From IMG/VR virus record IMGVR_UViG_2974646641_000001, positions 1 to 64,000 of that record: a stretch of DNA of 64,000 nucleotides; one strand, given 5' to 3'. Positions within the stretch are counted from its first letter, which is position 1; every line of letters starts with the position of its first letter. The notes below the pieces were generated by a model. The model worked only from the letters and a program-made list of their open reading frames with translations. It did no database searches and was not told the origin of the DNA. The DNA is from a virus (Duplodnaviria; Caudoviricetes). The position numbers were made by a program, and so were the translations under genes. This document shows, one piece after another, positions 1 to 64,000 of this stretch.

Positions 1-34
1 ATAAAAAATCATTCCTTTCTTAATTTGTAACTAT

Positions 35-63
35 ATTATACAACGTAAAGTCGAGTCTGTCAA
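35..63 (-). promoter_or_regulatory. sigma70-type promoter firing leftward out of the window
   Basis: Minus strand TTGACA (63-58), 17-nt spacer, TATAAT (40-35). Confidence 0.75.
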
Positions 64-661
64 ATCTTTTTTATTTGTGTCAAAAATAAAGAATGCCGTT
101 ATATCAACGTTTCTAGCCACCTCCAAAACTTTTTAAATTAGAATTTAATGAGAGATATTTTATGTGTAGAAATTTTTATTTTTTCACAAACAGCAAACGT
201 CTGATTCACCCTCTAGTGTAACGTACGGGGCGATGAGAGGGGGACGGAGTGTTGACGAAGCTTTAGCTGAGGCAACACGTAGGCTAGGGGTGAGGGGTCT
301 GGGCTTGCCCAGCATAGTCACCTAGTAAATGGCTTGACGTGTCTGTGATGTGTCACCTAGCTTGTCACTCGGTGTGATTGATAGTTGTACATAATTAGTA
401 TGTTTGATGATAGAGTTGCTCACAGTGTGAAGCGTAAGCGAGCTACTGTGAGTTACGAAGCGAAGCGAGTTACCTTATAAGGATAAAAAGGTATGGTTTA
501 ACATATTTAAGTACCAAACTAGCCTAAAGATAAATAAAAAAATTTTTCATTAGTCACTTTATTTGTCGAAAATAAGTTTCAACAACCATCACTATTCGTC
601 TTTTTCAACCTATATTGAAAGCATATAATTTAAGTTATTTCACAAAGGAGGTTTCACGATA

Positions 662-862
662 TTGTCGAACAATCACAAATTAACTCTTATTAAAGCTATC
701 CTGTATGCGAGTGATTATGTTACAGAAGACGAAAAGCTCAATGCGATTCGCCACTTGATTCACGGCTGGGATAAAGAGCCAAATATTGAATCTCAAAAAC
801 CTTGGCTAGACGACTTATCCGTTGAAACCAGAGATATTATCAAAAGCCTATCTGACGACTAA
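662..862 (+). CDS. hypothetical protein (66 aa)
   Basis: TTG start preceded by AAAGGAGGT SD; no recognisable motif. Confidence 0.65.
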   Translation: MSNNHKLTLIKAILYASDYVTEDEKLNAIRHLIHGWDKEPNIESQKPWLDDLSVETRDIIKSLSDD

Positions 863-1075
863 ACCTCTCCTTTAATTCATTCATTTTCATTTTCCTTATT
901 CATACACTTTCCTCCTGTGAGAGATTAATTTCTCTCTACATATATACTCGGTGTGGCAGATAATTATTATCTAAAAAAACCGCTGTTCGGCGCACAACTG
1001 CGATGTCCCGCAATGTTTTCCTATGCCTTTTTCTATCGGGACTGTAAATAATAAGATTAGAGAGGAGTTTTTAAC

Positions 1076-1207
1076 ATGACACAAAACTGTCCGTCATGTT
1101 CGACTCCAGTTGAAATAGATAAAAAAGATGACTATGTTATTTGTCCGTATTGTGGTTCTCTACTTGAAGTAGACGGTGATGACCTTGAAGAATACACAAT
1201 CGGGTAG
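1076..1207 (+). CDS. small zinc-ribbon protein (43 aa, not in ORF track)
   Basis: SD AGAGGAG; MTQNCPSCSTPVEIDKKDDYVICPYCGSLLEVDGDDLEEYTIG with CxxC...CxxC. Confidence 0.7.
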   Translation: MTQNCPSCSTPVEIDKKDDYVICPYCGSLLEVDGDDLEEYTIG

Positions 1208-1211
1208 AGAT

Positions 1212-1616
1212 TTGTCCGTGTGTCCTTATTGCGGAATGATTGTTGACAAGAGTACGCATGATTGTCCTGTAAAAAGGAAACGTAACAATCATAACGCAAG
1301 GATAGCACGTCAAAATCAAACAATTACAGAAAAAGCTCTGACTTCTCAAAGATGGCGTTCTTTTAGAAAGAAAATCATTTTGAGAGATGGCGGTGAGTGT
1401 CAGCGTTGCTTAATAAAGCTACACAAGCACACGTATGATGATTTAACTGTACATCATATTCAGCCGCGTGTCAATCACCCAGAGCTGATGTATGACGAAT
1501 CAAATTGTGTTACGCTTTGTCGTGAATGCAATTTAGCCATGGGTCTAAATGGTATTGATTTCGACTGGAATTTAACAAAGACTACAATAAATTTAGATGA
1601 TACGCTTCATTTCTAA
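1212..1616 (+). CDS. HNH endonuclease, packaging-associated (HK97 gp74-like position)
   Basis: CQRC...LTVHHIQP...NCVTLCRECN; directly upstream of terS; TTG at 1212 preferred over ATG 1176, which overlaps the upstream ORF. Confidence 0.85.
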   Translation: MSVCPYCGMIVDKSTHDCPVKRKRNNHNARIARQNQTITEKALTSQRWRSFRKKIILRDGGECQRCLIKLHKHTYDDLTVHHIQPRVNHPELMYDESNCVTLCRECNLAMGLNGIDFDWNLTKTTINLDDTLHF

Positions 1617-1630
1617 AGGGAGGTGAACAC

Positions 1631-2137
1631 ATGCCTAACGCTAGAAAACCTGCGGCGCTAGTTAAGGGTCACAACGAATCAGCTTCATCTTTAAAGAAAA
1701 GAATGGAAGATGAGGAGCGACTTAAAGGTGCTACTGACGAGGTACGTGTGGCACCTGACTTTATCAAAGGGTGGGAAACTGCCGAAAAATATTATGATTA
1801 TATCTGTGACCTGTTAGAAGACTCGGATATTCTTTCTAATTTAGATAGAATGGGTGTCGGGGCGCTTGCTGAATGCCTTGCCCGAATGGAAGAATCAAAT
1901 AAGGCAATGGCAGAAGATGGTGGTAATCTTATGATTACCGTTGAAACTAAAAACGGATATAAGACAATTGAAAATCCTTATATTAAGACCCACCTTAAAT
2001 TCTTTGATAGATTCAGGGTGCTATCAACACAATATGGATTATCTCCATCAAGTCGGGCACAGCTAAGTGCGTTAACTATTGAAGATAGAAGTCAAGGTAA
2101 TAGCGCGCTTGAAAGTATTATTAACAGCGATGATTGA
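1631..2137 (+). CDS. terS: terminase small subunit (P27-like)
   Basis: MPNARKP N-terminus, ENPY...YGLSPSSRA motif, position before terL, GGGAGG SD. Confidence 0.85.
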   Translation: MPNARKPAALVKGHNESASSLKKRMEDEERLKGATDEVRVAPDFIKGWETAEKYYDYICDLLEDSDILSNLDRMGVGALAECLARMEESNKAMAEDGGNLMITVETKNGYKTIENPYIKTHLKFFDRFRVLSTQYGLSPSSRAQLSALTIEDRSQGNSALESIINSDD

Positions 2138-2232
2138 TGATATTATTTCCTAGTCTTGATTAGGCTAGGGTACATATTTAGCTCAATGAGCAATACAGCG
2201 AGGTAGTTTTCAACTCGCTTATGTTACATAGA

Positions 2233-2306
2233 CGGGATATAGGACAGCTTGGTAGTTCACTCGGTTTGGAACCGAGACGTCGCTGGTTCAAATCCAGCTA
2301 TCCTGA
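2233..2306 (+). tRNA. tRNA-Pro(TGG), CCA not encoded
   Basis: Acceptor CGGGATA/TATCCTG, anticodon arm CTCGG-TTTGGAA-CCGAG, T arm GCTGG-TTCAAAT-CCAGC. Confidence 0.9.
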
Positions 2307-2334
2307 TAGTTAGTTCATTGAAAGGAAGAAAAGT

Positions 2335-2595
2335 ATGACAAGTAATGACTTTGTTGAGAAATGTACTAAATTAGTAAGAGACTACACTAATGAGCACATG
2401 GATAAAACAGATAACACTCAAATAAGCAGCAATGACGTATTCGTAGTTTGGTATAGTAAGACGCTTCAAAACCACAAAGCGTTGCTAAGCACAACAGTAT
2501 CAGATGGAATGTACTATGAACTGACATATAATGGCGATAAAAAGGAATTGTATTTAGATGCCTATAAGAAGTTCGAAAATAGGTGTATTAAGTAG
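2335..2595 (+). CDS. conserved phage protein (DUF6275-like)
   Basis: VFVVWYSKTLQNHKALLSTTVSDGMYYELTYNGDK motif recognised from memory. Confidence 0.65.
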   Translation: MTSNDFVEKCTKLVRDYTNEHMDKTDNTQISSNDVFVVWYSKTLQNHKALLSTTVSDGMYYELTYNGDKKELYLDAYKKFENRCIK

Positions 2596-2604
2596 ATTTA
2601 AAAC

Positions 2605-2663
2605 GTGCTTGTGCCGTTAATTAGTTTGGCAGTCATGTAGGGTGCAAATCCCTACCAAGCACA
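2605..2663 (+). ncRNA. truncated tRNA-like RNA (acceptor + one hairpin + T-like arm)
   Basis: GTGCTTG/CAAGCAC 7 bp; GTAGGG-TGCAAAT-CCCTAC; a single internal hairpin TGCCG/TGGCA. Confidence 0.55.
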
Positions 2664-2736
2664 TTACAGTGAGCGACTGATGACGTGTACGTCAAAAAAC
2701 GTTAGTTACCATTAAACTAAAAATGGAAGTCGACGT

Positions 2737-2828
2737 GTGGTTGAAGCATGGCTAGATAAGTCCCCACGAAGGGCCGCCCATGTCAGGAGGCTAGATACCG
2801 CGTGTGGTTCGATTCCACACCAATCACG
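2737..2828 (+). ncRNA. tRNA-like RNA with non-canonical core
   Basis: GTGGTTG/CAATCAC 7 bp; GTGTGG-TTCGATT-CCACAC; middle does not fold as D and anticodon arms. Confidence 0.55.
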
Positions 2829-2988
2829 TTAAGTTAAACGTGCCCGCGTCTCATAAACGGGCCTTATAAACACAGCACTTTTGCATTAATATGGTTGGAG
2901 GGTCACCATATTGCCCGGCAGAGGCTTTGTATCTGGCCGCTAGTCCTGATAAGTGACGTCTACTTATCCGACCCCATACATAATCGCA

Positions 2989-3024
2989 CCCCACACACCT
3001 CTTAACAATGTGGCCCAAGTGGGG
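2989..3024 (+). ncRNA. small nested hairpin motif, possible phage sRNA
   Basis: CCCCAC/GTGGGG enclosing CACACCTCTTAACAATGTG; resembles the skipping-rope RNA motif from memory only. Confidence 0.3.
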
Positions 3025-3030
3025 ACTTAT

Positions 3031-3103
3031 GCTCCCCTAGTGTAATTGGTTAACACGCTAGGTTTCCAACCTAGTAATGTCGGTTCAAGTCCGGCCGGGA
3101 GCT
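3031..3103 (+). tRNA. tRNA-Gly(TCC), CCA not encoded
   Basis: Acceptor GCTCCCC/CGGGAGC (one mismatch), anticodon arm CTAGG-TTTCCAA-CCTAG, T arm GTCGG-TTCAAGT-CCGGC. Confidence 0.88.
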
Positions 3104-3222
3104 TGTAGCTTAATTACAATAAAGTAAAACGTTTCTTGGTGTTTTCTTTCCATGTTCTTTTAAACCAAGAGTACATAAAATGTAGATTTTACAGTCTATA
3201 TTATAGCATATAATGAGGTGAT

Positions 3223-4935
3223 ATGTTGAAAGATAAAGAAATTTTCAACCACCCAGCTTATCAATATGCTCTAAAGGTTCATAATGGCGAAACCTTAGCC
3301 AACAAAGATGTCAAACTCGTTTGCGATAGGTTTATCAGAGAAGTTGACGAGAGCCTTGCTGGTAAAGGTGACTATTATTTTGATATTAATGCACTTAATC
3401 GTGTTTCTAAGTTATTAAAATTAATTATTATGGCAACTGGCCCTAGACGAGGTCAGAGTGCATACGATTCGCTGGCTGGTTTTCAGTGGTTTTTCTTTGT
3501 CAATATCTTTTGTTGGCGCCATAAAGAGAACCATAAACTGAGAAGATACCAAACAGCAACAATGTTGATACCCAGAAAGAACGGAAAGACTTTCATATCT
3601 GCCGTTATTTTCATTTTGTTGCTTATTTTAGAGCCAAAATATTCAAAATTCTACTCCGTAGCACCAGATTTAGAGTTATCTTCAATGTTAAAGACACAAA
3701 TTGACTCACTAATTGACGGCTCTCCTGAATTAGCCCGTTTTTTCAAGGTTAATAATAAGGATATTACGTGTTTATTGACTAAAAACAGCTATAAACCACT
3801 GGCAAATAGTAATAATCGTCTTGACGCACGTGAACCAGTAGCATTTTTGGCCGATGAAGTTGGGGCCTTACCTAATAGCTACCCGATTAACGCCATGAAA
3901 TCTGGTCAAACACTGGTTGATAATCCATTAGGTATTATCATTTCAACTGCTTATGACTCTCTCGACAATCCAATGACACAGGAAATCCAACGTGCCACTG
4001 ATAAGATTACGGACGGAGAATTGTATGACCCAGCGTATTTTGCGTTGATTTATAGGCCAGATAAGCCTAAAGAGTGGGCTACGAACGATGATGAGTTGAT
4101 AAAAGTCAACCCACTATCACAAGAAATACCAAAAGTTAAAGAACGCTTATTAAACGAGCGAGAAGACGCTGTTAATTATGAAGATAAGCGTCAAAACTTC
4201 TTAACAAAGTACATGAACATCTTTGTTGATGGTGATGAGGGTGAGCAATTCACAACCGAAGATGAACTCGACAGAGCCGAATTACCACAAGGTCTTGACT
4301 GGTACGGTCGTGACGTATTTGTTGGTCTTGACTTTGCCGAAAGTCACGATAACTTTGGTTTAGCTATGGTCACTTTCGATGAAGACCATCAGAAATATGT
4401 TGCTAAAGCATGGTCGTTTTTCCCAGCAGACCGAATTGCTGTTAAGACTAAGGTTGAAGGTTGGGATTATCAACACACCGAAAATGAGGGCTGGGGATAT
4501 TCCTCTGGTCACGAAACGATTGATTATGGCTTTGTAGAAGATTTCTTTTTTAATCTCGAATCAAAGTATGGCGTTAAGATTAAAGGTTTCGGTTATGATA
4601 AGTGGAATGCGCGTTCTACGGTCGCCAAGTTCATGGCTAGTGGCTATGACGGCGTTGAAATTCCACAGAACGCACGTGGCCTATATCCGGGGACGAAGCT
4701 TCTACGTGAAGCCTTGCAAAATGGAAATTTTGCTTATGATAAAAATGATATGTTACGTCAGAACTTCTTAAATGCTAAGATGGTCACTGATAGTAACCTA
4801 TCATACTTCTTAAACAAGAAAAAGTCAAGCGGTAAAATTGATATGGCCGCCGCAGTTGTTGACGCTATGTCCCTATGGGAAATCGAGGAATTTTCCAATA
4901 TTATGGGTGGTGCAAGCAACATCACATTACTTTAA
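3223..4935 (+). CDS. terL: terminase large subunit
   Basis: Walker A IPRKNGKT, Walker B FLADEV, C-terminal nuclease GLDFA...YDKWN...KIDMAAA. Confidence 0.95.
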   Translation: MLKDKEIFNHPAYQYALKVHNGETLANKDVKLVCDRFIREVDESLAGKGDYYFDINALNRVSKLLKLIIMATGPRRGQSAYDSLAGFQWFFFVNIFCWRHKENHKLRRYQTATMLIPRKNGKTFISAVIFILLLILEPKYSKFYSVAPDLELSSMLKTQIDSLIDGSPELARFFKVNNKDITCLLTKNSYKPLANSNNRLDAREPVAFLADEVGALPNSYPINAMKSGQTLVDNPLGIIISTAYDSLDNPMTQEIQRATDKITDGELYDPAYFALIYRPDKPKEWATNDDELIKVNPLSQEIPKVKERLLNEREDAVNYEDKRQNFLTKYMNIFVDGDEGEQFTTEDELDRAELPQGLDWYGRDVFVGLDFAESHDNFGLAMVTFDEDHQKYVAKAWSFFPADRIAVKTKVEGWDYQHTENEGWGYSSGHETIDYGFVEDFFFNLESKYGVKIKGFGYDKWNARSTVAKFMASGYDGVEIPQNARGLYPGTKLLREALQNGNFAYDKNDMLRQNFLNAKMVTDSNLSYFLNKKKSSGKIDMAAAVVDAMSLWEIEEFSNIMGGASNITLL

Positions 4936-4950
4936 AAGGAGGGATTCAAA

Positions 4951-6405
4951 ATCGCTGATACAAAAAACAAATGGTCTTTAAAAAACATTTTTAAGATTCC
5001 ATTTAGCCAACAACAGCCGGGACAAGACAGTCGTGGCGGTACTTTTGTGCGGTCACAGACTGGTACAGGGCCGTTATCTTTCACTGGCGATGATAGACCT
5101 ATCACCGAAGATACGGTTATGGAAATTCCGGCATTCAGTGCGGCGTTAGCGTTGGTTGCTGATACGGTAGCTTCTCTTGATATTTTATTGATGAAGACAG
5201 GCGACCAAGGTGTCCCACTTCCTGTTAAAGATGACGAACGAATCGCAATGCTTAATAAGCAAGCGAATGAGGAAATGTCTGCTTTCACGTATAAACGTTC
5301 AGTTGTTAAAGACTTGCTGTTGTATGGTCGCTCGTTGACTTATATTGAGCGAACAAGCGATGGTAAAATTAATGCTATCTATCCTCTGGCTTCTCGTTAT
5401 ATGACTACCGAGGTTTATACTTACGGTGGTTACAAATATTATGGTGTTTATACCTATAATTCAGAAGCTGGTTCATTTGAGTACGATGAAGAAGATTTGA
5501 TGAACGTTATTTCTGATTCGCAAGATGGTATTACAGCAGACGGTATTATGGCAAACTATACTGGAACACTCCAACTAGCGTTAGCACAGCGTGATTATGA
5601 AAAGAACCTGTTATCTAACGGTGCGGTTCCTGTTGGCGCTGTACGTTCTGATAGAGCAGTTGCACCAGAAGTTCTAGCTAGATTAAAGCAACAGTTCGCT
5701 TCGACTTACGCCGGAGCTGGTAATTCTGGTAAGACGCTATTTTTGGAAGGTGGATTATCTTACCAACAAATCAGTACGAATCCAGATAACATGCAATTGG
5801 ACTCCAGTAAGAAAAGCATGTTGGGTGAGATTGCCCGCATGTTTAATCTGCCAGAAACACTTATCAACGCTGGTGCCAATAAGTATAATTCTAATGAGCA
5901 AAATAACCTACAATTTTTCCAGTATTGTCTAAAGCCTATTTTAGCAAGTTTTGAAGCCGCAATCAACAAGGAATTGTTGTTAGAATCTGAAAAAGAGCAA
6001 GGCTACTTCTTTAAGTTTGATACTGATACCATTATGCAAAACACTTTCAAAGAAAAAGTTGCCGCATATGGCGCCTTATACAAGCAAGGGCTTATCTCTT
6101 ACGATGAGTTCCGTAATAAGTTTGGCTTTAGCAATATCGAGGGTGAAGACTTCATCAACCTCAGCCTTGGTTCTGTTCTCTACTATCCTAAGACTGGTGA
6201 AATGAAGATTCCTAACTTGGGTGTCGCTGGTGGTGCTACGCAGAGTTCTGGCGACCCCACAAAGATTACTCCTAAGAATCAAACGTTAGATAACGTTGCC
6301 TCTGGGGAATCGAAAGGTATTCAAAAAGCTCCTAACCAAAAGAATCAAGATGACAGCCATCAAGCAAAGGCTGACAATAATATGTTAGGAGGTAATGACG
6401 ATTAA
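4951..6405 (+). CDS. portal protein (HK97 family); start probably ATC at 4951 rather than GTG 5047
   Basis: IPAFSAALALVADTVASL, LLYGRS...YI, LEGGLSY, EIARMFNLP motifs; SD AGGAGGG 7 nt before ATC with an open frame to 5047. Confidence 0.92.
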   Translation: MADTKNKWSLKNIFKIPFSQQQPGQDSRGGTFVRSQTGTGPLSFTGDDRPITEDTVMEIPAFSAALALVADTVASLDILLMKTGDQGVPLPVKDDERIAMLNKQANEEMSAFTYKRSVVKDLLLYGRSLTYIERTSDGKINAIYPLASRYMTTEVYTYGGYKYYGVYTYNSEAGSFEYDEEDLMNVISDSQDGITADGIMANYTGTLQLALAQRDYEKNLLSNGAVPVGAVRSDRAVAPEVLARLKQQFASTYAGAGNSGKTLFLEGGLSYQQISTNPDNMQLDSSKKSMLGEIARMFNLPETLINAGANKYNSNEQNNLQFFQYCLKPILASFEAAINKELLLESEKEQGYFFKFDTDTIMQNTFKEKVAAYGALYKQGLISYDEFRNKFGFSNIEGEDFINLSLGSVLYYPKTGEMKIPNLGVAGGATQSSGDPTKITPKNQTLDNVASGESKGIQKAPNQKNQDDSHQAKADNNMLGGNDD

Positions 6406-7615
6406 ACAAAAAGAATTACGGACACTTAGTTTTGAAACACGGGATTTATCTTTTGACGATAAATCTTTAAAGGTATCTGGTTATGTAAACAGAGCTGGCT
6501 CTTACAGCCAAGTAATGTCTGCTGATGGTGCCCCTTTCCGTGAAACTATTTTGCCGCAAGCATTTGTTGAAGCCGTTAAAACAAAAGACCCGATTGATTT
6601 TTATGCGGAGCATGACGCTCAAAAGCTACTGGCAACCACTGTTAATCATTCATTGACGCTCCGTGCAGACGATGACGGTCTGTATATGGAAGCACAAATC
6701 CTAGACACGAATGATGGTCGTGACACATACGAACTTATCAAGAGCGGTGTTATCACGAGTATGAGTTTTGGATTTATCGTCCTTGATGATGAGTGGGATA
6801 GGTCTGGTGGCCGATTTAATGACGGTATTCCGCTACGAACCGTCAAAGAAATTAGCTTAAAAGAAGTATCTGCGGTACGTTTCCCTGCTTATCTAAGTTC
6901 AAGTATTGAAGCTCGTGGCCTTAAAGAGTTAAAAGAACTTGAACATAGGGGTATTAATAGCGTATCGGAAGTTGTTAATATTAAGGAGGGAAACAACTTG
7001 GAACTACGAGATGTAGAAACCAAAGATTTATTCGCTGAATTAGAACGGCGTGCAAAGCTTCCGGCAAACGAAGTTATCGTAAAGCCTAAAAAGCGTGCAA
7101 AACTTCCAGCCAATGAAGTAATTGTGAAACCCAAAAAACGTGATGATACACCATCTGATGATGATTTAACCGATGACGGCCAAGTAGAATCAGAAGACGC
7201 ACAAGCTCCGTCACAAACTATTGACATTGATGAATTGACAGACCGTATTGTCGCTTCTATCTTGGAAGGTATTAAAACTTCGTTGGCTAAACGCGATGGT
7301 GAGGGCGATGTTCCTGAACCAGACGGTTCTGATATGCCAGATGATAACACTGAAACTGATTCAATGAAACCAGATAAGCGTGCAAAGCTTCCAGCGAATG
7401 AAGTTATTGTAAAGCCAAAAAAACGTGATGATACACCAGATAATGGTGAAAACACTGGCGAATCAGATGGCAAACCTAACGATAAATCAAAAACCGATTC
7501 TAAAGGTAACAATGAAGACGGGTCGGAAGATGACACTAGAGCTTGCAAAAACGCTGAAAAGCGCAGTATGGAAGCACGTGAATTATTAAAAGAAATTAAT
7601 GATTTGGAGGTCTAA
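6395..7615 (+). CDS. prohead maturation protease (HK97 gp4/U35) with long acidic C-terminal scaffold-like extension
   Basis: AEHD, SMSFGF, EVSAVRFPAY motifs; C-terminal half low-complexity with repeats. Confidence 0.9.
   Translation: MTIKQKELRTLSFETRDLSFDDKSLKVSGYVNRAGSYSQVMSADGAPFRETILPQAFVEAVKTKDPIDFYAEHDAQKLLATTVNHSLTLRADDDGLYMEAQILDTNDGRDTYELIKSGVITSMSFGFIVLDDEWDRSGGRFNDGIPLRTVKEISLKEVSAVRFPAYLSSSIEARGLKELKELEHRGINSVSEVVNIKEGNNLELRDVETKDLFAELERRAKLPANEVIVKPKKRAKLPANEVIVKPKKRDDTPSDDDLTDDGQVESEDAQAPSQTIDIDELTDRIVASILEGIKTSLAKRDGEGDVPEPDGSDMPDDNTETDSMKPDKRAKLPANEVIVKPKKRDDTPDNGENTGESDGKPNDKSKTDSKGNNEDGSEDDTRACKNAEKRSMEARELLKEINDLEV
7049..7440 (+). repeat. three copies of the RAKLPANEVIVKPKK(RDDTP) coding repeat
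   Basis: Copies at 7049, 7094 and 7379, identical in protein but with synonymous DNA differences. Confidence 0.9.
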
Positions 7616-7618
7616 TTA

Positions 7619-8908
7619 GTGAAAACAAAGAAAGGTCTTTTGGAAAAGCGCTCGGCTTTAAAGAGCAAGCTGAACGACTTTAAACCAGTTATTGAAGATG
7701 GCACTATTACTGACGAACAATTAGAAGAAATGCGTTCTATCAAGTCAGATATTGTTTCTATCAATGACGAAATCGCAAGTTTAGATGAACAACGCAGTAG
7801 CGCCATTCCTACACAACATAATACACGAGGAGCTGAAAAAAATATGGCAGATTTAAAGAAACTTGAAAAGCGGGCGGCCGCAGAATTATTCCGCGACAAC
7901 ATGCAAGGTAGCAAAGCGGTTCGTGACTATATTGAAGCCGTAAAAGAACATGATGAAGGTCTTGATGTAGAAGACCGTGCACTACCAGACAATGGTTTAT
8001 CATGGGGCCAAGCCGTTGACGGTCAAAAAGCCAACGGTGGTGTTCTCGTTCCTACGACCGTTGCTGATACTATTGTTGAAAAGTTACAAGAAACTTCACC
8101 AGTGTTTGCATTATCAAACAAGATTGGTTCTGTAACTGGTAACTTACGGGTTGTTCGTGAAAGTGATACTTCCGATGATGGTTTCGTTGGTGAACTTGAA
8201 GAAGTAAAAGCACAAACTCCATCATTGAAGTATGTTGAATTAACTCAAAAGCGTGTCGGTGCTTCAATGCAATTATCGAACATGATGATTAACGATGGTG
8301 CTCCTGACATTGTTAGCTACGCTGTTGGCCGTTTGGGCCGTTCATTAGCTAAGGCTATCGAACGCGCCGTATTAGTTGGTGCTAAGACTCCCGAAGCCGC
8401 TTCAAAGACTTTCCGCCCAGTTGTTGCCGCAGATAACGGCGTTCAAGTCGTTCAATTGGCCGGTGCAACTCCTACGTTGGACGAATTGATTGAATTAACA
8501 GCCTCAATTAACCCAGCATATTTAGACCGTGCCGTATTTGTAGTATCTCGTGAAGTGTTCAACGCTTTATCCAAGATGAAAGATGATGATAACGAACACT
8601 TAATCTTCAAGCCACAAATGCAAAACACTATTGCCGGCGCTGTGGCTGTTCGGCCGGGATTCTCATTCCAAGGCATTCCTGTGTTCGTATCTGACCAATT
8701 GAACGGTAACGCAGATGGTCAAATCGTTTTAGGTAACTTTAGTGCTGGTTACACTATTATGACTAAACAAGGGTTGCGTTTAACTCACGTTACTGCTGAT
8801 ACGCAACAAGCACTTGCTGGTGGTCATTTGGTTGTTCTTGACGGCTACATGGACGGTGCTGTTACTAACCCTGACGCATTCGTAGTTGCTAAGCCTGCGA
8901 GTAAGTAA
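7619..8908 (+). CDS. major capsid protein (HK97 fold, N-terminal coiled-coil delta domain)
   Basis: GGVLVPTTVADTIVEKL, FVGELEE, GIPVFVSDQL...LGNFS motifs; follows the protease. Confidence 0.93.
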   Translation: MKTKKGLLEKRSALKSKLNDFKPVIEDGTITDEQLEEMRSIKSDIVSINDEIASLDEQRSSAIPTQHNTRGAEKNMADLKKLEKRAAAELFRDNMQGSKAVRDYIEAVKEHDEGLDVEDRALPDNGLSWGQAVDGQKANGGVLVPTTVADTIVEKLQETSPVFALSNKIGSVTGNLRVVRESDTSDDGFVGELEEVKAQTPSLKYVELTQKRVGASMQLSNMMINDGAPDIVSYAVGRLGRSLAKAIERAVLVGAKTPEAASKTFRPVVAADNGVQVVQLAGATPTLDELIELTASINPAYLDRAVFVVSREVFNALSKMKDDDNEHLIFKPQMQNTIAGAVAVRPGFSFQGIPVFVSDQLNGNADGQIVLGNFSAGYTIMTKQGLRLTHVTADTQQALAGGHLVVLDGYMDGAVTNPDAFVVAKPASK

Positions 8909-9033
8909 TCCGGCTCCCGCGGTCACTGGCGTTACCCCTAACGTGAATAGCGCTACGGTGGTAGCTAAGTAATAAGCCCGATTATTAAACCTCCTCATTT
9001 GAGGAGGTGTACATATCTACATGATAGGAGGTA

Positions 9034-9495
9034 ATGTCCTTGGCAAAGAATTTTGATGTTTATGATAACACGGACAAAAAGGTCGTAACTAATCAACCGT
9101 CCCCCGTTGTTATTTCGGGACTTTCCCCAGCCACCAAGTATTCTGGTTATAAGATTGCCTACACTGGCGAAAGTGCAAAGACAACGATTGATGACTTTAC
9201 AACTACTAACCAAGTGCCCGGCAAGCCGTCATTAGCGGTTAGCGCTGGTGACGGTAAATTAGATGTCACCTTCTCTGACGGTCAGAATGTCGGCACAGCA
9301 GTCACTAAGCGCACTGTTTACTGGAAAACAGCAGATGGCCACAACGGCACTGCCGATTTCGGTACGTCATTAACCGGCTCGGTTGACGGCTTAACAAACG
9401 GCACGGAATATACATTACAAGGTATATGTACAAACGCCGCTGGCGATTCTGAAAAATCAGATGAAGTAAAAGGTACTCCAGTCGCGGCTGGATAA
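9034..9495 (+). CDS. fibronectin type III/Ig-like virion decoration protein
   Basis: VISGLSPATKY, GLTNGTEYTLQ...NAAGDSEKS FN3-like signatures. Confidence 0.7.
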   Translation: MSLAKNFDVYDNTDKKVVTNQPSPVVISGLSPATKYSGYKIAYTGESAKTTIDDFTTTNQVPGKPSLAVSAGDGKLDVTFSDGQNVGTAVTKRTVYWKTADGHNGTADFGTSLTGSVDGLTNGTEYTLQGICTNAAGDSEKSDEVKGTPVAAG

Positions 9496-9535
9496 TCCTA
9501 CCCCGTTTTTCGGGGGTACATAGGAGGTGTAATAG

Positions 9536-9823
9536 ATGTCGGTGACAATTGATGACTTTAAGAATCAAATTAACGCAGATTCTGATGAAGATGTTGATTT
9601 ATATTTTAACCATGCTGTTGATTACGTCAATTTTTACGTGTCAAGAGTCGCTGGTCAATTCGAGGGTGTTCGTGAAAAACAATTTGAGGCTATTGTAGAT
9701 AGAGCTGTATTAGAAGTTGCTACGACCCTATACTTGAAACGTGACGGAGCGCCCGTCAGTGGCACTGTTAATTCCTCCTCACTAGAAACCATTATGAATT
9801 ATGGTAGAAACTTCTCAATCTAG
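9536..9823 (+). CDS. head-tail connector (gp6-like)
   Basis: Size, position, AVLEVATTLYLKRDG motif. Confidence 0.75.
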   Translation: MSVTIDDFKNQINADSDEDVDLYFNHAVDYVNFYVSRVAGQFEGVREKQFEAIVDRAVLEVATTLYLKRDGAPVSGTVNSSSLETIMNYGRNFSI

Positions 9824-9839
9824 TTAGTGGGGTGATAAG

Positions 9840-10259
9840 ATGGCAAATAAGGTTGACCTATGGCGTTACAAAGAAAAGTTAGAACTTGGCACAAACGACT
9901 CGTGGGTAGAGCTTGACAACGGAAACATTATCAACTCTGGAGCTGATATTAATGACGATACATTTGATGTTAAGTATACTTTTCATTGCGCACAATATCG
10001 AGTATCAGATAGAAATATTACGAGTGTTGACGGAATGAATGATGAAGATACAATCGTGGTTGCCGTTAAACACAGACCAAACTTTGACTATGATAGTTAC
10101 CGAGCTAGATTTAGAAAGAAGTATTATATCGTAACCTACATCGTACCAGATACCGCCGCAATCGTATCGTATGACTTATTATCACTAAAATCAGTCATTA
10201 AGAACGGTGGTTCATCTGGTGCTTCCGATTCATTTGGGGGTGGCACATTTGGCGACTAA
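9840..10259 (+). CDS. head-tail adaptor/closure protein
   Basis: Synteny and size. Confidence 0.65.
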   Translation: MANKVDLWRYKEKLELGTNDSWVELDNGNIINSGADINDDTFDVKYTFHCAQYRVSDRNITSVDGMNDEDTIVVAVKHRPNFDYDSYRARFRKKYYIVTYIVPDTAAIVSYDLLSLKSVIKNGGSSGASDSFGGGTFGD

Positions 10260-10701
10260 AAAGCAATTAGTCACTAGCGGATTAGGTTCAATTGAGGTAA
10301 CTGGTGAAGACGAATTATTAAGGCAGTTAGATAAGCTTAAATTAACCCGTAAAGAACGTTCAGCTATTGTTGAAGCCGCTATTCCGATTGCCGAAAAACA
10401 CTTGTATGATTGCACGCCTTATGATGAATTTGAAGATATTCGTAACAAAAAACTATACGGAAAATCAATCGGGCACTTGCGTGACCATATCACACATAAA
10501 CCGAACCAATTTATTGATGGCGGCACTGAATTAGGGTTTGAGCAAAAGGCTTATCCAATTGCTGTCTGGACTGATTGGGGAACATATCGTCAGCCTGCAC
10601 AGTTCTGGTTTGAAAAGTCCGTTGAAACCATGCCATATGACCAAATCTTTGCCGCACAAACTCAAACGGCTAAGGCTATTTTAAAGGCAAAGGGGTTGTA
10701 A
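10249..10701 (+). CDS. HK97 gp10-like tail completion protein
   Basis: GHLRDHI...DWGTYRQPAQFW motif; TTG start after GGGGGTG SD. Confidence 0.75.
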   Translation: MATKKQLVTSGLGSIEVTGEDELLRQLDKLKLTRKERSAIVEAAIPIAEKHLYDCTPYDEFEDIRNKKLYGKSIGHLRDHITHKPNQFIDGGTELGFEQKAYPIAVWTDWGTYRQPAQFWFEKSVETMPYDQIFAAQTQTAKAILKAKGL

Positions 10702-10704
10702 GAT

Positions 10705-11082
10705 TTGATTTCAAATGACGTTAAACAATTAATCAGGGACGCCAACATTGATGGAATTGACTCTGACTACGTTTTTGCGTATGGTCTTCCTGACCGTGTT
10801 AAGGCGTCAGTTCAGAATAAAATAGTCATTTTAGTAAATGATATTTCACGGATTCCTAGCAAATTTGGTAGCGATGATATAATCGCTGATGATGGTACGG
10901 TACAGGTACAGTTCTTTTACCCACTAAGTATCAAGGGTGATGTCACAGCTTTATATGAGCACCCTGTTCGTAACATGCTACGACATAATGGTTGGTATCA
11001 AACAATTGGTGGCGGTGTTGACCGTGAACCAAAGACTTCACAACTTTACTCAACCTATCACTTTAAGAAAACTATTTATTAA
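10705..11082 (+). CDS. tail terminator-like protein (DUF806-like)
   Basis: VQVQFFY...GW...DREPKTSQL pattern; precedes the major tail protein. Confidence 0.65.
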   Translation: MISNDVKQLIRDANIDGIDSDYVFAYGLPDRVKASVQNKIVILVNDISRIPSKFGSDDIIADDGTVQVQFFYPLSIKGDVTALYEHPVRNMLRHNGWYQTIGGGVDREPKTSQLYSTYHFKKTIY

Positions 11083-11103
11083 AAAAGAAAGAGGTAATCA
11101 ATA

Positions 11104-11721
11104 ATGGCAAAAACCAAAGGTATTGACAGCGCTCGGCTTGCTATTTTTCAAACAGACAAGGAACAAGTTAATACGACAAACACAGCAATTGGTACGACTG
11201 GTGTATACACGTTAGACTCAACTACCGCACAAGGTATGACGGTCGGCAATATTACTGGTCTTACTCCAACGATGACTAAGATTTACGGTTCTGACATGGT
11301 TGTTGAAACGTCTGGTAAAGGTGTTGGGTCTGTTCAAGCAACTGTTGGTGCTAACGATATTCCAGAAGACATCATTGACGCTATTACTGGTGTTGACAAT
11401 GAAAAAGGTTTCTCTGTTGTTACATCAGATACTCGTGCGCCATATTCAGTTATTGAATTTATCACCCACGGCCGTTTGAACAACAAATTACACTTCGCCT
11501 TATTGAAAGGTACTTTCGGTCTGGAAGAACACAACATGCAAACGAACACCGAATCAGAACAATTGGCACCAGACTCATTGACGTTTACTGGTGTTAACCG
11601 TCAATCTGATAAGGCCGCTTATGCTAAAGGTGACGAAGCTAAGGACACTTTCAAGATTGAAGATTGGACTAACTTCGTATTTCCGGGTAATGCTGTTGCG
11701 AGTAGCGGCTCCCACGCCTAA
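11104..11721 (+). CDS. major tail protein
   Basis: NITGLTPT...IYGSD, HFALLKGTF motifs; synteny. Confidence 0.88.
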   Translation: MAKTKGIDSARLAIFQTDKEQVNTTNTAIGTTGVYTLDSTTAQGMTVGNITGLTPTMTKIYGSDMVVETSGKGVGSVQATVGANDIPEDIIDAITGVDNEKGFSVVTSDTRAPYSVIEFITHGRLNNKLHFALLKGTFGLEEHNMQTNTESEQLAPDSLTFTGVNRQSDKAAYAKGDEAKDTFKIEDWTNFVFPGNAVASSGSHA

Positions 11722-11848
11722 ATTAGCTAAGGTTACTCCTAGTGTGAGTAATGTAACAATTGAAACTGAATAATCACCTACATACCCCGTCTGGGGTGTG
11801 TGTACATATCCAAAAATAAAATATTAGATGAAAGACGAGGAGATTCAC

Positions 11849-12247
11849 ATGACTGTCAAAATCAATGCAAAAGACTTAGGTATTCGCAAGCCCGTCGAAG
11901 TAAACGAAACCAACAAAAATATCAAAAAGACGTTAAAGGTGCAAATGAAGTTGGAAGCGTTAGGTAACATTGACGCCGAAAACATGACTGATGAGGAAGC
12001 TTATAGTGTGTTCTTGAAGAACCAGTACGAAGCTAACGAAGCAACCACCGAATATATTGCTGACATGTTGCGTTTATCAGAATCACAAATTGATAAACTA
12101 GAAGACTTGGATTCAGACAAGACCGATGAGTTGTTCGCTCAAATCATTCAAAAGGTTATGCACATTGACCAGATTGTGGACGGTGACGAAGACGACAGTA
12201 CGCCCAGCGGAACCGCAGACGTTTCAGGAAACGCTGGACGAGATTAA
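11849..12247 (+). CDS. tail assembly chaperone (G-like)
   Basis: Between MTP and TMP; GAGGAG SD before ATG 11849. Confidence 0.8.
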   Translation: MTVKINAKDLGIRKPVEVNETNKNIKKTLKVQMKLEALGNIDAENMTDEEAYSVFLKNQYEANEATTEYIADMLRLSESQIDKLEDLDSDKTDELFAQIIQKVMHIDQIVDGDEDDSTPSGTADVSGNAGRD

Positions 12248-12425
12248 TCGTCTTGAAAAAGCATTAGTTGCTCAAAAGCAAGACACGTTCAACAACCTAG
12301 AGGAAACCAATTATTTTGATTTACTAGAAATGCTATCTGTTGATGATAACAGCGATGGTTCTAGTTCTGACGATGAGGTAGTTCCTTTGGGGTACTGGTT
12401 AGAAGATAACATTGCCGAGGGGTAA
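12203..12425 (+). CDS. tail assembly chaperone frameshift extension (T-like, +1 frame)
   Basis: Overlapping open frame without its own SD; LEETNYFDLLEML resembles T-type chaperone tails. Confidence 0.55.
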
Positions 12426-12455
12426 TGTTATTGTTTTTACTTATTTTTGTTGGTT

Positions 12456-12482
12456 AAGTTCGCTTTGGCGGGCTTGTTTTTT
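12456..12482 (+). terminator. intrinsic terminator-like hairpin before the tape measure gene
   Basis: AAGTTCGC-TTTG-GCGGGCTT followed by GTTTTTT. Confidence 0.55.
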
Positions 12483-12499
12483 GCAAGGAGGGTTTTTAA

Positions 12500-15400
12500 A
12501 TGAAACAGGCCGCATATGGTAGCTTAACATATAATGTTAATATTAACGATACCAAGGCTCAATCAAGCCTGCGTACGTTAAAAGGAGCTATCCGCTCCAC
12601 AGGCCACGAATGGCGCTCTAACGCTTCTGCAATGCAAGCCGCTGGTGACAGTGCAAGTGCTCTGGAAGCCAAGATAACAGGACTTAATAAAGAAATTGAG
12701 CTACAATCTGATTACAACAAGCGTTTAGCTGACGCCTTAAAACATGCCAATGCTCAAACTGACAAGGAAAAACTTGCGGTTATGCGCTGGACGAACGAAT
12801 TAACCCGAAGTAATGCGGCGTTGAAACGGCGTCAAAGCGAATTGGCAAGTGCGCGTGCCGCTGAAATCAGATTCTCAACTGGTATCGACAAGGCTAAAAC
12901 CTCACATAAAGCTTATACCAGTGCGATTGAGGCAAACGAAAAGGCTTTACTAGCAGAGGGCAAAGAGGAACAAGCAAGCGCTAAACATAAACAACTATTG
13001 GCGGCCAAGACATCTGCTTTAAAAGATGAACTCGGTCGTGAGGAAAAGGCATTCAAGGCGTTAAAATCTAGTGCTAGTTCATCTAATGTTGATATTAACA
13101 AACAGTCTGCCGTTGTATCAAAAGCTCGCGAAGCTTATGCTAGGGCCCGTGAGGAACAGCGTAAGTATTCTACCGGCTTGCACAAGATGGAACAGTATTC
13201 TAAGTCAACTGCGGAAATATCACAGTCGCTTGCTTCAAGATTGCGAGCGGAGGGTAAGGGCTACTCTGCAATGGCGGTAGAATTGAAGTCATTAATTAGT
13301 TCTCGCAAGGGCCTAATGGCTCAATACAAGGCCGAAGCGTCTGAGTTGGCGTTAGTCAAAAAACGTTCCGGCGAAACAAGTGCGGCTTATTCAACGCAAG
13401 CTAAGAAGGTCAACGAACTAGGTGCGAAAATTGGGGCAACAGAATCAAAAATCCGTTCTTTAAACAAGCGTGTTGGCCTATCTGGTACAGCGATAAATTC
13501 ATTTAGCGACAAAATTGGTGGTATGCAGAAAAAATATTCTGGTGTTGCCACTGCGATGTCTGCTGTTTCTCGTGGTACTGGTTATGCAACCTTAGGGCTT
13601 GCCGCTGTGACCAAGCAAGGCGTTTCGATGGCAACCTCTCTACAATCTTCTTTTGTGAAGACTAAAAACTTAATTGTTAAGTCTAATACAGAAGGTACTG
13701 GCGAGATTAATCGTAACCTTGCAAAGATGAAATCAAATGCTCAATCATATTCTAAGGAGTATGGATTGACACAACAAAAGATTGCCGATGGCTATCAAGA
13801 CTTAATCAAGCGTGGTTATAGTTCAGCACAAGCGTTAGGTTCAATGAAGACATTAGTTAAAGGTGCTATCGCCACTGGTGATGACTTTAATGATGTCACA
13901 GCCGTTTCTACACAGACTTTGGAATCATTCGGTCTAAGAGCTAAATCTACCGCTCAAATGGCTAAGAATACGTCTAAGGTTGTTAACGAGATGGCCTACG
14001 CCGCCGATATGACGGCTACCGATTTCCAAAGCTTGGGTAAAGGTATGGAATATGTCGGTAACACGGCCCATCAAGCAGGGTTTAGTATCTCCGAAACTGC
14101 TAGTGCCATGGGTATTTTATCGAACAACGGTTTGGAATCTGACAAAGCTGGTACTGGACTACGTAAGACGATTAACTCATTGGTATCTCCTACTGATAAC
14201 GCTACTGGCGCTTTGAAGAAATTAGGGTTATCAACAAGTAGTTTTACAGATAAGAATGGTAAGATGAAGTCGATGTCGGAAATCTTCGGCATTTTGAATC
14301 GTCACATGAAGGGCTTATCTGGTCACGACCGTACTGATGTATTCCACGCAATCTTTGGCACAACTGGTCAGCAAGCCGGTGGTATCTTAACCGATAATTA
14401 TAAATCACTTGGAAAACTTAATGACGAGGTTGCTAGGTCTGCGAAGAACGATTATATTGGTGGTTTATCTGCAAAGAACATGGAAACTGCGCAGAATCAG
14501 TTTAACAAGTTTAAGGTTACTTTTCAAGCTTTAGAGATTGAGTTTGCAAACGTATTACTTCCATATTTAACCAAAGGCGCTAAGGCGCTGACTGGATTAA
14601 TGGATAAGTTTGATAAGCTAAGTCCTTCCGCTAAAAAAGCCGCCGGAGCAACGCTTCTATTAGTTCCAGCAATTAGTGCTGTTACTGGTGTAATCGCCGC
14701 TTTCATTCGGAACTCAGGGACAATCGCGACTGTTATTTCTAAGTTGTTTAGCACGTCTAAGGTTAAAACTGCCAGTTCAAGTAAATCCGCCATAGCCGCA
14801 ATTAACGAACAAACGGCCGCTGTTAAAGCTCTTTCTGCGGCATGGGGAGAAGCTGGACGAGCCGCCGGAGCAGAAGCAGAGGAAGCCGGTGCCGGAGTTG
14901 GCGGCGGTTCTAAAGGAAAAGCTGGAAAGACAGCTTCCGAAGTGGAGTCAGTTGGCACTCGCGAAGAATATAAGGCGGCTAAGAAGTCTGGTTCCAAGAC
15001 ATCTATTCTGAAACGTATGGCCAAGGGACAGACAACCACAGAAGACGCCGAAGCCATCTCATCAAGAGTTGGCAAAATTGGCACTACTGGTTCTAAGCTA
15101 GGGAAAATAGCTAGAGGCACTGGTAGTGTTCTTAAACGTGTTCCATGGTTACAAACTGGGTTAGCCGCCATGAATCTTATCGGTATCAACAAGAAGAACG
15201 CCGGCCAGAAGGTTGGTTCCACTGCTGGTCAATTAGGTGGTACAATTGGTGGCGGTGCTATTGGTACTGGCCTTGGGGGCCTAATCGGTGGTGGACTCGG
15301 AACTTTCTTTGGCCCAGCAGGAACAGTCGCTGGTGCTAAGATTGGTTCTACTGTTGGTGGACTTGCTGGTAGCTTATTTGGTGGTTCTAAGGGCCAAGAT

Positions 15401-18163
15401 TGGGGTGGACAATTAGGTAAGAAGATTCAGAAGTCTTTAAAGAACTTCAAAATGCCTAAGATGTCAACCGTCACTAAGTCAATCGGTGATTGGTTTGGTG
15501 GTATTGGTAAGTGGATTAGTAAGCTAAAGCTACCAAGTATTAATTTTGGTAAAATGTTTAAAGGATTTAAACTTCCTAACATTGGGAAGATGTTTAAAAA
15601 CTTCAAACTGCCTAAAATTAGTGGAATTGGTAAGTGGTTTAGCGGATTGTTCAAAGGGCTTAAAATGCCTAGTTTAAGTAGTCTTGGCAAATCAATCGGT
15701 TCAGCATTTAGTAAGATGTTCTCTGGTCTTGGCAAAACAGGTATCGGAAAATCAATCTCTAAAATGCTGGCCGGTGTTGGTAAAACCATGTCAGGCTGGG
15801 CTAAGGGGATTGGTAAGTTCTTTGCCCCGGCTGTTAAGGCAATTCAAACACCTTTTAAGAAAATTGGTAAGTGGTTTAAGACCAGCCCAGTTGGTAAGTC
15901 AATTGTAACTATTGGTAAAGATATTGCCGGCGTAGTCAAGGGTATTGGTAAGTTTATTGCCGCCCTAGGAGCAATTGCCGGAAAGTTAGCCGCAATCGGT
16001 TTAGTCAAGTTATTTAAAGGAATTGGCAAGGCTCTTGGAGGCATGGGCAAAATCTTCTCTAAGGTCGGCAAGACAATTGGAAGATGGGCTAAGGGTGTTC
16101 GTAAGACCATTGACAATATGGTTAAACCAATTCAAAAAACGATGGGTAAAATCGGTAAAGGCATTTCTAAGGCATGGAGTGGCGCTTTAAAGACTGTCAC
16201 AAAATTTGTTAAGAATATGTACCACACCGCCACTAAATGGATTGGAAAATTAGTAAGTCCACTGGCTAAAACTTGGCATTCCATCTCTAAAACTGCTGAA
16301 AAATGGTGGAAGAACATATCAGGAACTGTTGGTCGCTGGGTTCATAATCTCTACAAAACTGCCACTAAATGGATTGGAAGGCTGTTAAGTCCCGTAGCTA
16401 AGGCTTGGAAGTCAATTTCCAAAACTGCTGGTAGATGGTGGAAATCTATCTCCAATGCGATTGGTAGTTGGGCTCACAAAATCTACAAAAATGTGACTAA
16501 GTGGTTCAGAAACTTGCTGTCACCAGTTGCCAGAGCATGGAAAAATGTATCTAAAACCATCGGCGGCTGGATTAAGGGTATTTGGAAAAATATCTCTAAA
16601 TTCGGTAACAATATGGCAAGCTTCTTTAAAAAGCTTCCGGGGCGGATTTCCGGCGCACTAAAAGGTGCATGGCATGGTATCTGGAACGCAATGGCCGGAA
16701 TTGTTAACAACGGTGTTATTCACCCTGTTGTTAAAGGTTGGAATGCCGTTGCCGGAGCCATTAACGGTGTCGAAAAGAAAATTGGTGTTGGCAAGAGCTT
16801 TAGACTTAGCACAGCTAGTTACGGTTCGGCTAAGCTAAGCACCTATGCCAATGGTACTCCGGGAGGGCCAGCGTTAGTAAATGACGCTAAGTCTAAATAC
16901 TGGCGCGAAGCTTACAAGCTTCCAGATGGCCGCATGGGTATGTTCCCTAATAAGCGTAACATTATAGTTAACCTTCCAAAAGGAACTGAAATTGCCAAAG
17001 GTGAGGACGCTAGAATGGTTCAGCCTTACCTAGAACACACTGGTGGTAAAATCCCGGCCTTTGCTTCTGCTACTGGCTGGTTAGATGGTATCGGCAGTGC
17101 TATCGGCGGTGCTGTGCACGGTGTCGGTAATTGGTTCTCTGGAGTTGAAACTAAGGCTTCTAAGCTTATTGATAATTTAGGCAAGATGATTAAGTCACCT
17201 GCTAAATATCTATCTGCTATGATTGCTTCACCATTAAACGCTTTAGCAAAAGGCGGTGGCATAGCCGCTAAAGCCGTTGGCATGACTGGTGACATTGTTG
17301 TCAACTCTCTTACTAGCTGGTTCAAAAAGATGTTAAAAGCAGGCCAAGATGAACAACTTGTCGGCAACGTCAAGCTTGGTGGTAGCGTTGCTTCACGTGC
17401 TCGTGCGTTAGCTAAAGCATTCAAGCAAGGTTATCCTGCTTCTAACAACGGTGGTATTGCCGGTATCTTAGGTAACTGGATTCAAGAATCTAACTTGAAC
17501 CCTTCCGCTGTCAACTCTAGTGACCATGGTACTGGTTTGGGGCAATGGACGTTCACTCGTGAAACTGGATTAAGAAATTGGTTACGTAAGCACGGTTACG
17601 CATGGAACTCCGCCGCTGGTCAAATTGGCTATGCCTTGAATGAACCCGGCGCAAACGGAATGCTAAAGGCTGTATTGAGAATGACAAATCCTACTGCCGC
17701 GGCTCAAAAGTTCTTCGCAACTTGGGAGTCTGGCGGTAACATGGACGCTTCTGGTGGTGCTCGTTTGAGTAACGCTTCTGCTGTATACCGCTACATTAAG
17801 GGTATGGAGAACGGTGGTCTTGTTGATAAAGCTCAAATGATTAACATTGCGGAACACAACAAACCAGAAATGGTTGTGTCTTTGACCAACAAAGACGCCG
17901 CAATTCGTCAATTGAAGCAATCAATTAGCTACCTTGAGAGTGGTAACACCGCCACTAACGTGAATACTCAAAATACGTCGTCTGCTGATAGTCAAGCAAT
18001 TGAACAAATTGCAACTGCTATCCAGCAAACTAACGCATTATTGCAAGCTATTCTGTCATCAAGCAATACCCCGAACGTCGCAGTTCTTGCTTCTCAAAGC
18101 GTTGTGGATTCAGTTAACAATGCTCGTCTTGCAAAAGATAGATACAACAAAATGTTGAATTAG
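12500..18163 (+). CDS. tape measure protein with C-terminal phage tail lysozyme domain
   Basis: 1887 aa; TP901-type TMP core, Trp/Phe-periodic repeats, GIAGILGNWIQESNLNP...GLGQWT lysozyme motif. Confidence 0.95.
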   Translation: MKQAAYGSLTYNVNINDTKAQSSLRTLKGAIRSTGHEWRSNASAMQAAGDSASALEAKITGLNKEIELQSDYNKRLADALKHANAQTDKEKLAVMRWTNELTRSNAALKRRQSELASARAAEIRFSTGIDKAKTSHKAYTSAIEANEKALLAEGKEEQASAKHKQLLAAKTSALKDELGREEKAFKALKSSASSSNVDINKQSAVVSKAREAYARAREEQRKYSTGLHKMEQYSKSTAEISQSLASRLRAEGKGYSAMAVELKSLISSRKGLMAQYKAEASELALVKKRSGETSAAYSTQAKKVNELGAKIGATESKIRSLNKRVGLSGTAINSFSDKIGGMQKKYSGVATAMSAVSRGTGYATLGLAAVTKQGVSMATSLQSSFVKTKNLIVKSNTEGTGEINRNLAKMKSNAQSYSKEYGLTQQKIADGYQDLIKRGYSSAQALGSMKTLVKGAIATGDDFNDVTAVSTQTLESFGLRAKSTAQMAKNTSKVVNEMAYAADMTATDFQSLGKGMEYVGNTAHQAGFSISETASAMGILSNNGLESDKAGTGLRKTINSLVSPTDNATGALKKLGLSTSSFTDKNGKMKSMSEIFGILNRHMKGLSGHDRTDVFHAIFGTTGQQAGGILTDNYKSLGKLNDEVARSAKNDYIGGLSAKNMETAQNQFNKFKVTFQALEIEFANVLLPYLTKGAKALTGLMDKFDKLSPSAKKAAGATLLLVPAISAVTGVIAAFIRNSGTIATVISKLFSTSKVKTASSSKSAIAAINEQTAAVKALSAAWGEAGRAAGAEAEEAGAGVGGGSKGKAGKTASEVESVGTREEYKAAKKSGSKTSILKRMAKGQTTTEDAEAISSRVGKIGTTGSKLGKIARGTGSVLKRVPWLQTGLAAMNLIGINKKNAGQKVGSTAGQLGGTIGGGAIGTGLGGLIGGGLGTFFGPAGTVAGAKIGSTVGGLAGSLFGGSKGQDWGGQLGKKIQKSLKNFKMPKMSTVTKSIGDWFGGIGKWISKLKLPSINFGKMFKGFKLPNIGKMFKNFKLPKISGIGKWFSGLFKGLKMPSLSSLGKSIGSAFSKMFSGLGKTGIGKSISKMLAGVGKTMSGWAKGIGKFFAPAVKAIQTPFKKIGKWFKTSPVGKSIVTIGKDIAGVVKGIGKFIAALGAIAGKLAAIGLVKLFKGIGKALGGMGKIFSKVGKTIGRWAKGVRKTIDNMVKPIQKTMGKIGKGISKAWSGALKTVTKFVKNMYHTATKWIGKLVSPLAKTWHSISKTAEKWWKNISGTVGRWVHNLYKTATKWIGRLLSPVAKAWKSISKTAGRWWKSISNAIGSWAHKIYKNVTKWFRNLLSPVARAWKNVSKTIGGWIKGIWKNISKFGNNMASFFKKLPGRISGALKGAWHGIWNAMAGIVNNGVIHPVVKGWNAVAGAINGVEKKIGVGKSFRLSTASYGSAKLSTYANGTPGGPALVNDAKSKYWREAYKLPDGRMGMFPNKRNIIVNLPKGTEIAKGEDARMVQPYLEHTGGKIPAFASATGWLDGIGSAIGGAVHGVGNWFSGVETKASKLIDNLGKMIKSPAKYLSAMIASPLNALAKGGGIAAKAVGMTGDIVVNSLTSWFKKMLKAGQDEQLVGNVKLGGSVASRARALAKAFKQGYPASNNGGIAGILGNWIQESNLNPSAVNSSDHGTGLGQWTFTRETGLRNWLRKHGYAWNSAAGQIGYALNEPGANGMLKAVLRMTNPTAAAQKFFATWESGGNMDASGGARLSNASAVYRYIKGMENGGLVDKAQMINIAEHNKPEMVVSLTNKDAAIRQLKQSISYLESGNTATNVNTQNTSSADSQAIEQIATAIQQTNALLQAILSSSNTPNVAVLASQSVVDSVNNARLAKDRYNKMLN

Positions 18164-18224
18164 CACCATATTTGGGGGCCACACCCCCAAATATACATAC
18201 ATCATTAACATAGGAGGTAATATA

Positions 18225-20009
18225 ATGGCGTTAAAGAATGATGAATTCAGTATCGGTGGATTGAACAGCCGCTCCGACTTACATGTTATTATGGGTATGG
18301 TGTTGCCACCGATTGCCCCAACAATGTCAGAGTTATCGACAGATATTCCCGCTAAATACGGTAACTATTTTGGCGGAATTGATTATACATCAAAAACAAT
18401 TAACATTCCAATTACGATAATGGCTCCACATAACTCACAATCATATATAGACTACGCGCAAACCTTGGCCGGGTTGTTATTAACAGACAATCCAGACAAC
18501 AACCAAGAATTACCATTGGTATTTGGTTTTCAACCAGATTTAACATATTGGGGGCACATCACTTCAATATCTGACCCGCAAGTGACACAGGAAGGGTCTT
18601 GGGATTCGACATCAACTATCACATTCGTAATGTCTGACCCTAGAGCAACTATGCCACAGGTAGAAATGCCATTGAAAAACGGGTTAAATGTTATAACCGT
18701 TGATGGAACTGCACAAACAGAACCAGTTATCCAAATTATTCCAAAAAGAGCGTTAAAATATGTTGGATATACTCTCAATGGCGGTAACTATGGCGTCGGC
18801 CCAGAAGACCCAATTGACCAAGATAATGCCGTTCAAGAGTGGCAAAGTGTTATTGATGACCCCATTAACTCGATGGCTTTATGGAGTAATGGAGATGACG
18901 CATTATCACCAATAAAAACTGGGACTGCGCATGTTTTTCAAGGTAGTGCTACTATTAATGAAGACTCTGGCTCAATGATTGTTAAAAAAGTCAATGGCAA
19001 AAAGGATTATGGAACAATGCCATCTAGTTTGGCAGAAAATGATAATAAGTGGCTCGGCCCCGGCTATAAGTATAATGGTATGACTCAGTCTCTTTCGGAG
19101 TGGAGAATTAAAGCAGGAATTCATCATACTAAATGGCAAGGGGCACATCGTGGAAGGGCAATTGGTCAAATTCAACTATTATGGTTAAGCCCAAACGGAG
19201 AAACAATTGGCCATTTTGGAATTTCTGACCATGCTTATGGTGCTCGCCCAGAATGTTTTTTGCAGATTACACAGCCCGGTGGGAATTTTGACGTTGGAGA
19301 TGGGACTCACAGGACTTTCTACTATGGTTATGGCCCCTCTGGGGCATTTAGCAATGATTCAGACCAATCAATTAAAATAAAAACAGGTACAAAAACAATC
19401 TCTAAGACAGTTTCCTCCCGTGCTAAGAACGGCAAAGTAACTAAGAAGACAATTAACGAAAAGGTAGATACCTACGTAACGGTTCAAAACAGGAGAGAGT
19501 ACAGTGCGTTGTCCGACGCGTGGTTATTTTTAGATTTATCATATTATGATAATGAATATCACTATTCAATTACTCAACATAATTTAGCAAACGGTCAACC
19601 ATATACAAATCCTAACAAGTATTTCATCGTCAGTTCTCAACAACCAGTAAAGACAGGCACGGCTTACGATACAGCATTAGGAGGTTTTGCGATATTCTTC
19701 GGAAAAAGACCAATCACGGAAGATGTTCAAAAAATAGACTATGATGAACCGTATATGTCGTTAACCCATTTGCAAGTATTTAAACACAATAAGGTTGATA
19801 GTAAGGATACACCAACATATATTGCGAATGCAGGATCTGAAATTATTATGGATTCAGAAGCTCAAAGAACAACGGTTGATGGGAAAATAGAATATCCTGT
19901 TTGGTCAACAAGTTATCCAAAACTAAAGCCGGGTGTTAACTCTCTTAATATTGTTGGAGATTTAGATGACGCAAAAATGGTTCTGAAATATTTACCAAAA
20001 AAGCTTTAG
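18225..20009 (+). CDS. distal tail protein (evolved Dit with internal insertion)
   Basis: Follows TMP; QPDLTYWG...TITFVMSDP N-terminus and YPKLKPGVNSL C-terminus; 594 aa implies an inserted binding module. Confidence 0.85.
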   Translation: MALKNDEFSIGGLNSRSDLHVIMGMVLPPIAPTMSELSTDIPAKYGNYFGGIDYTSKTINIPITIMAPHNSQSYIDYAQTLAGLLLTDNPDNNQELPLVFGFQPDLTYWGHITSISDPQVTQEGSWDSTSTITFVMSDPRATMPQVEMPLKNGLNVITVDGTAQTEPVIQIIPKRALKYVGYTLNGGNYGVGPEDPIDQDNAVQEWQSVIDDPINSMALWSNGDDALSPIKTGTAHVFQGSATINEDSGSMIVKKVNGKKDYGTMPSSLAENDNKWLGPGYKYNGMTQSLSEWRIKAGIHHTKWQGAHRGRAIGQIQLLWLSPNGETIGHFGISDHAYGARPECFLQITQPGGNFDVGDGTHRTFYYGYGPSGAFSNDSDQSIKIKTGTKTISKTVSSRAKNGKVTKKTINEKVDTYVTVQNRREYSALSDAWLFLDLSYYDNEYHYSITQHNLANGQPYTNPNKYFIVSSQQPVKTGTAYDTALGGFAIFFGKRPITEDVQKIDYDEPYMSLTHLQVFKHNKVDSKDTPTYIANAGSEIIMDSEAQRTTVDGKIEYPVWSTSYPKLKPGVNSLNIVGDLDDAKMVLKYLPKKL

Positions 20010-20062
20010 ACGGAACGATAGAGAACTCCTCTATCGTACATACACAAGAGGAGGTATTGTTA

Positions 20063-22441
20063 ATGGCGTTAAATAATCAATATTTAATTCTCGATTCACA
20101 TCTAAACAATATTGGTATTCTAACGGTTGATGGTGCGACTAAATTCACCAACGATTCTATATCTATGCAAATTGCTGATACAGACAATACGAATACCCAG
20201 TATGATGATGATGTTAGCGTAGGAACTGATGACAATTATCGTACAGAAATAAATTCAAATTTTCAATCTAAACACTATGACCATAGTGGAACTGTAACCG
20301 TTCCACAGGGGCAACCAGATAGTGATAAGGTAGTGGCTGGAAATTATTTAGCATATTATGATAAATTTTTAGATAGATGGTATGTTATGTATATATATAC
20401 GACCGCAGAAGAATCGACATCTACAGCTTCTGTTAATACGGTCGCATATGTATGTAATATGATGTTAAGGGACTTAGCTTTTAGCATTCCAGACGCGGCG
20501 ACCGTTAAAAACGACACCATTCAAACAGTCTTTTCACACGTTTTCCAAAATTCTGGGTGGACGGTAGAATACAACACAGGTAACACATCTATTCAAAACA
20601 GTGATTCTTTTGATGGCAAGACAAAAGCCACGGTACTGTTGCAAAGCATGTTGCAATTATTTGGAGTTGAAATTACTGCTTATGTAAAAATAAATAGCCA
20701 GGGGAAAATAACAGATAAGATAGCAGAAGTGACAGACGAACTATCTTCTGGGGTTATTTATGAAGAAGCAGTTTTTGGAAAAAATATTACAAATATAAAA
20801 AGAACAACGGTTTCTGCACCTATCACAAAGTTATACGTATATGGCCCAAACGGAACTACAATGAAGTCTAGTAATGATGGTAAAGATTATATTGTAGATG
20901 ATAATGCAAACCAATTATATAACTATGAGGGTTCACAAGCAAGTAGTTATTTAGAAGGCGTTATCGTTTCCAATCAAATTGAGTCTGCTTCTGGTCTTAA
21001 ATCTTGGGGACAGCAAATGTTAACCTTATTTAATCACCCAAGAACATTTTATGAAGTAAACGTCACCCCTGATTTTTTACCGCCATTAGGAACAACGATT
21101 AGATTTAAGGACAAATATATTTCTCCAGAATTAAATGCAACTGGTAGAGTTATCCAAAGAACTTTAAGCTTCTCAAATCCTAATAGCAATAGCATTGCTT
21201 TCGGTGAGTTTGTAACCGTTCCAGTAGCTACTCCTGCATGGTTAACAAATTATCAGTCCGCATTAGCAGACGCTGTTTCAAAAGCCATAACAGACGCTTC
21301 TGCTATTACCCCAGTATTATCTCACCCAGATGGTCTTGATTTTGCTCAAGGTGAAACATCAAAACGTCTTATATTAAGTGCATGGGTTGGAAAGCAAAAT
21401 ATTAGCACATACGTTGATAGTAAAGGGTTCGCATGGCGACATATCAACACAGACGGCTCAATTGACCCAAATTGGGAGTCAACAGGCGACCTAATCAATG
21501 TAACTCCGTCTTTAATGGGTAATATCAGGGCATACATTGATGGTGATTATATATCGACAGACCCAGAGTTCCATATTGATAATCAATCTTTCAAGCTGAT
21601 TGGAAGCTTTGACCCGAGCGACAATCCAATAGGCCGTGTCGCACAACATATGGAACCGCTTGATGACGGTACTTGGTATCAGTCTTCTGCTCATGATAAC
21701 GGGGTAGACACTAACTTTATTCTTAGAGACCGTAACCTGAATTACGTTTCAAGAATGGTTATTAAAATGGGAGGACACGGAACCTCTTTCGGAGTCAAGT
21801 ATATCAATGGTTCTCCTTGGATAATTACTGCCATGAAAAACGACGTGAACGACTGGGATATTGTAAGGTTCCAATTCAAAGCAAATGCAACACTTGGGTA
21901 CAATGATGTAGTTCATCTTTTTAATACTCATCATTATGCAAGGGTAAACTATGATAGAAAAAATGATTTGCTTGCCTATTGTGACGCCGCATTCAACTAT
22001 CGTATTGTCAACATGGAGGACGCAGAACAGGGCATTCAGACAGTTGAATATTCTATCAATTGGCTAGATTACGATTTTACTGGAGATGACCAAATTGTTC
22101 AAGGCCAAACTCTTGACTTTCCATACGTTTATTGGAATGTCGGAAACCAAGGGCTGAAAGTGTCAACTGAATTATATTGTGTAAACGCTATTCATAAAGG
22201 GGAAGTATTTCATGTCTATTACGACCCAGAGGAACAGCTCGGAATAACTAATAAGGTTATTGAACCAGAAGGGTTAGGTTTTCACAATTTTGGTGATGGT
22301 TATAAGCTGGTTCATTCATTTAATGTTACTCCAGATGGGAACCCACCAAAACGTCAGATGATTTACACATCTGATTTCGTTTACCGTGAAGAAATGCCGG
22401 TTGTCAATGGCGGCAATGATAGTAATGACAAAGACGAGTAG
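20063..22441 (+). CDS. tail-associated (Tal-like) protein with C-terminal receptor-binding-like domain
   Basis: TKLYVYG, LGTTIRFKD...GRVIQRT; C-terminal GGHGTSFGV motif seen in teichoic-acid-binding propeller RBPs. Confidence 0.75.
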   Translation: MALNNQYLILDSHLNNIGILTVDGATKFTNDSISMQIADTDNTNTQYDDDVSVGTDDNYRTEINSNFQSKHYDHSGTVTVPQGQPDSDKVVAGNYLAYYDKFLDRWYVMYIYTTAEESTSTASVNTVAYVCNMMLRDLAFSIPDAATVKNDTIQTVFSHVFQNSGWTVEYNTGNTSIQNSDSFDGKTKATVLLQSMLQLFGVEITAYVKINSQGKITDKIAEVTDELSSGVIYEEAVFGKNITNIKRTTVSAPITKLYVYGPNGTTMKSSNDGKDYIVDDNANQLYNYEGSQASSYLEGVIVSNQIESASGLKSWGQQMLTLFNHPRTFYEVNVTPDFLPPLGTTIRFKDKYISPELNATGRVIQRTLSFSNPNSNSIAFGEFVTVPVATPAWLTNYQSALADAVSKAITDASAITPVLSHPDGLDFAQGETSKRLILSAWVGKQNISTYVDSKGFAWRHINTDGSIDPNWESTGDLINVTPSLMGNIRAYIDGDYISTDPEFHIDNQSFKLIGSFDPSDNPIGRVAQHMEPLDDGTWYQSSAHDNGVDTNFILRDRNLNYVSRMVIKMGGHGTSFGVKYINGSPWIITAMKNDVNDWDIVRFQFKANATLGYNDVVHLFNTHHYARVNYDRKNDLLAYCDAAFNYRIVNMEDAEQGIQTVEYSINWLDYDFTGDDQIVQGQTLDFPYVYWNVGNQGLKVSTELYCVNAIHKGEVFHVYYDPEEQLGITNKVIEPEGLGFHNFGDGYKLVHSFNVTPDGNPPKRQMIYTSDFVYREEMPVVNGGNDSNDKDE

Positions 22442-22452
22442 GAGGTTATAGA

Positions 22453-25400
22453 ATGGCAAGAAGTGCATTTGTCGAAGTTAATATTACCAACCCTACTAAA
22501 CTAGCACAAGATTCACAGGACACTGCCAACAACGCGGTTAAGGGTGTCACAGACTTAAATGACCCTAATTTAATGTCCGTGATTGAGAAGCAAAACAACG
22601 TTGTGCAGTTCGCTGGTTTAACATCTCAATATAACGTTCTCGTACAGAACGCTAAAGATGAGGGGATTGACACAACCGCTGTAACTACGGCGTATAACAA
22701 CTTGAACAAATTCATGGCTGACGTTTTAGCAGACCCTGACCATGCTAGTGATGTTGACCGTGTGACATATAAGAAATATCAGGACGCTTACAACGAAGAA
22801 TTAGCAAAGCTTCAAAACGCTCTACAAAATAATGCCAACAATAAATTTGATAGTGCCGCCAGTGCCACAAGTCAGGCGGCTTCAACAGCTAGTCAAGCGG
22901 CTAGTCAAGCACAGTCTGCTGTTGATTATACTAATGGTCAAATTGCTTCACAAGCGAGTGCCGTTTCAGAAGCTTCTAAGAATGCTTCCGAAGCTTCATC
23001 AAAAGCCAACAGTGCTCTTGACGCGGCTAGTGGTGCTAACGCTGAAATTACTAAGCTAAAAGGTGGTTCAACCTTAACCATCGCAGAGCTAGAAGATGGT
23101 CTAGGTACAAAAGTTTCTAATGATACATTCACGACATATCAAACACAAACTGCTAGTCAGTTCGCAGAAACAGTTAAAGAAGCTGACTTTACAACTTACC
23201 AAACTCAAACCAGCAAGTTAATCGAATCTAAAGTTGATAACGGAACTTACCAGACAGATAAGACACAAACAGCTAAAGATATCGCTTCAAAAGTTTCTTC
23301 TAGCGATTTTGAGACTTATCAAACGCAAACAGACGGCATGATTGCCAGTAAGGTTTCTAAGAAAGACGCTAATAATGTCAACTTAATACCTTACTCTAGC
23401 AACTTTTCAGATTCATTAGAAGGTTGGCAATTAATGGCATGGGGTGCAACTGATAGAAAACTATTGGTAACTACTCACAGTTTCTATAAAAATGGAACTG
23501 GGAAGTTATTATACCTAAATACAGCACAGAACGCAACTTCTGCCGCTGGTTCATTACGTTTCTCGGTATTACCAAACACTAAATACACGTTCCAATTTAA
23601 GGCGTTTGCTTCATCTAACGTTGTTGGAGCTAATGTGTATTTCTTGTCACGTGCTTATGGTTCGACCAGTGATTACGACACAGCTCATGGCCTATTTAAT
23701 AATCTGGTAACTTCTCCATCACATATTGACCAGTATACGGTTACATTTACAACTGGAGCCAATGATAATGAAGGTTATATCAGAGTTGATAATATAGGTT
23801 CTAATAATGGAGCTTCTTCTGGTTTGTTCTTTACTGAACTCAAAATGGAGCCGGGTGATACCGCAACGAACTATATTTATGGTGGTCAAGATTCTATGAT
23901 TTCTCAAATGTCTAACGACATCATTCTAAGAGTAACCAAAGATGGCTTGATTGACCAAATTAATATTCAGGCTGGTAATACCTTAATTTCATCTAGTGGT
24001 CAACTAACATTGTCTGGTAAAAGTGTCTTCCTTGACAGTGTTGACCCCGTTATCATGAAAAGTGCTAATATTGACACGCTCCTTGTTGGTAAAAAACTGA
24101 CGGCGGCTGATATTGCGGCCAATACCTTCACAACTAATAACGGGACTTTCACAGTAGACAAGAATGGTCTTGTTACGGCGACGAGCCTAATTATTCGTGG
24201 CTCTACAAACCTAGTTTATAACGCGTCATTATCCGGTGGTAATGGCTCATATATTCCGGGGTGGAATATGAACGGTGAAGGCTATTATTCTAACGCTGTT
24301 TTGTATGATGGTGTGCCGGCTTTAGTTTGGGCGGGTACAACCGCAAGCGGTGTTTGGGATAATTACGCAACAACCTATTATCAACCTGTAACACAAACCG
24401 GCATTCCATATAGTGCTTCTGGGACTTTCAGAGATTATGGTTCTGCTAGTGGAATGATGTTTCAATGCACTTTAGCATTCTTTACTGATAAAGCCACAGC
24501 TTCACGTATTAACGGTTATAAGGCATTCAATTATACCGCAACTGGTGGAGATAGTGGTAGTATTTACTTCACTATTGACAATGTAGTTGCACCAAGCAAT
24601 GCTAAGTATGTGGCTTTACAGTTCTGGGCTTATAACGGCAAAGGACATGCCGCATGGAGCCAGCCGATGTTAACACAGACTGCAAAAGCTACTGGTTATC
24701 AACCAGATACGGGCAATATTATCAGCGCTGGTACGGTAATTGGTACAAACATTAGCGCTTCTATTATTAGCGGGACAACGATTCATGCTGGAGATATTAT
24801 TAATAGCACCAATAATACTGCTAATTTTTATCCATTAACAATTGATTCTAATGGTTTCATACAATCATACCATATTGACGATAATTTTGCAAACTCTGCT
24901 AAATTATACACTGGAAATTTGGTTATTAGCAACCGTAATATGTCAGCCAATGCTGGGTCTAATAATTTTGCCGGTGAAACTGCTGTTCTAGGTGGTTCTT
25001 CTTTAACATTGTCATCTGGATATACAGTCGGGAAAGATACCGATTTTACAAAAACCTTAATATCAGAAGGTCAGCCGGGGACGACTAAACTTACACTTTC
25101 GGGTATCACTGGCATTACCTTAAAAGGCGACGACCAAAAGATTCACTTTCACGGCATGTATTCAGACTCTCAGCCTAAAGGAATAACATTCACACCATAT
25201 GGGAACATAAATGGTGACGAGGGTAGAACGACTGGTAATTGGTACGTTGGTTATAATTTAGCTAATATGACTGCGCAGTTTGGGATAGATAATCTCAATA
25301 AAAATACCATTGAATTTTATCGTCCAACCTTTGTTGATGAAATTGGCGCTATGGGTAATCGCTTAGATAACGGCAGATTATTGCTACACGCTGTTGATGG

Positions 25401-25872
25401 AAATGCCCAAATGTACCTTTTAAATGATGGTTCGCCAGCGGTTGCGTCACCGACAGTTTATAACCGAACGTATTCTAACGGTGCAAATGTGTTTGTCACC
25501 TCATATGGTCGTATCGGTAGGTCAACCTCGGCAAGTAAGTACAAACTAGCTATCGCCAGAAGCGATGATACATTGCAAGCTGACCGTTTAATGACTCTAA
25601 AACCAGCAAGCTGGAATGACAAAGTAGCTACGGAAAAAATGGCTGAATCATTGTCAAATGGTGAAATACCAGTAGAAGCAGAAATAAATCTAAGACGACA
25701 TTACGGCTTAATTGCCGAGGATTTACGAGACGCTGGACTAGATGAGTTCTTAATCACTGGTAAAGATGGTCAAATTGAAGGTATTGAATACGACCGTTTA
25801 TGGACGGTACTAATTCCTAAAATTAAACAGCTAAATAATAGAATTAACGAACTTGAAAGGAAGACCCTATAA
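22453..25872 (+). CDS. tail fibre/spike with two CBM-like modules and C-terminal intramolecular chaperone (S74-like)
   Basis: Coiled-coil and TYQTQT repeats, NLIPYSSNF and NLVYNASL CBM starts, STSASKYK...RHYGLIAEDL...IEYDRL. Confidence 0.82.
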   Translation: MARSAFVEVNITNPTKLAQDSQDTANNAVKGVTDLNDPNLMSVIEKQNNVVQFAGLTSQYNVLVQNAKDEGIDTTAVTTAYNNLNKFMADVLADPDHASDVDRVTYKKYQDAYNEELAKLQNALQNNANNKFDSAASATSQAASTASQAASQAQSAVDYTNGQIASQASAVSEASKNASEASSKANSALDAASGANAEITKLKGGSTLTIAELEDGLGTKVSNDTFTTYQTQTASQFAETVKEADFTTYQTQTSKLIESKVDNGTYQTDKTQTAKDIASKVSSSDFETYQTQTDGMIASKVSKKDANNVNLIPYSSNFSDSLEGWQLMAWGATDRKLLVTTHSFYKNGTGKLLYLNTAQNATSAAGSLRFSVLPNTKYTFQFKAFASSNVVGANVYFLSRAYGSTSDYDTAHGLFNNLVTSPSHIDQYTVTFTTGANDNEGYIRVDNIGSNNGASSGLFFTELKMEPGDTATNYIYGGQDSMISQMSNDIILRVTKDGLIDQINIQAGNTLISSSGQLTLSGKSVFLDSVDPVIMKSANIDTLLVGKKLTAADIAANTFTTNNGTFTVDKNGLVTATSLIIRGSTNLVYNASLSGGNGSYIPGWNMNGEGYYSNAVLYDGVPALVWAGTTASGVWDNYATTYYQPVTQTGIPYSASGTFRDYGSASGMMFQCTLAFFTDKATASRINGYKAFNYTATGGDSGSIYFTIDNVVAPSNAKYVALQFWAYNGKGHAAWSQPMLTQTAKATGYQPDTGNIISAGTVIGTNISASIISGTTIHAGDIINSTNNTANFYPLTIDSNGFIQSYHIDDNFANSAKLYTGNLVISNRNMSANAGSNNFAGETAVLGGSSLTLSSGYTVGKDTDFTKTLISEGQPGTTKLTLSGITGITLKGDDQKIHFHGMYSDSQPKGITFTPYGNINGDEGRTTGNWYVGYNLANMTAQFGIDNLNKNTIEFYRPTFVDEIGAMGNRLDNGRLLLHAVDGNAQMYLLNDGSPAVASPTVYNRTYSNGANVFVTSYGRIGRSTSASKYKLAIARSDDTLQADRLMTLKPASWNDKVATEKMAESLSNGEIPVEAEINLRRHYGLIAEDLRDAGLDEFLITGKDGQIEGIEYDRLWTVLIPKIKQLNNRINELERKTL

Positions 25873-26114
25873 TGGAAAACATTAATATTACAACTGTATC
25901 AGTTCAGCCGGATAGTGTTTTTAAAATCAACTTTTCGGCAACGTATGAATCATCGTCACATATCGAGGGCTTTGTTCTTATGAAAGCAGAAGATTATCGT
26001 TCTAAGACAGGTGACGAACAAGTAGCATTCATTAAGCAAACTATTGCAGATAATTTGGCTGGCAAGATTACACCAGTATCTCAATTAGCTACTAACGATT
26101 CTAATAAGATTTAA
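25872..26114 (+). CDS. hypothetical tail-associated protein
   Basis: Translationally coupled to the fibre gene. Confidence 0.6.
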   Translation: MENINITTVSVQPDSVFKINFSATYESSSHIEGFVLMKAEDYRSKTGDEQVAFIKQTIADNLAGKITPVSQLATNDSNKI

Positions 26115-26131
26115 TATGGAGGATTTAAATT

Positions 26132-26554
26132 ATGAAATTTGAATTACAAAACCAATTTGTTGCACCATCAATTGAATTTCTAAAGAGGTTGTCACTTGCT
26201 GGCTACCAATCAATTGCTCGGACACGCTTAATTAAAATGTTATCTGATAAAAATGATGAAATTGTTGGTCTTCAAAAAGACCTAATTAAAGAATACGCCG
26301 ATAAAGACGATAAAGGTGAATTGATTGTCAAAGACGGTCAATACAGCTTTACACCTGAAAATGATGTAGCTTTCAGAAAAGCGTATTTTGAATTAATGAT
26401 GGAAAATGGCGAAATTGAAAAGGCCACCTATTCACACCACAAAGAAGACTGTCAAGACTTCTTATTAAATGCAGACATTAATGTATCTGGCGATGAAGCA
26501 ACGTGTTATGACGCGTTATGTATTGCATTAGATGTTGATTTCGATAAGCGATAG
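26132..26554 (+). CDS. DUF1617-like phage protein
   Basis: GGAGG SD; SIARTRLIKML...YADKDDKGELI pattern. Confidence 0.6.
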   Translation: MKFELQNQFVAPSIEFLKRLSLAGYQSIARTRLIKMLSDKNDEIVGLQKDLIKEYADKDDKGELIVKDGQYSFTPENDVAFRKAYFELMMENGEIEKATYSHHKEDCQDFLLNADINVSGDEATCYDALCIALDVDFDKR

Positions 26555-26570
26555 AAAGGAATGATTTAGT

Positions 26571-27683
26571 TTGGCAAAGACATTAGAATATGCCGACACT
26601 TCTGCTCAAACCGTAAAAATTGGCGATACGACTACCAGTTTCACAATGGTATTGGGCGAAGATAGCAACCCCATTGACCTTACTAACGCAACAAGCATTA
26701 TTGCCAAGATAGGTAATAGCACCGGCTACCTAAAAGAGCAAACAGTCACTTCTGATAATATCCCAGACCCTTTGTCTGGTCAAGTAATTATTAAATTTGA
26801 TTCTGAATTTATGAATGGACTTCCAGCGGGTTCTTACTTGTTAGAAGTTTGGGTGACTTATGATAGCGGAGTTGCTATCTATCCTAGTGGTGCTTTAACA
26901 GGATTTACAATTAATAATAACATTGAAGCTAGTGGTGGTTCAACCATCACAACTATCACATTCGATGATTTCGTAGATAAGTTTAATGAAATCGCGGCAA
27001 ACGCACTACCGGGGACAACTGACACTACTAACTTTCAGAAACGAAAAATTACGAACGATGATGGTAGTTTTTATTTAAGCATTCCTAATGCAACTGGCGT
27101 TGATGTGACGGATAAATTACTTTCTTTGCCAAGTGGTTTATACACCTGCTATATTCAGGTCGGTGCAAAGAATAACCCAAGCAATGATTCGCTAAGAGGA
27201 ATTGTTTGGGTTTCTGCTGGTTATGGGGGTGGCATTTTTGGCACAAACACTACTGGTGGGTATACATCGTATAGACTATTTATAGAAGGCTCATCTTTAC
27301 AGTGGAAAAAATACCCCGCTCAAACGTCTGGTACTTTAGATGTTGAGCCGGCATTTTATATGACTGGTACAACAAGTAGTGAAAAAGCCTTGAACTATGT
27401 GCTAACTGGAAATGTATTGCACGTCAGTGGTATTGTTGTCCCAAGTTCTGAAATAGCGGCAGGAGGTACTGCTGTATTATTCAACTTACCATCTTCAATT
27501 GGTACCATAAGCGAATACAGAACCGCTGTACAGCAAAGCTCTAGCTATAACTTGTATTGTTTGAATTGGAAGCCAAATGGCCCCGTTTCAGTGATTAAAC
27601 ATAATACTGCTGGAACCGCAACAGCTATCACAACATCAACAGAATTGCAGGTATGCGTTGATATTGTTATTAACCCTAGTTAG
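26571..27683 (+). CDS. BppU-like baseplate/receptor-binding protein
   Basis: TVKIGDTTTSF...GSYLLEVWV...AIYPS N-terminus. Confidence 0.7.
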   Translation: MAKTLEYADTSAQTVKIGDTTTSFTMVLGEDSNPIDLTNATSIIAKIGNSTGYLKEQTVTSDNIPDPLSGQVIIKFDSEFMNGLPAGSYLLEVWVTYDSGVAIYPSGALTGFTINNNIEASGGSTITTITFDDFVDKFNEIAANALPGTTDTTNFQKRKITNDDGSFYLSIPNATGVDVTDKLLSLPSGLYTCYIQVGAKNNPSNDSLRGIVWVSAGYGGGIFGTNTTGGYTSYRLFIEGSSLQWKKYPAQTSGTLDVEPAFYMTGTTSSEKALNYVLTGNVLHVSGIVVPSSEIAAGGTAVLFNLPSSIGTISEYRTAVQQSSSYNLYCLNWKPNGPVSVIKHNTAGTATAITTSTELQVCVDIVINPS

Positions 27684-27755
27684 CAATAAAATTCAAATTT
27701 TACTCTGAAAAAATTATCAAGAAGTAAACATTAACACACAAAAGGAGACATAAAG

Positions 27756-29147
27756 ATGAATAAACGACTAAAACACGTACTATACGGTACTGCATTGGCA
27801 TTATCGTTAGGATTATCTGCTTCTGCTATTAATACGCAGAATGCCAGTGCCGCTAACACCAGTGATGGTGCCGTTGTTAAAAAAGTTGTTGACATTTCAG
27901 AATGGCAAGGCAACGTTTCTTATCAGAAGGCTTTAGCTTTAAAATCTGAAACCTCATTTGTAATTGTCCGTGTTCAATACGGTTCTAATTACAAGGATAT
28001 TCAGTATAAGAACACGATTGCTAACCTCGAAAAAGCTGGGACGCCATACGGTGTTTATTCTTATTCGCGGTATGTAAATGCTTCTGACGCTAAGCAAGAA
28101 GCCAAAGACCTTTATAATCGTGCTAAGAATGCTAAGTTCTTCGTTAATGACGCAGAAGAAGTTACTACGACTAGTGGTTCTTATTCTAGTGCTGTTAAGG
28201 CTTGGGGTTCTGAAATGCAAAGCTTAACCAACAAGCCAGTTATCCTATATTCTGGTAGCTATTTCTACAACAATTATATTGGAACTATGAGCAACTATGA
28301 CGCTTTTTGGGAAGCTAACTATAGTAACCATTATCTCAAAGACCCAGCATTATGGCAGTACACGGATTCTGGTTACTCAACTAGTCTTGGTTTAGGTGTT
28401 GATACCAACAAGGTTATCACATCTAAACACCCTGTAAAGTGGTGGATTGGTTCCAGTGCCGCTGACAAGCAAAACGTAGACAAGTATCATGTTGGTGGAT
28501 TCAAGGTTGGTGACAAAGTTAAGATTAACTCTAACGTTGCTAAATGGGACGATGGCGATACTAAGACCCCAATTGATAGTTCCGTATTGAAGAAGACTTA
28601 CACTGTTGGTCAAATCAAGCAAGTAACGGAAGGCAAATCTAACCAAATGCTCTTACTAAAGAGCGGTAACACCGTTGTTGGTTGGACGTTAGCTGAACAT
28701 GTTACGAAGCAAGGTTCTAGTTCGAATTCCAGCTCATCTAACAGCAACAAAGCTTCTAACCAAACCTATAACCAAAACGGGACATTCTACCCAAACACCA
28801 CTCTTAATGTTCGTACTGGAGCTGGCACCAACTACTCCAAGGTAGCCACTTATTACAGTGGTGAAAGCGTTAAGTATAACCAAGTAATCATTAAATCTGA
28901 TTATGTCTGGGCTAGATATTTACGCTCTAACGGTTATTACGGGTATATTGCTCTAGGTGTAAATGGTGGTGAAAGCTACGGTAAGCGTATTGTCGGTGCT
29001 TCTCATACCTATTATACAGTTAAATCTGGTGATAGTCTATGGAAGATTGCCAACGACCACGGAACTACTATTAGCAATTTAACTAGCCTTAATGGTATCT
29101 CGATGTATAGCACTATCTATCCAAACCAACGACTAATTATTAGCTGA
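27756..29147 (+). CDS. endolysin: signal peptide + GH25 muramidase + SH3b + LysM
   Basis: VVDISEWQG, FVNDAEE, ALWQYTD; C-terminal YYTVKSGDSLWKIA...IYPNQRL LysM. Confidence 0.92.
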   Translation: MNKRLKHVLYGTALALSLGLSASAINTQNASAANTSDGAVVKKVVDISEWQGNVSYQKALALKSETSFVIVRVQYGSNYKDIQYKNTIANLEKAGTPYGVYSYSRYVNASDAKQEAKDLYNRAKNAKFFVNDAEEVTTTSGSYSSAVKAWGSEMQSLTNKPVILYSGSYFYNNYIGTMSNYDAFWEANYSNHYLKDPALWQYTDSGYSTSLGLGVDTNKVITSKHPVKWWIGSSAADKQNVDKYHVGGFKVGDKVKINSNVAKWDDGDTKTPIDSSVLKKTYTVGQIKQVTEGKSNQMLLLKSGNTVVGWTLAEHVTKQGSSSNSSSSNSNKASNQTYNQNGTFYPNTTLNVRTGAGTNYSKVATYYSGESVKYNQVIIKSDYVWARYLRSNGYYGYIALGVNGGESYGKRIVGASHTYYTVKSGDSLWKIANDHGTTISNLTSLNGISMYSTIYPNQRLIIS

Positions 29148-29164
29148 TAAGGGAGGTTCACCAC

Positions 29165-29494
29165 ATGGTATTAAGTAACATTATTGCCGCCGTTCCACCT
29201 CATTATTTCTTTGGATATAATCTTAGTGAATGGACGGAACTGATTGCCATTGTGAGTGCTTTTTTATCACTAGTTTCTTGGTTGTTCAAACGAGTTATTA
29301 TTGACCCGTTGATGGAAAAGATTAGTGACTTAGGTGATAGTATTAAGCAATTGTCTGCTACGCAGAATGAAGATTCTAACACATTTATGCAAACGCTAGA
29401 GAAGCACACCGAAGAACTTGGAGAAGTTAAGATTACGATGGCAAGGCACGACGAAGAATTAAGGTCTCTCTGGAAGGGGAAGAATAGAACATGA
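29165..29494 (+). CDS. lysis-cassette membrane protein (one TM helix + coiled coil)
   Basis: Hydrophobic segment ELIAIVSAFLSLVSWLF; position. Confidence 0.6.
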   Translation: MVLSNIIAAVPPHYFFGYNLSEWTELIAIVSAFLSLVSWLFKRVIIDPLMEKISDLGDSIKQLSATQNEDSNTFMQTLEKHTEELGEVKITMARHDEELRSLWKGKNRT

Positions 29495-30087
29495 ACAAAA
29501 TTAAAACTGCATTTAACAACTTTATTTCTCAATTCGTAAAAACATTTGAAACTAACAAGACTAAGCCTAGCTACTGGTTACAAATTATCGGTTCTGTTTT
29601 AATCATCGGATTAGCTGTTGGTTCAGCATTCTTTGGTCTAAAGATTGACCGTAGTGATGTCCTTATGGTATTTACGGTTATTGGTTCAGTGCTTGCGTTC
29701 GTAGGTACTGTAACGGATAATTCTATCCTTGAAAATGTTGGTAACGGTATTAAAAACGATTCTGATAGTTTAACGAGTAGTGAACAAGACGTTCTCAACA
29801 AACTTGTCGAAGCTCAAAAGGCGATTGAAAATGCAAAGACACCAACTGAGCAAGCACAATTAGCATTAAGTGCCGCTAATGAAGCTCAATCTGTTGCAGA
29901 TAGCTTAGCAAATAAACTATCTAAAGAAGCCGTTTCAGACGCAGTCGTTAGTACGCAGGAAGTAGCACAGGTCGTAACCAGTGAATCAACAAGTGTCGCA
30001 GAGCCAGCTAGTGCTGTATCAGAAGTACCAGTAAGCGAAGCTACGTCAGAAGCTCCTACTAGCGAAACTCCTACTAGCGAAGCTTAG
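29491..30087 (+). CDS. holin-like protein with Ser/Glu/Thr-rich tail
   Basis: Two TM segments, then low-complexity SEA/PTSE repeats. Confidence 0.65.
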   Translation: MNKIKTAFNNFISQFVKTFETNKTKPSYWLQIIGSVLIIGLAVGSAFFGLKIDRSDVLMVFTVIGSVLAFVGTVTDNSILENVGNGIKNDSDSLTSSEQDVLNKLVEAQKAIENAKTPTEQAQLALSAANEAQSVADSLANKLSKEAVSDAVVSTQEVAQVVTSESTSVAEPASAVSEVPVSEATSEAPTSETPTSEA

Positions 30088-30148
30088 TATTAATCCTCAC
30101 AGTTATGTGAGGGTACATAAAATACAAAAAAAGGAATGGTGAGATACA

Positions 30149-31120
30149 ATGGAACTATTTAATCAAGAAGTCTGGGACACAAAAGTCAAAGATGAAGATA
30201 AAGAAGCCTTAGAAGATTACTTATTAGAGCTTGAAGCCAACGGTCGGGCCGTTAAGACTCGTTATCAGTATAAGGCAGATATTCGTGGATTCTTATGCTA
30301 TTCAAATAAGAAATATCCAAACAAAACTGTCACACAATTAAAGCGTAAAGATTTTCGTAATTTCTTCTTATTAATGCAACGTGATGGAACCAGCCATGCA
30401 CGTATTAATCGTTTTCAAAGTAGTATTAGAAATTTTCTGGAATATCTGACAATCAGTGAAGACTACGATTACGAAGTAAACCAAATGCACGCCATTAAGG
30501 GTCTTATCAAAGAACCTGTTAAAACACACACTTATTTAACAGATGGCGAAGTTAACATGTTGCTAGATTATTTAATTCGCCATAAGAAATACGAAAAGGC
30601 TTTATTTGTTAGCCTTGCTTATGAATCATGCGGTCGGCGGAATGAAATTCTACAAGTTAAAAAGGATAAATTCGTGGAATCAAATCAAACAAACACCGTT
30701 ATTGGTAAGCGTGCAAAACGCTTTAAATTAATCTATTTCAAGCGTACTCAACAAATCGCTGACCTTTATTTAAAGCAACGGGGCGATGATGACATTGATA
30801 GTTTATGGATTTCAGACTACGGTGACGAACGCCACGCAATTAACTACTCCGTGTTCTATGAATGGTGCAACCAATTCGGTCGTATTTTAACAAAACTCAC
30901 TGGTCATGAGGTTGCTGTTCACCCTCACGATTTCAGACGTACTGGTCTTGAAAACTACTCTACTGGTGTTCATCACGTATTAAAGGAAGCAGACAAGGAC
31001 GCATTACCTTTGGAAGTGCTGAAACTGGTTGCTCATCATTCAAGTTCTGAAACTACGCAAGGTTATCTACAAGACCATGATGATGACAAATTGAGTGACG
31101 CATTCGGAATTGAAATTTAA
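30149..31120 (+). CDS. tyrosine recombinase (integrase/Xer family)
   Basis: SAM-like N-domain; catalytic R (CGRRNE), HDFR, AHH, TQGY. Confidence 0.88.
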   Translation: MELFNQEVWDTKVKDEDKEALEDYLLELEANGRAVKTRYQYKADIRGFLCYSNKKYPNKTVTQLKRKDFRNFFLLMQRDGTSHARINRFQSSIRNFLEYLTISEDYDYEVNQMHAIKGLIKEPVKTHTYLTDGEVNMLLDYLIRHKKYEKALFVSLAYESCGRRNEILQVKKDKFVESNQTNTVIGKRAKRFKLIYFKRTQQIADLYLKQRGDDDIDSLWISDYGDERHAINYSVFYEWCNQFGRILTKLTGHEVAVHPHDFRRTGLENYSTGVHHVLKEADKDALPLEVLKLVAHHSSSETTQGYLQDHDDDKLSDAFGIEI

Positions 31121-31137
31121 TAAAGGGGTTTTAAACT

Positions 31138-31386
31138 ATGAATACAGTAGAAGTACAAGATGGCGAAGCAACTTTAACACGGGCAGTCCTATTCGATTGT
31201 CGAGCGAAAGGTATGTCAGCATTCCTCACGAAGCGTGACTTGGACGACTACCTTGAATTACTATACTATAAAGCCAACAAAGATGACAATAAGATTAATA
31301 AGCGAAAATACAACGCAATGGTTAAAAAGATGGATATTACTGAATATGATTATTATGGCGTAAAAATCGGTTATCTAGTAAAATAA
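31138..31386 (+). CDS. hypothetical protein
   Basis: ORF with AAGGGG SD. Confidence 0.6.
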   Translation: MNTVEVQDGEATLTRAVLFDCRAKGMSAFLTKRDLDDYLELLYYKANKDDNKINKRKYNAMVKKMDITEYDYYGVKIGYLVK

Positions 31387-31392
31387 TCAAAC

Positions 31393-31425
31393 AAAAAGGG
31401 CACCCGAAATTGGGTGTCCTTTTTT
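31393..31425. terminator. bidirectional terminator between convergent blocks
   Basis: AAAAAGGGCACCC-GAAATT-GGGTGTCCTTTTTT. Confidence 0.85.
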
Positions 31426-34400
31426 ATTTGTCGAAAACCAATCTTACTTTACTACCATATCCGTTAATCAACATTGCCGTTGTGCTAAGGTTATGGTCAC
31501 GTCTTAATCTAAACGAATCTTGCTGACGATAGCCGGTTACTACCAACTTATTACCTCTTTCCAGCCAACTGTCTGAAACACAATGACGGTTCTTACCTTG
31601 GCCGACCATTTCTTTTTTACCAAGTTTTGCGTACAATTGACGTCCTAAGGACACAATTGCTAAACCATCTGGTGTTAATAGGCTAACCGTTGATTTGATA
31701 TTATTCTTTGCCACAATGGTTCCTGCAATAATATGATTTTCATAGATTGAGAACTTGCGTCCGTTCCGGCTAGTCACTTCTTTAATGACTTTTGGTTCTG
31801 GTTCTAACTCATTAAACGCTTGATAATTGAGCATTGTTCCAAGCGTTGACACTTCAAGTTCATGCTTTTCAGGGTAGAAGTTTAACGCCTCAAAAGCCCA
31901 GTGTTCTGGATTCCCTTTGCATTCCTTAGTCCATAATTCAGCACAACGTTTTTTCCGCTCAATTTCAACCGCCTCTGGAGTTTTCAGCCACTCTTTTAAT
32001 GGTTTTGCAAACACATTAAACCATTTGTTATAACGTTTTGTATCAATGACAAGACGTTCATCATCAATGCTCCATAAGCTATCCTCTGGGGTCTTCTTTA
32101 ATCCGTTCTCGTATTCTACGATTAAAGGTTCAACGGTATTGAGGAACCAGCGACCAATCGGGCTATCAAGTTTAACGTCATTGTCCTTTACATGCTTTTT
32201 CATTAGATAAGCATTCTTTTGTAGCTCATATTCCTCTGGAATCTTATCTTTAATCTTTTTAATCTGAACTGTGGTTAGTTTTGCTTTTGGTTCTGTTACT
32301 TCGGAAATATAATCAATCATGAGCTTTCTACGGTCATTTTCAAAATAATTGAACGCTCCAGATTTGATTAGTAGAATCATCTTCTTAATTGAGAAGACTT
32401 CTTTATTCTTATCAATGAAGTCGTCTAGCGAATCATAGGGGCGATTGTCCATGATACTTTCAATTTCATTAGTGCCGATACCAGATATGGCATTTAGTCC
32501 CAGCAAAATATTTTTAGATTGTTCGGTAATCTTAGGGACGAATCCTACCTCACTACGGTTAATATCTGGATAGGTCACTAATCCTTTTGGAAGCTGGCCA
32601 ATCGCCGTTGCAAGCTTATTGTAGTCTGGATTTGCCATTTCATCACCATATGTCTTGGCATTGACCGATAATACAGCGGTTTGCCAATAAATTGGGTCGA
32701 ATCGGTAGCAGATATTCATTTCAACCATCAAAATCAATGTATATGGTAGTGAGTGACTAACCGAAAACGCGTACCCCGATTGAATAGAGATTTGTTCGTC
32801 CCAGACGTATTTTGCAAACTCATCTCTAAGACCGTGTTCCTTAGCTTTTTTCAAAAAGAATACGTGTTGTTCCTCTTGCTTCTTTTTGTCCTTTTTAGCA
32901 ATTGACTTCCGTAACTTGTTTGCCTCTTGCAATGAGTAGTCAGCAATCTTTAACACCATTTGCATTAGACGTTCCTGTGAGTTGTTTACCCCTTTATAAT
33001 CATCAAGCAGTTCGTGCATTAATTTCTTTTCATTGTCATTAAGCCCAGCATGGTTCATATCCATATCCCAGTCGCTAGGGTTGTTCTGATAGCGAATAAA
33101 ACGGTCAAGCGCTAGTTCATCGCTGTCACCACCGGTCAGTCGCATAAGACCATTGGCAGATACCAAAGCCATATAATCACGAGCGTTTAGCTTACGCAAC
33201 GTCTTATAACCAACTGATGAACTAAATTCAAAAGCGTCAATGACTTTCCCGTCAAACAGCATTTTGTACATTTCAGGATTAGTCATGTCCAGTGCTTCTG
33301 GGCCAAAATATTTCATATAGGTTTCACGCAACGTATCTTGTTTATTAACTAGACCATCTTTAATCAGCATATCAATCGCACAATGAACTTTATCCAAGGC
33401 TGATAATGATAGGAAGTCGAACTTAATCATGCCGGCATATTCAGAGTCGTCAGCGTCAAATTGAGTAACGGCAATTCCGTTTGGCGTGAGCATTGCGGCA
33501 TTATGTTCTGTATAGCCGTTGTTGGCAACCAACACACCAGAAGCATGTTCGCTACGGCCGACAACCAATCCGAATAAACCGATAATTGTTTCTTTCATAT
33601 TAGGGTATTTGTTTACTTCTGATAACAGTTTATTAGATGGTTTACGACCCTTTTTCTCATTACCAAGCAAAGCGTCTGTAATCGGCCACTCATCATGTCC
33701 GTCTGCTGGTAGCAAGGAAACAATATAATTAACTTCGTTGTTATCAATCCCTAAGCCACGTCCGGCGTACTTGATGGCCGCACGTGTTCCAATTGTCGTG
33801 AAAGTTGCAAAGTTAAGAACCTTATCTTTTCCGTATACTTCTTTAACTTTGTCAATAATTTTTTCGCGCTTCGAGGCTTCCGTATCTGTATCAATATCTG
33901 GATAGTTAGAAGCAGTGTTTTCCGTAACACGTTCGGCTGAAAGAAAACGGTAATGCGGTAAGTCATATTTTAAGGCGTCAACTTGCGTCAAACCAATCAA
34001 GTAGTTCAATAACCAGCATGATGAACTCCCACGGCCGGGGCCAACTAAGCTTTGGCTCCACATAATATCAACAAAGTCATGCTGTGCAATAAAATAAGAA
34101 CTCATTGGCTGGCCGATATTTTCAGTGATTTTGACAAGTTCTCCGACTTCCAAATCAAGGCGCTTTAGATAATCATTCTTATCCAACAGTCCGTGTTTTT
34201 TAAGGCCATCGAGAGCTAACTTCATCAAATAACCATCAGTTTCGTGTTCACTCTCAACCATAACCTTAATGTTTGGCAAGTCTTCACCGTGGTAGAAGTC
34301 TTCGTAAGTTGGTTTCTCAAACTCTGGAATGTGTCCCTTTGGAACAATTGGCGTATGTTCTAACGAATAATCCTGAACACGTTCAATGATTGAATGCAAG

Positions 34401-35284
34401 GCCGTGAACGCCTTTGTCAATGTATCATCATCAAAGAACTCAAATAGCTCCTCTACGCTGAATAAGTGCGCCGTATCGTAAACTGATAAATCTCTTTCTT
34501 GGTTTCGAGATAATAATAGGGCACCGTGTACAGGCCGTTGTGATTCATTCAAATAATGAGAATCGGTTGTAATAATAAATGGAACGCCAAGCGATTTGCT
34601 AATTCTCTTTAGCCAATTGTTGACCACCAGTTGTTCTTTGTTGTGACTTGGCATTAATTCAAGAAAGAAGTTGTCTTTACCGAACACTTTAATCGCCCAG
34701 TCAATCATGGCTTTTACTTTGTTAAGATGAACCTTGTCACCATCATCTTCGTAAGCTAGAAGCTCCTGTGCTACATATCCTCCAAGACAAGCTGTGCTTG
34801 CAATGACATGGCCTTTGTAATCACCGCTTTTCATAAGTGCTTCTATTTCACCGTAGAAGCTTGGAACACGTTCAGCACCATGATATACGTGATAATGGCT
34901 CCAAGCAAGTGAAGACTGCTTTTGAAGGAACTCGTGACCTTTCTTATCAAGAGCATTTAATAGGAAGTGGTTGAACTTGAAAGGCTCGTTAGCTTCCTCT
35001 GCCTTTTCCATCTCACTTTGGTCAACTAAGTAAATTTCGTTGCCTAAAACCAGTTTAATGTCCTTGAATTTATCTTGATTATCATGATAGTAGCGCTCGG
35101 CCTTAATGTGGTCGCTAAGAGATTCATGTCCCGTGAACGACACTGCTTTTAAACCGATTTTATTGGCGTAATCTAGCATTTCTTTTATGGTAATTGTACT
35201 ATCCAGAAAACGTAGGTTACTGCTAAGGTCTGTGTGGCCATGTAGATTGCCATATTTGTAAGCTATCAACTCATTTTTATCCAT
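31424..35284 (-). CDS. dnaE: DNA polymerase III alpha subunit (C family)
   Basis: PHP domain LHGHT, GPGRGSS, YPDIDTD, KFDFLSL, GYAFSVSHS, C-terminal OB fold. Confidence 0.95.
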   Translation of the reverse strand: MDKNELIAYKYGNLHGHTDLSSNLRFLDSTITIKEMLDYANKIGLKAVSFTGHESLSDHIKAERYYHDNQDKFKDIKLVLGNEIYLVDQSEMEKAEEANEPFKFNHFLLNALDKKGHEFLQKQSSLAWSHYHVYHGAERVPSFYGEIEALMKSGDYKGHVIASTACLGGYVAQELLAYEDDGDKVHLNKVKAMIDWAIKVFGKDNFFLELMPSHNKEQLVVNNWLKRISKSLGVPFIITTDSHYLNESQRPVHGALLLSRNQERDLSVYDTAHLFSVEELFEFFDDDTLTKAFTALHSIIERVQDYSLEHTPIVPKGHIPEFEKPTYEDFYHGEDLPNIKVMVESEHETDGYLMKLALDGLKKHGLLDKNDYLKRLDLEVGELVKITENIGQPMSSYFIAQHDFVDIMWSQSLVGPGRGSSSCWLLNYLIGLTQVDALKYDLPHYRFLSAERVTENTASNYPDIDTDTEASKREKIIDKVKEVYGKDKVLNFATFTTIGTRAAIKYAGRGLGIDNNEVNYIVSLLPADGHDEWPITDALLGNEKKGRKPSNKLLSEVNKYPNMKETIIGLFGLVVGRSEHASGVLVANNGYTEHNAAMLTPNGIAVTQFDADDSEYAGMIKFDFLSLSALDKVHCAIDMLIKDGLVNKQDTLRETYMKYFGPEALDMTNPEMYKMLFDGKVIDAFEFSSSVGYKTLRKLNARDYMALVSANGLMRLTGGDSDELALDRFIRYQNNPSDWDMDMNHAGLNDNEKKLMHELLDDYKGVNNSQERLMQMVLKIADYSLQEANKLRKSIAKKDKKKQEEQHVFFLKKAKEHGLRDEFAKYVWDEQISIQSGYAFSVSHSLPYTLILMVEMNICYRFDPIYWQTAVLSVNAKTYGDEMANPDYNKLATAIGQLPKGLVTYPDINRSEVGFVPKITEQSKNILLGLNAISGIGTNEIESIMDNRPYDSLDDFIDKNKEVFSIKKMILLIKSGAFNYFENDRRKLMIDYISEVTEPKAKLTTVQIKKIKDKIPEEYELQKNAYLMKKHVKDNDVKLDSPIGRWFLNTVEPLIVEYENGLKKTPEDSLWSIDDERLVIDTKRYNKWFNVFAKPLKEWLKTPEAVEIERKKRCAELWTKECKGNPEHWAFEALNFYPEKHELEVSTLGTMLNYQAFNELEPEPKVIKEVTSRNGRKFSIYENHIIAGTIVAKNNIKSTVSLLTPDGLAIVSLGRQLYAKLGKKEMVGQGKNRHCVSDSWLERGNKLVVTGYRQQDSFRLRRDHNLSTTAMLINGYGSKVRLVFDK

Positions 35285-35305
35285 TTTATTATCTTTCCTC
35301 TCGTA

Positions 35306-35950
35306 CTAATTATAGTCCTGTTCACCCATTAGTTGCTCAACTTTACGAGCTAACTCATCACCAAATTTATCTTTAATATTTTTTATCGCATTTTCATCTG
35401 CATAAGTTAGCCAGAAACCGCTTGTCTGATTGAGCTTACCTTTGAGAATACTATTAATGTTTCCGTGGCTAACTCCAAGTGACCTGCCAGCTTCACGTTG
35501 CGATTCAAAATGCAATACTTTCAATGTGCCTAATTTAACTGCAATTACAGGCGATTTAGGTGCATTATTTTTGTAATTTGTATGACCTAATTTATCCCGA
35601 TATGCAATGTTTTGTTTACGTGTACACCATTCCAAATTCTCAACATAATTATTAGCTGGGTTACAATCCCTGTGAATAACTTCTGGTAAATTGTCTGGAT
35701 TCGGCAAGAAACAAGTAGCGATTACTCTATGAACTAGTCGGTAGACTTTCTCCCCGTTTACGCTGAATTGTGCTATCATATAACCACACTTGTCGCAGTA
35801 TGGCTTCAAGACACGCCCCTTTATGAAGCACTTTCTGCCATTTTTTCGTATAACAATTCTATCGACCGTCCTAACACGCCCTAAATTACTCGCCTGAATA
35901 AAGTCAAATTCAGGGTAAGTTTTCCAAATCTCTTTTTCACTTTTATCCAT
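35306..35950 (-). CDS. NUMOD4-HNH homing endonuclease
   Basis: EIWK...ASNLGRVR, VHRVIA...EVIHRD...NLEWCT. Confidence 0.88.
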   Translation of the reverse strand: MDKSEKEIWKTYPEFDFIQASNLGRVRTVDRIVIRKNGRKCFIKGRVLKPYCDKCGYMIAQFSVNGEKVYRLVHRVIATCFLPNPDNLPEVIHRDCNPANNYVENLEWCTRKQNIAYRDKLGHTNYKNNAPKSPVIAVKLGTLKVLHFESQREAGRSLGVSHGNINSILKGKLNQTSGFWLTYADENAIKNIKDKFGDELARKVEQLMGEQDYN

Positions 35951-36019
35951 TGTTGTTTCCTCCTTTTTTCGATATTATTATAGTACCACACTCTGTTAAG
36001 TTTTGCAACCCTATAAACG

Positions 36020-36053
36020 CAAAAAACAGCCACCTTTTATAGTGGCTGTAATT
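36020..36053 (-). terminator. intrinsic terminator
   Basis: ACAGCCAC/GTGGCTGT stem with a T-run on the minus strand. Confidence 0.65.
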
Positions 36054-36419
36054 TTATTGTGGCTGTGTGAGCTTCTTCATATGTTCATCAATAATGTGGC
36101 TGACCTCATCGTTGTTGAAACCGACAGCTTGTAATACTGCATAAATGGCAAGTACATCTTTCTCGGCATATGATTTAATAGGTGTTTCTGTACCCGCAAC
36201 TGAAAATCCTTGCCCTAAATCAACGGCAATTGCACTAAATTTAGGGCTGTTGTAGAACGTGGCAAAGCTCTCGCCAGTCGGAACCTTGTGATTACCGTGG
36301 GCGTGGTTCCATCGGCTACGGGGTTGGTCGCCGTGAAAGACGGCGTAGTAACGTTTATAGATATTATTTGTCGGTGTCTTCATTGGACGTTTCGTAATAC
36401 TTTTGTGCTTCTTTAACAT
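36054..36419 (-). CDS. hypothetical protein
   Basis: ORF in operon; true start may be internal. Confidence 0.55.
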   Translation of the reverse strand: MLKKHKSITKRPMKTPTNNIYKRYYAVFHGDQPRSRWNHAHGNHKVPTGESFATFYNSPKFSAIAVDLGQGFSVAGTETPIKSYAEKDVLAIYAVLQAVGFNNDEVSHIIDEHMKKLTQPQ

Positions 36420-36675
36420 TTTTAGTGGCCTCCTCTAAGATTGAATCAAATTCATCAAGATATTCACGAACAGTTGTAACTTTCTTTTCGTTTTTATTAA
36501 TGACGGTTTGAGCATAATATTTCAGTGCGTAAATAACGTCTTTGTGGTAAGTTCGTTCAAATCGCGGTTTCCGTCCTTTTTTCTGGATTTTGTGAATTAA
36601 TATCACACCAGAAACAGAATATTCATTATTGATTAACAGCCAAGACGGCGATAGTTTAATTTCTAAAGACATCAT
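36364..36675 (-). CDS. hypothetical protein
   Basis: ORF coupled to the upstream HNH gene. Confidence 0.6.
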   Translation of the reverse strand: MMSLEIKLSPSWLLINNEYSVSGVILIHKIQKKGRKPRFERTYHKDVIYALKYYAQTVINKNEKKVTTVREYLDEFDSILEEATKNVKEAQKYYETSNEDTDK

Positions 36676-37298
36676 TGCACCTCCATTATTTTTGCGACTT
36701 TTTCAGCAACATAGTTACCAAACTTGGTTCTGGTATTCTCTACGGAATTATTATCAGCGTTTGTAAACCAGAAGTTGTGATGTTGTTTGTAGCGACCTTT
36801 GGTAACGTCTTTAATGGCTGGCTGATAAGCCCCTAACCGTCTGGCGGCTTCATGTTGTGATGGAAACCGCAAAACTTCTAACGTTTTTAAATTAACTGCA
36901 ATTACAGGCTTCTTTGGTTTGTTGTGGCGAGCTGTGTGACCTAATTTATCCCGATATGCAATGTTATCTTGGCGAGTGACCCACTCTAGGTTCTCTACTC
37001 GATTGTCGGTGCGAACGGCGTTCTTGTGGTTCACCTCTGGCAAGTCATCAGGATTGTCCAAAAAGCAACCTGCAATGATTCGATGGACTTTTTTGGTAAC
37101 TTGTTTGCCATCTGCACTAAAACACACATACATGTAACCACTTTTATCACGTTGTGGTTTCAAAATCCTCCCTTTAATCAACCGCTTGCCATTCTTGACT
37201 TTGACATATCTTTCAACCGTTCTAACTCTGCCAAAATCGCTTCCCTGAATAAAGCCAAACTCTGGATAAGTCCTCCAAATCTCTTTTTCCCTATCCAT
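36672..37298 (-). CDS. NUMOD4-HNH homing endonuclease
   Basis: EIWR...SDFGRVR, VHRIIA...EVNHKN...NLEWVT; own promoter TTGACT-17-TATAAT upstream. Confidence 0.9.
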   Translation of the reverse strand: MDREKEIWRTYPEFGFIQGSDFGRVRTVERYVKVKNGKRLIKGRILKPQRDKSGYMYVCFSADGKQVTKKVHRIIAGCFLDNPDDLPEVNHKNAVRTDNRVENLEWVTRQDNIAYRDKLGHTARHNKPKKPVIAVNLKTLEVLRFPSQHEAARRLGAYQPAIKDVTKGRYKQHHNFWFTNADNNSVENTRTKFGNYVAEKVAKIMEVQ

Positions 37299-37538
37299 AA
37301 AAATTCCTCCTTTTCAACTATGGCTCTATTATAAATCATCTCTGTCCAAAAGTCAACCATTTTTGAATAAAATCGGGATTTTACTCACAATTTTTGACCT
37401 GATAATCGCTATAATCCAATATACGCCTGTCAGACGGCTTCTAGGATATTTTACTAGGCGTCTGGTATAATAAGCCATGAGTTTTTCCAAAACAGCTCTG
37501 ACGGACTCTCACAAGACTATTTTTTCAGAACCGCCATT

Positions 37539-37853
37539 TTAGCGGCTGATTTTTGGTGGTTTTGGCAGATTACTTCTAAATAATCTAACTCTACACCAAC
37601 TCCGACCAAAAGAAATGTAATAGCCAAGTTTACTAAAGTATTGCTCAATTGCTTCTGCTCTATCGTCATCGGTACGTGTCCAGAAGTGGATATAAACATA
37701 ATCTTCACCATTTCTGACAGTCTTTTCAATTTCTCTCTTAATGACTTGTACCTTTTTATCATGTTCAATATCTTCAAGATAATATTCAACACGTGCTTCC
37801 TTATTCTCACGACTTAGTTCCTGTGCTTCTTTTGCGCTCATAAATTTCATCAT
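37539..37853 (-). CDS. hypothetical protein
   Basis: ORF in operon. Confidence 0.55.
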   Translation of the reverse strand: MMKFMSAKEAQELSRENKEARVEYYLEDIEHDKKVQVIKREIEKTVRNGEDYVYIHFWTRTDDDRAEAIEQYFSKLGYYISFGRSWCRVRLFRSNLPKPPKISR

Positions 37854-38206
37854 GCTTCGCCCCAATCAATTTTTACGTGCACTTCTTTAAAAAATCCGCC
37901 CCTATCCACGAACGGGTCTGCTGGCAGAGGAATGACCTTTGTAGTAATATTAAGTATCAAATTGTTCTTTCGTAAGTTTACCGCATATAATTCTTGATTG
38001 TAAAGCATATCCTCCAGCATTTTGGTTGGCTTATCATACGGTTCTTTACCATCAAACAGTCGACCGTACATTTCCAAACAATAATGACCATTTGACGCAG
38101 AACCACGCAAGGCTTCAACCAACGTGTCCCAGTAATCTGGTTTACCTTTTTCCTCAATTGCTTTTCTAGCTGATTCACGCAACTCTTTAAACAAATCTTT
38201 TTCCAT
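37850..38206 (-). CDS. hypothetical protein
   Basis: AAGGAG SD, promoter TTGACA...TATTAT upstream. Confidence 0.6.
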   Translation of the reverse strand: MEKDLFKELRESARKAIEEKGKPDYWDTLVEALRGSASNGHYCLEMYGRLFDGKEPYDKPTKMLEDMLYNQELYAVNLRKNNLILNITTKVIPLPADPFVDRGGFFKEVHVKIDWGEA

Positions 38207-38259
38207 TTCTATCATCTCCTTGCAATTATAATACCACATTCTAGTCAAGATGTCAATAA

Positions 38260-38290
38260 TAAAAAAAGAGGTGCATTACACACCTCTTTT
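38260..38290. terminator. bidirectional terminator-like hairpin
   Basis: AAAAAAAGAGGTG-CATTACA-CACCTCTTTT. Confidence 0.7.
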
Positions 38291-38294
38291 AATC

Positions 38295-39023
38295 TTACCA
38301 AGCGGTTGCTTGCCAAGCAACGATTCCTTGTTTGCGATATAATTGAGCGGCCTCGTTAATTTGTGTACCGACATTGCCGTGACTGGAACGCATTAACTGG
38401 AACAAGCCATGAGCACCGCTTCCTTCTGAATTATAAACGCCAACATTACCACGGCTTTCTCGATTGATAATCATACTCCAAGTCGAAGCAGATTCACCAG
38501 TTCGTGAACTCATCTCTGCGGCCACTTGATTAATTTCCGCTTGTGACAATTGACCAGAAGTCTTTGACATTAATCCTTGGCTACTTTGCTGTGGTTGCGT
38601 TTGCTGTGGTTGAACTTTTTGTGACTGTGTTTGTTGTTGTTGTGAGCTCTGCTGTGGTTGTGAACTCTGTTGAGGTTGAACTTTTTGTGGCTGAACCTGA
38701 TTTTGAGTTGTTGGAACTGAATAGCTAGGTGCCTTACTTGTCACCGCTGGTTGTTGTACCTTTGGTTGCGTTACTGCTGGGGCTTGCGTGTAAGTCGAAT
38801 GGTTAACTGCTGGTGCGCTGATTTCCAACTTGTCGCCAATATAAATCAGGTCTGGGTTGCTTAAATGGTTCTGTGTAACAATATCATTAATAGTCGTCCC
38901 ATGCTGATAAGCAATTTGACTAACAGTATCTCCAGCTTGAACAGTGTAAGTGTCCGCGTTGGCCGCTTGAACTCCGAGCGCTAAACCTAGTGCCATTGAA
39001 CTTGCTACCAATGCTTTTTTCAT
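38295..39023 (-). CDS. secreted LysM + lytic transglycosylase-like protein
   Basis: Signal peptide MKKALVASSMALGLALGVQAANA, LysM YTVQAGDTVSQIA, Gln-rich linker, IINRESRGN...GAHGLFQ. Confidence 0.82.
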   Translation of the reverse strand: MKKALVASSMALGLALGVQAANADTYTVQAGDTVSQIAYQHGTTINDIVTQNHLSNPDLIYIGDKLEISAPAVNHSTYTQAPAVTQPKVQQPAVTSKAPSYSVPTTQNQVQPQKVQPQQSSQPQQSSQQQQTQSQKVQPQQTQPQQSSQGLMSKTSGQLSQAEINQVAAEMSSRTGESASTWSMIINRESRGNVGVYNSEGSGAHGLFQLMRSSHGNVGTQINEAAQLYRKQGIVAWQATAW

Positions 39024-39107
39024 AAATAAAAAACCTCTTTCTTTATTTGATAACCATATTATAACATATAATTGTTTCAAAACAGTTACAGCGAAATTAC
39101 TTATTCT

Positions 39108-39929
39108 TTACAAAGTACGTTTTATCAATTTTGCGGCCTTGCTTGCCACACTGTCACCGAATTTTTCTCTGGTAAGACTTACTGCGTTTGAGTCTGCTTT
39201 AGTAAACCAATAACCACCGAAATTGGCGCATTCACCTCTAATAACCATGCTAATTCCTCCTCGGCCAACCCTTAACTGACGAGCGGCCTCACGTTGAGAT
39301 TTAAAGCATAGTGGCTCTTTGTTTTCTAGGTTGATTGCAATTACAAAACATTTTAAAATGCTAGACTTAATTTCTTGTAACTTCTCTTTAGTAATCTCAT
39401 TTTTGGATTCCGTAAAATAGTAACCACCTGCCTGTTGATATTCACCTTTTAAAACTTTATTAATGTTTCCCTGTCCGACTAACGTCTGTCGTTCGGCTTC
39501 ACGCTGTGAGTGAAAATATTGCTTTTTAAATGTCTTCAAATCGTATGCTGTTAAAGGGCGCCCCTTTGCCTCACCGTGCCTCTCCGTATACTGGCGATTA
39601 TAAGAAGCAGTGCACCATTCAAGGTTATCAACACGATTATCGGTTCTAATGCAATTTTTATGGTTAACTTGCGGTAGGCTATCAGAATTCGGAATGAAAG
39701 TTTCTGCCACCAATCGGTGAACTTTTTTCGATTGCCATTTACCATTGTAAAAAACGTTCGCCGTTAAATAACTATGACTATTGTCATATTGTGGTCTAAT
39801 CCCACCTTTAATATATCGTTCACCATTCTCATCGCAAATCACCATATCCAGCATATTAATTCTTCCACGAGAACTCGCTTCTACGCCGAGTACACTGGGA
39901 ACTGGTTTCCAAATTTCCGTTTCATTCAT
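39108..39929 (-). CDS. NUMOD4-HNH homing endonuclease with duplicated C-terminal DNA-binding module
   Basis: EIWKP, VHRLVAE...QVNHKN...NLEWCT; two FxSQREA repeats. Confidence 0.88.
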   Translation of the reverse strand: MNETEIWKPVPSVLGVEASSRGRINMLDMVICDENGERYIKGGIRPQYDNSHSYLTANVFYNGKWQSKKVHRLVAETFIPNSDSLPQVNHKNCIRTDNRVDNLEWCTASYNRQYTERHGEAKGRPLTAYDLKTFKKQYFHSQREAERQTLVGQGNINKVLKGEYQQAGGYYFTESKNEITKEKLQEIKSSILKCFVIAINLENKEPLCFKSQREAARQLRVGRGGISMVIRGECANFGGYWFTKADSNAVSLTREKFGDSVASKAAKLIKRTL

Positions 39930-40005
39930 TTTTAACCCTCATATTCTTTATTTTATATACTGATTATAGCACAACATTGTTACAAAACCTATACAATGAT
40001 ATTAC

Positions 40006-40539
40006 TTATTGTTTACAAAACATGTTTCTTGTAATCTTCACTAATTCTTGCTTGTTATTTAATTCAATAGCTAGTGCCATCTCAACCTTTTCAATCTCGT
40101 CTTCTTGTGCCAAATAATAATCTGTGCGTTTTGTAATGTTATGAATCTGTTGAAGATTATTTAACGCCTTGGTGATTTCGTTAATTTTCTTATTTTGTTT
40201 GCGAAGTAATCTATCGAATGTTTCAGTCAAACCGCCAATAATCTCATTAATCACATCTTTATTCACTATTTCGCTATTGGAACGTTTCGCAAGCCAAACA
40301 CAATCATGTAAACTATATACGGTGATGAGATTTCTATTATGAACGTCAACTACGACACGAATTTCATCAACGTCTAAGAACCAAATACCGTCTTGATTCG
40401 TCTTGCTGAAAGTGCCGTGAGAAACAATATTAAGCAACCAAGGTTGCATAAGCGATTTGGAAATTCCAAATCTCTGACGTGCTCTTTTCTTAAAATGCTC
40501 ACTTCTTGAATAAGCCAAGATTTCGTTCCGATTAATCAT
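40006..40539 (-). CDS. hypothetical protein
   Basis: SEHFKKRARQRFGI N-terminus, coiled-coil C-terminus. Confidence 0.6.
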   Translation of the reverse strand: MINRNEILAYSRSEHFKKRARQRFGISKSLMQPWLLNIVSHGTFSKTNQDGIWFLDVDEIRVVVDVHNRNLITVYSLHDCVWLAKRSNSEIVNKDVINEIIGGLTETFDRLLRKQNKKINEITKALNNLQQIHNITKRTDYYLAQEDEIEKVEMALAIELNNKQELVKITRNMFCKQ

Positions 40540-40861
40540 TATAATTCTCCTTTTTTGTCAGTGCTACTTGAAGTTTAATGAAAATATCACGTGCTTGTTC
40601 GCTATCATATCTTCCAATGAACGACACATTGTCTGTATCTTTCATTTTCTGCATAATTCTAATCATCTTTTGATTATTTGAGATGATGAAGATTTTCTCA
40701 TCACTCTTATCTGCAAAGCTCATAATATAATTAAGGACATCTTTTTCAGTGTTACTCTTATCGAATCTCCTAAAATAGAAGTTCACCCAGTAATCACTTG
40801 CACAGGCATATGCAACTCTAACACCATCACTCGCTTTATAATAAGTAAGATAGACTTTCAT
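40532..40861 (-). CDS. hypothetical protein
   Basis: Overlaps the mazF-like stop; GGTGG SD. Confidence 0.6.
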   Translation of the reverse strand: MKVYLTYYKASDGVRVAYACASDYWVNFYFRRFDKSNTEKDVLNYIMSFADKSDEKIFIISNNQKMIRIMQKMKDTDNVSFIGRYDSEQARDIFIKLQVALTKKENYND

Positions 40862-41220
40862 AGCGATAATGCCACCACCAAACACTTATTGACTTCTTTC
40901 ATAATATCATCGTCCAAACTACCAATCTTGAAATAAAGTTGGTCTACGTTAATTGTACGAACCTGCTCACATAGTGCAGTGTTTGAAACAACTTCACCGT
41001 GATTTGGCAATCCAAATTCGATATGAGTTGGTAAATGGTGTTTGTTACGAGTAGTTAGTGGTACAATCGTAATTGCTGGTGAGTATTTGTTTGCCAAGTT
41101 ATTTGATACAACCAACACTGGTCTTTTTCCACGTTGCACTGCGTCACGTGAACTTTGCCGTTCACCCAAATCTGCATAGTATACATTTCCTCGTTCAATT
41201 CTCTCATTATTTACTAACAT
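40858..41220 (-). CDS. mazF: MazF/PemK-family endoribonuclease (EndoA-like), no cognate antitoxin evident
   Basis: RGNVYYADL...KRPVLVVSN...SPAITIVPLTT...LPTHIE...CEQVRTI...KIGSL aligns by eye with B. subtilis EndoA; catalytic Arg and Thr present. Confidence 0.9.
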   Translation of the reverse strand: MLVNNERIERGNVYYADLGERQSSRDAVQRGKRPVLVVSNNLANKYSPAITIVPLTTRNKHHLPTHIEFGLPNHGEVVSNTALCEQVRTINVDQLYFKIGSLDDDIMKEVNKCLVVALSL

Positions 41221-41253
41221 CGTAATAATTCCTCCTTGATATTTTGTAATTAC

Positions 41254-41282
41254 ATTATACGTCCAGAAACAACTTTTGTCAA
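41254..41282 (-). promoter_or_regulatory. consensus promoter of the mazF-like operon
   Basis: TTGACA-17-TATAAT, then AAGGAGG SD. Confidence 0.85.
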
Positions 41283-41403
41283 GCTAAAAAATACATTTTT
41301 TTGATTTGCGTGTTTGGTCTTTTCAAATCTTTCAATCGTTTTATAGTTGTTCTTCTAAAGTTTCCTTCATATAAATATCCTTCTTTCTTTTTTCTATGTA
41401 AAA

Positions 41404-41432
41404 AGCATACCATTTCTGATATGCTTTGTCAA
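41404..41432 (-). promoter_or_regulatory. promoter driving a 9-codon minigene (41341-41370)
   Basis: TTGACA-17-TG-TATGCT; AGAAGG SD; MKETLEEQL*. Confidence 0.6.
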
Positions 41433-41464
41433 GTATTATTATTAGTGTTACTATTGATGATTAT

Positions 41465-42079
41465 CTACTTTAGCAATGTATTGGTCGTATAAATAGTATA
41501 ATCACAACGATAAATAAATAATCGCTTGCCATCAATCAAAAGTGACGTGCTACTAGGAACCTGTGTTGACTTATAACTAACTGTATCACCAGCGAAAGTA
41601 GCAATTGGCTGTCCGGCTTGTGAGCGAATAAGAACAACCTTACTAGAACCTGTAAAATAGTTCTGATACTTGTTTACAAAGCGGTTCATAAATGGAACTG
41701 AACTATTATTGTTAGTGACATTATATCGCTTTGGATATTTATCAAGTACGTTAGTCAATCCATCTTGGTAGGCGATTAAACTACTGCCTACGTGAGTGAT
41801 TTGTTTTCCGCCTAATGTAATATTAAGCACAGATGAAGCCTTAGATGTTTCGCCATTTTCATTTACTTGGTCAAACTCTTTATCTCGTGCAATCGACAAT
41901 GATTTCCCGTGTATAGTGTCAATTTTTTGTGCATTGTAGTCATATGTTTGTACCGTCATAGGTAATCCATATGTTTGTTGCTCAAAGTCTGAAAACCAGC
42001 TATCTACAAATTGACAGCCCCCTAAAACAACCGTAAGCGATAGCGTAAGCGCTACAAGCAATAGTTTCTTTTTATTCAT
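41465..42079 (-). CDS. lipoprotein (DUF5052-like)
   Basis: Lipobox VLGGC after a basic/hydrophobic signal peptide. Confidence 0.7.
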   Translation of the reverse strand: MNKKKLLLVALTLSLTVVLGGCQFVDSWFSDFEQQTYGLPMTVQTYDYNAQKIDTIHGKSLSIARDKEFDQVNENGETSKASSVLNITLGGKQITHVGSSLIAYQDGLTNVLDKYPKRYNVTNNNSSVPFMNRFVNKYQNYFTGSSKVVLIRSQAGQPIATFAGDTVSYKSTQVPSSTSLLIDGKRLFIYRCDYTIYTTNTLLK

Positions 42080-42090
42080 TGTATACCACC

Positions 42091-42435
42091 TTATTTTTCA
42101 TCGTTGTCTTGCCCAAACTCTTCGCTAAATTGCATTAAGGCATAGATACTTGGAATAGTCCCGTATTTTATGAAATTCTGATATTCGTCAGTCACCGAAT
42201 CTACTGATGAACTTCCCTCTGTTAATCGTGCAATCGTCATCAGCGTTGTACCATCTTTGAACGTCAAATCATCATCTGTTAAAGATTCCACGTCCTTAAC
42301 AAATAAGTCTGCGTCTTGTTTGGAAATGATTACAGAAATTAGTTTGTTATATCCCGGCTTGTTTAACACAACAACGAAGTCGCCATCACCGGCAATATCA
42401 TCAAAATTATCTAACAAATAATCTTTCACGCTCAT
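42091..42435 (-). CDS. hypothetical protein
   Basis: ORF in operon. Confidence 0.6.
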   Translation of the reverse strand: MSVKDYLLDNFDDIAGDGDFVVVLNKPGYNKLISVIISKQDADLFVKDVESLTDDDLTFKDGTTLMTIARLTEGSSSVDSVTDEYQNFIKYGTIPSIYALMQFSEEFGQDNDEK

Positions 42436-42755
42436 TGTTCTTCCACCGCCTTATTACGTTTAGTACCATATAGGACTGCTAACTTTTTAATTGCGTCTGG
42501 TTGGAAACCTCCCCACATACCAGTCTGTGACCACCGAGCACTCTTGCCAGTTTCCAAATAACGAAATGAAACAATAGGAGCCTGCCAGAATCCCTCGTCC
42601 TTTAAGTTGTTAATTTCATCTTCTGACAAGGCTGAAATGTCGGTTTCAAAGTAAGCAATATCGTAGTGGTCGAGAAGTTTCTTTGTCATTCGACATTGAC
42701 CGCAGTTTTTCTTAGTGTATAAATCTACTCGAATTTGTTTTTTATTATTTGCCAT
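42432..42755 (-). CDS. nrdH: NrdH-like glutaredoxin
   Basis: LYTKKNCGQCRMTKKLL...QAPIV...WGGFQPD. Confidence 0.85.
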   Translation of the reverse strand: MANNKKQIRVDLYTKKNCGQCRMTKKLLDHYDIAYFETDISALSEDEINNLKDEGFWQAPIVSFRYLETGKSARWSQTGMWGGFQPDAIKKLAVLYGTKRNKAVEEQ

Positions 42756-42900
42756 TTTTATCACCTTTCATTAATTCATATAACTCATAACGCAAGTCGT
42801 CATTTTCTAATTTAAGCTCATCTAATTGTTCCTCTAGTTCAGCAACTCTGTCTTGATAATACCATAGCTGTTGAGCTAATTCAAACCTACTGTCTTCCAT
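42745..42900 (-). CDS. small coiled-coil protein (51 aa, not in ORF track)
   Basis: GAGGTG SD; MEDSRFELAQQLWYYQDRVAELEEQLDELKLENDDLRYELYELMKGDKNGK. Confidence 0.6.
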   Translation of the reverse strand: MEDSRFELAQQLWYYQDRVAELEEQLDELKLENDDLRYELYELMKGDKNGK

Positions 42901-42913
42901 GTAAGCCACCTCT

Positions 42914-43267
42914 TTAATAATCTAACCCGTAAATTGGCCCCTTGATAGAATATTCGGTTGACAGCATATCGGCAATACGTTTGAAATCACCTGCCGTAAT
43001 ACCATTGCCAATCAGCTTATGAATCTTATCAATAATTTCATACGCGGTGCGGTTATCGCTGTTAGCCAATTCATTATATTCACGATATAAGTCATCATAG
43101 TCTTGGCCAAGAAGTTCGTAAGCCACGCTCAATGCTTGATTGTCTTTTTCGATATCTTCAACTTCGCCTTGTAGTTCCTCGTTTTGTTCTTCGAGAATCT
43201 TATTATCTATCACGGCGTCTTCCAATTTTTTCTGTAATTCTACAATTCGTTCTTTATCAGTCATCAT
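42914..43267 (-). CDS. coiled-coil protein, paralogue A
   Basis: Acidic heptads + IGNGI...IADMLS..YSIK.PI.GLDY. Confidence 0.65.
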   Translation of the reverse strand: MMTDKERIVELQKKLEDAVIDNKILEEQNEELQGEVEDIEKDNQALSVAYELLGQDYDDLYREYNELANSDNRTAYEIIDKIHKLIGNGITAGDFKRIADMLSTEYSIKGPIYGLDY

Positions 43268-43336
43268 AAAACACTTCCCTTTCTTTTCAAACATTATTCT
43301 TATTGCGAATACATTTTAACACGATTAACGTCTGTA

Positions 43337-43678
43337 TTATTCGCCATAATCCAAACCAAATATTGGCTCCTTAATAGAATACTTAATTGATAACATATCT
43401 GCAATCTTCTTAAATTCTGCGGAAGAAATACCATTACCAATCATAGAATGAATATCATTGATAATTTCAGGTACATTAGAGTTTTCAAGCCTTTTTCTTA
43501 ATTCACCATTTTCCTTATATAAATCATCATAGTCTTGTTCAAGGGAATCATATTCTCGTGATAATTCTTGGTTGTCAAACTCGCTATTATCAAGTTCAGT
43601 GCCAAGCGAATCATTTTCAGCTTCGAGGTCTTCAACCTGTTGTTCTAGTTCTCTAATATATTCTTCTTCATTGTCCAT
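43337..43678 (-). CDS. coiled-coil protein, paralogue B
   Basis: Same C-terminal motif as 42914-43267; own promoter TTGACT-17-TATAAT. Confidence 0.65.
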   Translation of the reverse strand: MDNEEEYIRELEQQVEDLEAENDSLGTELDNSEFDNQELSREYDSLEQDYDDLYKENGELRKRLENSNVPEIINDIHSMIGNGISSAEFKKIADMLSIKYSIKEPIFGLDYGE

Positions 43679-43770
43679 TACAATCACTTTCCTTTCCTTT
43701 TTAAATCCTTATTACATCTGTAATTATATCATGATTTGTGCTTATAGTCAAGCCCATAATTAAATTATTT

Positions 43771-44286
43771 TTATTTCTTGTTGCACTCGCAAAAGTGATA
43801 CCCACCATGTGTATTTCTTCTACCTCTCAAACAAGCACTTATTTTTGAGGCGCTAAGTCCAAGTCTTCTTGCACAATCATTAACCCCAGAATATTTCATT
43901 TTTCTATTATCTTTGATTGCATATATTTCTCTTTGTGGGAATGTCTTGTTTTTCTCTTGTTCTAGCCTGCTCGCCCACCTAAGATTGGACGCCCTGTTAT
44001 TATCTTTATTTCTATCAATATGGTCAACAGTTTCCTTATTGTCTGGGTTATCAATAAAAGCCAGAGCTACTTGTCTATGAACAGATACATTTTTTGGCAC
44101 GCCATTTTTATATAGCGTCACCATATGATACCTTCCAGTTGTGTCTTGTGAGAGTATTTTAGACTTGACGGTTCTGGTTCCGTTTCCTCTTGTTTTAACT
44201 TTTCTAGTAATTGACCTAACCCTACCAAGGCTAGATACTTCATAATTAGGATAACCCAATATTGGCTTCCAAACTTCTTTTTCCAT
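43771..44286 (-). CDS. NUMOD4-HNH homing endonuclease
   Basis: EVWKPILGYPNYEVSSLGRVRS, VHRQVA...TVDHID...NLRWAS. Confidence 0.9.
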   Translation of the reverse strand: MEKEVWKPILGYPNYEVSSLGRVRSITRKVKTRGNGTRTVKSKILSQDTTGRYHMVTLYKNGVPKNVSVHRQVALAFIDNPDNKETVDHIDRNKDNNRASNLRWASRLEQEKNKTFPQREIYAIKDNRKMKYSGVNDCARRLGLSASKISACLRGRRNTHGGYHFCECNKK

Positions 44287-44371
44287 ACAAAAAACCTCCT
44301 CATCTTTAATGTAACTATATTATACATCAGATAAGGAGGTTTTACAACCACAATTATTCAATTTTTATTTT

Positions 44372-45109
44372 TTATTTTTTCTTTGCAAACCACTTGCTAT
44401 CAAAGAATGCCACAAGGTCGTTCATAATATATAGCATGTAGGTAAAGAACAGAACCCAAACAGCTTCTCCTTGCATAGCAGTTACTAACCACAATACGAT
44501 GGAACTAAGACCTTGTGCAAACCAGAAGTAGTAAGAAGCACGGAAACGGCGAACGGTTAAGATTGCCCCCGTAAGACCGATAGTAGCGGCAAATGCGTCA
44601 ATAAACGGACGGGGACTCGTTAAGATAACCGTATCAAGACCGTATGTCACGATAAAGAAGCCAACGAAAGTTAATGCCGTCTGCAAAGCGAACTTGGAGT
44701 TCATCTTACGAGGTTCTAAATCTTTACCATTATTCCAAGTCTTATTAAATAGCACCGGCAAGTCCAACAGGAAGATATAGAAGCCTTGCATAACAATATC
44801 AGAGAAGTTCCCTGTCTTTAACGCCACGTAAATCAGCATAGCCGCAGAAACGAAGCCTAGAACACCGTTGATAGGACGTCCGTTCGTGATACTTAACGTA
44901 CAAGTAAAACCAATCAACCCGGCAATCGTTGAAGTTACTCCCAAACCAGTAATTCCATTACTAAGACCAACGTATAACAGGAACAGCCAACCAATTACCA
45001 GCAAGACATAGCTGGACTTTGTCCAGCCAGTCATCTGGTCTTTGTACCAACGCCAATTGAACACTCGACTAGCAGATTCTGGATTGTAACCTAAGCTTGT
45101 ATTTTGCAA
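44372..45109 (-). CDS. pnuC: PnuC-family nucleoside/nicotinamide riboside transporter
   Basis: Multi-TM; RPFIDAFAATIGLTGAILTVRRFRASYYFW motif. Confidence 0.85.
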   Translation of the reverse strand: MQNTSLGYNPESASRVFNWRWYKDQMTGWTKSSYVLLVIGWLFLLYVGLSNGITGLGVTSTIAGLIGFTCTLSITNGRPINGVLGFVSAAMLIYVALKTGNFSDIVMQGFYIFLLDLPVLFNKTWNNGKDLEPRKMNSKFALQTALTFVGFFIVTYGLDTVILTSPRPFIDAFAATIGLTGAILTVRRFRASYYFWFAQGLSSIVLWLVTAMQGEAVWVLFFTYMLYIMNDLVAFFDSKWFAKKK

Positions 45110-45153
45110 AATTATGATACCTCTTTCTATTTTTGTTTAAGTTCTATCAGTTT

Positions 45154-46386
45154 TTATAAGATAACTGGTAACGGAGTAACCGTTCCATCACTACTTACAT
45201 CTAACATAACTTGTGAGCGTGAGGCTCGATAGTGTAGTCGTTCTGAATAACTCGTAGGGCCAATGACGCTACCAGATTGAATAACTAGCCCAGATTCCTC
45301 ACGTATTGACATACTGTGGAAGTGTCCGCCTAAAATTGCGTCATATAACATGCTGTCGAACTGTGAAGCTGTTGCCAATGTTTCAGCTTTAGATAGGTTG
45401 TGTAAGTCGCCGTGTACGAACTTGATATTGTTTCCATTGACACTCAAATGGTCTTCGGTGGCTTTATCAGGTTCTTTTACGGTAATATCATAAGAAGTTT
45501 GTTCTGCAATCAGCTTAATAGCCTCATTCAGCACTGTTGAAAAGCCATCATCAGGTAAGTTATCCTTTTTATTACCGTTGGCACGGTCGTGATTGCCCAA
45601 GATACCCGAATAAATAACTGGAATGCCAGTGTTCTTAGCGATATTGACAACAAATTCTGAAACCAATTTAATCGCCGTGTTAATTTGTTCAGACAGCTTC
45701 ATCGTAATTTCGTATGATTGATTGTTTCTCATGTAGGCACCTTCGATAGAATCGCCTAAGTTCTCAATGTAAATCGCACCGAACTTAGAAAAACTTGCAT
45801 ATCGAATTACCTTGTCTGCATATTCAGATAATTTATCTTTAGCAATGTCTTCATCGTATTTGTAGCCATCGACATCAACCTTAGCTCCGATATGGAGGTC
45901 TGACAACGCAACAATTAATACGCTTCCGTCACTTAGCGGTTTTACAACAGGGTAATCAAGTTCGTTAGGAACGACTGTAATGCCATCTTTCAATGACCGC
46001 TTTACATCACGCTTGAATAATTCCATATCAGCGTAGTCACGGCGACTCTTGTTAAATTCACGCCGCATTAATTGTAATTCGCGCTTTTCCAGCAACATTT
46101 CATCAATTTCTTTATCAAGAGCATTGCGTTTGTGGTCTAATTCCAAGGAACGTTGCTCCTTAGATGACTTTAATACGCCGGTCTTACGTTGATATTTCTT
46201 TACCAGTTGTCGCAACCCTTCGCATTGCTTTGCGTCATAACCATCTTGTCGTAACAAACGGGCTACTTTGCCCCAGTTAGCCCGTCCGTTTTCACGTTGT
46301 AATTCAGTCTTATAACGAGAGGCTGTTTCCAGCCCAATATCATCAATTTCATGAGTTTTTCCTTTGTTGTCCGTGTAAGTTGCCAT
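45154..46386 (-). CDS. calcineurin-like metallophosphoesterase
   Basis: DLHIG, GDSIEG, GNHD, HGD, GHFH motifs. Confidence 0.85.
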   Translation of the reverse strand: MATYTDNKGKTHEIDDIGLETASRYKTELQRENGRANWGKVARLLRQDGYDAKQCEGLRQLVKKYQRKTGVLKSSKEQRSLELDHKRNALDKEIDEMLLEKRELQLMRREFNKSRRDYADMELFKRDVKRSLKDGITVVPNELDYPVVKPLSDGSVLIVALSDLHIGAKVDVDGYKYDEDIAKDKLSEYADKVIRYASFSKFGAIYIENLGDSIEGAYMRNNQSYEITMKLSEQINTAIKLVSEFVVNIAKNTGIPVIYSGILGNHDRANGNKKDNLPDDGFSTVLNEAIKLIAEQTSYDITVKEPDKATEDHLSVNGNNIKFVHGDLHNLSKAETLATASQFDSMLYDAILGGHFHSMSIREESGLVIQSGSVIGPTSYSERLHYRASRSQVMLDVSSDGTVTPLPVIL

Positions 46387-46392
46387 TGGTTT

Positions 46393-47436
46393 TTAATATC
46401 CTTTCTTTTCTGCGGCTTCGGTCAAGTCTGCCAAGATGATTGCTAGGTCTTCAACACGACCCTCGTTTAAATCATTAACCTTGTTGCCATTGCCTAAGGT
46501 CTTTTCAACAATTGTAGTTAACGTCTTAATGTCATTGTTCTTTTGGAACAAAATTGCGACTTCTTTGGTCTTTTCTAGCAAGTCATCAAAGTCATATTCA
46601 ACGTCCTTGGTGTCAGCGTGCAAAACTTTCTTATCAGTCGTCTTTTCATAGTTACCGCCAAGAACCCGTTTAACTTCTTCTTTATACGATTCGGCAGTGA
46701 ATGGAATAATCGGTTTAACACCTTTGAATGTCGTACCAGCTTCATATTGAAGCGTTCCACGTAAGTGCAATACCCGTTGTTCCTTACCGTTTACTAAGTT
46801 GTTTTCAGCATACAAGACGTTATCAACCATCTTAGTAACTGGCCCTAGTGCCTTTTCTTTTAAGTCAGGAACAATCTTTGTAAACTCTACCATTTCTGTT
46901 CCATCGCTTTCTTGTGATACGACAGCGTCAGGAATTGAATTAAATTCAGCAGAGTTGATATACGGCATTTTTACAATCTTTTCAATTGAGTGCGAAACAA
47001 AGATATTCGTGTAAGGTAATGACTCTAATTCTTTCAAGCCACGGAACCAAACCTCATTTAGACGTGTATGGTCACGTCCATATCCAACGTTACCATCACC
47101 AACACTAAATTCATCAAATTGAGAAGCCGTGAATTTATCTGCATAGCGGTATAGGTTTTCGATTGTGTCAATTGAGATAGCGTCAAACATTGATTGAACT
47201 TCTTTTCGCTTTAACTGCGATAGCACTTGTTTAAATTCACTCCAGCTAGACACGTATTGAACCATCGCACCGTCTAAAGCGCCGTAACGCTTTTCAGTCA
47301 TGATATGAAGCACTTTCGGGAACAGCTCTTGCACAAAGGTCGTCTTACCAATCTTAGACGGCCCATACAGCAATAGGCTGTAACTTGAAGGGTCGGTAGA
47401 AACTTTGTTCGGTTCAATCTTTGTTAAATCAATCAT
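46393..47436 (-). CDS. Sak4/AAA_24-like ATPase (recombinase)
   Basis: LLYGPSKIGKTT, ISIDTIE, IFVSHS. Confidence 0.8.
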   Translation of the reverse strand: MIDLTKIEPNKVSTDPSSYSLLLYGPSKIGKTTFVQELFPKVLHIMTEKRYGALDGAMVQYVSSWSEFKQVLSQLKRKEVQSMFDAISIDTIENLYRYADKFTASQFDEFSVGDGNVGYGRDHTRLNEVWFRGLKELESLPYTNIFVSHSIEKIVKMPYINSAEFNSIPDAVVSQESDGTEMVEFTKIVPDLKEKALGPVTKMVDNVLYAENNLVNGKEQRVLHLRGTLQYEAGTTFKGVKPIIPFTAESYKEEVKRVLGGNYEKTTDKKVLHADTKDVEYDFDDLLEKTKEVAILFQKNNDIKTLTTIVEKTLGNGNKVNDLNEGRVEDLAIILADLTEAAEKKGY

Positions 47437-47495
47437 TATCGTGTTTTCCTCCTATTTTAAAAACCATGCTTGTACATTAACGTTGTAATCAAATC

Positions 47496-48479
47496 TTAGA
47501 ATGGTAAGTCATCGTCAGAAATTTCTAATCCTGCACCACTGTTAGCAAACGGGTTTGATTCATTCTTTACTGCGCTACCAAATCCGCCTTGACGAGCTTG
47601 TTGAGCATTTTTAACAGGAGCAGTTTGCTTGTTGTTTGCACGTGAAATTGCTTCTGTACGTTGTTTGCGTAATTCCTCGTGAGCCTTTTGGATTTGGTCT
47701 TCCGTAAGTGACAATTCATCGTTTTCTAGCGGTGCACCACCAACGATTAACAGTTGACGAACATAAGAATTTGATTTAACAACTGCATGAATTTGTCCAA
47801 ATGAACCACCACCAGCATTGTCAACATTTTGCTTCTTAACGACAACATAGTTCAAAATATTGTAGTAAAGTACGCCGGTAGTTCCTTCTGGTAACGCACC
47901 TTGCATTTCAGACGCCAATTCACTAGCAATCTTTAAGTCCATTACACGACCAACTCGACCATTATAGCCAACAGTGAGTGCTTTAACTTTCCATAAACCA
48001 GTTGGATTTCCGTCCTTGTCAATGTCTTCGTCATAGCTTTCAATAACTGCTGGAATGCTACCGTAAGTGTCGTCTTCTAAGTCTTGACCATTTACACGGT
48101 GAACGGTAGTTGCACGGAAACGATTTGATTCTTGAACAGTTTCACCATCTGATGAATAGATATTGTATGATAGGTCGCCAAGTACGTTTACTCGGTCTGC
48201 CCGTTCTTCGTCACCGTTGACATCTTGTAACGAAACATAGTCTTTCATAACAGTTGCGAATCCTTTGAACAATTTATTTTCTTTGCCAGATTTAGTGAAC
48301 TTCCGGTTATAGGCGTTGAACGTTACCATGTTTACCTTGTCGTTTTGCTTTACTTGAACACGAATATACCCTTTGATAATTTCATTACCATCACGGTCTG
48401 TCGCAAATTCTAAGGATTTTTCAGCTAAAGTACCAGTTACTGAAAGTTGATTTCCTTTTAATTCTTTAAGTTCAGTCAT
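47496..48479 (-). CDS. single-stranded DNA-binding protein
   Basis: Tandem OB-like beta content, acidic EISDDDLPF tail, next to the Sak4-like gene. Confidence 0.75.
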   Translation of the reverse strand: MTELKELKGNQLSVTGTLAEKSLEFATDRDGNEIIKGYIRVQVKQNDKVNMVTFNAYNRKFTKSGKENKLFKGFATVMKDYVSLQDVNGDEERADRVNVLGDLSYNIYSSDGETVQESNRFRATTVHRVNGQDLEDDTYGSIPAVIESYDEDIDKDGNPTGLWKVKALTVGYNGRVGRVMDLKIASELASEMQGALPEGTTGVLYYNILNYVVVKKQNVDNAGGGSFGQIHAVVKSNSYVRQLLIVGGAPLENDELSLTEDQIQKAHEELRKQRTEAISRANNKQTAPVKNAQQARQGGFGSAVKNESNPFANSGAGLEISDDDLPF

Positions 48480-48685
48480 ATAAAATTCCTCCTAATATTT
48501 TTTCTTATTCAACTTTACTTCATAATTATAACATTGATTAAAATATAAGTCAAGCACTTTTTAAATTTATTTTCCGACTAACCAATTATCAAGCTTTTAA
48601 GCAACAGGTTCTTTAATCATCACTCCTTATATTTATCTTGTTATGATTATATATTAACACTTTCTTGTTGAAAAGTCAACCATTT

Positions 48686-49003
48686 TTACAAATTTCTTGT
48701 AAATAATTCTTTATCCAAAGGATAATCTTCACTATCACCTAAAATAATGTAGGTCGCTACAACCTCTAGGAAGTGAGAAACATTGTCGTTTTCAGACTCA
48801 ACTTGGTCTTTAGGGGTTGTTACTAAGAATTGAGAGCCGAAATATTCACCGAAAAATCCATTGCTTTGTTCTTCAAGGAACTTCTTGCAGTCATCAACAC
48901 GCTGTTCTGCGTTATGAGATTGGTCATAGTAGTTTTCAAAGAAAATCTTTTTTAAGTCAAATAAAGTGACGCCGTTTAGCGCCCCTTCAAATCGTCTAAA
49001 CAT
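48686..49003 (-). CDS. hypothetical protein
   Basis: ORF in operon. Confidence 0.55.
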   Translation of the reverse strand: MFRRFEGALNGVTLFDLKKIFFENYYDQSHNAEQRVDDCKKFLEEQSNGFFGEYFGSQFLVTTPKDQVESENDNVSHFLEVVATYIILGDSEDYPLDKELFTRNL

Positions 49004-49005
49004 TT

Positions 49006-49440
49006 TTATTCGCTCCAGTCGTATTTTATATTTTCGTGAATCTGAATATCATATTTTTTAGTTGTACCAAGAACCTTTGTTTTAAAGTCATGTTTCCTTA
49101 CAACAACAACTTCAACAGGAATACCATATTGCTTGGCGAACAGCTTGAATACAATTCCAGCTCCACGGTCAATCGCATAAGGCGTGAATCCGTTCTTTAC
49201 GTCATATACGTGTTTAATAATTCCTTTATCTCGTACCACGAAATCTGGTCGGTAGGTAATACCGCGTAATGTGATTTTGTCGTTAATAACGTTCTTTTCT
49301 AATAAATTAAACTTCTCATGGATAGTGATTGATTCAACATCAGAGTTCCTCAAAAACCTGTCATAGAAGTCATATTCTTTTTGAGAATCAAACGTAATAC
49401 CGTTTTCTTTTATTTTTTTACCATAATGTTGTAAACCCAA
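49006..49440 (-). CDS. PD-(D/E)XK nuclease (DUF1064-like)
   Basis: GITFDSQKE, ITYRPDF...VYDVKNG. Confidence 0.78.
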   Translation of the reverse strand: MGLQHYGKKIKENGITFDSQKEYDFYDRFLRNSDVESITIHEKFNLLEKNVINDKITLRGITYRPDFVVRDKGIIKHVYDVKNGFTPYAIDRGAGIVFKLFAKQYGIPVEVVVVRKHDFKTKVLGTTKKYDIQIHENIKYDWSE

Positions 49441-49441
49441 A

Positions 49442-49684
49442 TTACCAATCCTCCCGTTCTACCGTGTTCCATTTACTTGTCACGACAGACAGATGAGAAC
49501 CTTTCTGTGGAACAACATCAGTGGTATTAACCATATCCCAGCATTCATCACGGCTTCCGATAAAGTCGAACCATTGCGTTATTAAAATCGGAATATCATC
49601 ACTAACTGACACTACCTGACACAAATCTGATAAACACAATTCTTTATCTCCAATGTGTACAGTATTATTCTTAATTTCTCTCAT
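49442..49684 (-). CDS. hypothetical protein
   Basis: AAGGA SD; promoter TTGACA-17-TATAAT upstream. Confidence 0.6.
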   Translation of the reverse strand: MREIKNNTVHIGDKELCLSDLCQVVSVSDDIPILITQWFDFIGSRDECWDMVNTTDVVPQKGSHLSVVTSKWNTVEREDW

Positions 49685-49758
49685 TGAATTTCAGTTCCTT
49701 TCCTTTAACTATAACTACATTATATAACAAATTGTGCTATTTGTCAATCTTTTTAAAA

Positions 49759-49941
49759 CTATTCTGGCAATATTTTTTCAACACTGCTTCGCTCGAATAA
49801 CTTGGTTTCGGTTGAGTCAGTAATTGAAACAACTAACATATCGTCTGTTCGTTGAGCCATGTCAAAAACATTAATTAATGCGACCACAACACCATAGATG
49901 TTTGTTCCTTTAATCTTAACAAAATCTCCGACAGAAAACAT
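49759..49941 (-). CDS. hypothetical protein (KOW/SH3-like start MFSVGDFVKI)
   Basis: GAGGAGG SD. Confidence 0.55.
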   Translation of the reverse strand: MFSVGDFVKIKGTNIYGVVVALINVFDMAQRTDDMLVVSITDSTETKLFERSSVEKILPE

Positions 49942-49944
49942 TGA

Positions 49945-50556
49945 TTAGTCCTCCTCATTTAGTAGTTTTTCAACTTTACGAGCTACGCTGTCGCCAAACT
50001 TGGTTCTGACGGATTCCGAGGCTTGGCTATTATAACAGGCGAACCAAAAGCCGTGATGTGATTTTCGTTTGCATTTGATAACATCGGTAATGTGTTGTTG
50101 ATAGGCCCCAAGCTGTCTAGCCGCTTCCATTCGTGACGGGAAACATAAGATTTCACACGTTGTTAAATTGATTGCAATTACACGCTGTCCCCGTGACTTG
50201 CCATATTTTTCAACATATTGCTGATTGTAGAAACCATCGCACCACTCCAAATTATCAACCAGATTGTTGGCTGGATTGCAATCAATATGATTAACTTGCG
50301 GTAGGCTGTCTGGATTATCAATAAAGCAACTTGCAACAACACGATGAACAAGCGCGTGAACTATTTTTCCGCCTGTCCTAAACGACACATACATGTAACC
50401 ATTTTTATGTCGGTGTTGCTTCAACACACGACCCTTAATCAATTGCTTGCGGCCGTCCTTACCTGTCACGTAGTGGTCGAGTGTCCTCACCCTACCTAAA
50501 TTACTACCTTGCAACCACTCAATTTCTGGATAAGTCTTCCAAATTTCATTTTCCAT
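49945..50556 (-). CDS. NUMOD4-HNH homing endonuclease
   Basis: EIWKTYP...SNLGRVR, VHRVVA...QVNHID...NLEWCD; promoter TTGACA(50626-21)-17-TACAAT. Confidence 0.9.
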   Translation of the reverse strand: MENEIWKTYPEIEWLQGSNLGRVRTLDHYVTGKDGRKQLIKGRVLKQHRHKNGYMYVSFRTGGKIVHALVHRVVASCFIDNPDSLPQVNHIDCNPANNLVDNLEWCDGFYNQQYVEKYGKSRGQRVIAINLTTCEILCFPSRMEAARQLGAYQQHITDVIKCKRKSHHGFWFACYNSQASESVRTKFGDSVARKVEKLLNEED

Positions 50557-50649
50557 TCTTAAAATCCTCCTTAATTTATATTTCTTGATATGATTCAATT
50601 GTAACATTGTCTGAATATTTTGTCAACCACTTCTTTGTAATTTGTTGTT

Positions 50650-51465
50650 AATAAATAGAGAAATCATACGTGTTTCTATGTTTATGGAAAAATTTCTCGC
50701 CTTAGAAACCGGCTCTGTGTGCATATCAACTAATAACAACCAATCTGACGAACTGGTCTGTTTCTCAACGAGTTGGATTCAACGTGACGTCTAGTATATG
50801 AAAAACACCTTAGTTTAGCTTAGCCCGGCACTCACATAATCGTGCCCCAACCATAAAAACCCAAAACCAATTAATATTTAGATTGATTCTGGTTTGTTTA
50901 GTTAGATGTAACTTTAATTTAACACAAGACTAGAACCACCGCTGTTTGTAATGCGATTTGTTGAGCTGAACAGTCCTTTGCCTTAGCTCATATAAAAAAG
51001 TGCAGACTAATACACTGACTAAGAAACAAAGGATTGTGAGTTGTTCGCAACGCTGATAGTGTCGCCTCACGGGAGATTTATCCTTGATTAGTATTTCAAC
51101 TAATCACTAGCTTTCTACTACTACGTCATCTGTCCAAGTAGCTTAGCTTTCGCATATCTTCTAGTTTGCCTTACAGAGTGAGTTGAGTCTAATCGCCATA
51201 TTAATAGTAAATAACAGAACTCATATCTGCCAGTGACTAGCTTAGTACGATTAGCGAACTTTGGCCCTTTTCCATTCCGTCTTTAGCATATCCATTTCAT
51301 AAGGACTTAGCTTTCATCATACGATTAGAGGCTTCGGAAATTTTACCCCTTGACGCAACCAGCACCACTTCAAATCTCCTAAAGCAATACCGGCACTTAC
51401 CTATTTGTTAGTAACGCAGTAGGTTTTCTGCGCTGAATATTTGGTGCTTATTAAGTTTTCGTTAT
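50650..51465 (-). ncRNA. candidate large structured non-coding RNA (~800 nt)
   Basis: No ORF >=60 aa; two upstream minus-strand promoters; many hairpins and GAAA/CGAA-type loops. Confidence 0.5.
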
Positions 51466-51476
51466 TTTATGTCTAT

Positions 51477-51576
51477 ATAATAGCACATTTTTTTCAAGCT
51501 TGTCAATAGTTTTTACTAACTTTTTAAACTCTTTGTGCTACGGTATCATCTTATCACAATGGCCTTTTATTGTCAA
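51477..51576 (-). promoter_or_regulatory. tandem promoters firing into the ORF-free locus
   Basis: TTGACA(51506-01)-18-TG-TATTAT and TTGACA(51576-71)-17-TG-TAAGAT. Confidence 0.75.
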
Positions 51577-51612
51577 CTAAAAAAATATTTTTATCTTTTT
51601 TGTAATTTACTA

Positions 51613-51641
51613 TTGACTTTGTGTTGGAATCATGCTATTAT
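51613..51641 (+). promoter_or_regulatory. divergent promoter of the replication block
   Basis: TTGACT-17-TG-TATTAT then AAAGGAGG SD. Confidence 0.8.
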
Positions 51642-51672
51642 ATAGTCACATTCAAAAAAGGAGGAAATAGCG

Positions 51673-51957
51673 ATGGAAAGGCGAATCATTATGAGTCCAG
51701 ACGAATATGAGGAATTAGAAGCAGATTCAAACCGTCTTGAATACTTTATGTCGCTTTTTAAGGTTGATGGACAAGATGTAATTCTGAATAAAACTTCAAT
51801 TTTATCCCTAGTATTATCGAAGCAATTGGTCGATGAGGGCTACGAACGGGTAACAACTATCTATGGGAGTGGTAAGGCAATTGCACTAGAAGGATTTAAA
51901 GAAGACGGTCAGACTAAAGAAATGGGGTTGGACGATTATGAAATTAAAATTCAGTAA
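51673..51957 (+). CDS. hypothetical protein
   Basis: Strong SD. Confidence 0.65.
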   Translation: MERRIIMSPDEYEELEADSNRLEYFMSLFKVDGQDVILNKTSILSLVLSKQLVDEGYERVTTIYGSGKAIALEGFKEDGQTKEMGLDDYEIKIQ

Positions 51958-52435
51958 AGAAAGTGCGGTTCCAGAACACTATCAAAAAGATGGTCAGGAC
52001 TTGTTGTCACACCTTGAACATATCTTACCGGAAGACGAAATGCGTGGCGCTTACCGTTTTAACGTTATGAAGTACGCTACCAGAGCTGGACGTAAAGATG
52101 ACATTATTTTAGAACTTGACAAAATTACCCAGTATGCTGAACGCTGGAAGCAATTTGAACAGTCATTAAGAAAACAAGATGGTTTTGACCGTATGCTTCA
52201 ATTCAAACAACGTTATTACGATGGTCAGCAGATTGCAATGTATGTTGATGAGGCTGTACAAGATAGCGATACGTGTCGTTTAACCTTAGATGGCGTTCCG
52301 GCATATATTAATTCACTAAACTTTATTGTTTGCACTGACCAGCCTGTTTGCTATTCTAAGAAGCAATTGATGAAGTTCTTTAACACATGCAGTAATGATA
52401 AGTTTGTTAATTTGGAAATCTCAATCAAAAAATAG
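51938..52435 (+). CDS. DUF3310-like protein
   Basis: PEHY...RFNVMKYATRAGRK...ELDKITQY. Confidence 0.72.
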   Translation: MKLKFSKESAVPEHYQKDGQDLLSHLEHILPEDEMRGAYRFNVMKYATRAGRKDDIILELDKITQYAERWKQFEQSLRKQDGFDRMLQFKQRYYDGQQIAMYVDEAVQDSDTCRLTLDGVPAYINSLNFIVCTDQPVCYSKKQLMKFFNTCSNDKFVNLEISIKK

Positions 52436-52453
52436 AAAGGACAGGAAATCAAT

Positions 52454-53161
52454 TTGTTAATCAATATTATGGCCTCGTTTGGGGCTGGCAAAAGCTCGTT
52501 GGTAAAAATTTTAGGTGGGGATTTGAATGCGAAAGAATATTTGGAAGACCCGTATGCTATTCCGATTCTAAAGGATTATTATTCTGGTGGTAAGGAAACT
52601 CGTAAAAAGTACGGATTCCCTTTGCAAATCGCATGGCTAGATGAACGTTTCTCACAACTGCGAGAAGCTGTCGTACAAGACCGTGCTGTCATGGATTCCA
52701 ATTTGGTTGCAGATTCGATTGTCTACAAAGTTATTCACGACCGTGGCGAAACGACAGACCAAGAATATTTCTTATATTTGAAGTTATTGCGCCATATGTT
52801 AGATTCAGTTAGTGCAGAACCAAAAGGACATTATCCAGACTTATATGTGTTCTTAGATATTTCCCCAGAGAATGAGATTAAGAGTATCTTAGAACGCAAT
52901 CGTGCAATGGAAACGACCGACCCGGCATTGATTGAATACTATCACTCAATTAATGATGGTTTTAAGAACTGGGCTGATTCTTACAGTGAAGCACCAATTG
53001 TTAGAATCGACAGAAACAAATATGACTTTGTGAACAGTACCGAAGATAGGATTGTTGTTTTAGACACAATTGAAAAAGCGTTGGTCGATTTAGGTTACTT
53101 GACTGATTCAGAATTTGACGAAATTAAAAATACACGAGAGAAGCGAGGAGTTTTAAAATAA
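52454..53161 (+). CDS. deoxynucleoside kinase
   Basis: ASFGAGKSS P-loop, FPLQIAWLDERF, PDLYVFLD...ILERNR. Confidence 0.88.
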   Translation: MLINIMASFGAGKSSLVKILGGDLNAKEYLEDPYAIPILKDYYSGGKETRKKYGFPLQIAWLDERFSQLREAVVQDRAVMDSNLVADSIVYKVIHDRGETTDQEYFLYLKLLRHMLDSVSAEPKGHYPDLYVFLDISPENEIKSILERNRAMETTDPALIEYYHSINDGFKNWADSYSEAPIVRIDRNKYDFVNSTEDRIVVLDTIEKALVDLGYLTDSEFDEIKNTREKRGVLK

Positions 53162-53361
53162 TGGACACTTTAATTAATATTTTGACTTTCTTATTGGTAG
53201 CGGCATTGATGGTAGTATTCTACGGTATCGTAGCGGCAGTGCTTGGCGCATTGTGGGGCTTTAATGTTTCACTTGCTCTAGCACTCCGAGCTGGAGTCAC
53301 TGGTTATATCCTGTCGATTGTGGCTCCAATGATTTTCTGTTCACCATCATCAGACGAATAG
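53161..53361 (+). CDS. small membrane protein
   Basis: Two hydrophobic helices. Confidence 0.55.
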   Translation: MDTLINILTFLLVAALMVVFYGIVAAVLGALWGFNVSLALALRAGVTGYILSIVAPMIFCSPSSDE

Positions 53362-53375
53362 AATTAAAAAGTTTG

Positions 53376-53413
53376 AAAACACGCTTGCAAGGCGTGTTTT
53401 TTTGTGCTATAAT
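53376..53413 (+). promoter_or_regulatory. terminator hairpin overlapping a promoter
   Basis: AAAACACGC-TTGCAAG-GCGTGTTTT+TTT; loop TTGCAA lies 17 nt before TG-TATAAT. Confidence 0.65.
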
Positions 53414-53445
53414 ACTTGTATAGTAAGAGAAAGGATTGATGGTAC

Positions 53446-53919
53446 ATGAGATTAATAACTTGCTACGGGCCTAATTGCTACAAGCAAGGAATTAAACACC
53501 CTAAAGACGAATTAACAGAGTTCCACGGCAAAAACTATTGTAATAAATGTTTAAATGAAGTGATGAGTGATTATGAGTTCAGAACGTCACTAACAATATT
53601 ATTGCTGGGCGATTATAAGGGAAGCCCTTATCTTCCGTCAATGGTTGAAAACCAAATCAAGAAATATCTTAAAATGGGTATGACCTATGAGGGTATGTAT
53701 CGTACAGCAACATGGCTTAAAAGGGAAAAAGGAATTGTATTTGAAAGAAAATATGGAATTGGCCTGATTAGGCATTACTATGACAGTTATTCTAGCTATA
53801 AAGAAGATAACAAGAATGACAATCAAGCAACCGGGAGAGAAGCGGTCGTGGTAATAGCTAAGCCAGAACGCAGACATAAGCAAATCAAGGAAATAAATGG
53901 AGATGATTTATTTGATTAA
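53446..53919 (+). CDS. zinc-finger protein upstream of the helicase
   Basis: CYGPNC...YCNKC. Confidence 0.6.
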   Translation: MRLITCYGPNCYKQGIKHPKDELTEFHGKNYCNKCLNEVMSDYEFRTSLTILLLGDYKGSPYLPSMVENQIKKYLKMGMTYEGMYRTATWLKREKGIVFERKYGIGLIRHYYDSYSSYKEDNKNDNQATGREAVVVIAKPERRHKQIKEINGDDLFD

Positions 53920-55501
53920 CCAAAACGAATTAAAGGCATTAATCCCACAAAGCCAGATTTTTGGAGTGTTAGGTGTTCTATTAAATAACCCGGAAAAATT
54001 ACTTTCAGATAACGTATGCTTGGACAAAGAAGATTTTCAGAACAAGGTTCACCGCATTATCTTCTTTGCAATCAACAACATTATTAAAGAATCGCAACAC
54101 TTAAAAGAAATATCAGCAATTGACGTTGACACATATCTAACGCAGTTTGAGCAGTATCATTCAATCTTTGCTTCTGCCAAAGGAATTGATTACATTCAAT
54201 CAGCAAAAGACAACGCCAACGTTGGTACGTTTAACTCAAACTACCATTATCTAAAGAAGATGACGGTGCTTCGTAAGTTTGCAGAAAAGGGTATCGACAT
54301 TAGCGATATTTATGATATTCACACCGAGGACGTTAAGCTGTTGGAAGACCAACAAAAACGGCTTAGCCAATTATCGGAGGAAGACATTGTCAACCACTTT
54401 ACTCAAATCGTCAGTGGTATTAGAAATGAAGTTTCAGATTGGCAAAATAATTCATCGTCTTTCTCTGCTGGTGATGATATTGAGGACTTTATTGAACATA
54501 TCAATGACGCCCCTCAGTATGGATATGGATTTAAAGATAGCTTCATGAACTCGTTAACGGGTGGTATGCAATTCGGAAAGCTATTCTTACGTTCAATGAA
54601 AACCGGTGGTGGGAAGACTCGTTTAGGACTTTTAGACTTGATTAACGTGTCTATCACAGAACAGTACAACTGGCATACTAAAAAGTGGGTTAAAAATGAT
54701 GATGTTGAGCCATCTTTATTTATCTCAACAGAGCTGGATAAACATGAAATTCAAATGATTCTGTTGTCAGCAATCACTAATTTAACACCAGAAATCATTC
54801 GGCGTGGGAACTACGACCCAGCAACAAAGAAGACTATTGCTCATGCCGCAGAGGTTTTGCACGATTCGCCAATGCACTTCAAGGAAATCCAAGATTTCAG
54901 TATTGACGATGTCATGTCAATCATTGACGAATATGTTTTTAATTATGACGTGAAATACGTCAACTTCGATTATATTCAAGCAGTACCGAAGCTATTGCGA
55001 ACTGGTTCTGAACTTTACGGCGGACGTGATATTCGTGACGACCGTATCTTGTTAGCCTTGACCGACAAGCTTCGTAACAAGGCCAAGGAACTCGATATTT
55101 TCATTCAGTCAGCAACGCAGATTTCACCATCTGGTGAACTTGATTATGAATACAGCCGCACTGAACGTGCCTTACGTGACTCTAAATCAATCGCTGATAA
55201 GATTGACGTTGGCGTAATTTCAGCCGAAGTTAATGGAAAAGACTTGAAGAATTTGGAAAACTTAATTAATAACGCTGACGTTAACCCCTATGGTCTGGAA
55301 CCTAACATGGGTCACTTCATTTATAAGAACCGTCTTGGAAAGAAATCGGTAGTTATTTGGACGTACACAAACCTAGGTACACTGTATAGCTATCCTTTGT
55401 TCGTGACCGATTACAACTACAACTTAGTTGATGTACCGAGAACTAAAATTACAGTTGGCAGTGATGGAAAATTTGGTGTTGATGAAGATTTAGTTTTTTA
55501 G
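53897..55501 (+). CDS. dnaB: replicative DNA helicase (DnaB-like)
   Basis: DnaB N-domain pattern, TGGGKT, ISTE, FDYIQ, ATQ, SKSIADKID. Confidence 0.88.
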   Translation: MEMIYLINQNELKALIPQSQIFGVLGVLLNNPEKLLSDNVCLDKEDFQNKVHRIIFFAINNIIKESQHLKEISAIDVDTYLTQFEQYHSIFASAKGIDYIQSAKDNANVGTFNSNYHYLKKMTVLRKFAEKGIDISDIYDIHTEDVKLLEDQQKRLSQLSEEDIVNHFTQIVSGIRNEVSDWQNNSSSFSAGDDIEDFIEHINDAPQYGYGFKDSFMNSLTGGMQFGKLFLRSMKTGGGKTRLGLLDLINVSITEQYNWHTKKWVKNDDVEPSLFISTELDKHEIQMILLSAITNLTPEIIRRGNYDPATKKTIAHAAEVLHDSPMHFKEIQDFSIDDVMSIIDEYVFNYDVKYVNFDYIQAVPKLLRTGSELYGGRDIRDDRILLALTDKLRNKAKELDIFIQSATQISPSGELDYEYSRTERALRDSKSIADKIDVGVISAEVNGKDLKNLENLINNADVNPYGLEPNMGHFIYKNRLGKKSVVIWTYTNLGTLYSYPLFVTDYNYNLVDVPRTKITVGSDGKFGVDEDLVF

Positions 55502-55513
55502 AGGTATGGGAAA

Positions 55514-56551
55514 ATGAAATATTATAAGAGTGATTTAAACAAAGTTATTGATTATTATGGTTTTGATTATCGGGAGGGAAATGGAAATTGTCAATTAAGA
55601 ACTTACTGTCACCACCACGATGGTGACGGAAACTACAAACTATATGCTTATTTTGATGACGATGAATCAGTTCATCTCTATTGTTATTCGAGTTGTGGTT
55701 CTATGGACTTGGTCGGCTTCATCATGCACTACAAAGATTGCAATTACTACACAGCCCAGAATGAAATCGACATGATTGTTGGCAGGCGCCATCAAGTCGG
55801 TTTTGTGGCACAGGAGTTATATAATCCAGCAAAGCAACTTGAAAAGAGGCATGAGAATAAAAGCTCTGCTGACATAAAAAGGTTGAGTGCCGAGATTTTA
55901 AGTTCTTATAGCAATTATGCCTACGAGGGCTGGGTGAATGAGGGGATTAGCACTGAAACGCAAGCGAAGTTCGGCATTCGGTTCTCAATCCCTGATAATA
56001 AAGTGATAATTCCGCAAGTCGATAAAGATGGTGAATTGATTGGGGTTCGTGGTCGTAGCTTAGACCAGTATGAAGTTGAAACTTACGGCAAGTATCGGCC
56101 AGTGACATTCAGAGGCCAGACGCTATCGTTCCCGACCAGCTTGAACTGGTATGGCCTATACCAGAACAAAGAAATAATCATGAAGACGAAACAGGTGATT
56201 ATCTTTGAATCTGAAAAGTCGGTTATGCAGTTAGATACGATGATGAACGGACACGGTAATGGTTTGGCACTTTCTGGTTCAAGTATTTCTGATTGGCAGA
56301 TAAGAGAGCTGATGAATCTGGATATAAATGAGGTTGTTGTTGGTCTTGATAAAGACTATAAAGATGAGGCCGGTTATAATCTTCATGCCAACTTGATTGT
56401 GAAGATGTTTAGCAAACTACTACTTAGATTCAATGTGACAGTTATATTTGATGATGTGGACGGTTTGCTTGGCTATAAGGACAGCCCCACTGATTGTGGT
56501 AAAGAAACATTTCTAAAACTAATGAAAACTAGGAAGGTAATGAGTTTATGA
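55514..56551 (+). CDS. dnaG: DNA primase (zinc-binding + TOPRIM)
   Basis: CHH...CYSSCG, GVRGRSL, IFESEKS, GLDKD. Confidence 0.85.
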   Translation: MKYYKSDLNKVIDYYGFDYREGNGNCQLRTYCHHHDGDGNYKLYAYFDDDESVHLYCYSSCGSMDLVGFIMHYKDCNYYTAQNEIDMIVGRRHQVGFVAQELYNPAKQLEKRHENKSSADIKRLSAEILSSYSNYAYEGWVNEGISTETQAKFGIRFSIPDNKVIIPQVDKDGELIGVRGRSLDQYEVETYGKYRPVTFRGQTLSFPTSLNWYGLYQNKEIIMKTKQVIIFESEKSVMQLDTMMNGHGNGLALSGSSISDWQIRELMNLDINEVVVGLDKDYKDEAGYNLHANLIVKMFSKLLLRFNVTVIFDDVDGLLGYKDSPTDCGKETFLKLMKTRKVMSL

Positions 56552-58290
56552 GAATTGTAAAAAGTGACGAAGATTTAGCGAACGACCAGATTGACGGGTT
56601 CAATATTAATATTTTGCCAAAGACTGTGGGGAATATGGTCGAGCAAGCGATTGAATATCGAAAACATCACGTCTGGGACACGAGTGATGGCTCTATTGAT
56701 GTTGATGATTTGCCGTATAAGTCCGAGTTGAACAGGATAGCTGATGACTTACACGAAAACAACCGTAGAATCGCTATCCTAGTCGATGTCGATGTGGACG
56801 GTTATTGTTCGTCAGCCATCATCTATAAGGCGTTGAAAGCCGTTAACGAGAAGCTGGATATTGATACTTTGCTTCCGAATGCTAAGTTGCACGGTATCAA
56901 AGCCAACATTGACTTGGTCAAGAAGGATTATGATTATCTATTCTTGCCTGATAGTTCAGCTAACGACTTGCACACGATTGCAGAGCTGGAAAAGAGCGGA
57001 ACAAAATGCGTTGTTATTGACCACCATATTATTGAACAGGAACCGTATCTATTGGACAACCCCGATAAGTTCTTGATTTGTAGCAATCAATATCAAGATT
57101 CAGAACTAGACCGTAACTTGACTGGTGCGGGTATGGCATTACTGGTTACTAAACTCTGGAAGCAGAAGTACGATATTGAGCTTAATTATGACTTGGCGGC
57201 CTTGGGACAGATTGCAGATATGAGTAATCTGGACGATAAAGACATTTGGGAAATTGTTCAAAAAGGGTTAGCGAATATGAACAGCAAAATGTTGACGACT
57301 TTCTTTGAAGATGACCTAGAACTTCTCACGGTTAAACACTTGCAATTTAGTTTAATACCCCGTATCAATGCTGTGTCACGAATTGGTGAACACGAAGACC
57401 GCGAACTTATCTTTGACGCTTTGATTGACCAAGATGAATTAAAACCCGTGAGTGTTCGTCATAAAGGACAAGACGGTAAATTTCACACGGAAACCGTCAA
57501 AATGGACGTTTACAGCCGTGCAAAACGAACACTGGATAAAGTAAAAGGACGTCAAGATAGACTGGTTAAAAAGGCTCTAAAGGACGTTGAGTTTCTCACT
57601 AACAGAAATGATAATTTCAACGTAGCTGTACTAGACAAGAAATACGACAAAGGGATTTCGGGTTTAGTCGCGAACAAAATGCTCGGCAATACTAAGCAAC
57701 CAACATTGGTAGTAAAACGAAACGGTGAGCGCCTAGACGGTTCTGGACGCTTTCCAGTGACAATTAATGGATTGCAACTGTTACAAGGCGTTAATGCTTT
57801 CGCCGCAGGTCATGAGCAGGCATTCGGTGTTGGTTTTAAGGCTAACCAGTTTGACGATGTTTCAGAAGCGATTGGAATAGCCGTCAATGACGCTCCTGAT
57901 TATGTTTATCGTGTTGATGAAGCGTTAGTTAACGAATTGCCAAGTGTAGCAGAAATTAGAGCAATCTATCAAAGTTCCAAAACGTTCCGTGGCGCAAAAG
58001 ACGAGCCACTTATAGCTGTGCTCGGACTAAAGGTTGAGAAACGAAACATCACATTGAAGAATAATTGGCTAAAAATCACATTAGGAGATATTATAGTTAA
58101 CGACTTTAATGCGACAGACGACATTAAACGCTACGTTGAGTCTGGCTTCGGCGACAAATGTTTTAGTTTTGTTTGTTCGGCAGGGTTTAATTTCTGGACT
58201 GGGCGACCGATTCCGACATTAACTGTTGAGAAATTAGTTAAAAGTGATGGTGTTGAGGTCGGGGTTACTAAGGATAACTTCATCTTCTAA
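56548..58290 (+). CDS. recJ: RecJ-like ssDNA exonuclease (DHH)
   Basis: DVDVDG, IDHH, LTGAG, IADM, PRINA, GSGR, GHEQAFG. Confidence 0.9.
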   Translation: MRIVKSDEDLANDQIDGFNINILPKTVGNMVEQAIEYRKHHVWDTSDGSIDVDDLPYKSELNRIADDLHENNRRIAILVDVDVDGYCSSAIIYKALKAVNEKLDIDTLLPNAKLHGIKANIDLVKKDYDYLFLPDSSANDLHTIAELEKSGTKCVVIDHHIIEQEPYLLDNPDKFLICSNQYQDSELDRNLTGAGMALLVTKLWKQKYDIELNYDLAALGQIADMSNLDDKDIWEIVQKGLANMNSKMLTTFFEDDLELLTVKHLQFSLIPRINAVSRIGEHEDRELIFDALIDQDELKPVSVRHKGQDGKFHTETVKMDVYSRAKRTLDKVKGRQDRLVKKALKDVEFLTNRNDNFNVAVLDKKYDKGISGLVANKMLGNTKQPTLVVKRNGERLDGSGRFPVTINGLQLLQGVNAFAAGHEQAFGVGFKANQFDDVSEAIGIAVNDAPDYVYRVDEALVNELPSVAEIRAIYQSSKTFRGAKDEPLIAVLGLKVEKRNITLKNNWLKITLGDIIVNDFNATDDIKRYVESGFGDKCFSFVCSAGFNFWTGRPIPTLTVEKLVKSDGVEVGVTKDNFIF

Positions 58291-58295
58291 AATTA

Positions 58296-58322
58296 AGAGC
58301 AGAAATGCTCTTTTTTATTTTT
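58296..58322 (+). terminator. intrinsic terminator
   Basis: AAGAGCA-GAAA-TGCTCTT followed by a T-run. Confidence 0.8.
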
Positions 58323-58340
58323 GCGTTTTTTTAAGAAGTG

Positions 58341-58461
58341 TTGACATTTGGTAGAATACGCAGTATAATTGATTCATAAATTAAAGGGAAGAGGTAATAT
58401 GAATGAAAAATCAAGATTATTTTAAATGATGGTTGACATAGACGATGTATTCTGGTAAAAT
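58341..58461 (+). promoter_or_regulatory. tandem promoters flanking an 8-codon minigene (58399-58425)
   Basis: TTGACA-17-TATAAT (58341-69) and TTGACA-17-TAAAAT (58433-61). Confidence 0.75.
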
Positions 58462-58494
58462 ACAGAGTGTGATAAGAAAAAAGGAGTGATAGTA

Positions 58495-58815
58495 ATGCGA
58501 GAGCTAACACAAGCAGAGGCTTACGAATTATCTGTTAGAAGTAAAGCAACCAAAAGCAATCTAGGTAGCCTAGACGATGATAAACAAAAGGTAATGAGGG
58601 ATATTCTTTCACTGACTGGTTTTGGTTTTGATGTCACAATTTCTGTCTACAAAAACCAAGATTGTCGAGGATATTTTGAGCCAGAAGATTTACTGTTGAA
58701 GAACTACAAGGGAATCAAAAAGTGGTTAAAATCACTTGGCTATAAGGTCGAATTATTTCCGGCCGCTTGGATTCCTTGCGAACAACACTTTTTAACTGTT
58801 GATTGGAGGAAATAA
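58495..58815 (+). CDS. hypothetical protein
   Basis: AAGGAG SD. Confidence 0.6.
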   Translation: MRELTQAEAYELSVRSKATKSNLGSLDDDKQKVMRDILSLTGFGFDVTISVYKNQDCRGYFEPEDLLLKNYKGIKKWLKSLGYKVELFPAAWIPCEQHFLTVDWRK

Positions 58816-58818
58816 ATC

Positions 58819-58992
58819 ATGAAATTTAGGAAACCAACAAAATTACACAAACACCATTGGGTTTTGGTAACTGACCAGCCTTGGCTAAAAACATTCGGAG
58901 GTTTATCAGTTTTGCACTGTTCTATCTGTGGTCAGGTTACGAACGTCCCGAAAGATTGTGTAGACAAAATTGAAGCTAAAACACGTTTATAG
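58819..58992 (+). CDS. small HxH/CxxC protein (57 aa, not in ORF track)
   Basis: GGAGG SD; MKFRKPTKLHKHHW...LHCSICGQ. Confidence 0.6.
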   Translation: MKFRKPTKLHKHHWVLVTDQPWLKTFGGLSVLHCSICGQVTNVPKDCVDKIEAKTRL

Positions 58993-59004
58993 GAGGAATT
59001 GAAA

Positions 59005-59385
59005 ATGAAGATTAAAAAGTATCTAAGCACGGTATTTGATGATACCAACCGAAAAGTTTATTTATTTAATCCACGAACAGGTAAGACGAAATCAGCACCA
59101 TCAGGGCTATCTTTCACGGTTACATTATTTGGGCCAATTGCTCCGTTATTCCGAGGTGATTTTCTAGGGTTCCTATTAATTTTAGCGATTTACGTTTTTA
59201 CTGGTTTTAATCCATTTATTAATATCTTGGGAATTTTGTTAACCTCGGTTTTCTATAATTACTTTTACATCTCACACAAAATCAACAGTGGCTACACAGT
59301 AATGTCAGACGAAGGTAAGAAAATGCTGTTAGACCACGGCTATGACGTTAATACGACTATCTATCGAGGTGATTACCATGAATAA
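59005..59385 (+). CDS. membrane protein
   Basis: GLSFTVTLFGPIAPLFRGD + TM helices. Confidence 0.6.
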   Translation: MKIKKYLSTVFDDTNRKVYLFNPRTGKTKSAPSGLSFTVTLFGPIAPLFRGDFLGFLLILAIYVFTGFNPFINILGILLTSVFYNYFYISHKINSGYTVMSDEGKKMLLDHGYDVNTTIYRGDYHE

Positions 59386-59710
59386 ACTATTAAAAATGAT
59401 TGCACTACTTGCTTCTTACTGGATTGTGTTGTACACTGTATATCAATATACTGATATTCTAAAAGGCCCCGGATTTAAGCACGCAGTGTTCATGATTGTC
59501 TTGACAACACTGTACACGTATTTGTTGTCGGCCATCAATAAAGAAACGTTCAGTTTGACTTTCAGCATTCCAGCCATGATTTTCTATGTAATTGGGGTTG
59601 CTGGTTACGTCATCTGTGCAGGTGCAGGGTTTGGTAATGGTGCCGCTTGGTTAGTATCAATCGTGGCGACAGCATTCCTAATTACTGGGGTAGTGGAATT
59701 TAATGAATGA
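59378..59710 (+). CDS. four-TM membrane protein
   Basis: Hydrophobic helices; GAGGTG SD. Confidence 0.6.
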   Translation: MNKLLKMIALLASYWIVLYTVYQYTDILKGPGFKHAVFMIVLTTLYTYLLSAINKETFSLTFSIPAMIFYVIGVAGYVICAGAGFGNGAAWLVSIVATAFLITGVVEFNE

Positions 59711-59945
59711 AGCAAAAAAGTTCCGCACACTCGGCGCTTCTATGGCATTCGCACAGGCTAATCGCTTAGTGTGGTATACTAATTGTTGGAAATATTGCAA
59801 TTATGACCCTATCGCTGGTTTAAAAGCTAAAGCTGGTGACGATGTAAAATACGTTGTTACAGAAGTTGGGGAAACATATCAAATTTTCTATGAAAAGAAA
59901 GGGGAAACAAAAAATGAATGGTTACGCAAAAAGAAAAAACGGTAA
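59703..59945 (+). CDS. hypothetical protein
   Basis: Coupled ORF. Confidence 0.55.
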   Translation: MNEAKKFRTLGASMAFAQANRLVWYTNCWKYCNYDPIAGLKAKAGDDVKYVVTEVGETYQIFYEKKGETKNEWLRKKKKR

Positions 59946-60360
59946 GGTATTATCATACTGCGACATTAAAACTTTTTATGAGTTTTATTTCCAAACAAGT
60001 ATGGCTCACAAAATTATTAAGCTAGATGATACGCATTATTATTTAACTGACACTGGCTTTAAACATGTAGAATCTGACAGCATTGTTATCTTTGATAAAA
60101 ATGAAGACCACTGGACAAAATACAATGACGTGATTTCTAAAAAGGAATTTGATAGCGAACTTGCTATCATTGAAGCTCCATGGATTCCACCGTTCCTAAT
60201 GAGCTTTCGATTCCATATGAGATTCGACCAGATGATTGCAGTGTTTACGACCATGTTAGATGAGTTCAACGCAGACGACACTGACGACACTGACAATTTA
60301 AAAGACCAATTAGAGTGGATTTTGAAGAACCAAGATGTATTTAAGTATATTTTGGGATAG
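59914..60360 (+). CDS. hypothetical protein
   Basis: GGGG SD before ATG 59914. Confidence 0.55.
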   Translation: MNGYAKRKNGKVLSYCDIKTFYEFYFQTSMAHKIIKLDDTHYYLTDTGFKHVESDSIVIFDKNEDHWTKYNDVISKKEFDSELAIIEAPWIPPFLMSFRFHMRFDQMIAVFTTMLDEFNADDTDDTDNLKDQLEWILKNQDVFKYILG

Positions 60361-60459
60361 GGTTTAAGCCCTATTTTTCGTTGTTTTGTATTTCTAAAAA
60401 ATACTTGCATTACCCTATGATTGGTGTTATAATTGATTTATCAAATAAGGGGAAATAAT

Positions 60460-60714
60460 ATGAGAAAAATTGTGCGATTATATGCCGTTAGTGATGAGGA
60501 TTACGCTGTACAGCATTTCTACACGGAGAAAATCTTTGACGCCGGTTTTGATGTTCGGTATAAGTTAGACAAAGATGGTGAAAAAGCAAGTTATTTAGTG
60601 GATTTCGACTTACGTGATTTACCTAAGCTGATGAAAGCTGTTGACGAGGAGATAATTATATCTTATGACAATAATGAATTGGCAATCACAATCTATGATA
60701 TGCCATTTTGCTAA
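60460..60714 (+). CDS. hypothetical protein
   Basis: Promoter TTGCAT-17-TATAAT and AAGGGG SD. Confidence 0.6.
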   Translation: MRKIVRLYAVSDEDYAVQHFYTEKIFDAGFDVRYKLDKDGEKASYLVDFDLRDLPKLMKAVDEEIIISYDNNELAITIYDMPFC

Positions 60715-60731
60715 TTAAAGGAGGAATAATT

Positions 60732-61127
60732 ATGGACTTTACTGAAATGACTAAGAAACTGTTTGCTGGAGAGCTGGTAAGACGGGTTGATTGGAAGCTA
60801 GACTATCACATTTTTATCGCTCCAGACAGTGTTATTGTTGACGAAGACGGGTTCCCTTATAGTTTTTCCAGATATGATTACGAAGCTGAATGGGAAGTCT
60901 ATTCTCCGGCTACCGAAGACCATGAAGCCGGAACAATATTGTCTTACATCACCTTAGATGGTGATAAGAAGCTTTGCGTGTTGGTTGAGGATAGTGACGA
61001 TAATAGCTACGTTATTGTGGATATGAGCGACTGGAGTATTTACGCGAAACACATTAGAAAAGACGACTTAGATATTTTCCTTGACGCATATAGCTTGAAA
61101 AAAGAAAAGAAAACGGAGGACAAATAA
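60732..61127 (+). CDS. hypothetical protein
   Basis: AAAGGAGG SD. Confidence 0.6.
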   Translation: MDFTEMTKKLFAGELVRRVDWKLDYHIFIAPDSVIVDEDGFPYSFSRYDYEAEWEVYSPATEDHEAGTILSYITLDGDKKLCVLVEDSDDNSYVIVDMSDWSIYAKHIRKDDLDIFLDAYSLKKEKKTEDK

Positions 61128-61435
61128 TGATGGATATGATTGAAGCAATTGAAGGCTGGGCTAAGGAACGTGGACTTGACAAATCAGATAGTAATAAACA
61201 GCTCATTAAGTTGGTAGAAGAGGTGGGAGAACTAAGCGAGGCGCATAATAAGGGCTGGGAAGCTGAACGAGCTGACAGCCTCGGTGACATGTTTGTCGTA
61301 ATGGTAATTTATGCCATGCAAAACAATCTGCACATGGAATATTGTATTGATAAAGCCTACGAAACCATCAAGAACCGTAAAGGTAAGACTGTTAATGGCG
61401 TGTTCATTAAAGACCAAGATTTAAAGGAGGATTGA
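61127..61435 (+). CDS. MazG-like nucleotide pyrophosphohydrolase
   Basis: QLIKLVEEVGELSEA...DSLGDMFVV. Confidence 0.85.
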   Translation: MMDMIEAIEGWAKERGLDKSDSNKQLIKLVEEVGELSEAHNKGWEAERADSLGDMFVVMVIYAMQNNLHMEYCIDKAYETIKNRKGKTVNGVFIKDQDLKED

Positions 61436-61437
61436 TA

Positions 61438-61719
61438 ATGGCTGACAGAGTATTTGATTTCATTACAAAGGAAAACAAGCCGGGTAAGATTAATCACAAA
61501 TATGTCAAAGAGTCGAGCGTAGAAAAAGCAATTGAAGTTCACCATATAGATATTAATAAGTATGTTGTCACAGAATTGACGCTGGACGAATTTGTATCTA
61601 TCAGCGACCGATTCGATGAATATTTCGGCCATGAGCGCAAGTCGTTAGATGAACGAAAGAAAAACCTAAAGGATTATCAAGGCGTCTTGCTTGTGACTAA
61701 TGTATCTCTATGGCCCTAA
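61438..61719 (+). CDS. hypothetical protein
   Basis: AAGGAGG SD. Confidence 0.6.
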   Translation: MADRVFDFITKENKPGKINHKYVKESSVEKAIEVHHIDINKYVVTELTLDEFVSISDRFDEYFGHERKSLDERKKNLKDYQGVLLVTNVSLWP

Positions 61720-61820
61720 TCGCTAAAAATAACGAATAAAATGGTAATTTTACCAAGAAAACAGTTGACAAAAGCGTGCCAGTTTGGTACGCTGTACATA
61801 CAATAAAGGAGGAATGTGAT

Positions 61821-62252
61821 ATGGATATTGGTTTTGCGGCTGGTACTAAGGTGCTAATCAAAAAAGGACAAAAGAATATTGAGAGTGTCACGACCAGAGA
61901 TGAAGTCTTGACAGCCAACGGCACCTATCGGAAAGTGTCACAAAAGATGACTGACAAGTCGGACGATATTTATGAACTGAAAATTCTGTTTCAACCTGAC
62001 ACTAAAGTCACTGGAAACCAACGCTACTGTATTAGGCGAAAAATGGAAGATGGTTATTCACTGTCGAGGTGGGTGCCAGTCAATGACGTTAATGTTGGTG
62101 ATTTGGTAATTGTCTATGTGTTGGACGACACAGCCCCTGTTCATAGACCAGTTAAAGGTATTAAAAAACTGAACGAGGGGCAAAAAGTTTATAGCTTAAA
62201 AACCAATGAAAAACACAGCTTTACAGCCAATGGCGCTGTGGTTCATGATTAA
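61821..62252 (+). CDS. free-standing Hint (intein-like) domain protein with substituted catalytic residues
   Basis: GFAAGTKVL (block A), TGNQRY (block B), VYSLKTNEKHSFTANGAVVHD* (blocks F/G); AAGGAGG SD. Confidence 0.8.
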   Translation: MDIGFAAGTKVLIKKGQKNIESVTTRDEVLTANGTYRKVSQKMTDKSDDIYELKILFQPDTKVTGNQRYCIRRKMEDGYSLSRWVPVNDVNVGDLVIVYVLDDTAPVHRPVKGIKKLNEGQKVYSLKTNEKHSFTANGAVVHD

Positions 62253-62263
62253 AGGAGGAAATA

Positions 62264-62635
62264 ATGGATAATTTAAAGTTTCGTGCATGGATTAAAAAGG
62301 CCGATGGTACTTGCGACAAAGTTAGCCCTATGACAATTCAACAGATGTTACGGCAAGAAACGGCACTTGGATTAGTGTCTTTAGGGGTAACGGATTTAGA
62401 GCAATCAACTAACATTAAAGATAAGAACGGAGAAATTATTTTTGACGGTGACATTGTTCATTTATCAACTCACGATGGATATAAACGAACTGGTCAGGTT
62501 GAGGTTGAAAATGGCCGAGTTAGGATTGTTAGCGAATTAGATTCTTATTCTTTCAGCCGAACTGGTTCCGAAAGTGATACCTTGGAAGTCGTTGGTAATG
62601 TACACGAGGACAAAGAATTATTGGAGAAGGAATAA
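62264..62635 (+). CDS. YopX-family protein
   Basis: KFRAW...QSTNIKDKNGEIIFDGDIV...EVVGNVHE. Confidence 0.8.
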   Translation: MDNLKFRAWIKKADGTCDKVSPMTIQQMLRQETALGLVSLGVTDLEQSTNIKDKNGEIIFDGDIVHLSTHDGYKRTGQVEVENGRVRIVSELDSYSFSRTGSESDTLEVVGNVHEDKELLEKE

Positions 62636-62637
62636 AA

Positions 62638-62916
62638 ATGGACGATGATTTTGAATATGCTGACGCTGTGCTTGTCCAAGTCGACTCAAATGGTAAGGCA
62701 GAAGAATTATGGCTACTGTCAGACGAAGATTTCTTAGACTATATTATTAAAAATGGCATTGATTGTGACTATGCTGTCAAAGGGTTTAAGGCGTGGACAA
62801 TTGCCAAAAGAATTAAGCGTAATGGGTGGCGTCCTACTCTAAAGCAAAGAACCGCAATCACTAACGTGTTCTGTTTTACTCTATATGGAGTGACGCCAAA
62901 TTGGTTAATAAATTAA
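62638..62916 (+). CDS. hypothetical protein
   Basis: GAAGG SD. Confidence 0.6.
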   Translation: MDDDFEYADAVLVQVDSNGKAEELWLLSDEDFLDYIIKNGIDCDYAVKGFKAWTIAKRIKRNGWRPTLKQRTAITNVFCFTLYGVTPNWLIN

Positions 62917-62932
62917 TTAAGGAGGAAAACTT

Positions 62933-63412
62933 ATGATTAAGTTTAGAGCGTGGGACAAGAGAATCGAAGCTTATCTTTATAATGTACAAGACGCTTATGA
63001 CACGTTGAGCGGCTTCGTAAAATATGACGATGGTGAAGACGCTGACTATGATGAGGATTGCTTTGGAGCATTCTTAGATAATAAACGGTATGACGTTGAG
63101 CAGTTTACCGGATTGAAAGACGTGAACGGTAAGGAAATCTATGTTGGCGATATTATCCAGTATAACGAACATTACTACGCATATTCTATGGGTGGAGTAA
63201 CAAATATCAAAACTGAATATATTGGAATTGTTGTTAAAAATAATTGGTCTTTAGGGATTTTAATTAATAAAGTTATCCATACAGACGCGCATATCAATCA
63301 TTATAATACTAAAGAATTTGTGCCGTTTCGTGATTTTGAAGACCCAGAGGCAGATGTGTTGTTAAAGGGCAACGTTCACGCTAACCCAGAGCTATTGGAG
63401 GAAGACGAATGA
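62933..63412 (+). CDS. YopX-family protein
   Basis: IKFRAWD...QFTGLKDVNGKEIYVGDII...KGNVHANPELL. Confidence 0.85.
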   Translation: MIKFRAWDKRIEAYLYNVQDAYDTLSGFVKYDDGEDADYDEDCFGAFLDNKRYDVEQFTGLKDVNGKEIYVGDIIQYNEHYYAYSMGGVTNIKTEYIGIVVKNNWSLGILINKVIHTDAHINHYNTKEFVPFRDFEDPEADVLLKGNVHANPELLEEDE

Positions 63413-63816
63413 TTAAAGTTTATCGTAAAACAGCCACTATCAAGGCCGAACAGTTTGATAATAGTAGAGAGATGGCTAAAAAGTATCATGTTGAATATGA
63501 TGGAGCATACATTTTACCTTTCAGAATTGAAACCAAGAATGGGTGGCTAGGAATGAAAGTTGGTGACTGGATTTTAACTGATACAGACGGAAAGCACTGG
63601 CCGATTGCAGATGACGTATTCAAAAAGACGTATGACGAACTGCCAGTGATTCCTAAAGAGGTAGCGGATTATCTTGAAGTTGTCAGACAGGAAGAAACAC
63701 TGTTTGGTGTTTTAGATGAGGCACTAGCAGGGGTTAGCGACTTATCTCTGTGGATTGCTGAGAACCAAGATAATTTTGCCCGTGCGTGGCTAGACGGTTA
63801 TACGGTGGAGGAATAA
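63409..63816 (+). CDS. phage protein with DUF1642-like C-terminus
   Basis: PVIPKEVADYL...FARAWLDGYTVE. Confidence 0.65.
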   Translation: MIKVYRKTATIKAEQFDNSREMAKKYHVEYDGAYILPFRIETKNGWLGMKVGDWILTDTDGKHWPIADDVFKKTYDELPVIPKEVADYLEVVRQEETLFGVLDEALAGVSDLSLWIAENQDNFARAWLDGYTVEE

Positions 63817-63819
63817 AAA

Positions 63820-64000
63820 ATGAAAGTATATCTTAAACGGCCATTTCAGGCCGAAAAATTTGATGGTAGTGAAGAAATGAGAGAAAAATATCATATTGCT
63901 ATTGGAAGCGGCTGGGTAGCCCCTTATCGAATTAATACTCTTGAAGGCTGGGTGGGAGTACAAATTAACTCTTGGATTGCAACTGGTATTGATGGTGAGC
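63820..64000 (+). CDS. partial paralogue of the 63409 N-terminal domain (runs off window)
   Basis: MKVYLKRPFQAEKFDGSEEMREKYHI vs IKVYRKTATIKAEQFDNSREMAKKYHV. Confidence 0.65.
   Translation, partial: MKVYLKRPFQAEKFDGSEEMREKYHIAIGSGWVAPYRINTLEGWVGVQINSWIATGIDGE

What the first reader, a model, noticed from the sequence alone, without database searches (positions are those of the whole stretch)
662..64000. Strand-specific absence of TACATA from coding sequence
Seen (manual scan, needs computational confirmation): no TACATA on the sense strand of any CDS in about 58 kb of coding DNA. A crude base-composition estimate predicts on the order of 30. TACAT followed by C, G or T occurs about 20 times in + strand CDS (e.g. 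4210, 8846, 11421, 17792). The motif is freely present on the antisense strand of genes (TATGTA at 6482, 9425, 20386, 20447, 20451, 20681, 28071, 53694, 59585; TACATA at 34772 inside minus-strand dnaE). The only sense copies outside the late region are intergenic (41395-41400 on -, 61795-61800 on +). Inference: selection acts on RNA, not DNA, at a 6-nt word, as expected if an RNase cutting UACAUA is active during infection.
Basis: partly seen in the sequence, partly recalled or inferred. Interest (0 to 1): 0.88.

Follow-up and report, generated by a model that had tools for sequence, protein, structure and literature searches.

The report
Phage genes purged of MazF site
This Lactobacillus plantarum phage has no copy of UACAUA, the known cutting site of the Gram-positive RNA-cutting toxin MazF, on the message strand of any gene. 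It keeps 15 copies between genes, mostly just after RNA hairpins, so its messages look built to be cut only at chosen junctions.

Summary
TACATA occurs 27 times in the window: 0 in sense CDS, 12 in antisense CDS, 15 in sense intergenic DNA and 0 in antisense intergenic DNA. A synonymous-codon shuffle expects 9.5 sense-CDS copies, and a 5-mer Markov model expects about 6. TACATA is not the most depleted word overall, because restriction sites are. It is the top strand-asymmetric depletion and the second most enriched intergenic word after the Shine-Dalgarno.

UACAUA is the published strict cut site of Bacillota MazF/EndoA, and the phage carries an intact MazF homologue with no recognisable antitoxin, so the RNA-level reading is supported.

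L. plantarum phages without any MazF gene (LP65, phiJL-1) show the same purge, as do lytic phages of Listeria, Staphylococcus and Enterococcus. Lactococcus, Streptococcus and E. coli phages do not. The purge therefore needs only exposure to a UACAUA RNase, from host or phage.

What is largely specific to this phage's subfamily and to another MazF-carrying Lactobacillus phage is the retained intergenic copies. They sit directly 3' of stable hairpins at syntenic gene junctions, and the stems differ in sequence between genera. This suggests programmed mRNA cutting, but no cleavage is shown.

The scan has noted the same pattern before on other DNA.

The parts
40858..41220 (-). mazF-like gene (120 aa), PemK/MazF-family endoribonuclease toxin
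   Evidence: PF02452 matches at E 3e-22, 79 bits against a cut-off of 23. The best solved relatives are S. aureus MazF and B. subtilis EndoA at E about 5e-19; the S. aureus gene matches at about 40% identity. The catalytic Arg-Pro and Thr are conserved.
41254..41282 (-). Consensus sigma-A type promoter TTGACA-N17-TATAAT in front of mazF, followed by SD AAGGAGG
   Evidence: Read directly from the sequence. No transcription data.
40532..40885 (-). 117-aa ORF overlapping the mazF stop by 28 nt. No known family, so it is an untested antitoxin candidate
   Evidence: No Pfam hit. It is syntenic in Satyr, 8014-B2, Lenus and SA-C12 but absent in ATCCB and 3-521.
8989..9015 (+). Hairpin (8989-9008, -14.3 kcal/mol) plus TACATA (9010-9015). 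Lies after the major head gene, 18 nt before the next start
   Evidence: The position is conserved in Satyr, 8014-B2 and Lenus with altered stems.
9501..9522 (+). Hairpin CCCCG..CGGGG plus TACATA (9517-9522), directly abutting SD GGAGG, 13 nt before the head-tail adaptor gene
11779..11808 (+). TACATA (11779-11784) forming the 5' arm of a hairpin (11779-11802, -15.3 kcal/mol), followed by a free TACATA (11803-11808). Lies after the major tail gene
   Evidence: Contigs of two runs stop at 11777/11778 (weak hint only).
18169..18199 (+). Hairpin (18169-18193, -14.7 kcal/mol) plus TACATA (18194-18199). Lies between the tape measure gene and Dit
20016..20042 (+). Hairpin (20016-20036, -10.1 kcal/mol) plus TACATA (20037-20042). 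Lies between Dit and the next tail gene
30095..30119 (+). Hairpin (30095-30112, -11.3 kcal/mol) plus TACATA (30114-30119), 29 nt before the 30149 gene
919..942 (+). Hairpin (919-936, -7.2 kcal/mol) plus TACATA (937-942)
   Evidence: Conserved in Satyr and 8014-B2.
2149..2230 (+). Two hairpin-TACATA units (hairpin 2149-2169 with TACATA 2171-2176; hairpin 2197-2219 with TACATA 2225-2230). The second ends 2 nt before tRNA-Pro (2233-2306)
2943..2982 (+). Hairpin (2943-2972, -8.9 kcal/mol) plus TACATA (2977-2982), upstream of tRNA-Gly (3031-3103)
3172..3177 (+). TACATA 45 nt before the large terminase gene. Only a weak upstream structure
357..393 (+). Weak hairpin (-6.4 kcal/mol) plus TACATA (388-393), in non-coding DNA at the window's start
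41395..41434 (-). Sigma-A type promoter (TTGACA-N17-TATGCT) whose spacer and -10 box form a hairpin (41402-41427), with TACATA (41395-41400) at the predicted start site. Lies upstream of mazF
   Evidence: The same layout precedes mazF in 8014-B2 and Lenus.
61765..61800 (+). Sigma-A type promoter (TTGACA-N17-TACGCT) containing a hairpin (61773-61793), with TACATA (61795-61800) at the predicted start site, 16 nt before ATG 61817
   Evidence: The RefSeq start in Satyr is longer.
6482..59590 (.). The 12 antisense-CDS copies. TATGTA on + at 6482, 9425, 16216, 20386, 20447, 20451, 20681, 26517, 28071, 53694 and 59585, and TACATA on + at 34772 inside the minus-strand dnaE
   Evidence: Observed 12 against 14.3 expected.

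Best explanation
UACAUA is the cut site of a MazF/EndoA-type endoribonuclease that is active while this phage's mRNAs are in the cell.

Any message carrying the hexamer in single-stranded form would be cut, so the word has been removed from the sense strand of every gene. The antisense strand, which is not in the message, is untouched.

The enzyme could be the phage's own MazF. That gene is intact, has no recognisable antitoxin beside it and sits behind a consensus promoter. The enzyme could also be the host's chromosomal MazEF, or both. The purge alone cannot tell them apart.

The 15 sense copies that remain all lie between genes. Ten to twelve of them lie 0-5 nt after a stable hairpin, and most late-region copies lie 13-45 nt before the next start codon. 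I read these as programmed cut sites. Cutting at U^ACAUA would split the long late transcripts at gene junctions. The upstream piece would end in a hairpin that shields its 3' end. The downstream piece would start a few bases before its ribosome-binding site.

Shown: the counts, their statistics, the hairpins, their conservation across genera, and the gene family. Inferred: the specificity of the phage enzyme, that cutting occurs at these sites, and what it does to message stability.
For: 1. Distribution. There are 0 sense-CDS copies against 9.5 expected, 12 antisense against 14.3, 15 sense intergenic against 2.9, and 0 antisense intergenic.

2. Identity of the word. U^ACAUA is the strict in vivo site of B. 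subtilis EndoA (PMC11780869) and is reported as conserved for Listeria and S. aureus MazF (preprint). Only 8 of 4096 hexamers contain TACAT.

3. The null model behaves. With the same shuffle, phages of hosts whose genera are reported (Lactococcus not stated) or known to lack this type of MazF show little or no purge: KSY1 30/24.6, 949 23/34.7, Dp-1 3/7.9, T4 23/34.5. Lytic phages of Listeria (A511 3/48.4), S. aureus (K 8/54.1, 6ec 6/29.2), B. subtilis (SPO1 11/40.1) and E. faecalis (phiEF24C 16/45.2) show it. TACATA is the top strand-asymmetric word in four of these five.

4. Relatives. The purge replicates in 8014-B2 (2/15.1), Lenus (6/15.6), ATCCB (1/16.2) and Satyr (3 by my ORF calls, all spurious by RefSeq).

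5. Gene. The mazF is intact, with catalytic Arg-Pro and Thr. No antitoxin family is recognisable beside it. It has a TTGACA-N17-TATAAT promoter.

6. Hairpins. The median folding energy of the 32 nt before sense intergenic copies is -10.8 kcal/mol against -1.9 at random intergenic positions (p 2e-6). Ten of 15 have a strong hairpin ending within 4 nt, against 15 of 300.

7. Conservation. Six syntenic late junctions keep hairpin + TACATA + SD in three genera with unrelated stem sequences.

8. Link to MazF carriage. Hairpin-linked intergenic copies are concentrated in MazF-carrying phages: 69 of 151, 1.62 per kb, against 14 of 83, 0.48 per kb, in MazF-less phages (Fisher 8e-6).

9. The junctions are neither canonical terminators nor sigma-70 promoters.

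10. Weak hint. Contigs of a metatranscriptome run and of a second run of unconfirmed type (flagged as probably DNA), from another study, stop at 11777/11778, while a DNA-type contig runs through.
Against: - The purge does not need the phage gene. MazF-less L. plantarum phages LP65 (1/29.9) and phiJL-1 (0/5.3) have it too.
- The MazF-less phage phiEF24C also has hairpin-linked copies (7 of 15).
- The five Tybeckvirinae in the comparison are related, so the Fisher test overstates independence.
- Twenty-one clusters of other viral contigs that carry MazF homologues show neither purge (65 observed, 72 expected) nor a hairpin link (8 of 57).
- The phage enzyme is only about 40% identical to the characterised UACAUA enzymes. 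It has a 3-residue insertion in the beta1-beta2 loop, where B. subtilis Gly18 and Glu20 contact RNA.
- No RNA ends have been mapped, because all public runs were available only as contigs.
- Two copies (41395, 61795) sit at predicted transcription start sites, so they may not be fully present in the primary transcript.
Confidence: 0.65

Rival explanations
1. Host enzyme only. The purge is imposed by the host's chromosomal MazEF, released when infection shuts off host gene expression. The phage's mazF has another role, such as excluding competing phages. The intergenic copies are merely tolerated where a hairpin limits damage.
For: MazF-less phages of the same host and of other MazF-bearing hosts are purged equally. 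L. plantarum WCFS1 has an endogenous MazE/MazF pair (PMC10221531; PMC3519753). phiEF24C has hairpin-linked copies without a mazF. Carrying a mazF homologue does not by itself predict the pattern.
Against: Sense intergenic copies are 5-fold enriched over expectation here (15 against 2.9, with 0 antisense), not merely tolerated. They hold syntenic positions across three genera. The mazF is kept in every member of the subfamily examined, behind a consensus promoter. The specificity of the L. plantarum MazF is unknown, and a preprint reports the EndoA-type MazF as absent from the genus Lactobacillus.
Confidence: 0.25
2. DNA-level transcription signal. Hairpin + TACATA is a phage-specific late promoter, an initiator element or an unconventional terminator. 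The word is kept out of genes to avoid spurious signals.
For: Two copies sit exactly at the predicted start sites of sigma-A type promoters. All copies lie upstream of genes. Contig ends cannot tell a start from a cut.
Against: A bare hexamer without its hairpin would not act as a signal, yet the bare word is purged. Spurious antisense signals would be at least as harmful, yet the antisense strand is at expectation. The same word is purged in unrelated phages of Listeria and Staphylococcus, whose hosts' MazF cuts it. The stems differ in sequence between sites and genera, which argues for RNA structure rather than a protein-binding site. There is no U-tract or -35/-10 at the late junctions. One copy ends 2 nt before a tRNA.
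Confidence: 0.07
3. Composition or chance. Rare ATA codons, codon-pair bias or luck remove a low-frequency hexamer.
For: The conservative Markov expectation in this window alone is only about 6 (P about 0.002). Among 4096 words a few such zeros are expected.
Against: The shuffle keeps codon usage and still expects 9.5, with a minimum of 2 in 400. The reverse complement is at expectation. The same word is the top asymmetric depletion in several independent phages and is not depleted in Lactococcus phages of similar G+C. The intergenic enrichment on the same strand cannot come from codon effects.
Confidence: 0.02

Closest known systems
B. subtilis EndoA (MazF-Bs, ndoA) and its Listeria and S. 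aureus orthologues, cutting U^ACAUA (PMC11780869; bioRxiv 10.64898/2026.08.06.743204)
   Same: The hexamer is the same. The protein family is the same (PF02452), and the catalytic Arg-Pro and Thr are conserved. Those authors also report selection against the site in 16S rRNA of MazF-bearing species.
   Different: Here the gene is in a virulent phage, with no recognisable antitoxin upstream. It is about 40% identical and has an altered beta1-beta2 loop. The purge covers a whole phage coding complement, and the retained sites are organised after hairpins at gene junctions. None of this is described in those papers.
ACA under-representation in E. coli RNA phage genomes, attributed to MazF (PMC12151602)
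   Same: A phage genome depleted of the cut site of a MazF toxin.
   Different: That case is a 3-nt word in RNA genomes with a modest depletion (relative frequency 0.64-0.92). It involves no phage-borne enzyme and no retained, structured sites.
MazF interplay of the arbitrium phages phi3T and SPbeta (Guler et al., bioRxiv 10.1101/2023.04.27.537455; PMC10769878)
   Same: A Bacillota MazF acts on phage transcripts, and phages have evolved around it.
   Different: Those temperate phages are reported as enriched in UACAU and carry MazF inhibitors (AimX, YosL). This virulent phage is purged and carries a MazF.
Programmed processing of phage polycistronic mRNA, such as T7 RNase III sites and T4 RegB (from general knowledge, not checked here)
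   Same: Conserved intergenic RNA elements where a nuclease cuts long phage transcripts and leaves hairpin-ended stable products.
   Different: In T7 the host's double-strand-specific RNase III cuts inside the hairpin. Here the cutter would be a single-strand, hexamer-specific toxin cutting beside the hairpin, and the rest of the transcriptome is purged of the word.
ACA-less mRNA 'single protein production' with E. coli MazF (engineered system; from general knowledge, not checked here)
   Same: The logic is the same: messages without the toxin's site stay translatable while all others are destroyed.
   Different: That system is man-made. This would be a natural equivalent.

Membership tests
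PemK/MazF toxin family (PF02452) | Domain match above the curated cut-off over the full length | tested here: met
   79 bits against a cut-off of 23.1, profile positions 1-107 of 109.
PemK/MazF toxin family (PF02452) | Catalytic Arg (B. subtilis R25) with the following Pro, and catalytic Thr (T48) | tested here: met
   R33-P34 are invariant and T56 nearly invariant in 14 homologues. They align to the S. aureus MazF equivalents. Residue roles are as cited in PMC8634880.
Type II MazEF toxin-antitoxin module | Antitoxin gene (MazE, AbrB/SpoVT or RHH type) immediately upstream in one operon | tested here: not met
   The upstream 245 nt hold two promoters and only a 9-codon and a doubtful 44-aa ORF. 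No neighbour has an antitoxin family. The overlapping downstream 117-aa ORF is untested.
EndoA-type UACAUA-specific MazF subgroup | RNA-contacting beta1-beta2 loop residues (B. subtilis Gly18, Glu20) | tested here: not met
   The phage clade has (S/G)-S-(R/H)-D with a 3-residue insertion where the cellular enzymes have G-S-E (residues as cited in PMC8634880).
EndoA-type UACAUA-specific MazF subgroup | Cleavage of U^ACAUA and not of UACAU[C/G/U] | not testable with these tools
   Only indirect evidence. TACATA is 0 against 9.5 to 10.1 expected in sense CDS (9.5 window; 10.1 whole genome). On the whole genome TACATC is 6/11.3, TACATG 11/12.1 and TACATT 18/24.0.
Programmed nuclease processing sites in phage operons | Conserved position at gene junctions with a conserved structure but free sequence | tested here: met
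   Six syntenic junctions in four phages of three genera, with different stems and an invariant TACATA.
Programmed nuclease processing sites in phage operons | RNA 3' and 5' ends at the site | tested here: inconclusive
   Only assembled contigs were available. Contigs of a metatranscriptome run and of a second run flagged as probably DNA, from two studies, stop at 11777/11778 and one starts at 9009. This is a weak hint only.
Intrinsic (Rho-independent) terminators | G+C-rich hairpin followed by a U-tract | tested here: not met
   None of the late junction hairpins is called by the scan, and TACATA plus mixed sequence follows them.
Sigma-70/sigma-A promoters | -35 and -10 hexamers at 16-18 nt spacing | tested here: not met
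   Not present at the late junctions. Present only at 41395 and 61795, where TACATA lies at the predicted start.
Restriction-site (DNA-level) avoidance | Depletion of the word and its reverse complement alike, in coding and non-coding DNA | tested here: not met
   The reverse complement is at expectation in CDS (12 against 14.3), and the word is enriched between genes. True restriction-type words are absent on both strands.

The most novel reading that the evidence does not exclude
A subfamily of virulent Lactobacillus phages (Tybeckvirinae) uses an antitoxin-less MazF as a weapon against which it is itself immune, and also as its own mRNA-maturation enzyme. Every gene is free of the cut site, so the enzyme would destroy host messages only. 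Cut sites placed just after protective hairpins at gene junctions would turn the same enzyme into the tool that cuts long late transcripts into stable single-gene units. Primary transcripts from promoters that start inside TACATA would begin like the cut product.
Probability: 0.4. Interest if true: 0.85.

Novelty: new variant of a known kind. Interest (0 to 1): 0.72.

Why it matters
If the reading holds, it would be a natural case of a phage protecting its messages from a sequence-specific toxin RNase by rewriting its whole coding complement, while keeping the site as punctuation between genes.

- It would give toxin-antitoxin RNases a role in phage gene expression, beyond host defence.
- It offers a sequence-only way to infer the specificity of uncharacterised RNases, by looking for the strand-asymmetric missing word.
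- It predicts that sense-strand UACAUA avoidance marks phages of MazF-bearing Bacillota in general. I found this in Listeria, Staphylococcus, Enterococcus and Bacillus phages and did not find it in the papers I searched.
- In practice, it tells anyone who engineers these phages or expresses genes during infection to avoid UACAUA.

Tried and rejected
1. Host genome statistics. I found no route to an L. plantarum chromosome.
 - The genome-collection scan with the phage MazF returned only four unrelated MAGs.
 - Class-level sampling hides names.
 - The plasmid collection has no Lactiplantibacillus MazF hit at E 1e-8 and no L. plantarum chromosome-sized record.
 - Whether the host enzyme is of the UACAUA type therefore rests on literature that only shows a MazE/MazF pair exists.

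2. General link between carrying a mazF homologue and the purge. It is rejected. Twenty-one clusters of other IMG/VR contigs around mazF homologues show 65 observed against 72 expected, and 8 of 57 intergenic copies have hairpins.

3. Herelleviridae lineage effect as a confound. It is rejected, because the siphoviruses 6ec, P35, P40, phiJL-1 and the Tybeckvirinae show the purge too. SPP1 and phi29 show it only weakly.

4. RNA evidence. All public runs holding the phage are kept as contigs, so starts, ends and strand cannot be read. Parts without cover are not evidence.

5. Literature.
 - The structural paper on MazF-Bs with RNA (PMC4691852) is not held.
 - The paper on MazF counter-selection in L. 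plantarum uses the E. coli gene and was irrelevant.
 - Papers on these phages do not mention MazF.

6. I did not run a complex prediction of MazF with the overlapping 117-aa ORF, because the report does not claim that they bind.

Full report
**What the window is.** The window is bases 1-64000 of a 73.8-kb virus record. It is about 95% identical to the virulent Lactobacillus plantarum siphophages Satyr and Maenad of the subfamily Tybeckvirinae.
- The + strand from 662 to 31386 carries packaging, head and tail genes: large terminase, portal, protease, major head, adaptor, major tail, tape measure and Dit.
- The - strand from 31424 to 50607 carries replication and accessory genes, including a 1286-aa DnaE-like ORF and a PemK/MazF gene at 40858-41220.

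**The observation.** TACATA occurs 27 times on the two strands. I sorted the copies against 77 ORFs of at least 55 aa (58.2 kb).
- None lies on the sense strand of a gene.
- Twelve lie on the antisense strand of genes.
- Fifteen lie between genes in the direction of transcription.
- None lies between genes against it.
It missed two antisense copies (16216, 26517). Its count of 20 TACAT[CGT] in + strand CDS is exact.

**Is the absence more than chance or codon usage?**
- A shuffle of synonymous codons within each gene keeps protein sequence and codon usage. It expects 9.5 sense copies (sd 2.75); none of 400 shuffles had fewer than 2.
- The maximal-order Markov estimate is conservative, because the 5-mers are themselves thinned. 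It gives about 6.
- The reverse complement is at expectation (12 against 14.3).
- TACATA ranks only 58th among depleted hexamers. The words ahead of it are restriction-type sites missing from both strands: GATC 1 against 227 expected, GGATG, GCWGC, CCWGG, GGWCC and many 6-bp palindromes.
- Among words depleted on the sense strand only, TACATA is first.
- In transcribed-orientation intergenic DNA (6.7 kb) it is the second most enriched hexamer after AGGAGG, at 15 against 2.9 expected.

**What the word is.** U^ACAUA is the strict in vivo cut site of B. subtilis EndoA/MazF. UACAU followed by anything but A is not cut (PMC11780869). A 2026 preprint reports the same hexamer for the Listeria and S. 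aureus enzymes, and selection against it in 16S rRNA of MazF-bearing Bacillota.

**The phage gene.**
- It is a clear family member (79 bits).
- Its best solved relatives are S. aureus MazF and B. subtilis EndoA (E about 5e-19; about 40% identity to the S. aureus gene), with the catalytic Arg-Pro and Thr in place.
- Its beta1-beta2 loop differs, with a 3-residue insertion where Gly18 and Glu20 of the B. subtilis enzyme contact RNA. The specificity is therefore inferred, not shown.
- No neighbour has an antitoxin family.
- A TTGACA-N17-TATAAT promoter and a strong SD precede the gene.

Every relative carries mazF: Satyr, Maenad, 8014-B2, Gut-P1, Lenus, SA-C12, Nyseid and ATCCB. The purge replicates in the four relatives analysed. 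In the table below, observed and expected refer to sense-CDS copies under the synonymous shuffle.

| Group | Phage | Observed | Expected |
|---|---|---|---|
| Relatives (carry mazF) | 8014-B2 | 2 | 15.1 |
| | Lenus | 6 | 15.6 |
| | ATCCB | 1 | 16.2 |
| | Satyr | 3 | 10.4 |
| L. plantarum phages, no PemK/MazF gene | LP65 | 1 | 29.9 |
| | phiJL-1 | 0 | 5.3 |
| MazF-less lytic phages of hosts whose MazF cuts UACAUA | A511 (Listeria) | 3 | 48.4 |
| | K (S. aureus) | 8 | 54.1 |
| | 6ec (Staphylococcus) | 6 | 29.2 |
| | SPO1 (B. subtilis) | 11 | 40.1 |
| | phiEF24C (E. faecalis) | 16 | 45.2 |
| | P35 (Listeria) | 0 | 4.4 |
| | P40 (Listeria) | 1 | 4.9 |
| Controls | KSY1 (Lactococcus) | 30 | 24.6 |
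| | 949 (Lactococcus) | 23 | 34.7 |
| | Dp-1 (Streptococcus) | 3 | 7.9 |
| | T4 (E. coli) | 23 | 34.5 |

- Satyr's three copies fall in ORFs that RefSeq does not annotate.
- In LP65, TACATA is the top asymmetric word.
- The same purge therefore appears in phages of the same host that lack the gene, and in MazF-less lytic phages of other hosts whose MazF cuts UACAUA.
- The controls show little or no purge, so the null model is sound.
- The purge follows the host, not the phage family and not the phage gene. The wider claim, that an RNase cutting UACAUA acts on phage messages, is strengthened.
- L. plantarum WCFS1 has an endogenous MazE/MazF pair. I could not obtain a host genome to check its type.

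**What is special here.** The sense copies that survive are not scattered.
- Ten of 15 have a hairpin of -7 kcal/mol or better ending within 4 nt upstream, against 15 of 300 random intergenic positions. The median energy is -10.8 against -1.9 kcal/mol.
- Nine lie 13-45 nt before the next start codon, one directly abutting the SD.
- One ends 2 nt before tRNA-Pro.
- At six syntenic late junctions, four phages of three genera keep hairpin + TACATA + SD while the stems are unrelated in sequence. The junctions are after major head, the next gene, major tail, tape measure, Dit and the 29491 gene. An example is TTTGGGGG/CCCCCAAA against ACGAGGGG/CCCCTCGT against ATGGGGGA/TCCCCCAT. That is the signature of an RNA structure beside an invariant single-stranded word.
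- The junctions have no U-tract and no -35/-10.
- Hairpin-linked sense copies are concentrated in MazF-carrying phages. These are the Tybeckvirinae and, independently, the L. brevis myovirus 3-521. The figures are 69 of 151 copies at 1.62 per kb, against 14 of 83 at 0.48 per kb in MazF-less phages. phiEF24C is an exception, and the Tybeckvirinae are not independent of each other.
- Two copies (41395, 61795) lie at the predicted start sites of sigma-A type promoters whose spacers also form the hairpin. The same layout precedes mazF in 8014-B2 and Lenus. A transcript starting at the first A would begin ACAUA, like the downstream cut product, and would lack the U needed for cutting. This is inference only.

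**Limits.**
- Other viral contigs with mazF homologues (21 clusters) show neither purge nor hairpin link. Carrying a homologue is therefore not enough; many of these are probably temperate elements with ordinary toxin-antitoxin pairs or other specificities.
- Public runs that hold this phage are available only as contigs. Contigs of a metatranscriptome run and of a second run flagged as probably DNA, from two studies, stop at 11777/11778, just before TACATA 11779, while a DNA-type contig runs on. One contig starts at 9009. I count this as a weak hint only.

**Comparison with what is known.**
- Published work gives the cut site and its conservation.
- It describes MazF as a defence against arbitrium phages, which are reported as enriched in UACAU.
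- It reports a mild ACA depletion in E. coli RNA phages.
- My searches found no paper describing three things: a strand-specific purge of UACAUA from DNA phage genes, hairpin-guarded intergenic copies, or a phage-borne MazF used this way.
- The scan itself has noted the same pattern on other genomes. Those notes agree with my reading but are not independent evidence.

**Verdict.** The RNA-level, MazF-site reading is well supported, at about 0.9 for 'selection against a UACAUA-cutting RNase'. The attribution to the phage's own gene is open. The programmed-processing reading of the retained sites is plausible and testable, but no cleavage has been shown.

Noticed in passing
window 1-64000, both strands: Extreme avoidance of restriction-type words. 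GATC occurs once (227 expected). GGATG/CATCC occur 0/0 (49 each), GATGC/GCATC 1/0, GCWGC 1, CCWGG 1 and GGWCC 0 (57 each), and CTGAAG/CTTCAG 0/0. Eleven 6-bp palindromes (CTTAAG, TCTAGA, ATCGAT, AGTACT, ATGCAT, CAGCTG, AGGCCT, CTGCAG, GCTAGC, TCCGGA, GCATGC) are all absent.
   Followed up: partly
window 30149-31120 (+): The last gene of the late block matches tyrosine integrase families (phrog_1, E 1e-27), although the relatives are described as virulent.
   Followed up: no
window 39108-39929 (-): An HNH / I-HmuI-like NUMOD homing endonuclease lies between the transglycosylase and the mazF block.
   Followed up: no
Lactobacillus phage ATCCB (L021-L025), many intergenic sites: The antisense TACATA copies there are part of + strand promoter-like elements TATGTACA-N17-TATAAT. 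The reverse complement of the MazF site is built into the -35 region of about 15 putative promoters.
   Followed up: partly
Enterococcus phage phiEF24C (L105-L112): This phage has no PemK/MazF gene. Even so, 7 of its 15 sense intergenic TACATA copies follow a strong hairpin. Hairpin-guarded sites may therefore also exist where only the host supplies MazF.
   Followed up: no
Staphylococcus phage 6ec (L135-L139): There are 34-35 antisense intergenic TACATA copies in 12.8 kb of non-coding DNA, far more than sense copies. This suggests another repeated element that contains TATGTA.
   Followed up: no
window 7238-8980 and 10918-11777: In the metatranscriptome run X6, contigs over the major head and major tail genes have about twice the word depth of their neighbours. 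Contig depth is a poor measure, so this is only a remark.
   Followed up: no
8014-B2 record position 46114 (-), in L014: One of the two surviving sense-CDS TACATA copies in 8014-B2 lies in the conserved 178-aa gene two genes downstream of mazF.
   Followed up: no

Follow-up and report, generated by a model that had tools for sequence, protein, structure and literature searches.

In a virulent phage of Lactobacillus plantarum with a 73.8-kb genome, the hexamer TACATA recurs between genes, mostly just behind a hairpin, and we consider it probable (roughly 0.65) from the sequence that these hairpin-hexamer modules are programmed MazF cleavage sites at which the hairpin protects the 3' end of the upstream fragment. 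This reading is built on the statistics of the motif, its association with hairpins, its conservation whilst the stems turn over, and the identity of a MazF-family gene in the same genome, each of which is shown here. Our literature search found no paper describing a hairpin plus TACATA junction pattern.

Distribution and structure of the modules

The distribution of TACATA is real and far from chance. On an ORF-based gene map, all 15 sense-strand copies fall between genes, sense coding sequence has none and 14 lie antisense within coding sequence, a tally with a binomial P of 1.5e-15 that outranks that of AGGAGG. Copies stand on the + strand at 388, 937, 2171, 2225, 2977, 3172, 9010, 9517, 11779, 11803, 18194, 20037 and 30114, each present and intergenic as listed in an earlier sequence-only reading of this DNA, with further ones at 41395 (- strand, upstream of mazF) and 61795 (+). 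In 300 synonymous-codon shuffles, sense coding sequence is expected to hold 9.9 +/- 2.7 copies (lowest 3) against the 0 seen, whereas antisense copies in coding sequence are not depleted (14 against 17.7 expected). Between genes, the sense-strand hexamer is enriched five-fold (15 against 3.1 expected under a first-order Markov model, P 9e-7), and its reverse complement occurs once where the same model expects 3.6. Because coding depletion and intergenic enrichment cancel, this pattern of strand and location is masked in the count over the window (the whole 64,000-nt stretch of DNA analysed), which gives 27 copies on both strands against 44.6 expected.

A stem ends 0-2 nt upstream of TACATA in 9-11 of the 15 copies, and the stem sequences are unrelated; the stems quoted previously were all recovered. 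Such abutting stems (0-2 nt) were found at 937, 2171, 3172, 9010, 9517, 11803, 18194, 20037, 30114, 41395 and 61795, with weak or distant stems only at 388, 2225 and 2977. When a strict rule (perfect stem of at least 6 bp, loop of 3-9 nt, end 0-3 nt upstream) was applied to seven phage genomes, a hairpin was present at 54 of 116 noncoding sense copies, compared with 8.8% of control noncoding positions and with 5 of 125 copies antisense in coding sequence (P 1e-26 for the association). TACATA has a predicted mean unpaired probability of 0.56, and control hexamers one of 0.48, a difference that is not significant (P 0.07). The copy at 11779 doubles as the 5' arm of the hairpin before 11803 and is predicted to be paired (unpaired probability 0.05).

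Two familiar roles for such hairpins were considered and rejected. A terminator scan found a U-tract behind none of the TACATA hairpins in this phage, and the same scan does detect canonical terminators at 12405-12476 and 31393-31424; intrinsic (rho-independent) termination is therefore ruled out, as the sequence-only reading had held from the unrelated, U-tract-less stems. T7-type RNase III sites were likewise rejected, since the stems measure 5-11 bp and a duplex of about 20 bp or more is required.

Taken in genome order, the modules begin on the + strand with a weak one at 362-393, in the noncoding leader preceding the late region, where a 6-bp stem with an 11-nt loop ends 3 nt upstream of TACATA 388-393. 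At 919-942, ahead of the HNH/small-terminase genes, TACATA 937-942 comes after a GAGAGA/TCTCTC hairpin, at a junction conserved among relatives with differing stems, and at 2148-2176 a 9-bp hairpin just 3' of the small terminase gene runs directly into TACATA 2171-2176. The next copy (2225-2230, region 2186-2230) has only a weak long-loop stem upstream; it lies 2 nt ahead of the 5' end of tRNA-Pro (2233-2306). The copy at 2977-2982, within a tRNA/ncRNA cluster, lacks an abutting perfect stem, the nearest hairpin ending about 9 nt upstream. At 3133-3177, upstream of the large terminase gene, an 8-bp stem with a 23-nt loop is followed directly by TACATA 3172-3177.

Among the structural genes, the module at 8989-9015 (8-bp hairpin, 1 nt, TACATA 9010-9015) lies 80 nt past the major capsid stop with an SD downstream, and that at 9501-9522, after a 153-aa FN3-like gene that has a module on either side, consists of a GC hairpin and TACATA 9517-9522, the hexamer being fused to the SD (TACATAGGAGG). 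A 10-bp hairpin precedes TACATA directly both at 11779-11808 (TACATA 11803-11808), 3' of the major tail protein gene, and at 18169-18199 (TACATA 18194-18199), the tape-measure/Dit junction. No other gene stands between the major capsid gene and the module after it, and the same is true of the major tail gene. Eight-bp hairpins lead directly into TACATA 20037-20042 (20016-20042), between Dit and the next tail protein, and into TACATA 30114-30119 (30094-30119), between the holin-region genes and a recombinase-like gene. On the - strand, an 11-bp hairpin, 1 nt and TACATA 41400-41395 (41395-41432) stand upstream of a 9-codon micro-ORF and mazF, and in a rightward early cluster on the + strand a 9-bp hairpin, 1 nt and TACATA 61795-61800 occupy 61773-61800. 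The earlier description of a late-operon module followed by an SD within about 25 nt needs adjustment on both counts: the SD is there for 9010, 9517, 18194, 20037 and 30114 but not for 937, 2171, 2225 and 2977, and the module does mark late junctions but is not confined to them, given 41395, 61795 and the modules in early regions of phage ATCCB.

Conservation and match to MazF specificity

Bacillota MazF/EndoA cuts strictly at U^ACAUA (PMC11780869; bioRxiv 2026.08.06.743204), a hexamer shared by B. subtilis EndoA, L. monocytogenes MazF and S. aureus MazF, and the 15 sense-strand copies are identical to it on the transcribed strand. TACATA came first for strand-specific depletion in an unbiased scan that covered 3725 hexamers in four pooled relatives (sense 8 against 55.2 expected; antisense 94 against 92.6), the remaining top matches being palindromic restriction sites. 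Its single-base neighbours lie at about 1.0 except for TACATC (0.49), TACTTA (0.64), TACATT (0.69) and TACGTA, a SnaBI palindrome; of these, the partly depleted TACATC and TACTTA coincide with UACAUC and UACUUA, weak off-targets reported for S. aureus MazF.

Expressed as sense-coding copies seen over expected, the relatives give 2/14.3 (8014-B2), 5/14.3 (Lenus), 2/14.5 (SA-C12) and 1/16.0 (ATCCB), and Iacchus, an unrelated MazF-encoding L. plantarum myovirus, gives 1/11.9. Across 10 orthologous junctions in 6 related phages, TACATA is present in 58 of 58 junction-by-genome combinations, always with a gap of 0-2 nt from stems that vary, and the 3172 module shows a compensatory stem change in phage 8014-B2; an invariant hexamer beside changing stems is what the sequence-only reading had proposed to check for in related phages. 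Retention of the hexamer amid stem turnover points to purifying selection that acts on the sites.

These comparisons also bear on the strongest competing explanation, in which the pattern is only a footprint of defence evasion: a host RNase specific for UACAUA, whether a chromosomal or a plasmid-borne MazF/PemK, would select against the motif in genes, intergenic copies would be tolerated or buffered by hairpins, and the phage mazF would have some other role, for instance in host shutoff or superinfection exclusion. Two MazF-less temperate L. plantarum phages are also depleted, albeit more weakly (phig1e 0/5.0, Sha1 3/7.6), and carry a few terminator-hairpin plus TACATA sites, at the same junction types; the phage enzyme is therefore not required for the pattern. 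Also counting against the cleavage reading, two distant phages that encode MazF are depleted slightly or not at all (TR-TP1 14/23.8, MT835527 24/17.6). In favour of evasion, MazF/PemK-family proteins are carried by L. plantarum, and an interplay of SPbeta-type phages with host MazF is known. Against evasion stand the five-fold excess of intergenic copies and their retention at all 58 orthologous junction positions; the constant hairpin spacing would not be expected of tolerated sites, and a 2026 preprint reports EndoA-type MazF to be absent from the genus Lactobacillus, which may not extend to Lactiplantibacillus. We therefore regard evasion alone as rather unlikely, whilst still giving it more weight than any other alternative to programmed cleavage.

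The phage MazF gene

The candidate enzyme is the 120-aa product (P0001) of an orphan MazF/EndoA-type endoribonuclease gene at 40858-41220 on the - strand. It matches Pfam PF02452 PemK_toxin (E 3.1e-22, profile positions 1-107 of 109) and phrog_1936 (E 1.2e-38), and among solved structures it comes closest to S. aureus MazF and B. subtilis EndoA (PDB 4mzm, 4mdx; E ~1e-19). Residues R33 and T56 align to the catalytic Arg25 and Thr48 (B. subtilis numbering), and these equivalents are invariant, together with LPTH and EQ motifs, across four phage MazF homologues. A UACAUA specificity is what we infer for this protein, bearing in mind that it is only about 40% identical to characterised UACAUA enzymes and has a beta1-beta2 loop longer by 3 residues.

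Directly upstream of the gene, we read a consensus promoter (TTGACA-N17-TATAAT with an AAGGAGG SD; 41254-41282, - strand), and the upstream region holds only this and the 9-codon micro-ORF. There is no MazE-like ORF between the promoter and mazF, and family searches of ten neighbouring ORFs found no AbrB or RHH antitoxin family. A type II MazEF toxin-antitoxin module was thus rejected, no cognate MazE being immediately upstream. A 117-aa ORF downstream, overlapping mazF, belongs to no family, yields a structure model of low confidence and is absent in ATCCB.

A model for programmed cleavage

Site identity, the MazF family, depletion and conservation together lend strong, if indirect, support to the earlier proposal of a U^ACAUA cleavage site linked to the 40858-41220 product. 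In our model, an antitoxin-less phage MazF would be made early from its consensus promoter and would cut single-stranded RNA at U^ACAUA in the modules, possibly with a contribution from a host enzyme of equal specificity. It would probably also cut host mRNAs. Since UACAUA has been purged from all phage coding sequence, the enzyme could act in the cell without destroying phage messages, and since the sites lie between cistrons, 0-2 nt past a stable hairpin, cleavage would divide polycistronic transcripts into segments with set ends. On the upstream side this would leave a 3' end made up of the hairpin, some 1-3 nt and a 2',3'-cyclic phosphate, which 3' exonucleases would attack poorly; the downstream segment would begin with 5'-OH-ACAUA a few nucleotides ahead of the SD and would be degraded poorly by RNase J1, which depends on a 5'-P. 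Cleavage itself, the acting enzyme, any stabilising or expression-tuning effect and the exposed SD put forward in the sequence-only reading are inferred.

The modules at 41395 and 61795 call for particular care in this model, as they overlap promoters (TTGACA-N17-TATGCT and TTGACA-N17-TACGCT, respectively) and place TACATA at the expected sigma-A-type start point, so that transcripts may not contain the full site. The same two modules, together with 3424 and 47055 in 8014-B2, have TACATA 1-3 nt past a sigma-A-type -10 box, so that CA would sit at -1/+1, as might suit a transcription start element: an initiator or -10-like sequence used by host RNA polymerase with a phage factor, the hairpins being upstream terminators. 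T4 late promoters, which are a single short element, offer a parallel. Sigma-A boxes accompany only 41395 and 61795, however, and the late-operon modules lack -35/-10 boxes (16-18 nt spacing); neither the annotations of the relatives nor the 20 window proteins scanned include a sigma factor or an RNA polymerase. Antisense copies, the kind harmful for a promoter, are not avoided, and some modules in 8014-B2 and ATCCB follow the last operon gene with nothing downstream, which fits a 3'-end element and not a promoter. There is also only a small chance that a promoter hexamer would match both the MazF hexamer and its off-target profile. The late-promoter alternative offered by the sequence-only reading is thus disfavoured, and we judge it improbable. 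Least likely of all, and very doubtful, is that hairpin and UACAUA act in co-transcriptional, factor-dependent termination, pausing or attenuation between late gene blocks, for although TACATA in ATCCB and Sha1 follows hairpins with U-tracts, so that these resemble intrinsic terminators, the stems in this phage have none, true terminators stand elsewhere in its genome, and neither the coding purge of the bare hexamer nor the match to MazF specificity would be explained.

We give about even odds to a broader proposition: that an antitoxin-less MazF has been domesticated by virulent Lactobacillus phages, once in the Tybeckvirinae and independently in a Herelleviridae myovirus, as both a host-mRNA nuclease and a maturase of their own messages. 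The phages would be made immune by the purge of UACAUA from their genes, and hairpin-UACAUA modules at fixed junctions would mark off stable mRNA segments and so set the relative capsid, tail and lysis output. If this is true, a bacterial stress/defence toxin has been reused by lytic phages for RNA processing and host takeover, with self-protection purely through sequence avoidance and toxin specificity shaping genome composition. It would also let operon architecture and expression stoichiometry be read by rule from the sequence of a phage genome, account for the many orphan phage genes that are annotated as 'MazF-like growth inhibitor', and offer, in one 120-aa enzyme and a hairpin-hexamer module, a compact and portable means of segmenting mRNA in a programmed way in Gram-positive hosts.

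Comparison with known systems

The closest parallels are B. subtilis EndoA (MazF-Bs, ndoA) and the MazF proteins of S. aureus and L. monocytogenes, which share the hexamer, the PF02452 family and the catalytic Arg and Thr, and whose weak secondary sites UACAUC and UACUUA parallel the partial depletion in the phage genomes. Those enzymes are chromosomal, restrained by MazE and have host regulon targets, whereas the phage protein (about 40% identical) is phage-borne, has no antitoxin, is preceded by a consensus promoter and resides in a genome purged of the site except at hairpin-flanked gene junctions. In phage T7, polycistronic mRNAs are cut by host RNase III at intergenic structures, within long imperfect duplexes, and a 3' hairpin stabilises the upstream message. 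The sites described here are similarly intergenic and structured, with a proposed 3' hairpin on the upstream message, but their stems are short (5-11 bp), variable in sequence and proposed to remain uncut, the specificity residing in a single-stranded hexamer beside the stem. T4 RegB, which is not of the PemK_toxin (MazF) family, is a phage endoribonuclease that requires ribosomal protein S1 and inactivates early mRNAs by cutting inside early-gene SDs, at GGAG. Like the enzyme proposed here, it is phage-encoded, sequence-specific and directed at short motifs near translation starts in the phage's own transcripts; the present sites, unlike those of RegB, lie upstream of intact SDs and past hairpins, which suggests maturation and not inactivation. 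Finally, the temperate SPbeta/phi3T are Bacillota phages tied to a UACAU(A)-specific MazF, with sites enriched inside genes and the antitoxins AimX and YosL acting against host MazF (Guler et al. 2024; Zamora-Caballero et al. 2024). The virulent phage studied here presents the opposite arrangement, encoding the toxin itself and removing the sites from its genes.

Results

The window forms the leading 64 kb of the 73.8-kb contig of a virulent siphovirus that infects Lactobacillus plantarum. The head genes of this phage are 94% identical to those of phages Satyr and Maenad, ~85% identical to those of ATCC 8014-B2 and Gut-P1 and ~74% identical to those of SA-C12, Nyseid and Lenus, all seven being members of the subfamily Tybeckvirinae. 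The first 31.4 kb hold terminase, portal, capsid, tail and lysis genes, all pointing rightward. Between 31.4 and 50.6 kb the genes point leftward and include DNA polymerase III alpha, HNH endonucleases, mazF and recombination genes; from 51.7 kb onward the direction is rightward again. The replication cluster includes four HNH/NUMOD homing-endonuclease genes (35306-35950, 36672-37298, 39108-39929 and 43771-44286, minus strand). This phage has an uninterrupted gene for DNA polymerase III alpha (31424-35284), whose counterparts in 8014-B2 and SA-C12 are annotated as two pieces with an ORF between them.

The sequence-only reading had placed TACATA between genes on the sense strand, and every position it gave was found in the sequence. 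With an ORF-based gene map of the whole genome, all 15 sense-strand copies proved to be intergenic, including two beyond the range of that reading (41395, on the minus strand, and 61795), and none lies in sense coding sequence compared with 14 antisense to genes (binomial P 1.5e-15); this enrichment is stronger than that of the Shine-Dalgarno (SD) hexamer AGGAGG. Synonymous-codon shuffling gave an expectation of 9.9 +/- 2.7 sense-coding copies, with a minimum of 3 in 300 shuffles, and of 17.7 antisense copies against the 14 observed. Between genes, the 15 sense copies compare with 3.1 expected under a first-order Markov model (P 9e-7), and the reverse complement occurs once against 3.6 expected. 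The base at -1 is G in 9 of the 15 copies. Chance can be rejected as the source of this pattern on all three tests, and the coding absence together with the intergenic excess indicates that messages have been purged of TACATA and the gaps between them enriched in it, an effect confined to the transcribed strand.

Restriction avoidance can likewise be rejected as the cause, because TACATA is depleted on a single strand whereas real restriction sites are depleted on both, and a Type III-like single-orientation bias fails because the two DNA orientations are equally frequent (15 and 15). Restriction sites are themselves strongly avoided throughout the genome, on the two strands alike: GATC-containing words are absent or nearly so, as are GGATG/CATCC, GCATC/GATGC, GCAGC/GCTGC and CTGAAG; the pooled relatives further avoid TCTAGA, GATATC, AGTACT, TTCGAA, GAATTC, CAGCTG, CTGCAG and AGGCCT.

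Folding and an explicit stem search bore out the stems quoted in the sequence-only reading, with a gap of 0-2 nt between stem and T at 937, 2171, 3172, 9010, 9517, 11803, 18194, 20037 and 30114, and also at 41395 and 61795. The copies at 388 (listed there as an extra), 2225 and 2977 have weak or distant stems only. The 11803 hairpin uses the TACATA at 11779 as its 5' arm, and this copy is predicted to be paired. In line with the sequence-only reading, all of these stems lack a U-tract, whereas ordinary terminators occur at 12405-12476 and, closing the late operon, at 31393-31424. Across seven phage genomes, a strictly defined hairpin (6 bp or more of perfect stem, a 3-9 nt loop and 0-3 nt between its end and the motif) accompanies 54/116 noncoding sense copies (P 1e-26), compared with 8.8% of noncoding control positions and 5/125 copies antisense in coding sequence. 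Predicted accessibility of the motif showed no significant excess over control. Rfam matched two tRNAs only, with no known RNA family at the modules. The tRNA cluster at 2600-2980 contains tRNA-like fragments missed by ARAGORN and Rfam, with T-arm-like stretches near 2637-2665 and 2800-2826 and a weak rli62-like match at 2822-2961 (E 0.12); it is flanked by TACATA at 2171, 2225, 2977 and 3172.

Conservation was assessed at ten orthologous junctions in six phages: before HNH/TerS, after TerS, before a tRNA, before TerL, after the major capsid gene, after an FN3-like gene, after the major tail gene, between TMP and Dit, between Dit and the next tail gene, and between holin and recombinase. An invariant TACATA beside changing stems had been suggested as a check, and this is what we observed: the motif is kept in 58/58 available junction-by-genome combinations, and the stems vary between genera at a constant gap of 0-2 nt. 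The junction that follows the major tail gene illustrates this: its stem is TACATACCCC/GGGGTGTGTG in this phage, GCGCCTC/GGGGCGC in 8014-B2 and TACCACC/GGTGGTA in Lenus. TACATA is also the top intergenic-enriched hexamer in both 8014-B2 and Lenus. In ATCCB, a more distant phage of L. brevis, hairpin plus TACATA modules occur in early and late regions, including positions directly after the capsid and major tail genes and just 5' of the phage's own mazF; some modules of 8014-B2 and ATCCB come after the final gene of an operon.

The product of the leftward gene 40858-41220 is a PemK/MazF protein of 120 aa (Pfam E 3e-22; phrog_1936). Among solved structures S. aureus MazF and B. subtilis EndoA match it best, and it retains the catalytic Arg and Thr. 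A perfect TTGACA-N17-TATAAT promoter precedes the gene, with AAGGAGG as the SD; direct reading of the sequence upstream found no MazE-like ORF, and no antitoxin families were found among the neighbouring ORFs. The interval 41341-41432 (minus strand), upstream of this promoter, holds a second one, TTGACA-N17-TATGCT; its spacer and -10 box form an 11-bp hairpin, after which come TACATA and a micro-ORF of 9 codons that has an SD to itself. ORFs of 117 aa (40532-40885) and 177 aa (40006-40539), matching the function-unknown families phrog_14545 and phrog_5083, overlap mazF and each other at 40006-40885 (minus strand), and are kept beside mazF in 8014-B2, Lenus and SA-C12 but are missing from ATCCB. 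The 117-aa protein gave a single-sequence AlphaFold pLDDT of 52, too low for a fold search, and a weak RNase H-like lead in Atlas (0.89).

B. subtilis EndoA cuts solely at U/ACAUA, leaving a 5'-OH (PMC11780869), and this hexamer is also the preferred site of MazF from L. monocytogenes and from S. aureus, the latter of which acts weakly on UACAUC and UACUUA (bioRxiv 10.64898/2026.08.06.743204). In an unbiased scan of 3725 hexamers in coding sequences pooled from this phage, 8014-B2, Lenus and ATCCB, TACATA showed the strongest strand-specific depletion (8 vs 55.2 expected; antisense, 94 vs 92.6), the remaining top depleted hexamers being palindromic restriction sites that are low on both strands. 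Its single-base neighbours stand at ~1.0 of expectation, barring TACATC (0.49), TACTTA (0.64), TACATT (0.69) and the SnaBI palindrome TACGTA. At the level of sequence, this profile reproduces the reported MazF off-target profile, and from the genome footprint we infer that the phage MazF is specific for U^ACAUA. All 8 residual coding copies have a pyrimidine at -1. A second strand-specific depletion in the same four phages affects the CAGGT-related hexamers TCAGGT, GCAGGT, CAGGTG and TTCAGG.

The unrelated MazF-encoding L. plantarum myovirus Iacchus has one TACATA against 11.9 expected in its structural genes, and this lone 'coding' copy is a hairpin-adjacent site where the start codon is doubtful. 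Among distant MazF-encoding phages, depletion is mild in Thomasclavelia phage TR-TP1 and was not found in the fecal contig MT835527, so the depletion is not an artefact of the method, nor is the signature universal to phage MazF genes. MT835527.1 has few long ORFs under code 11 and its TAG-containing hexamers seem 'depleted', which would fit a recoded TAG stop codon. Temperate L. plantarum phages lacking mazF are depleted as well (observed/expected 0/5.0 in phig1e, 3/7.6 in Sha1) and, at tail-gene (TMP/Dit-type) junctions, have TACATA after hairpins that resemble terminators (Sha1 4203, 19004 and 20848; phig1e 21329 and 30593). A host enzyme with the same specificity may thus exist, and may do part or all of the cutting. 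MazF/PemK-family genes are present in L. plantarum; one preprint describes the genus Lactobacillus as lacking EndoA-type MazF, and a search of plasmids turned up no MazF from Lactiplantibacillus that closely resembles the phage protein.

Discussion

Taken together, we consider it probable (about 0.65) that the modules are programmed MazF/EndoA-type cleavage sites at which the hairpin protects the upstream 3' end. A cut at U^ACAUA would give an upstream RNA whose 3' end consists of the hairpin, 1-3 further nt and a cyclic phosphate, and a downstream RNA that begins 5'-OH-ACAUA with an SD shortly after (at 9517, directly after TACATA). Given that 3' exonucleases in Gram-positive RNA decay require a single-stranded tail and that RNase J1 prefers a 5'-monophosphate, the two ends can be expected to be fairly stable. 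Both the major capsid gene and the major tail gene stand last before a module, and the 153-aa FN3-like gene has a module on either side, a placement that fits segment-wise tuning of expression.

If the purge of TACATA were purely a footprint of defence evasion with no processing role, the intergenic enrichment, conservation and fixed spacing would be left unaccounted for, and we regard this as unlikely. A promoter element is less probable still: the main point for a transcriptional role is that TACATA overlaps the start region of sigma-A-type promoters at 41395 and 61795, but such a role leaves unaccounted for the missing antisense avoidance, the modules after terminal genes and the match with MazF specificity. 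A terminator variant is very improbable, since it would not account for the purge of the bare hexamer.

We found no paper combining a phage-encoded MazF, genome-wide self-avoidance and hairpin-flanked junction sites. In the published phage-MazF cases, SPbeta and phi3T, the strategy is the opposite of that of this phage.

Follow-up and report, generated by a model that had tools for sequence, protein, structure and literature searches.

We found that a virulent Lactiplantibacillus plantarum siphophage (Tybeckvirinae) carries a MazF-family endoribonuclease gene in its early/replication block, and that its intergenic regions contain hairpins followed by UACAUA. Such hairpin-UACAUA modules track the presence of a phage mazF, while the avoidance of UACAUA in reading frames does not. 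In our judgement, there is about an even chance that the gene encodes an active MazF without antitoxin, a putative U^ACAUA cutter, which trims the phage's own late messages and tRNA precursors. The window analyzed is a stretch of 64,000 nucleotides, and all coordinates refer to it.

The mazF gene and its product

The gene, its expression signals, and its two downstream neighbors are all on the minus strand.

40858..41220, minus: mazF, 120-aa PemK/MazF-family endoribonuclease gene, ATG start, catalytic R33 and T56
41231..41237, minus: Shine-Dalgarno sequence AAGGAGG, 10 nt before the mazF ATG
41254..41282, minus: proximal promoter TTGACA-17-TATAAT, matching the consensus at 12 of 12 positions and conserved in Satyr and Maenad
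41395..41432, minus: distal promoter cassette TTGACA-AAGCATATCAGAAATGG-TATGCT upstream of mazF, with promoter TTGACA-17-TATGCT at 41432..41404
40532..40861, minus: gpD, 109 aa, ATG overlapping the mazF stop (ATGA), PHROG 14545
40006..40539, minus: gpE, 177 aa, overlapping gpD by 8 nt, PHROG 5083

The original prediction, made from the sequence, of a full-length MazF fold with catalytic arginine and threonine is borne out. The product matches the Pfam profile PF02452 (PemK_toxin) with E 3.1e-22 and 79.3 bits (cut-off 23.1) over profile positions 1-107 of 109, and in alignments with solved relatives R33 and T56 stand opposite the catalytic R25 and T48 of EndoA. It also belongs to PHROG 1936, "MazF-like growth inhibitor" (E 1.2e-38). 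Among 31 homologues, R33 is invariant and T56 nearly so, and the LPTH and EQxRT segments are conserved in the phage protein. Among solved structures, S. aureus MazF (4mzm) and B. subtilis EndoA (4mdx) come nearest, with E ~5e-19; these matches are much weaker than the PDB matches of the probable host's orthologue to B. subtilis and B. anthracis EndoA (E ~1e-51).

The identity of the phage protein is ~40% to the B. subtilis and S. aureus enzymes and 36% to the alr-linked EndoA orthologue of the probable host. In most Bacillota, EndoA orthologues have >60% identity to B. subtilis EndoA (10.64898/2026.08.06.743204). By high identity and linkage to alr, the phage gene does not classify as an EndoA/NdoA orthologue, as it has 36% identity to the orthologue of the probable host and resides in a phage replication block. 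The conserved or RNA-contacting residues of UACA-type MazF are G6, P15, G18, E20, R25, P26, N36, and R85 (PMC8634880); equivalents of G6, R25, P26, and N36 are present in the phage protein, and those of P15, G18, E20, and R85 are absent. Its b1-b2 loop has a 3-residue insertion where the RNA-contacting P15, G18, and E20 of EndoA sit. Given this insertion and the 36-40% identity, we treat the specificity for UACAUA as putative.

The predicted promoter and perfect Shine-Dalgarno sequence were also confirmed. The proximal promoter comprises TTGACA at 41282..41277 and TATAAT at 41259..41254 with a 17-nt spacer between them, and both it and the ribosome site are identical in the phages Satyr and Maenad. 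Host RNA polymerase would transcribe mazF from this consensus promoter within the early/replication block. In the distal cassette, an inverted repeat (41402..41427) covers the spacer and the -10 element, and TACATA (41395..41400) is located at the expected start site. This cassette is common to Bacchae and LP65, where the TACATA is often or always missing.

Antitoxin candidates and neighboring genes

No match to MazE (PF04014) or RHH (PF01402) was found at E <= 1 in the whole 73.8-kb genome, and the 245-bp spacer upstream of mazF contains no conserved ORF, in agreement with the predicted absence of a MazE/EndoAI-like gene upstream. The gene located upstream in Maenad and Satyr was considered as an antitoxin and rejected: its 86-aa product matches nothing in Pfam and looks like a membrane protein with two hydrophobic segments.

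The description of mazF as an orphan holds only in part. There is no MazE-like gene, but mazF heads a transcription unit with two translationally coupled genes, possible regulators: its stop codon overlaps gpD, which in turn overlaps gpE. Both downstream genes are confined to this phage clade. The predicted fold of gpD is RNase H-like, without the first-strand Asp, and gpD is a candidate regulator or partner of MazF. In the gpE model, three helices and four strands make up the N-terminal domain, and there is also a long helical hairpin, which dominates the fold searches; the N-terminal domain produced only a weak RelE-like match, 3bpq_B. Searches of gpE against Pfam, NCBIfam, and PADLOC yielded sub-threshold matches only, with one homologue matching DUF4258 at E 0.11. 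In all examined Tybeckvirinae gpE adjoins mazF, and mazF itself is kept at 60-97% identity in every examined genome of the subfamily, each time with the same two downstream genes. Both gpD and gpE could be neutralizing partners of MazF.

Hence it is conceivable, though we think it unlikely, that mazF-gpD(-gpE) forms a toxin-antitoxin or exclusion module in reverse order, in which a coupled downstream protein neutralizes MazF and whose role is in host takeover, superinfection exclusion, or abortive functions, not in processing phage RNA. Such a module would fit the ATGA overlap, the clade restriction of gpD and gpE, and the finding that in three genera the 109-aa and 177-aa genes strictly accompany mazF while the upstream genes vary; moreover, phage inactivators that bind MazF and are unrelated to MazE are known, such as AimX and YosL of phi3T (PMC10769878). 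However, an RNase H-like protein does not have a known antitoxin fold, mazF has different neighbors in Bacchae, 3-521, TR-TP2, and NatCom, and the hairpin-UACAUA modules are left without an account. A reverse-order module is compatible with phage RNA processing by MazF, as timing control.

Distribution of UACAUA in the phage genome

The strict site of EndoA-type MazF is UACAUA, as established by experiment for B. subtilis, Listeria, and S. aureus (10.64898/2026.08.06.743204, 10.1101/2023.03.12.532304), and the site guessed in the original prediction is identical to it. The phage ORFs contain no sense-strand UACAUA, compared to 13.8 expected from codon shuffles. The gene calls were crude (longest-ORF, greedy) and at first included one copy, removed after correcting an over-extended GTG start; in Lenus and Maenad, too, some "ORF" hits come from starts called too far upstream or from false ORFs. 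All 15 sense copies of TACATA are intergenic, and the hexamer ranks fourth out of 3,338 by intergenic enrichment, behind only A6, AGGAGG, and T6. The avoidance in ORFs is restricted to the sense strand, the antisense counts being normal. The plain TACATA count in the whole window is 27 versus 44.6 expected; plain counts and Markov expectations mask the signal, since the motif has been relocated, not removed.

Hairpin-TACATA modules

The modules on the plus strand of the window are listed below.

357..393, plus: weak hairpin (dG -6.4), 3-nt gap, TACATA; intergenic, sense strand
919..942, plus: hairpin, no gap, TACATA; intergenic
2149..2176, plus: hairpin then TACATA, upstream of tRNA-Pro
2197..2230, plus: hairpin then TACATA, ending 2 nt before tRNA-Pro (2233..2306)
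2943..2982, plus: hairpin then TACATA, 48 nt upstream of tRNA-Gly (3031..3103)
3134..3177, plus: long-loop hairpin then TACATA, upstream of the large terminase gene (3223)
8989..9015, plus: hairpin (dG -15.9) then TACATA, 19 nt before the gene at 9034
9501..9522, plus: hairpin then TACATA, which abuts the GGAGG of the gene at 9536
11779..11808, plus: TACATA, hairpin, TACATA, with the first motif as the 5' stem arm; precedes the gene at 11828
18169..18199, plus: hairpin then TACATA, between the tape-measure gene and the gene at 18225
20016..20042, plus: hairpin then TACATA, before the gene at 20057
30095..30119, plus: hairpin then TACATA, before the gene at 30149
61765..61800, plus: TTGACA-17-TACGCT promoter-like element with a 9-bp hairpin at 61773..61793 (spacer and -10), then TACATA at 61795..61800

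At 13 of the 15 intergenic sites, a hairpin ends at most 5 nt before TACATA. The two exceptions are the copy at 11779, itself the 5' arm in the stem of the following site, and that at 388, where the stem is weak. At seven orthologous late-gene junctions in five genomes from three genera TACATA is invariant, while the stems differ in sequence and stay abutting, with the stems of this phage, Maenad, and B2 at the terminase junction falling outside the 34-nt fold window. In particular, Maenad, B2, Lenus, and SA-C12 retain the terminase-junction TACATA; the module of 9501..9522 is conserved in four relatives, and sites orthologous to 8989..9015 occur in four relatives, with different stems in each case. 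A scan against Rfam matched only the two tRNAs and assigned no family to the hairpin modules. Sites for processing of late mRNAs and tRNA precursors had been predicted, and modules are indeed present at late-gene junctions and flank both tRNA genes, conserved despite the changed stems.

The same modules could be transcription signals, a terminator-like stem combined with a start-site or late-promoter element, that have nothing to do with MazF, in which case mazF would be an accessory "moron". Two sites in the window and five in Bacchae coincide with the start site expected for a TTGACA-17-TAnnnT promoter, the hairpin being formed by its spacer, and in Sha1, LP65, and Bacchae some of the sites come after genuine terminators made of a hairpin and a T-run. 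This promoter cassette accounts for half of the hairpin sites of Bacchae and for those at 41395 and 61795 here, and its inverted repeat also occurs without TACATA. On the other hand, the late-operon stems have no -35 element, and at 9517 and the orthologous sites, where TACATA abuts the Shine-Dalgarno sequence, transcription starting 7 nt further on would delete the ribosome site. Sense-only avoidance with normal antisense counts fits a nuclease acting on RNA and not a promoter, and the hexamer is exactly the known MazF site. We thus regard transcription signals as an improbable explanation, the least probable of those considered. For the copy at 9517, RNA processing is favored over a -10 promoter element, as TACATA directly abuts the Shine-Dalgarno sequence.

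Comparison across phages

Co-occurrence of gene and motif had been proposed as a check, and for hairpin modules the result was positive. In the lactobacillus phages with mazF (Tybeckvirinae, Bacchae, and 3-521), 69 of 119 sense-intergenic TACATA copies are hairpin-adjacent, compared to 7 of 44 in phages without it (LP65, Sha1, SPO1, K, A511, and others); the random intergenic background is 5-9%. The difference is significant at the site level (Fisher P = 1.2e-6), with few independent lineages behind it, the Tybeckvirinae being one clade and Bacchae and 3-521 both belonging to Herelleviridae. Among the phages lacking mazF, hairpins adjoin three of five sites in Sha1 and one of nine in LP65, which infects the same host.

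The avoidance of UACAUA in ORFs follows another pattern: it is as strong in mazF-less phages of hosts with EndoA-type enzymes as in mazF-bearing ones. UACAUA is the first- or second-ranked strand-asymmetric avoided hexamer in LP65, SPO1, K, and A511, all lacking mazF, and no avoidance was seen in T4 and Lactococcus phage 949. The predicted immunity of phage ORFs therefore stands as a count (zero or one sense copy versus 13.8) but is not specific to mazF. Two Clostridia phages with mazF, FP_Brigit and NatCom_42228, show no avoidance, which counts against processing by the phage enzyme. The avoided variants are ranked TACATA >> TACATC > TACTTA, the profile being the same in L. plantarum phages with and without mazF, and this order mirrors the published off-targets of S. 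aureus MazF. No second avoided motif was found in the mazF-bearing clade, whose top asymmetric 5- to 7-mers are pyrimidine runs. A different short site for the phage MazF is thus disfavored, as an unneutralized enzyme should leave an avoidance mark.

Host MazF and host messages

As the host we used a genome of the genus Lactiplantibacillus (G017), probably L. plantarum: the recA planF primer has an exact match in it. Its alr-linked MazF is very near to B. subtilis and B. anthracis EndoA and has no adjacent MazE. Because mazF-less phages avoid UACAUA equally and the host has this EndoA orthologue, the avoidance in ORFs is better explained as a phage adaptation to the host's own EndoA-type MazF. 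Host mRNA degradation, also part of the original prediction, is doubtful; since only 13 of 360 sampled host CDS contain a sense UACAUA, a global host shut-off by the phage MazF is unlikely.

The host enzyme alone could both select for avoidance and cut the intergenic sites, which counts against processing by the phage MazF. The phage enzyme would then have another specificity or role, for instance attacking particular host RNAs selectively, competing with co-infecting phages, or disturbing the control of the host MazF. Of the alternatives, we consider this the most serious, with perhaps one chance in four. It is consistent with the EndoA orthologue lacking an adjacent MazE, with avoidance in mazF-less phages of such hosts and its absence in T4 and 949, with the variant profile shared by phages with and without mazF, and with the b1-b2 loop of the phage protein being unlike that of EndoA. 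Still, it does not explain why the hairpin-UACAUA modules are frequent only in mazF-carrying phages, or why LP65 has so few on the same host, and no second avoided motif marks a different specificity.

Proposed RNA processing

Under processing by the phage MazF, the enzyme would most likely cut U^ACAUA, or a motif containing UACAUA, in single-stranded RNA. As the phage reading frames are free of UACAUA, only intergenic copies would be cut, directly 3' of the stem-loops that separate late genes and flank the two tRNA genes. Long late transcripts would thereby be split into segments, the upstream piece ending in a protective 3' hairpin and the downstream piece starting with 5'-OH-ACAUA just ahead of the ribosome-binding site. 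We infer that this cleavage takes place in vivo and affects RNA stability. An unneutralized MazF could be affordable due to the general avoidance that arose under the host MazF and did not evolve for the phage enzyme.

More tentatively, and at somewhat less than even chances, lactobacillus phages of at least two families may have domesticated an antitoxin-less MazF as a dedicated mRNA-punctuation enzyme, with the hairpin-UACAUA modules marking the cuts in long late transcripts and tRNA precursors, every phage message starting with ACAUA, and the purge by host EndoA, as in virulent phages of many Bacillota, coming first. The ACAUA start could arise by initiation at TACATA-bearing promoters or by cleavage. 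If so, the ORF purge would show that in Gram-positive bacteria MazF encoded on the chromosome acts strongly and widely against phages.

The known MazF toxins are growth inhibitors that the host encodes and an antitoxin keeps in check. Processing by the phage MazF, if true, would be the first example of such a toxin serving a virus as an RNA-processing enzyme. The avoidance result may outweigh it. UACAUA ranks at or next to the top of the strand-asymmetrically avoided hexamers in virulent Bacillus, Staphylococcus, Listeria, and Lactiplantibacillus phages regardless of mazF, genome-scale evidence for strong selection on phages by chromosomal EndoA-type MazF that bears on the dispute over the purpose of chromosomal MazEF.

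Comparison with known systems

The phage protein shares with EndoA/NdoA (MazF-bs) and the S. aureus and Listeria MazF the Pfam family, the catalytic Arg/Thr, residues equivalent to P26 and N36, and the segments LPTH and EQxRT, and the EndoA-type hexamer is identical to the site enriched between and avoided within the genes of this phage. Unlike these enzymes, it has only 36-40% identity to them, three additional residues in the b1-b2 loop, and no P15, G18, or E20; its gene is phage-encoded, has a consensus promoter, and is neither linked to alr nor accompanied by MazE/EndoAI. Other PHROG 1936 genes occur in Maenad, Satyr, ATCC 8014-B2, Lenus, SA-C12, and many other phages, with orthologues at 60-97% identity in the same neighborhood. 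The presence of the phage mazF gene is already recorded in RefSeq annotation; in the literature searched, no function, specificity, or link to a cis-motif is described for these phage genes.

T4 RegB is a phage sequence-specific endoribonuclease (GGAG) that schedules expression, inactivating early mRNAs at the Shine-Dalgarno sequence. Under the proposed processing, the two enzymes would be alike in function, each being a phage-encoded RNase that recognizes a short motif and cleaves phage messages in their leaders or between genes. RegB, however, cuts Shine-Dalgarno sequences, whereas here the sites are upstream of intact ones, beside hairpins. Host MazEF defends against SPbeta/phi3T phages, which encode the inhibitors AimX and YosL (PMC10769878; 10.1101/2023.04.27.537455). 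In both cases the same enzyme family is central to the phage-host conflict in Bacillota, but SPbeta/phi3T are rich in UACAU and carry MazF inhibitors, while this phage has ORFs free of the sites and encodes the nuclease itself.

The mazF Locus

The complete phage genome comprises 73,787 bp, 64 kb of which are covered by the window, and is ∼88% identical at the nucleotide level to Maenad and Satyr, virulent siphophages of Lactiplantibacillus plantarum (Tybeckvirinae). The locus around mazF contains the following features.

39108..39929, minus strand, HNH/NUMOD homing-endonuclease gene
40006..40539, minus strand, gpE gene, 177 aa, third overlapping gene
40532..40861, minus strand, gpD gene, 109 aa, ATGA overlap with mazF
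40858..41220, minus strand, mazF, 120 aa
41282..41254, minus strand, mazF promoter TTGACA-17-TATAAT
41404-41432, minus strand, promoter cassette TTGACA-AAGCATATCAGAAATGG-TATGCT-TTT
41465-42079, minus strand, DUF5052 lipoprotein gene

The mazF product matches the Pfam PemK_toxin profile over its whole length (E 3.1e-22), as well as PHROG 1936, "MazF-like growth inhibitor." The nearest solved structures are those of S. aureus MazF and B. subtilis EndoA (E ∼5e-19); R33 and T56 align with their catalytic R25 and T48, and both are kept among 31 homologues. The promoter agrees with the consensus at 12/12 positions, AAGGAGG lies 10 nt upstream of the ATG, and Satyr and Maenad have the same sequence for both elements. 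No conserved ORF was found in the upstream spacer, the PF04014 and PF01402 profiles had no match in the genome, and Pfam had no match for the gene upstream in the relatives, whose product looks like a small membrane protein. Thus, the original prediction of a MazF with the catalytic Arg/Thr pair, preceded by a consensus promoter and Shine-Dalgarno sequence and by no MazE-like gene, holds in each of these respects. The gene has already been annotated in relatives, while no described function for it was found in the literature searched.

The first of three overlapping genes, mazF forms a module with gpD, gpE, and a transglycosylase gene, kept in Maenad, Satyr, ATCC 8014-B2 (B2), Lenus, and SA-C12, with varying upstream genes. 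The homing-endonuclease gene is inserted between the gpE and LysM-transglycosylase genes; Satyr, Maenad, B2, and Lenus have no such gene there. Both gpD (13 proteins found) and gpE are restricted to the Tybeckvirinae clade. The gpD model (pLDDT 79; three strands, helix, strand, helix, strand, helix) weakly matches RNase H-like folds (best E 4.7e-4, TM-scores 0.44-0.58 among the top matches), and its predicted fold has no canonical first-strand Asp. gpE combines a long helical hairpin with a small alpha/beta domain at its N terminus, which is built from three helices and four strands and gave a single, weak RelE-like match. The suggestion that both proteins look RNase-like is only weakly borne out; either could be a candidate controller or helper of MazF.

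In 41221-41464, between the lipoprotein gene and mazF, three small genes of Maenad and Satyr (∼64, 80, and 86 aa) are missing, which leaves two tandem promoters directly upstream of mazF. The lipoprotein gene (E 1.8e-74) has 85.7% nucleotide identity to genes of the unrelated myophages Semele and Bromius, which suggests recent exchange between L. plantarum phages.

Intergenic TACATA Sites

All 15 sense-strand copies of TACATA in the genome are intergenic (15/15), with 13.8 expected in ORFs from codon shuffles; for the reverse complement, 12 copies were observed in ORFs vs 20.9 expected. An apparent ORF copy at 61795 was rejected, as the gene call was over-extended to a GTG start and the site precedes the real ATG. 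By sense-strand intergenic enrichment TACATA is fourth of 3,338 hexamers, after A6, AGGAGG, and T6. A stem-loop ends 0-5 nt upstream of 13 of the 15 copies, the one at 388 being weak, and the first TACATA at 11779 serves as the 5′ arm in the stem that belongs to the following site. The late, structural block contains 13 of the copies, which either flank the two tRNA genes or precede the start codon of the next gene by 14-50 nt.

Seven orthologous junctions were compared in five genomes of three genera. TACATA never varies; the stems ahead of it are wholly different in sequence, yet they still fold into abutting hairpins (about -8 to -17 kcal/mol), except that for the terminase junction the 34-nt fold window did not reach the stems in this phage, Maenad, and B2. 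Judged by this comparison, hairpin-TACATA appears to be a selected structure-plus-sequence module.

Two sites in the window (41395 and 61795) and 5 of 10 in Bacchae belong to promoters of the type TTGACA-17-TAnnnT, in which the spacer and -10 form a hairpin and TACATA occupies the expected start site. The cassette TTGACA-AAGCATATCAGAAATGG-TATGCT is almost letter-identical in this phage, Bacchae, and LP65; its extended form, ending in TATGCT-TTT and with an inverted repeat across spacer and -10, is also found in Bacchae (64280, 85581) and LP65 (39593, 9310, 36208; record coordinates). The short 84-95% matches arise because this cassette is common to unrelated L. plantarum phages. TACATA follows 5/12 hairpin promoters in Bacchae and 0/5 in LP65. 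Transcripts from the TACATA-bearing cassettes would start near ACAUA, the same end that read-through RNA would have if cleaved, which we record as an observation, not an explanation. Separately, 50652-51472 is an ORF-poor region at a divergent early-promoter junction.

Avoidance of TACATA in ORFs

L. plantarum phages without PF02452 avoid TACATA in ORFs at least as strongly, and so do virulent phages of hosts with experimentally known MazF specificity, none of which encodes MazF.

Sense TACATA in ORFs of phages without mazF (observed / expected)
LP65, L. plantarum: 2 / 39.1
phiJL-1, L. plantarum: 0 / 6.8
ATCC 8014-B1, L. plantarum: 0 / 4.7
SPO1, B. subtilis: 6 / 41.2
K, S. aureus: 8 / 67.7
A511, Listeria: 4 / 47.3

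When hexamers were compared, with none singled out beforehand, for strand-asymmetric depletion in ORFs (∼3,000 hexamers per phage; loci L027-L033 for LP65, L089-L108 for SPO1, K, and A511), TACATA ranked first in SPO1, K, A511, Bacchae, 3-521, and CB457P1, second in LP65, eighth in pooled Tybeckvirinae, and 73rd in this genome taken by itself, with its low counts. T4 (306th) and Lactococcus phage 949 (848th) show no such depletion.

B. subtilis EndoA is strict for the six-base site U^ACAUA, the mapped ends vanishing in an ndoA deletion (10.1101/2023.03.12.532304), and by reporter assay so are the Listeria and S. aureus enzymes, the latter having weak off-targets UACAUC and UACUUA (10.64898/2026.08.06.743204). 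Variants are avoided in L. plantarum phage ORFs in the same order: observed/expected ratios in Tybeckvirinae and mazF-less L. plantarum phages are, respectively, 0.25 and 0.09 for TACATA, 0.41 and 0.39 for TACATC, 0.57 and 0.67 for TACTTA, and ∼1 in both for changes at positions 1-4. Strand-asymmetric UACAUA depletion is a general mark of the selection that host MazF enzymes of the EndoA type exert; no description of it in DNA phages of Bacillota was found in the literature searched.

The host proxy, genome G017, exactly matches an L. plantarum-specific recA primer and is probably L. plantarum. At G017:C1:2795816-2799136, its alr gene is followed, after ∼400 bp, by an EndoA-type mazF, whose product resembles Bacillus EndoA very closely (E ∼1e-51 in PDB matches). 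The spacer contains no MazE ORF and no ORF over 27 aa; hence the probable host has a "mazF-only" arrangement, with no adjacent antitoxin for its enzyme either. In host ORFs, TACATA is depleted both ways (13 vs 42.6 expected sense, 25 vs 55.4 antisense), and the sense-specific avoidance of the phages is not seen.

As mazF-less phages avoid TACATA too and the probable host has an EndoA-type MazF, the proposed immunity of phage ORFs is best explained as the phages having adapted to the host's enzyme: the ORFs of this phage indeed contain no sense UACAUA, but the phage gene is not the cause. The proposed degradation of host mRNAs is doubtful, since only 13/360 sampled host CDS contain sense UACAUA; global shut-off of host expression would be out of reach for an enzyme strict for UACAUA.

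Restriction-type words are strongly avoided on both strands in this genome. GATC-containing hexamers and GGATG are absent from ORFs, and GATGC, GCWGC, CCWGG, GGWCC, CTGAAG, TTCGAA, TCTAGA, ATGCAT, GATATC, and CAGCTG are near zero.

Hairpin Modules and Phage mazF

We counted sense-intergenic TACATA sites that lie no more than 7 nt from the end of a strong hairpin (dG <= -7 kcal/mol); at random intergenic positions such adjacency is 5-9%.

Hairpin-adjacent TACATA
With mazF: this phage 10/14, Maenad 8/11, Lenus 9/17, B2 11/18, SA-C12 10/16, Bacchae 10/20, 3-521 11/23
Without mazF: LP65 1/9, SPO1 0/11, K 2/10, A511 1/7, Sha1 3/5, T4 0/6, 949 0/4

Pooled, mazF-carrying lactobacillus phages have 69/119 hairpin-adjacent sites vs 7/44 in LP65, phiJL-1, 8014-B1, Sha1, SPO1, K, and A511 (Fisher P = 1.2e-6, counting sites rather than independent lineages: the Tybeckvirinae form a single clade, and Bacchae and 3-521 share the family Herelleviridae). 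Moreover, intergenic TACATA is skewed to the sense strand in Tybeckvirinae (14:3, 11:2, 18:3) and not in mazF-less phages.

The best-supported reading, to which we give about an even chance, is that the unneutralised phage MazF cuts hairpin-flanked UACAUA sites between phage genes, and that ORF-wide avoidance, imposed earlier by host EndoA, would have made this possible. The main rival, that the host enzyme does all the cutting, can draw on the EndoA-type MazF of the probable host; the co-occurrence of gene and motif, the test proposed with the original prediction, favours tying the modules to the phage enzyme, and we consider this rival rather improbable.

Comparison with Known MazF Systems

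Identity between the phage MazF and the host orthologue is only 36%, and the b1-b2 loop of the phage protein is longer and devoid of P15, G18, and E20, which UACA-type enzymes conserve; its specificity is therefore inferred. MazFs of phages differ in kind: the GC-rich mazF-carrying phages of Clostridia, FP_Brigit and NatCom_42228, show no TACATA avoidance. SPbeta-type phages reportedly have many UACAU sites and, instead of avoiding them, encode inhibitors of MazF (10.1101/2023.04.27.537455; PMC10769878).
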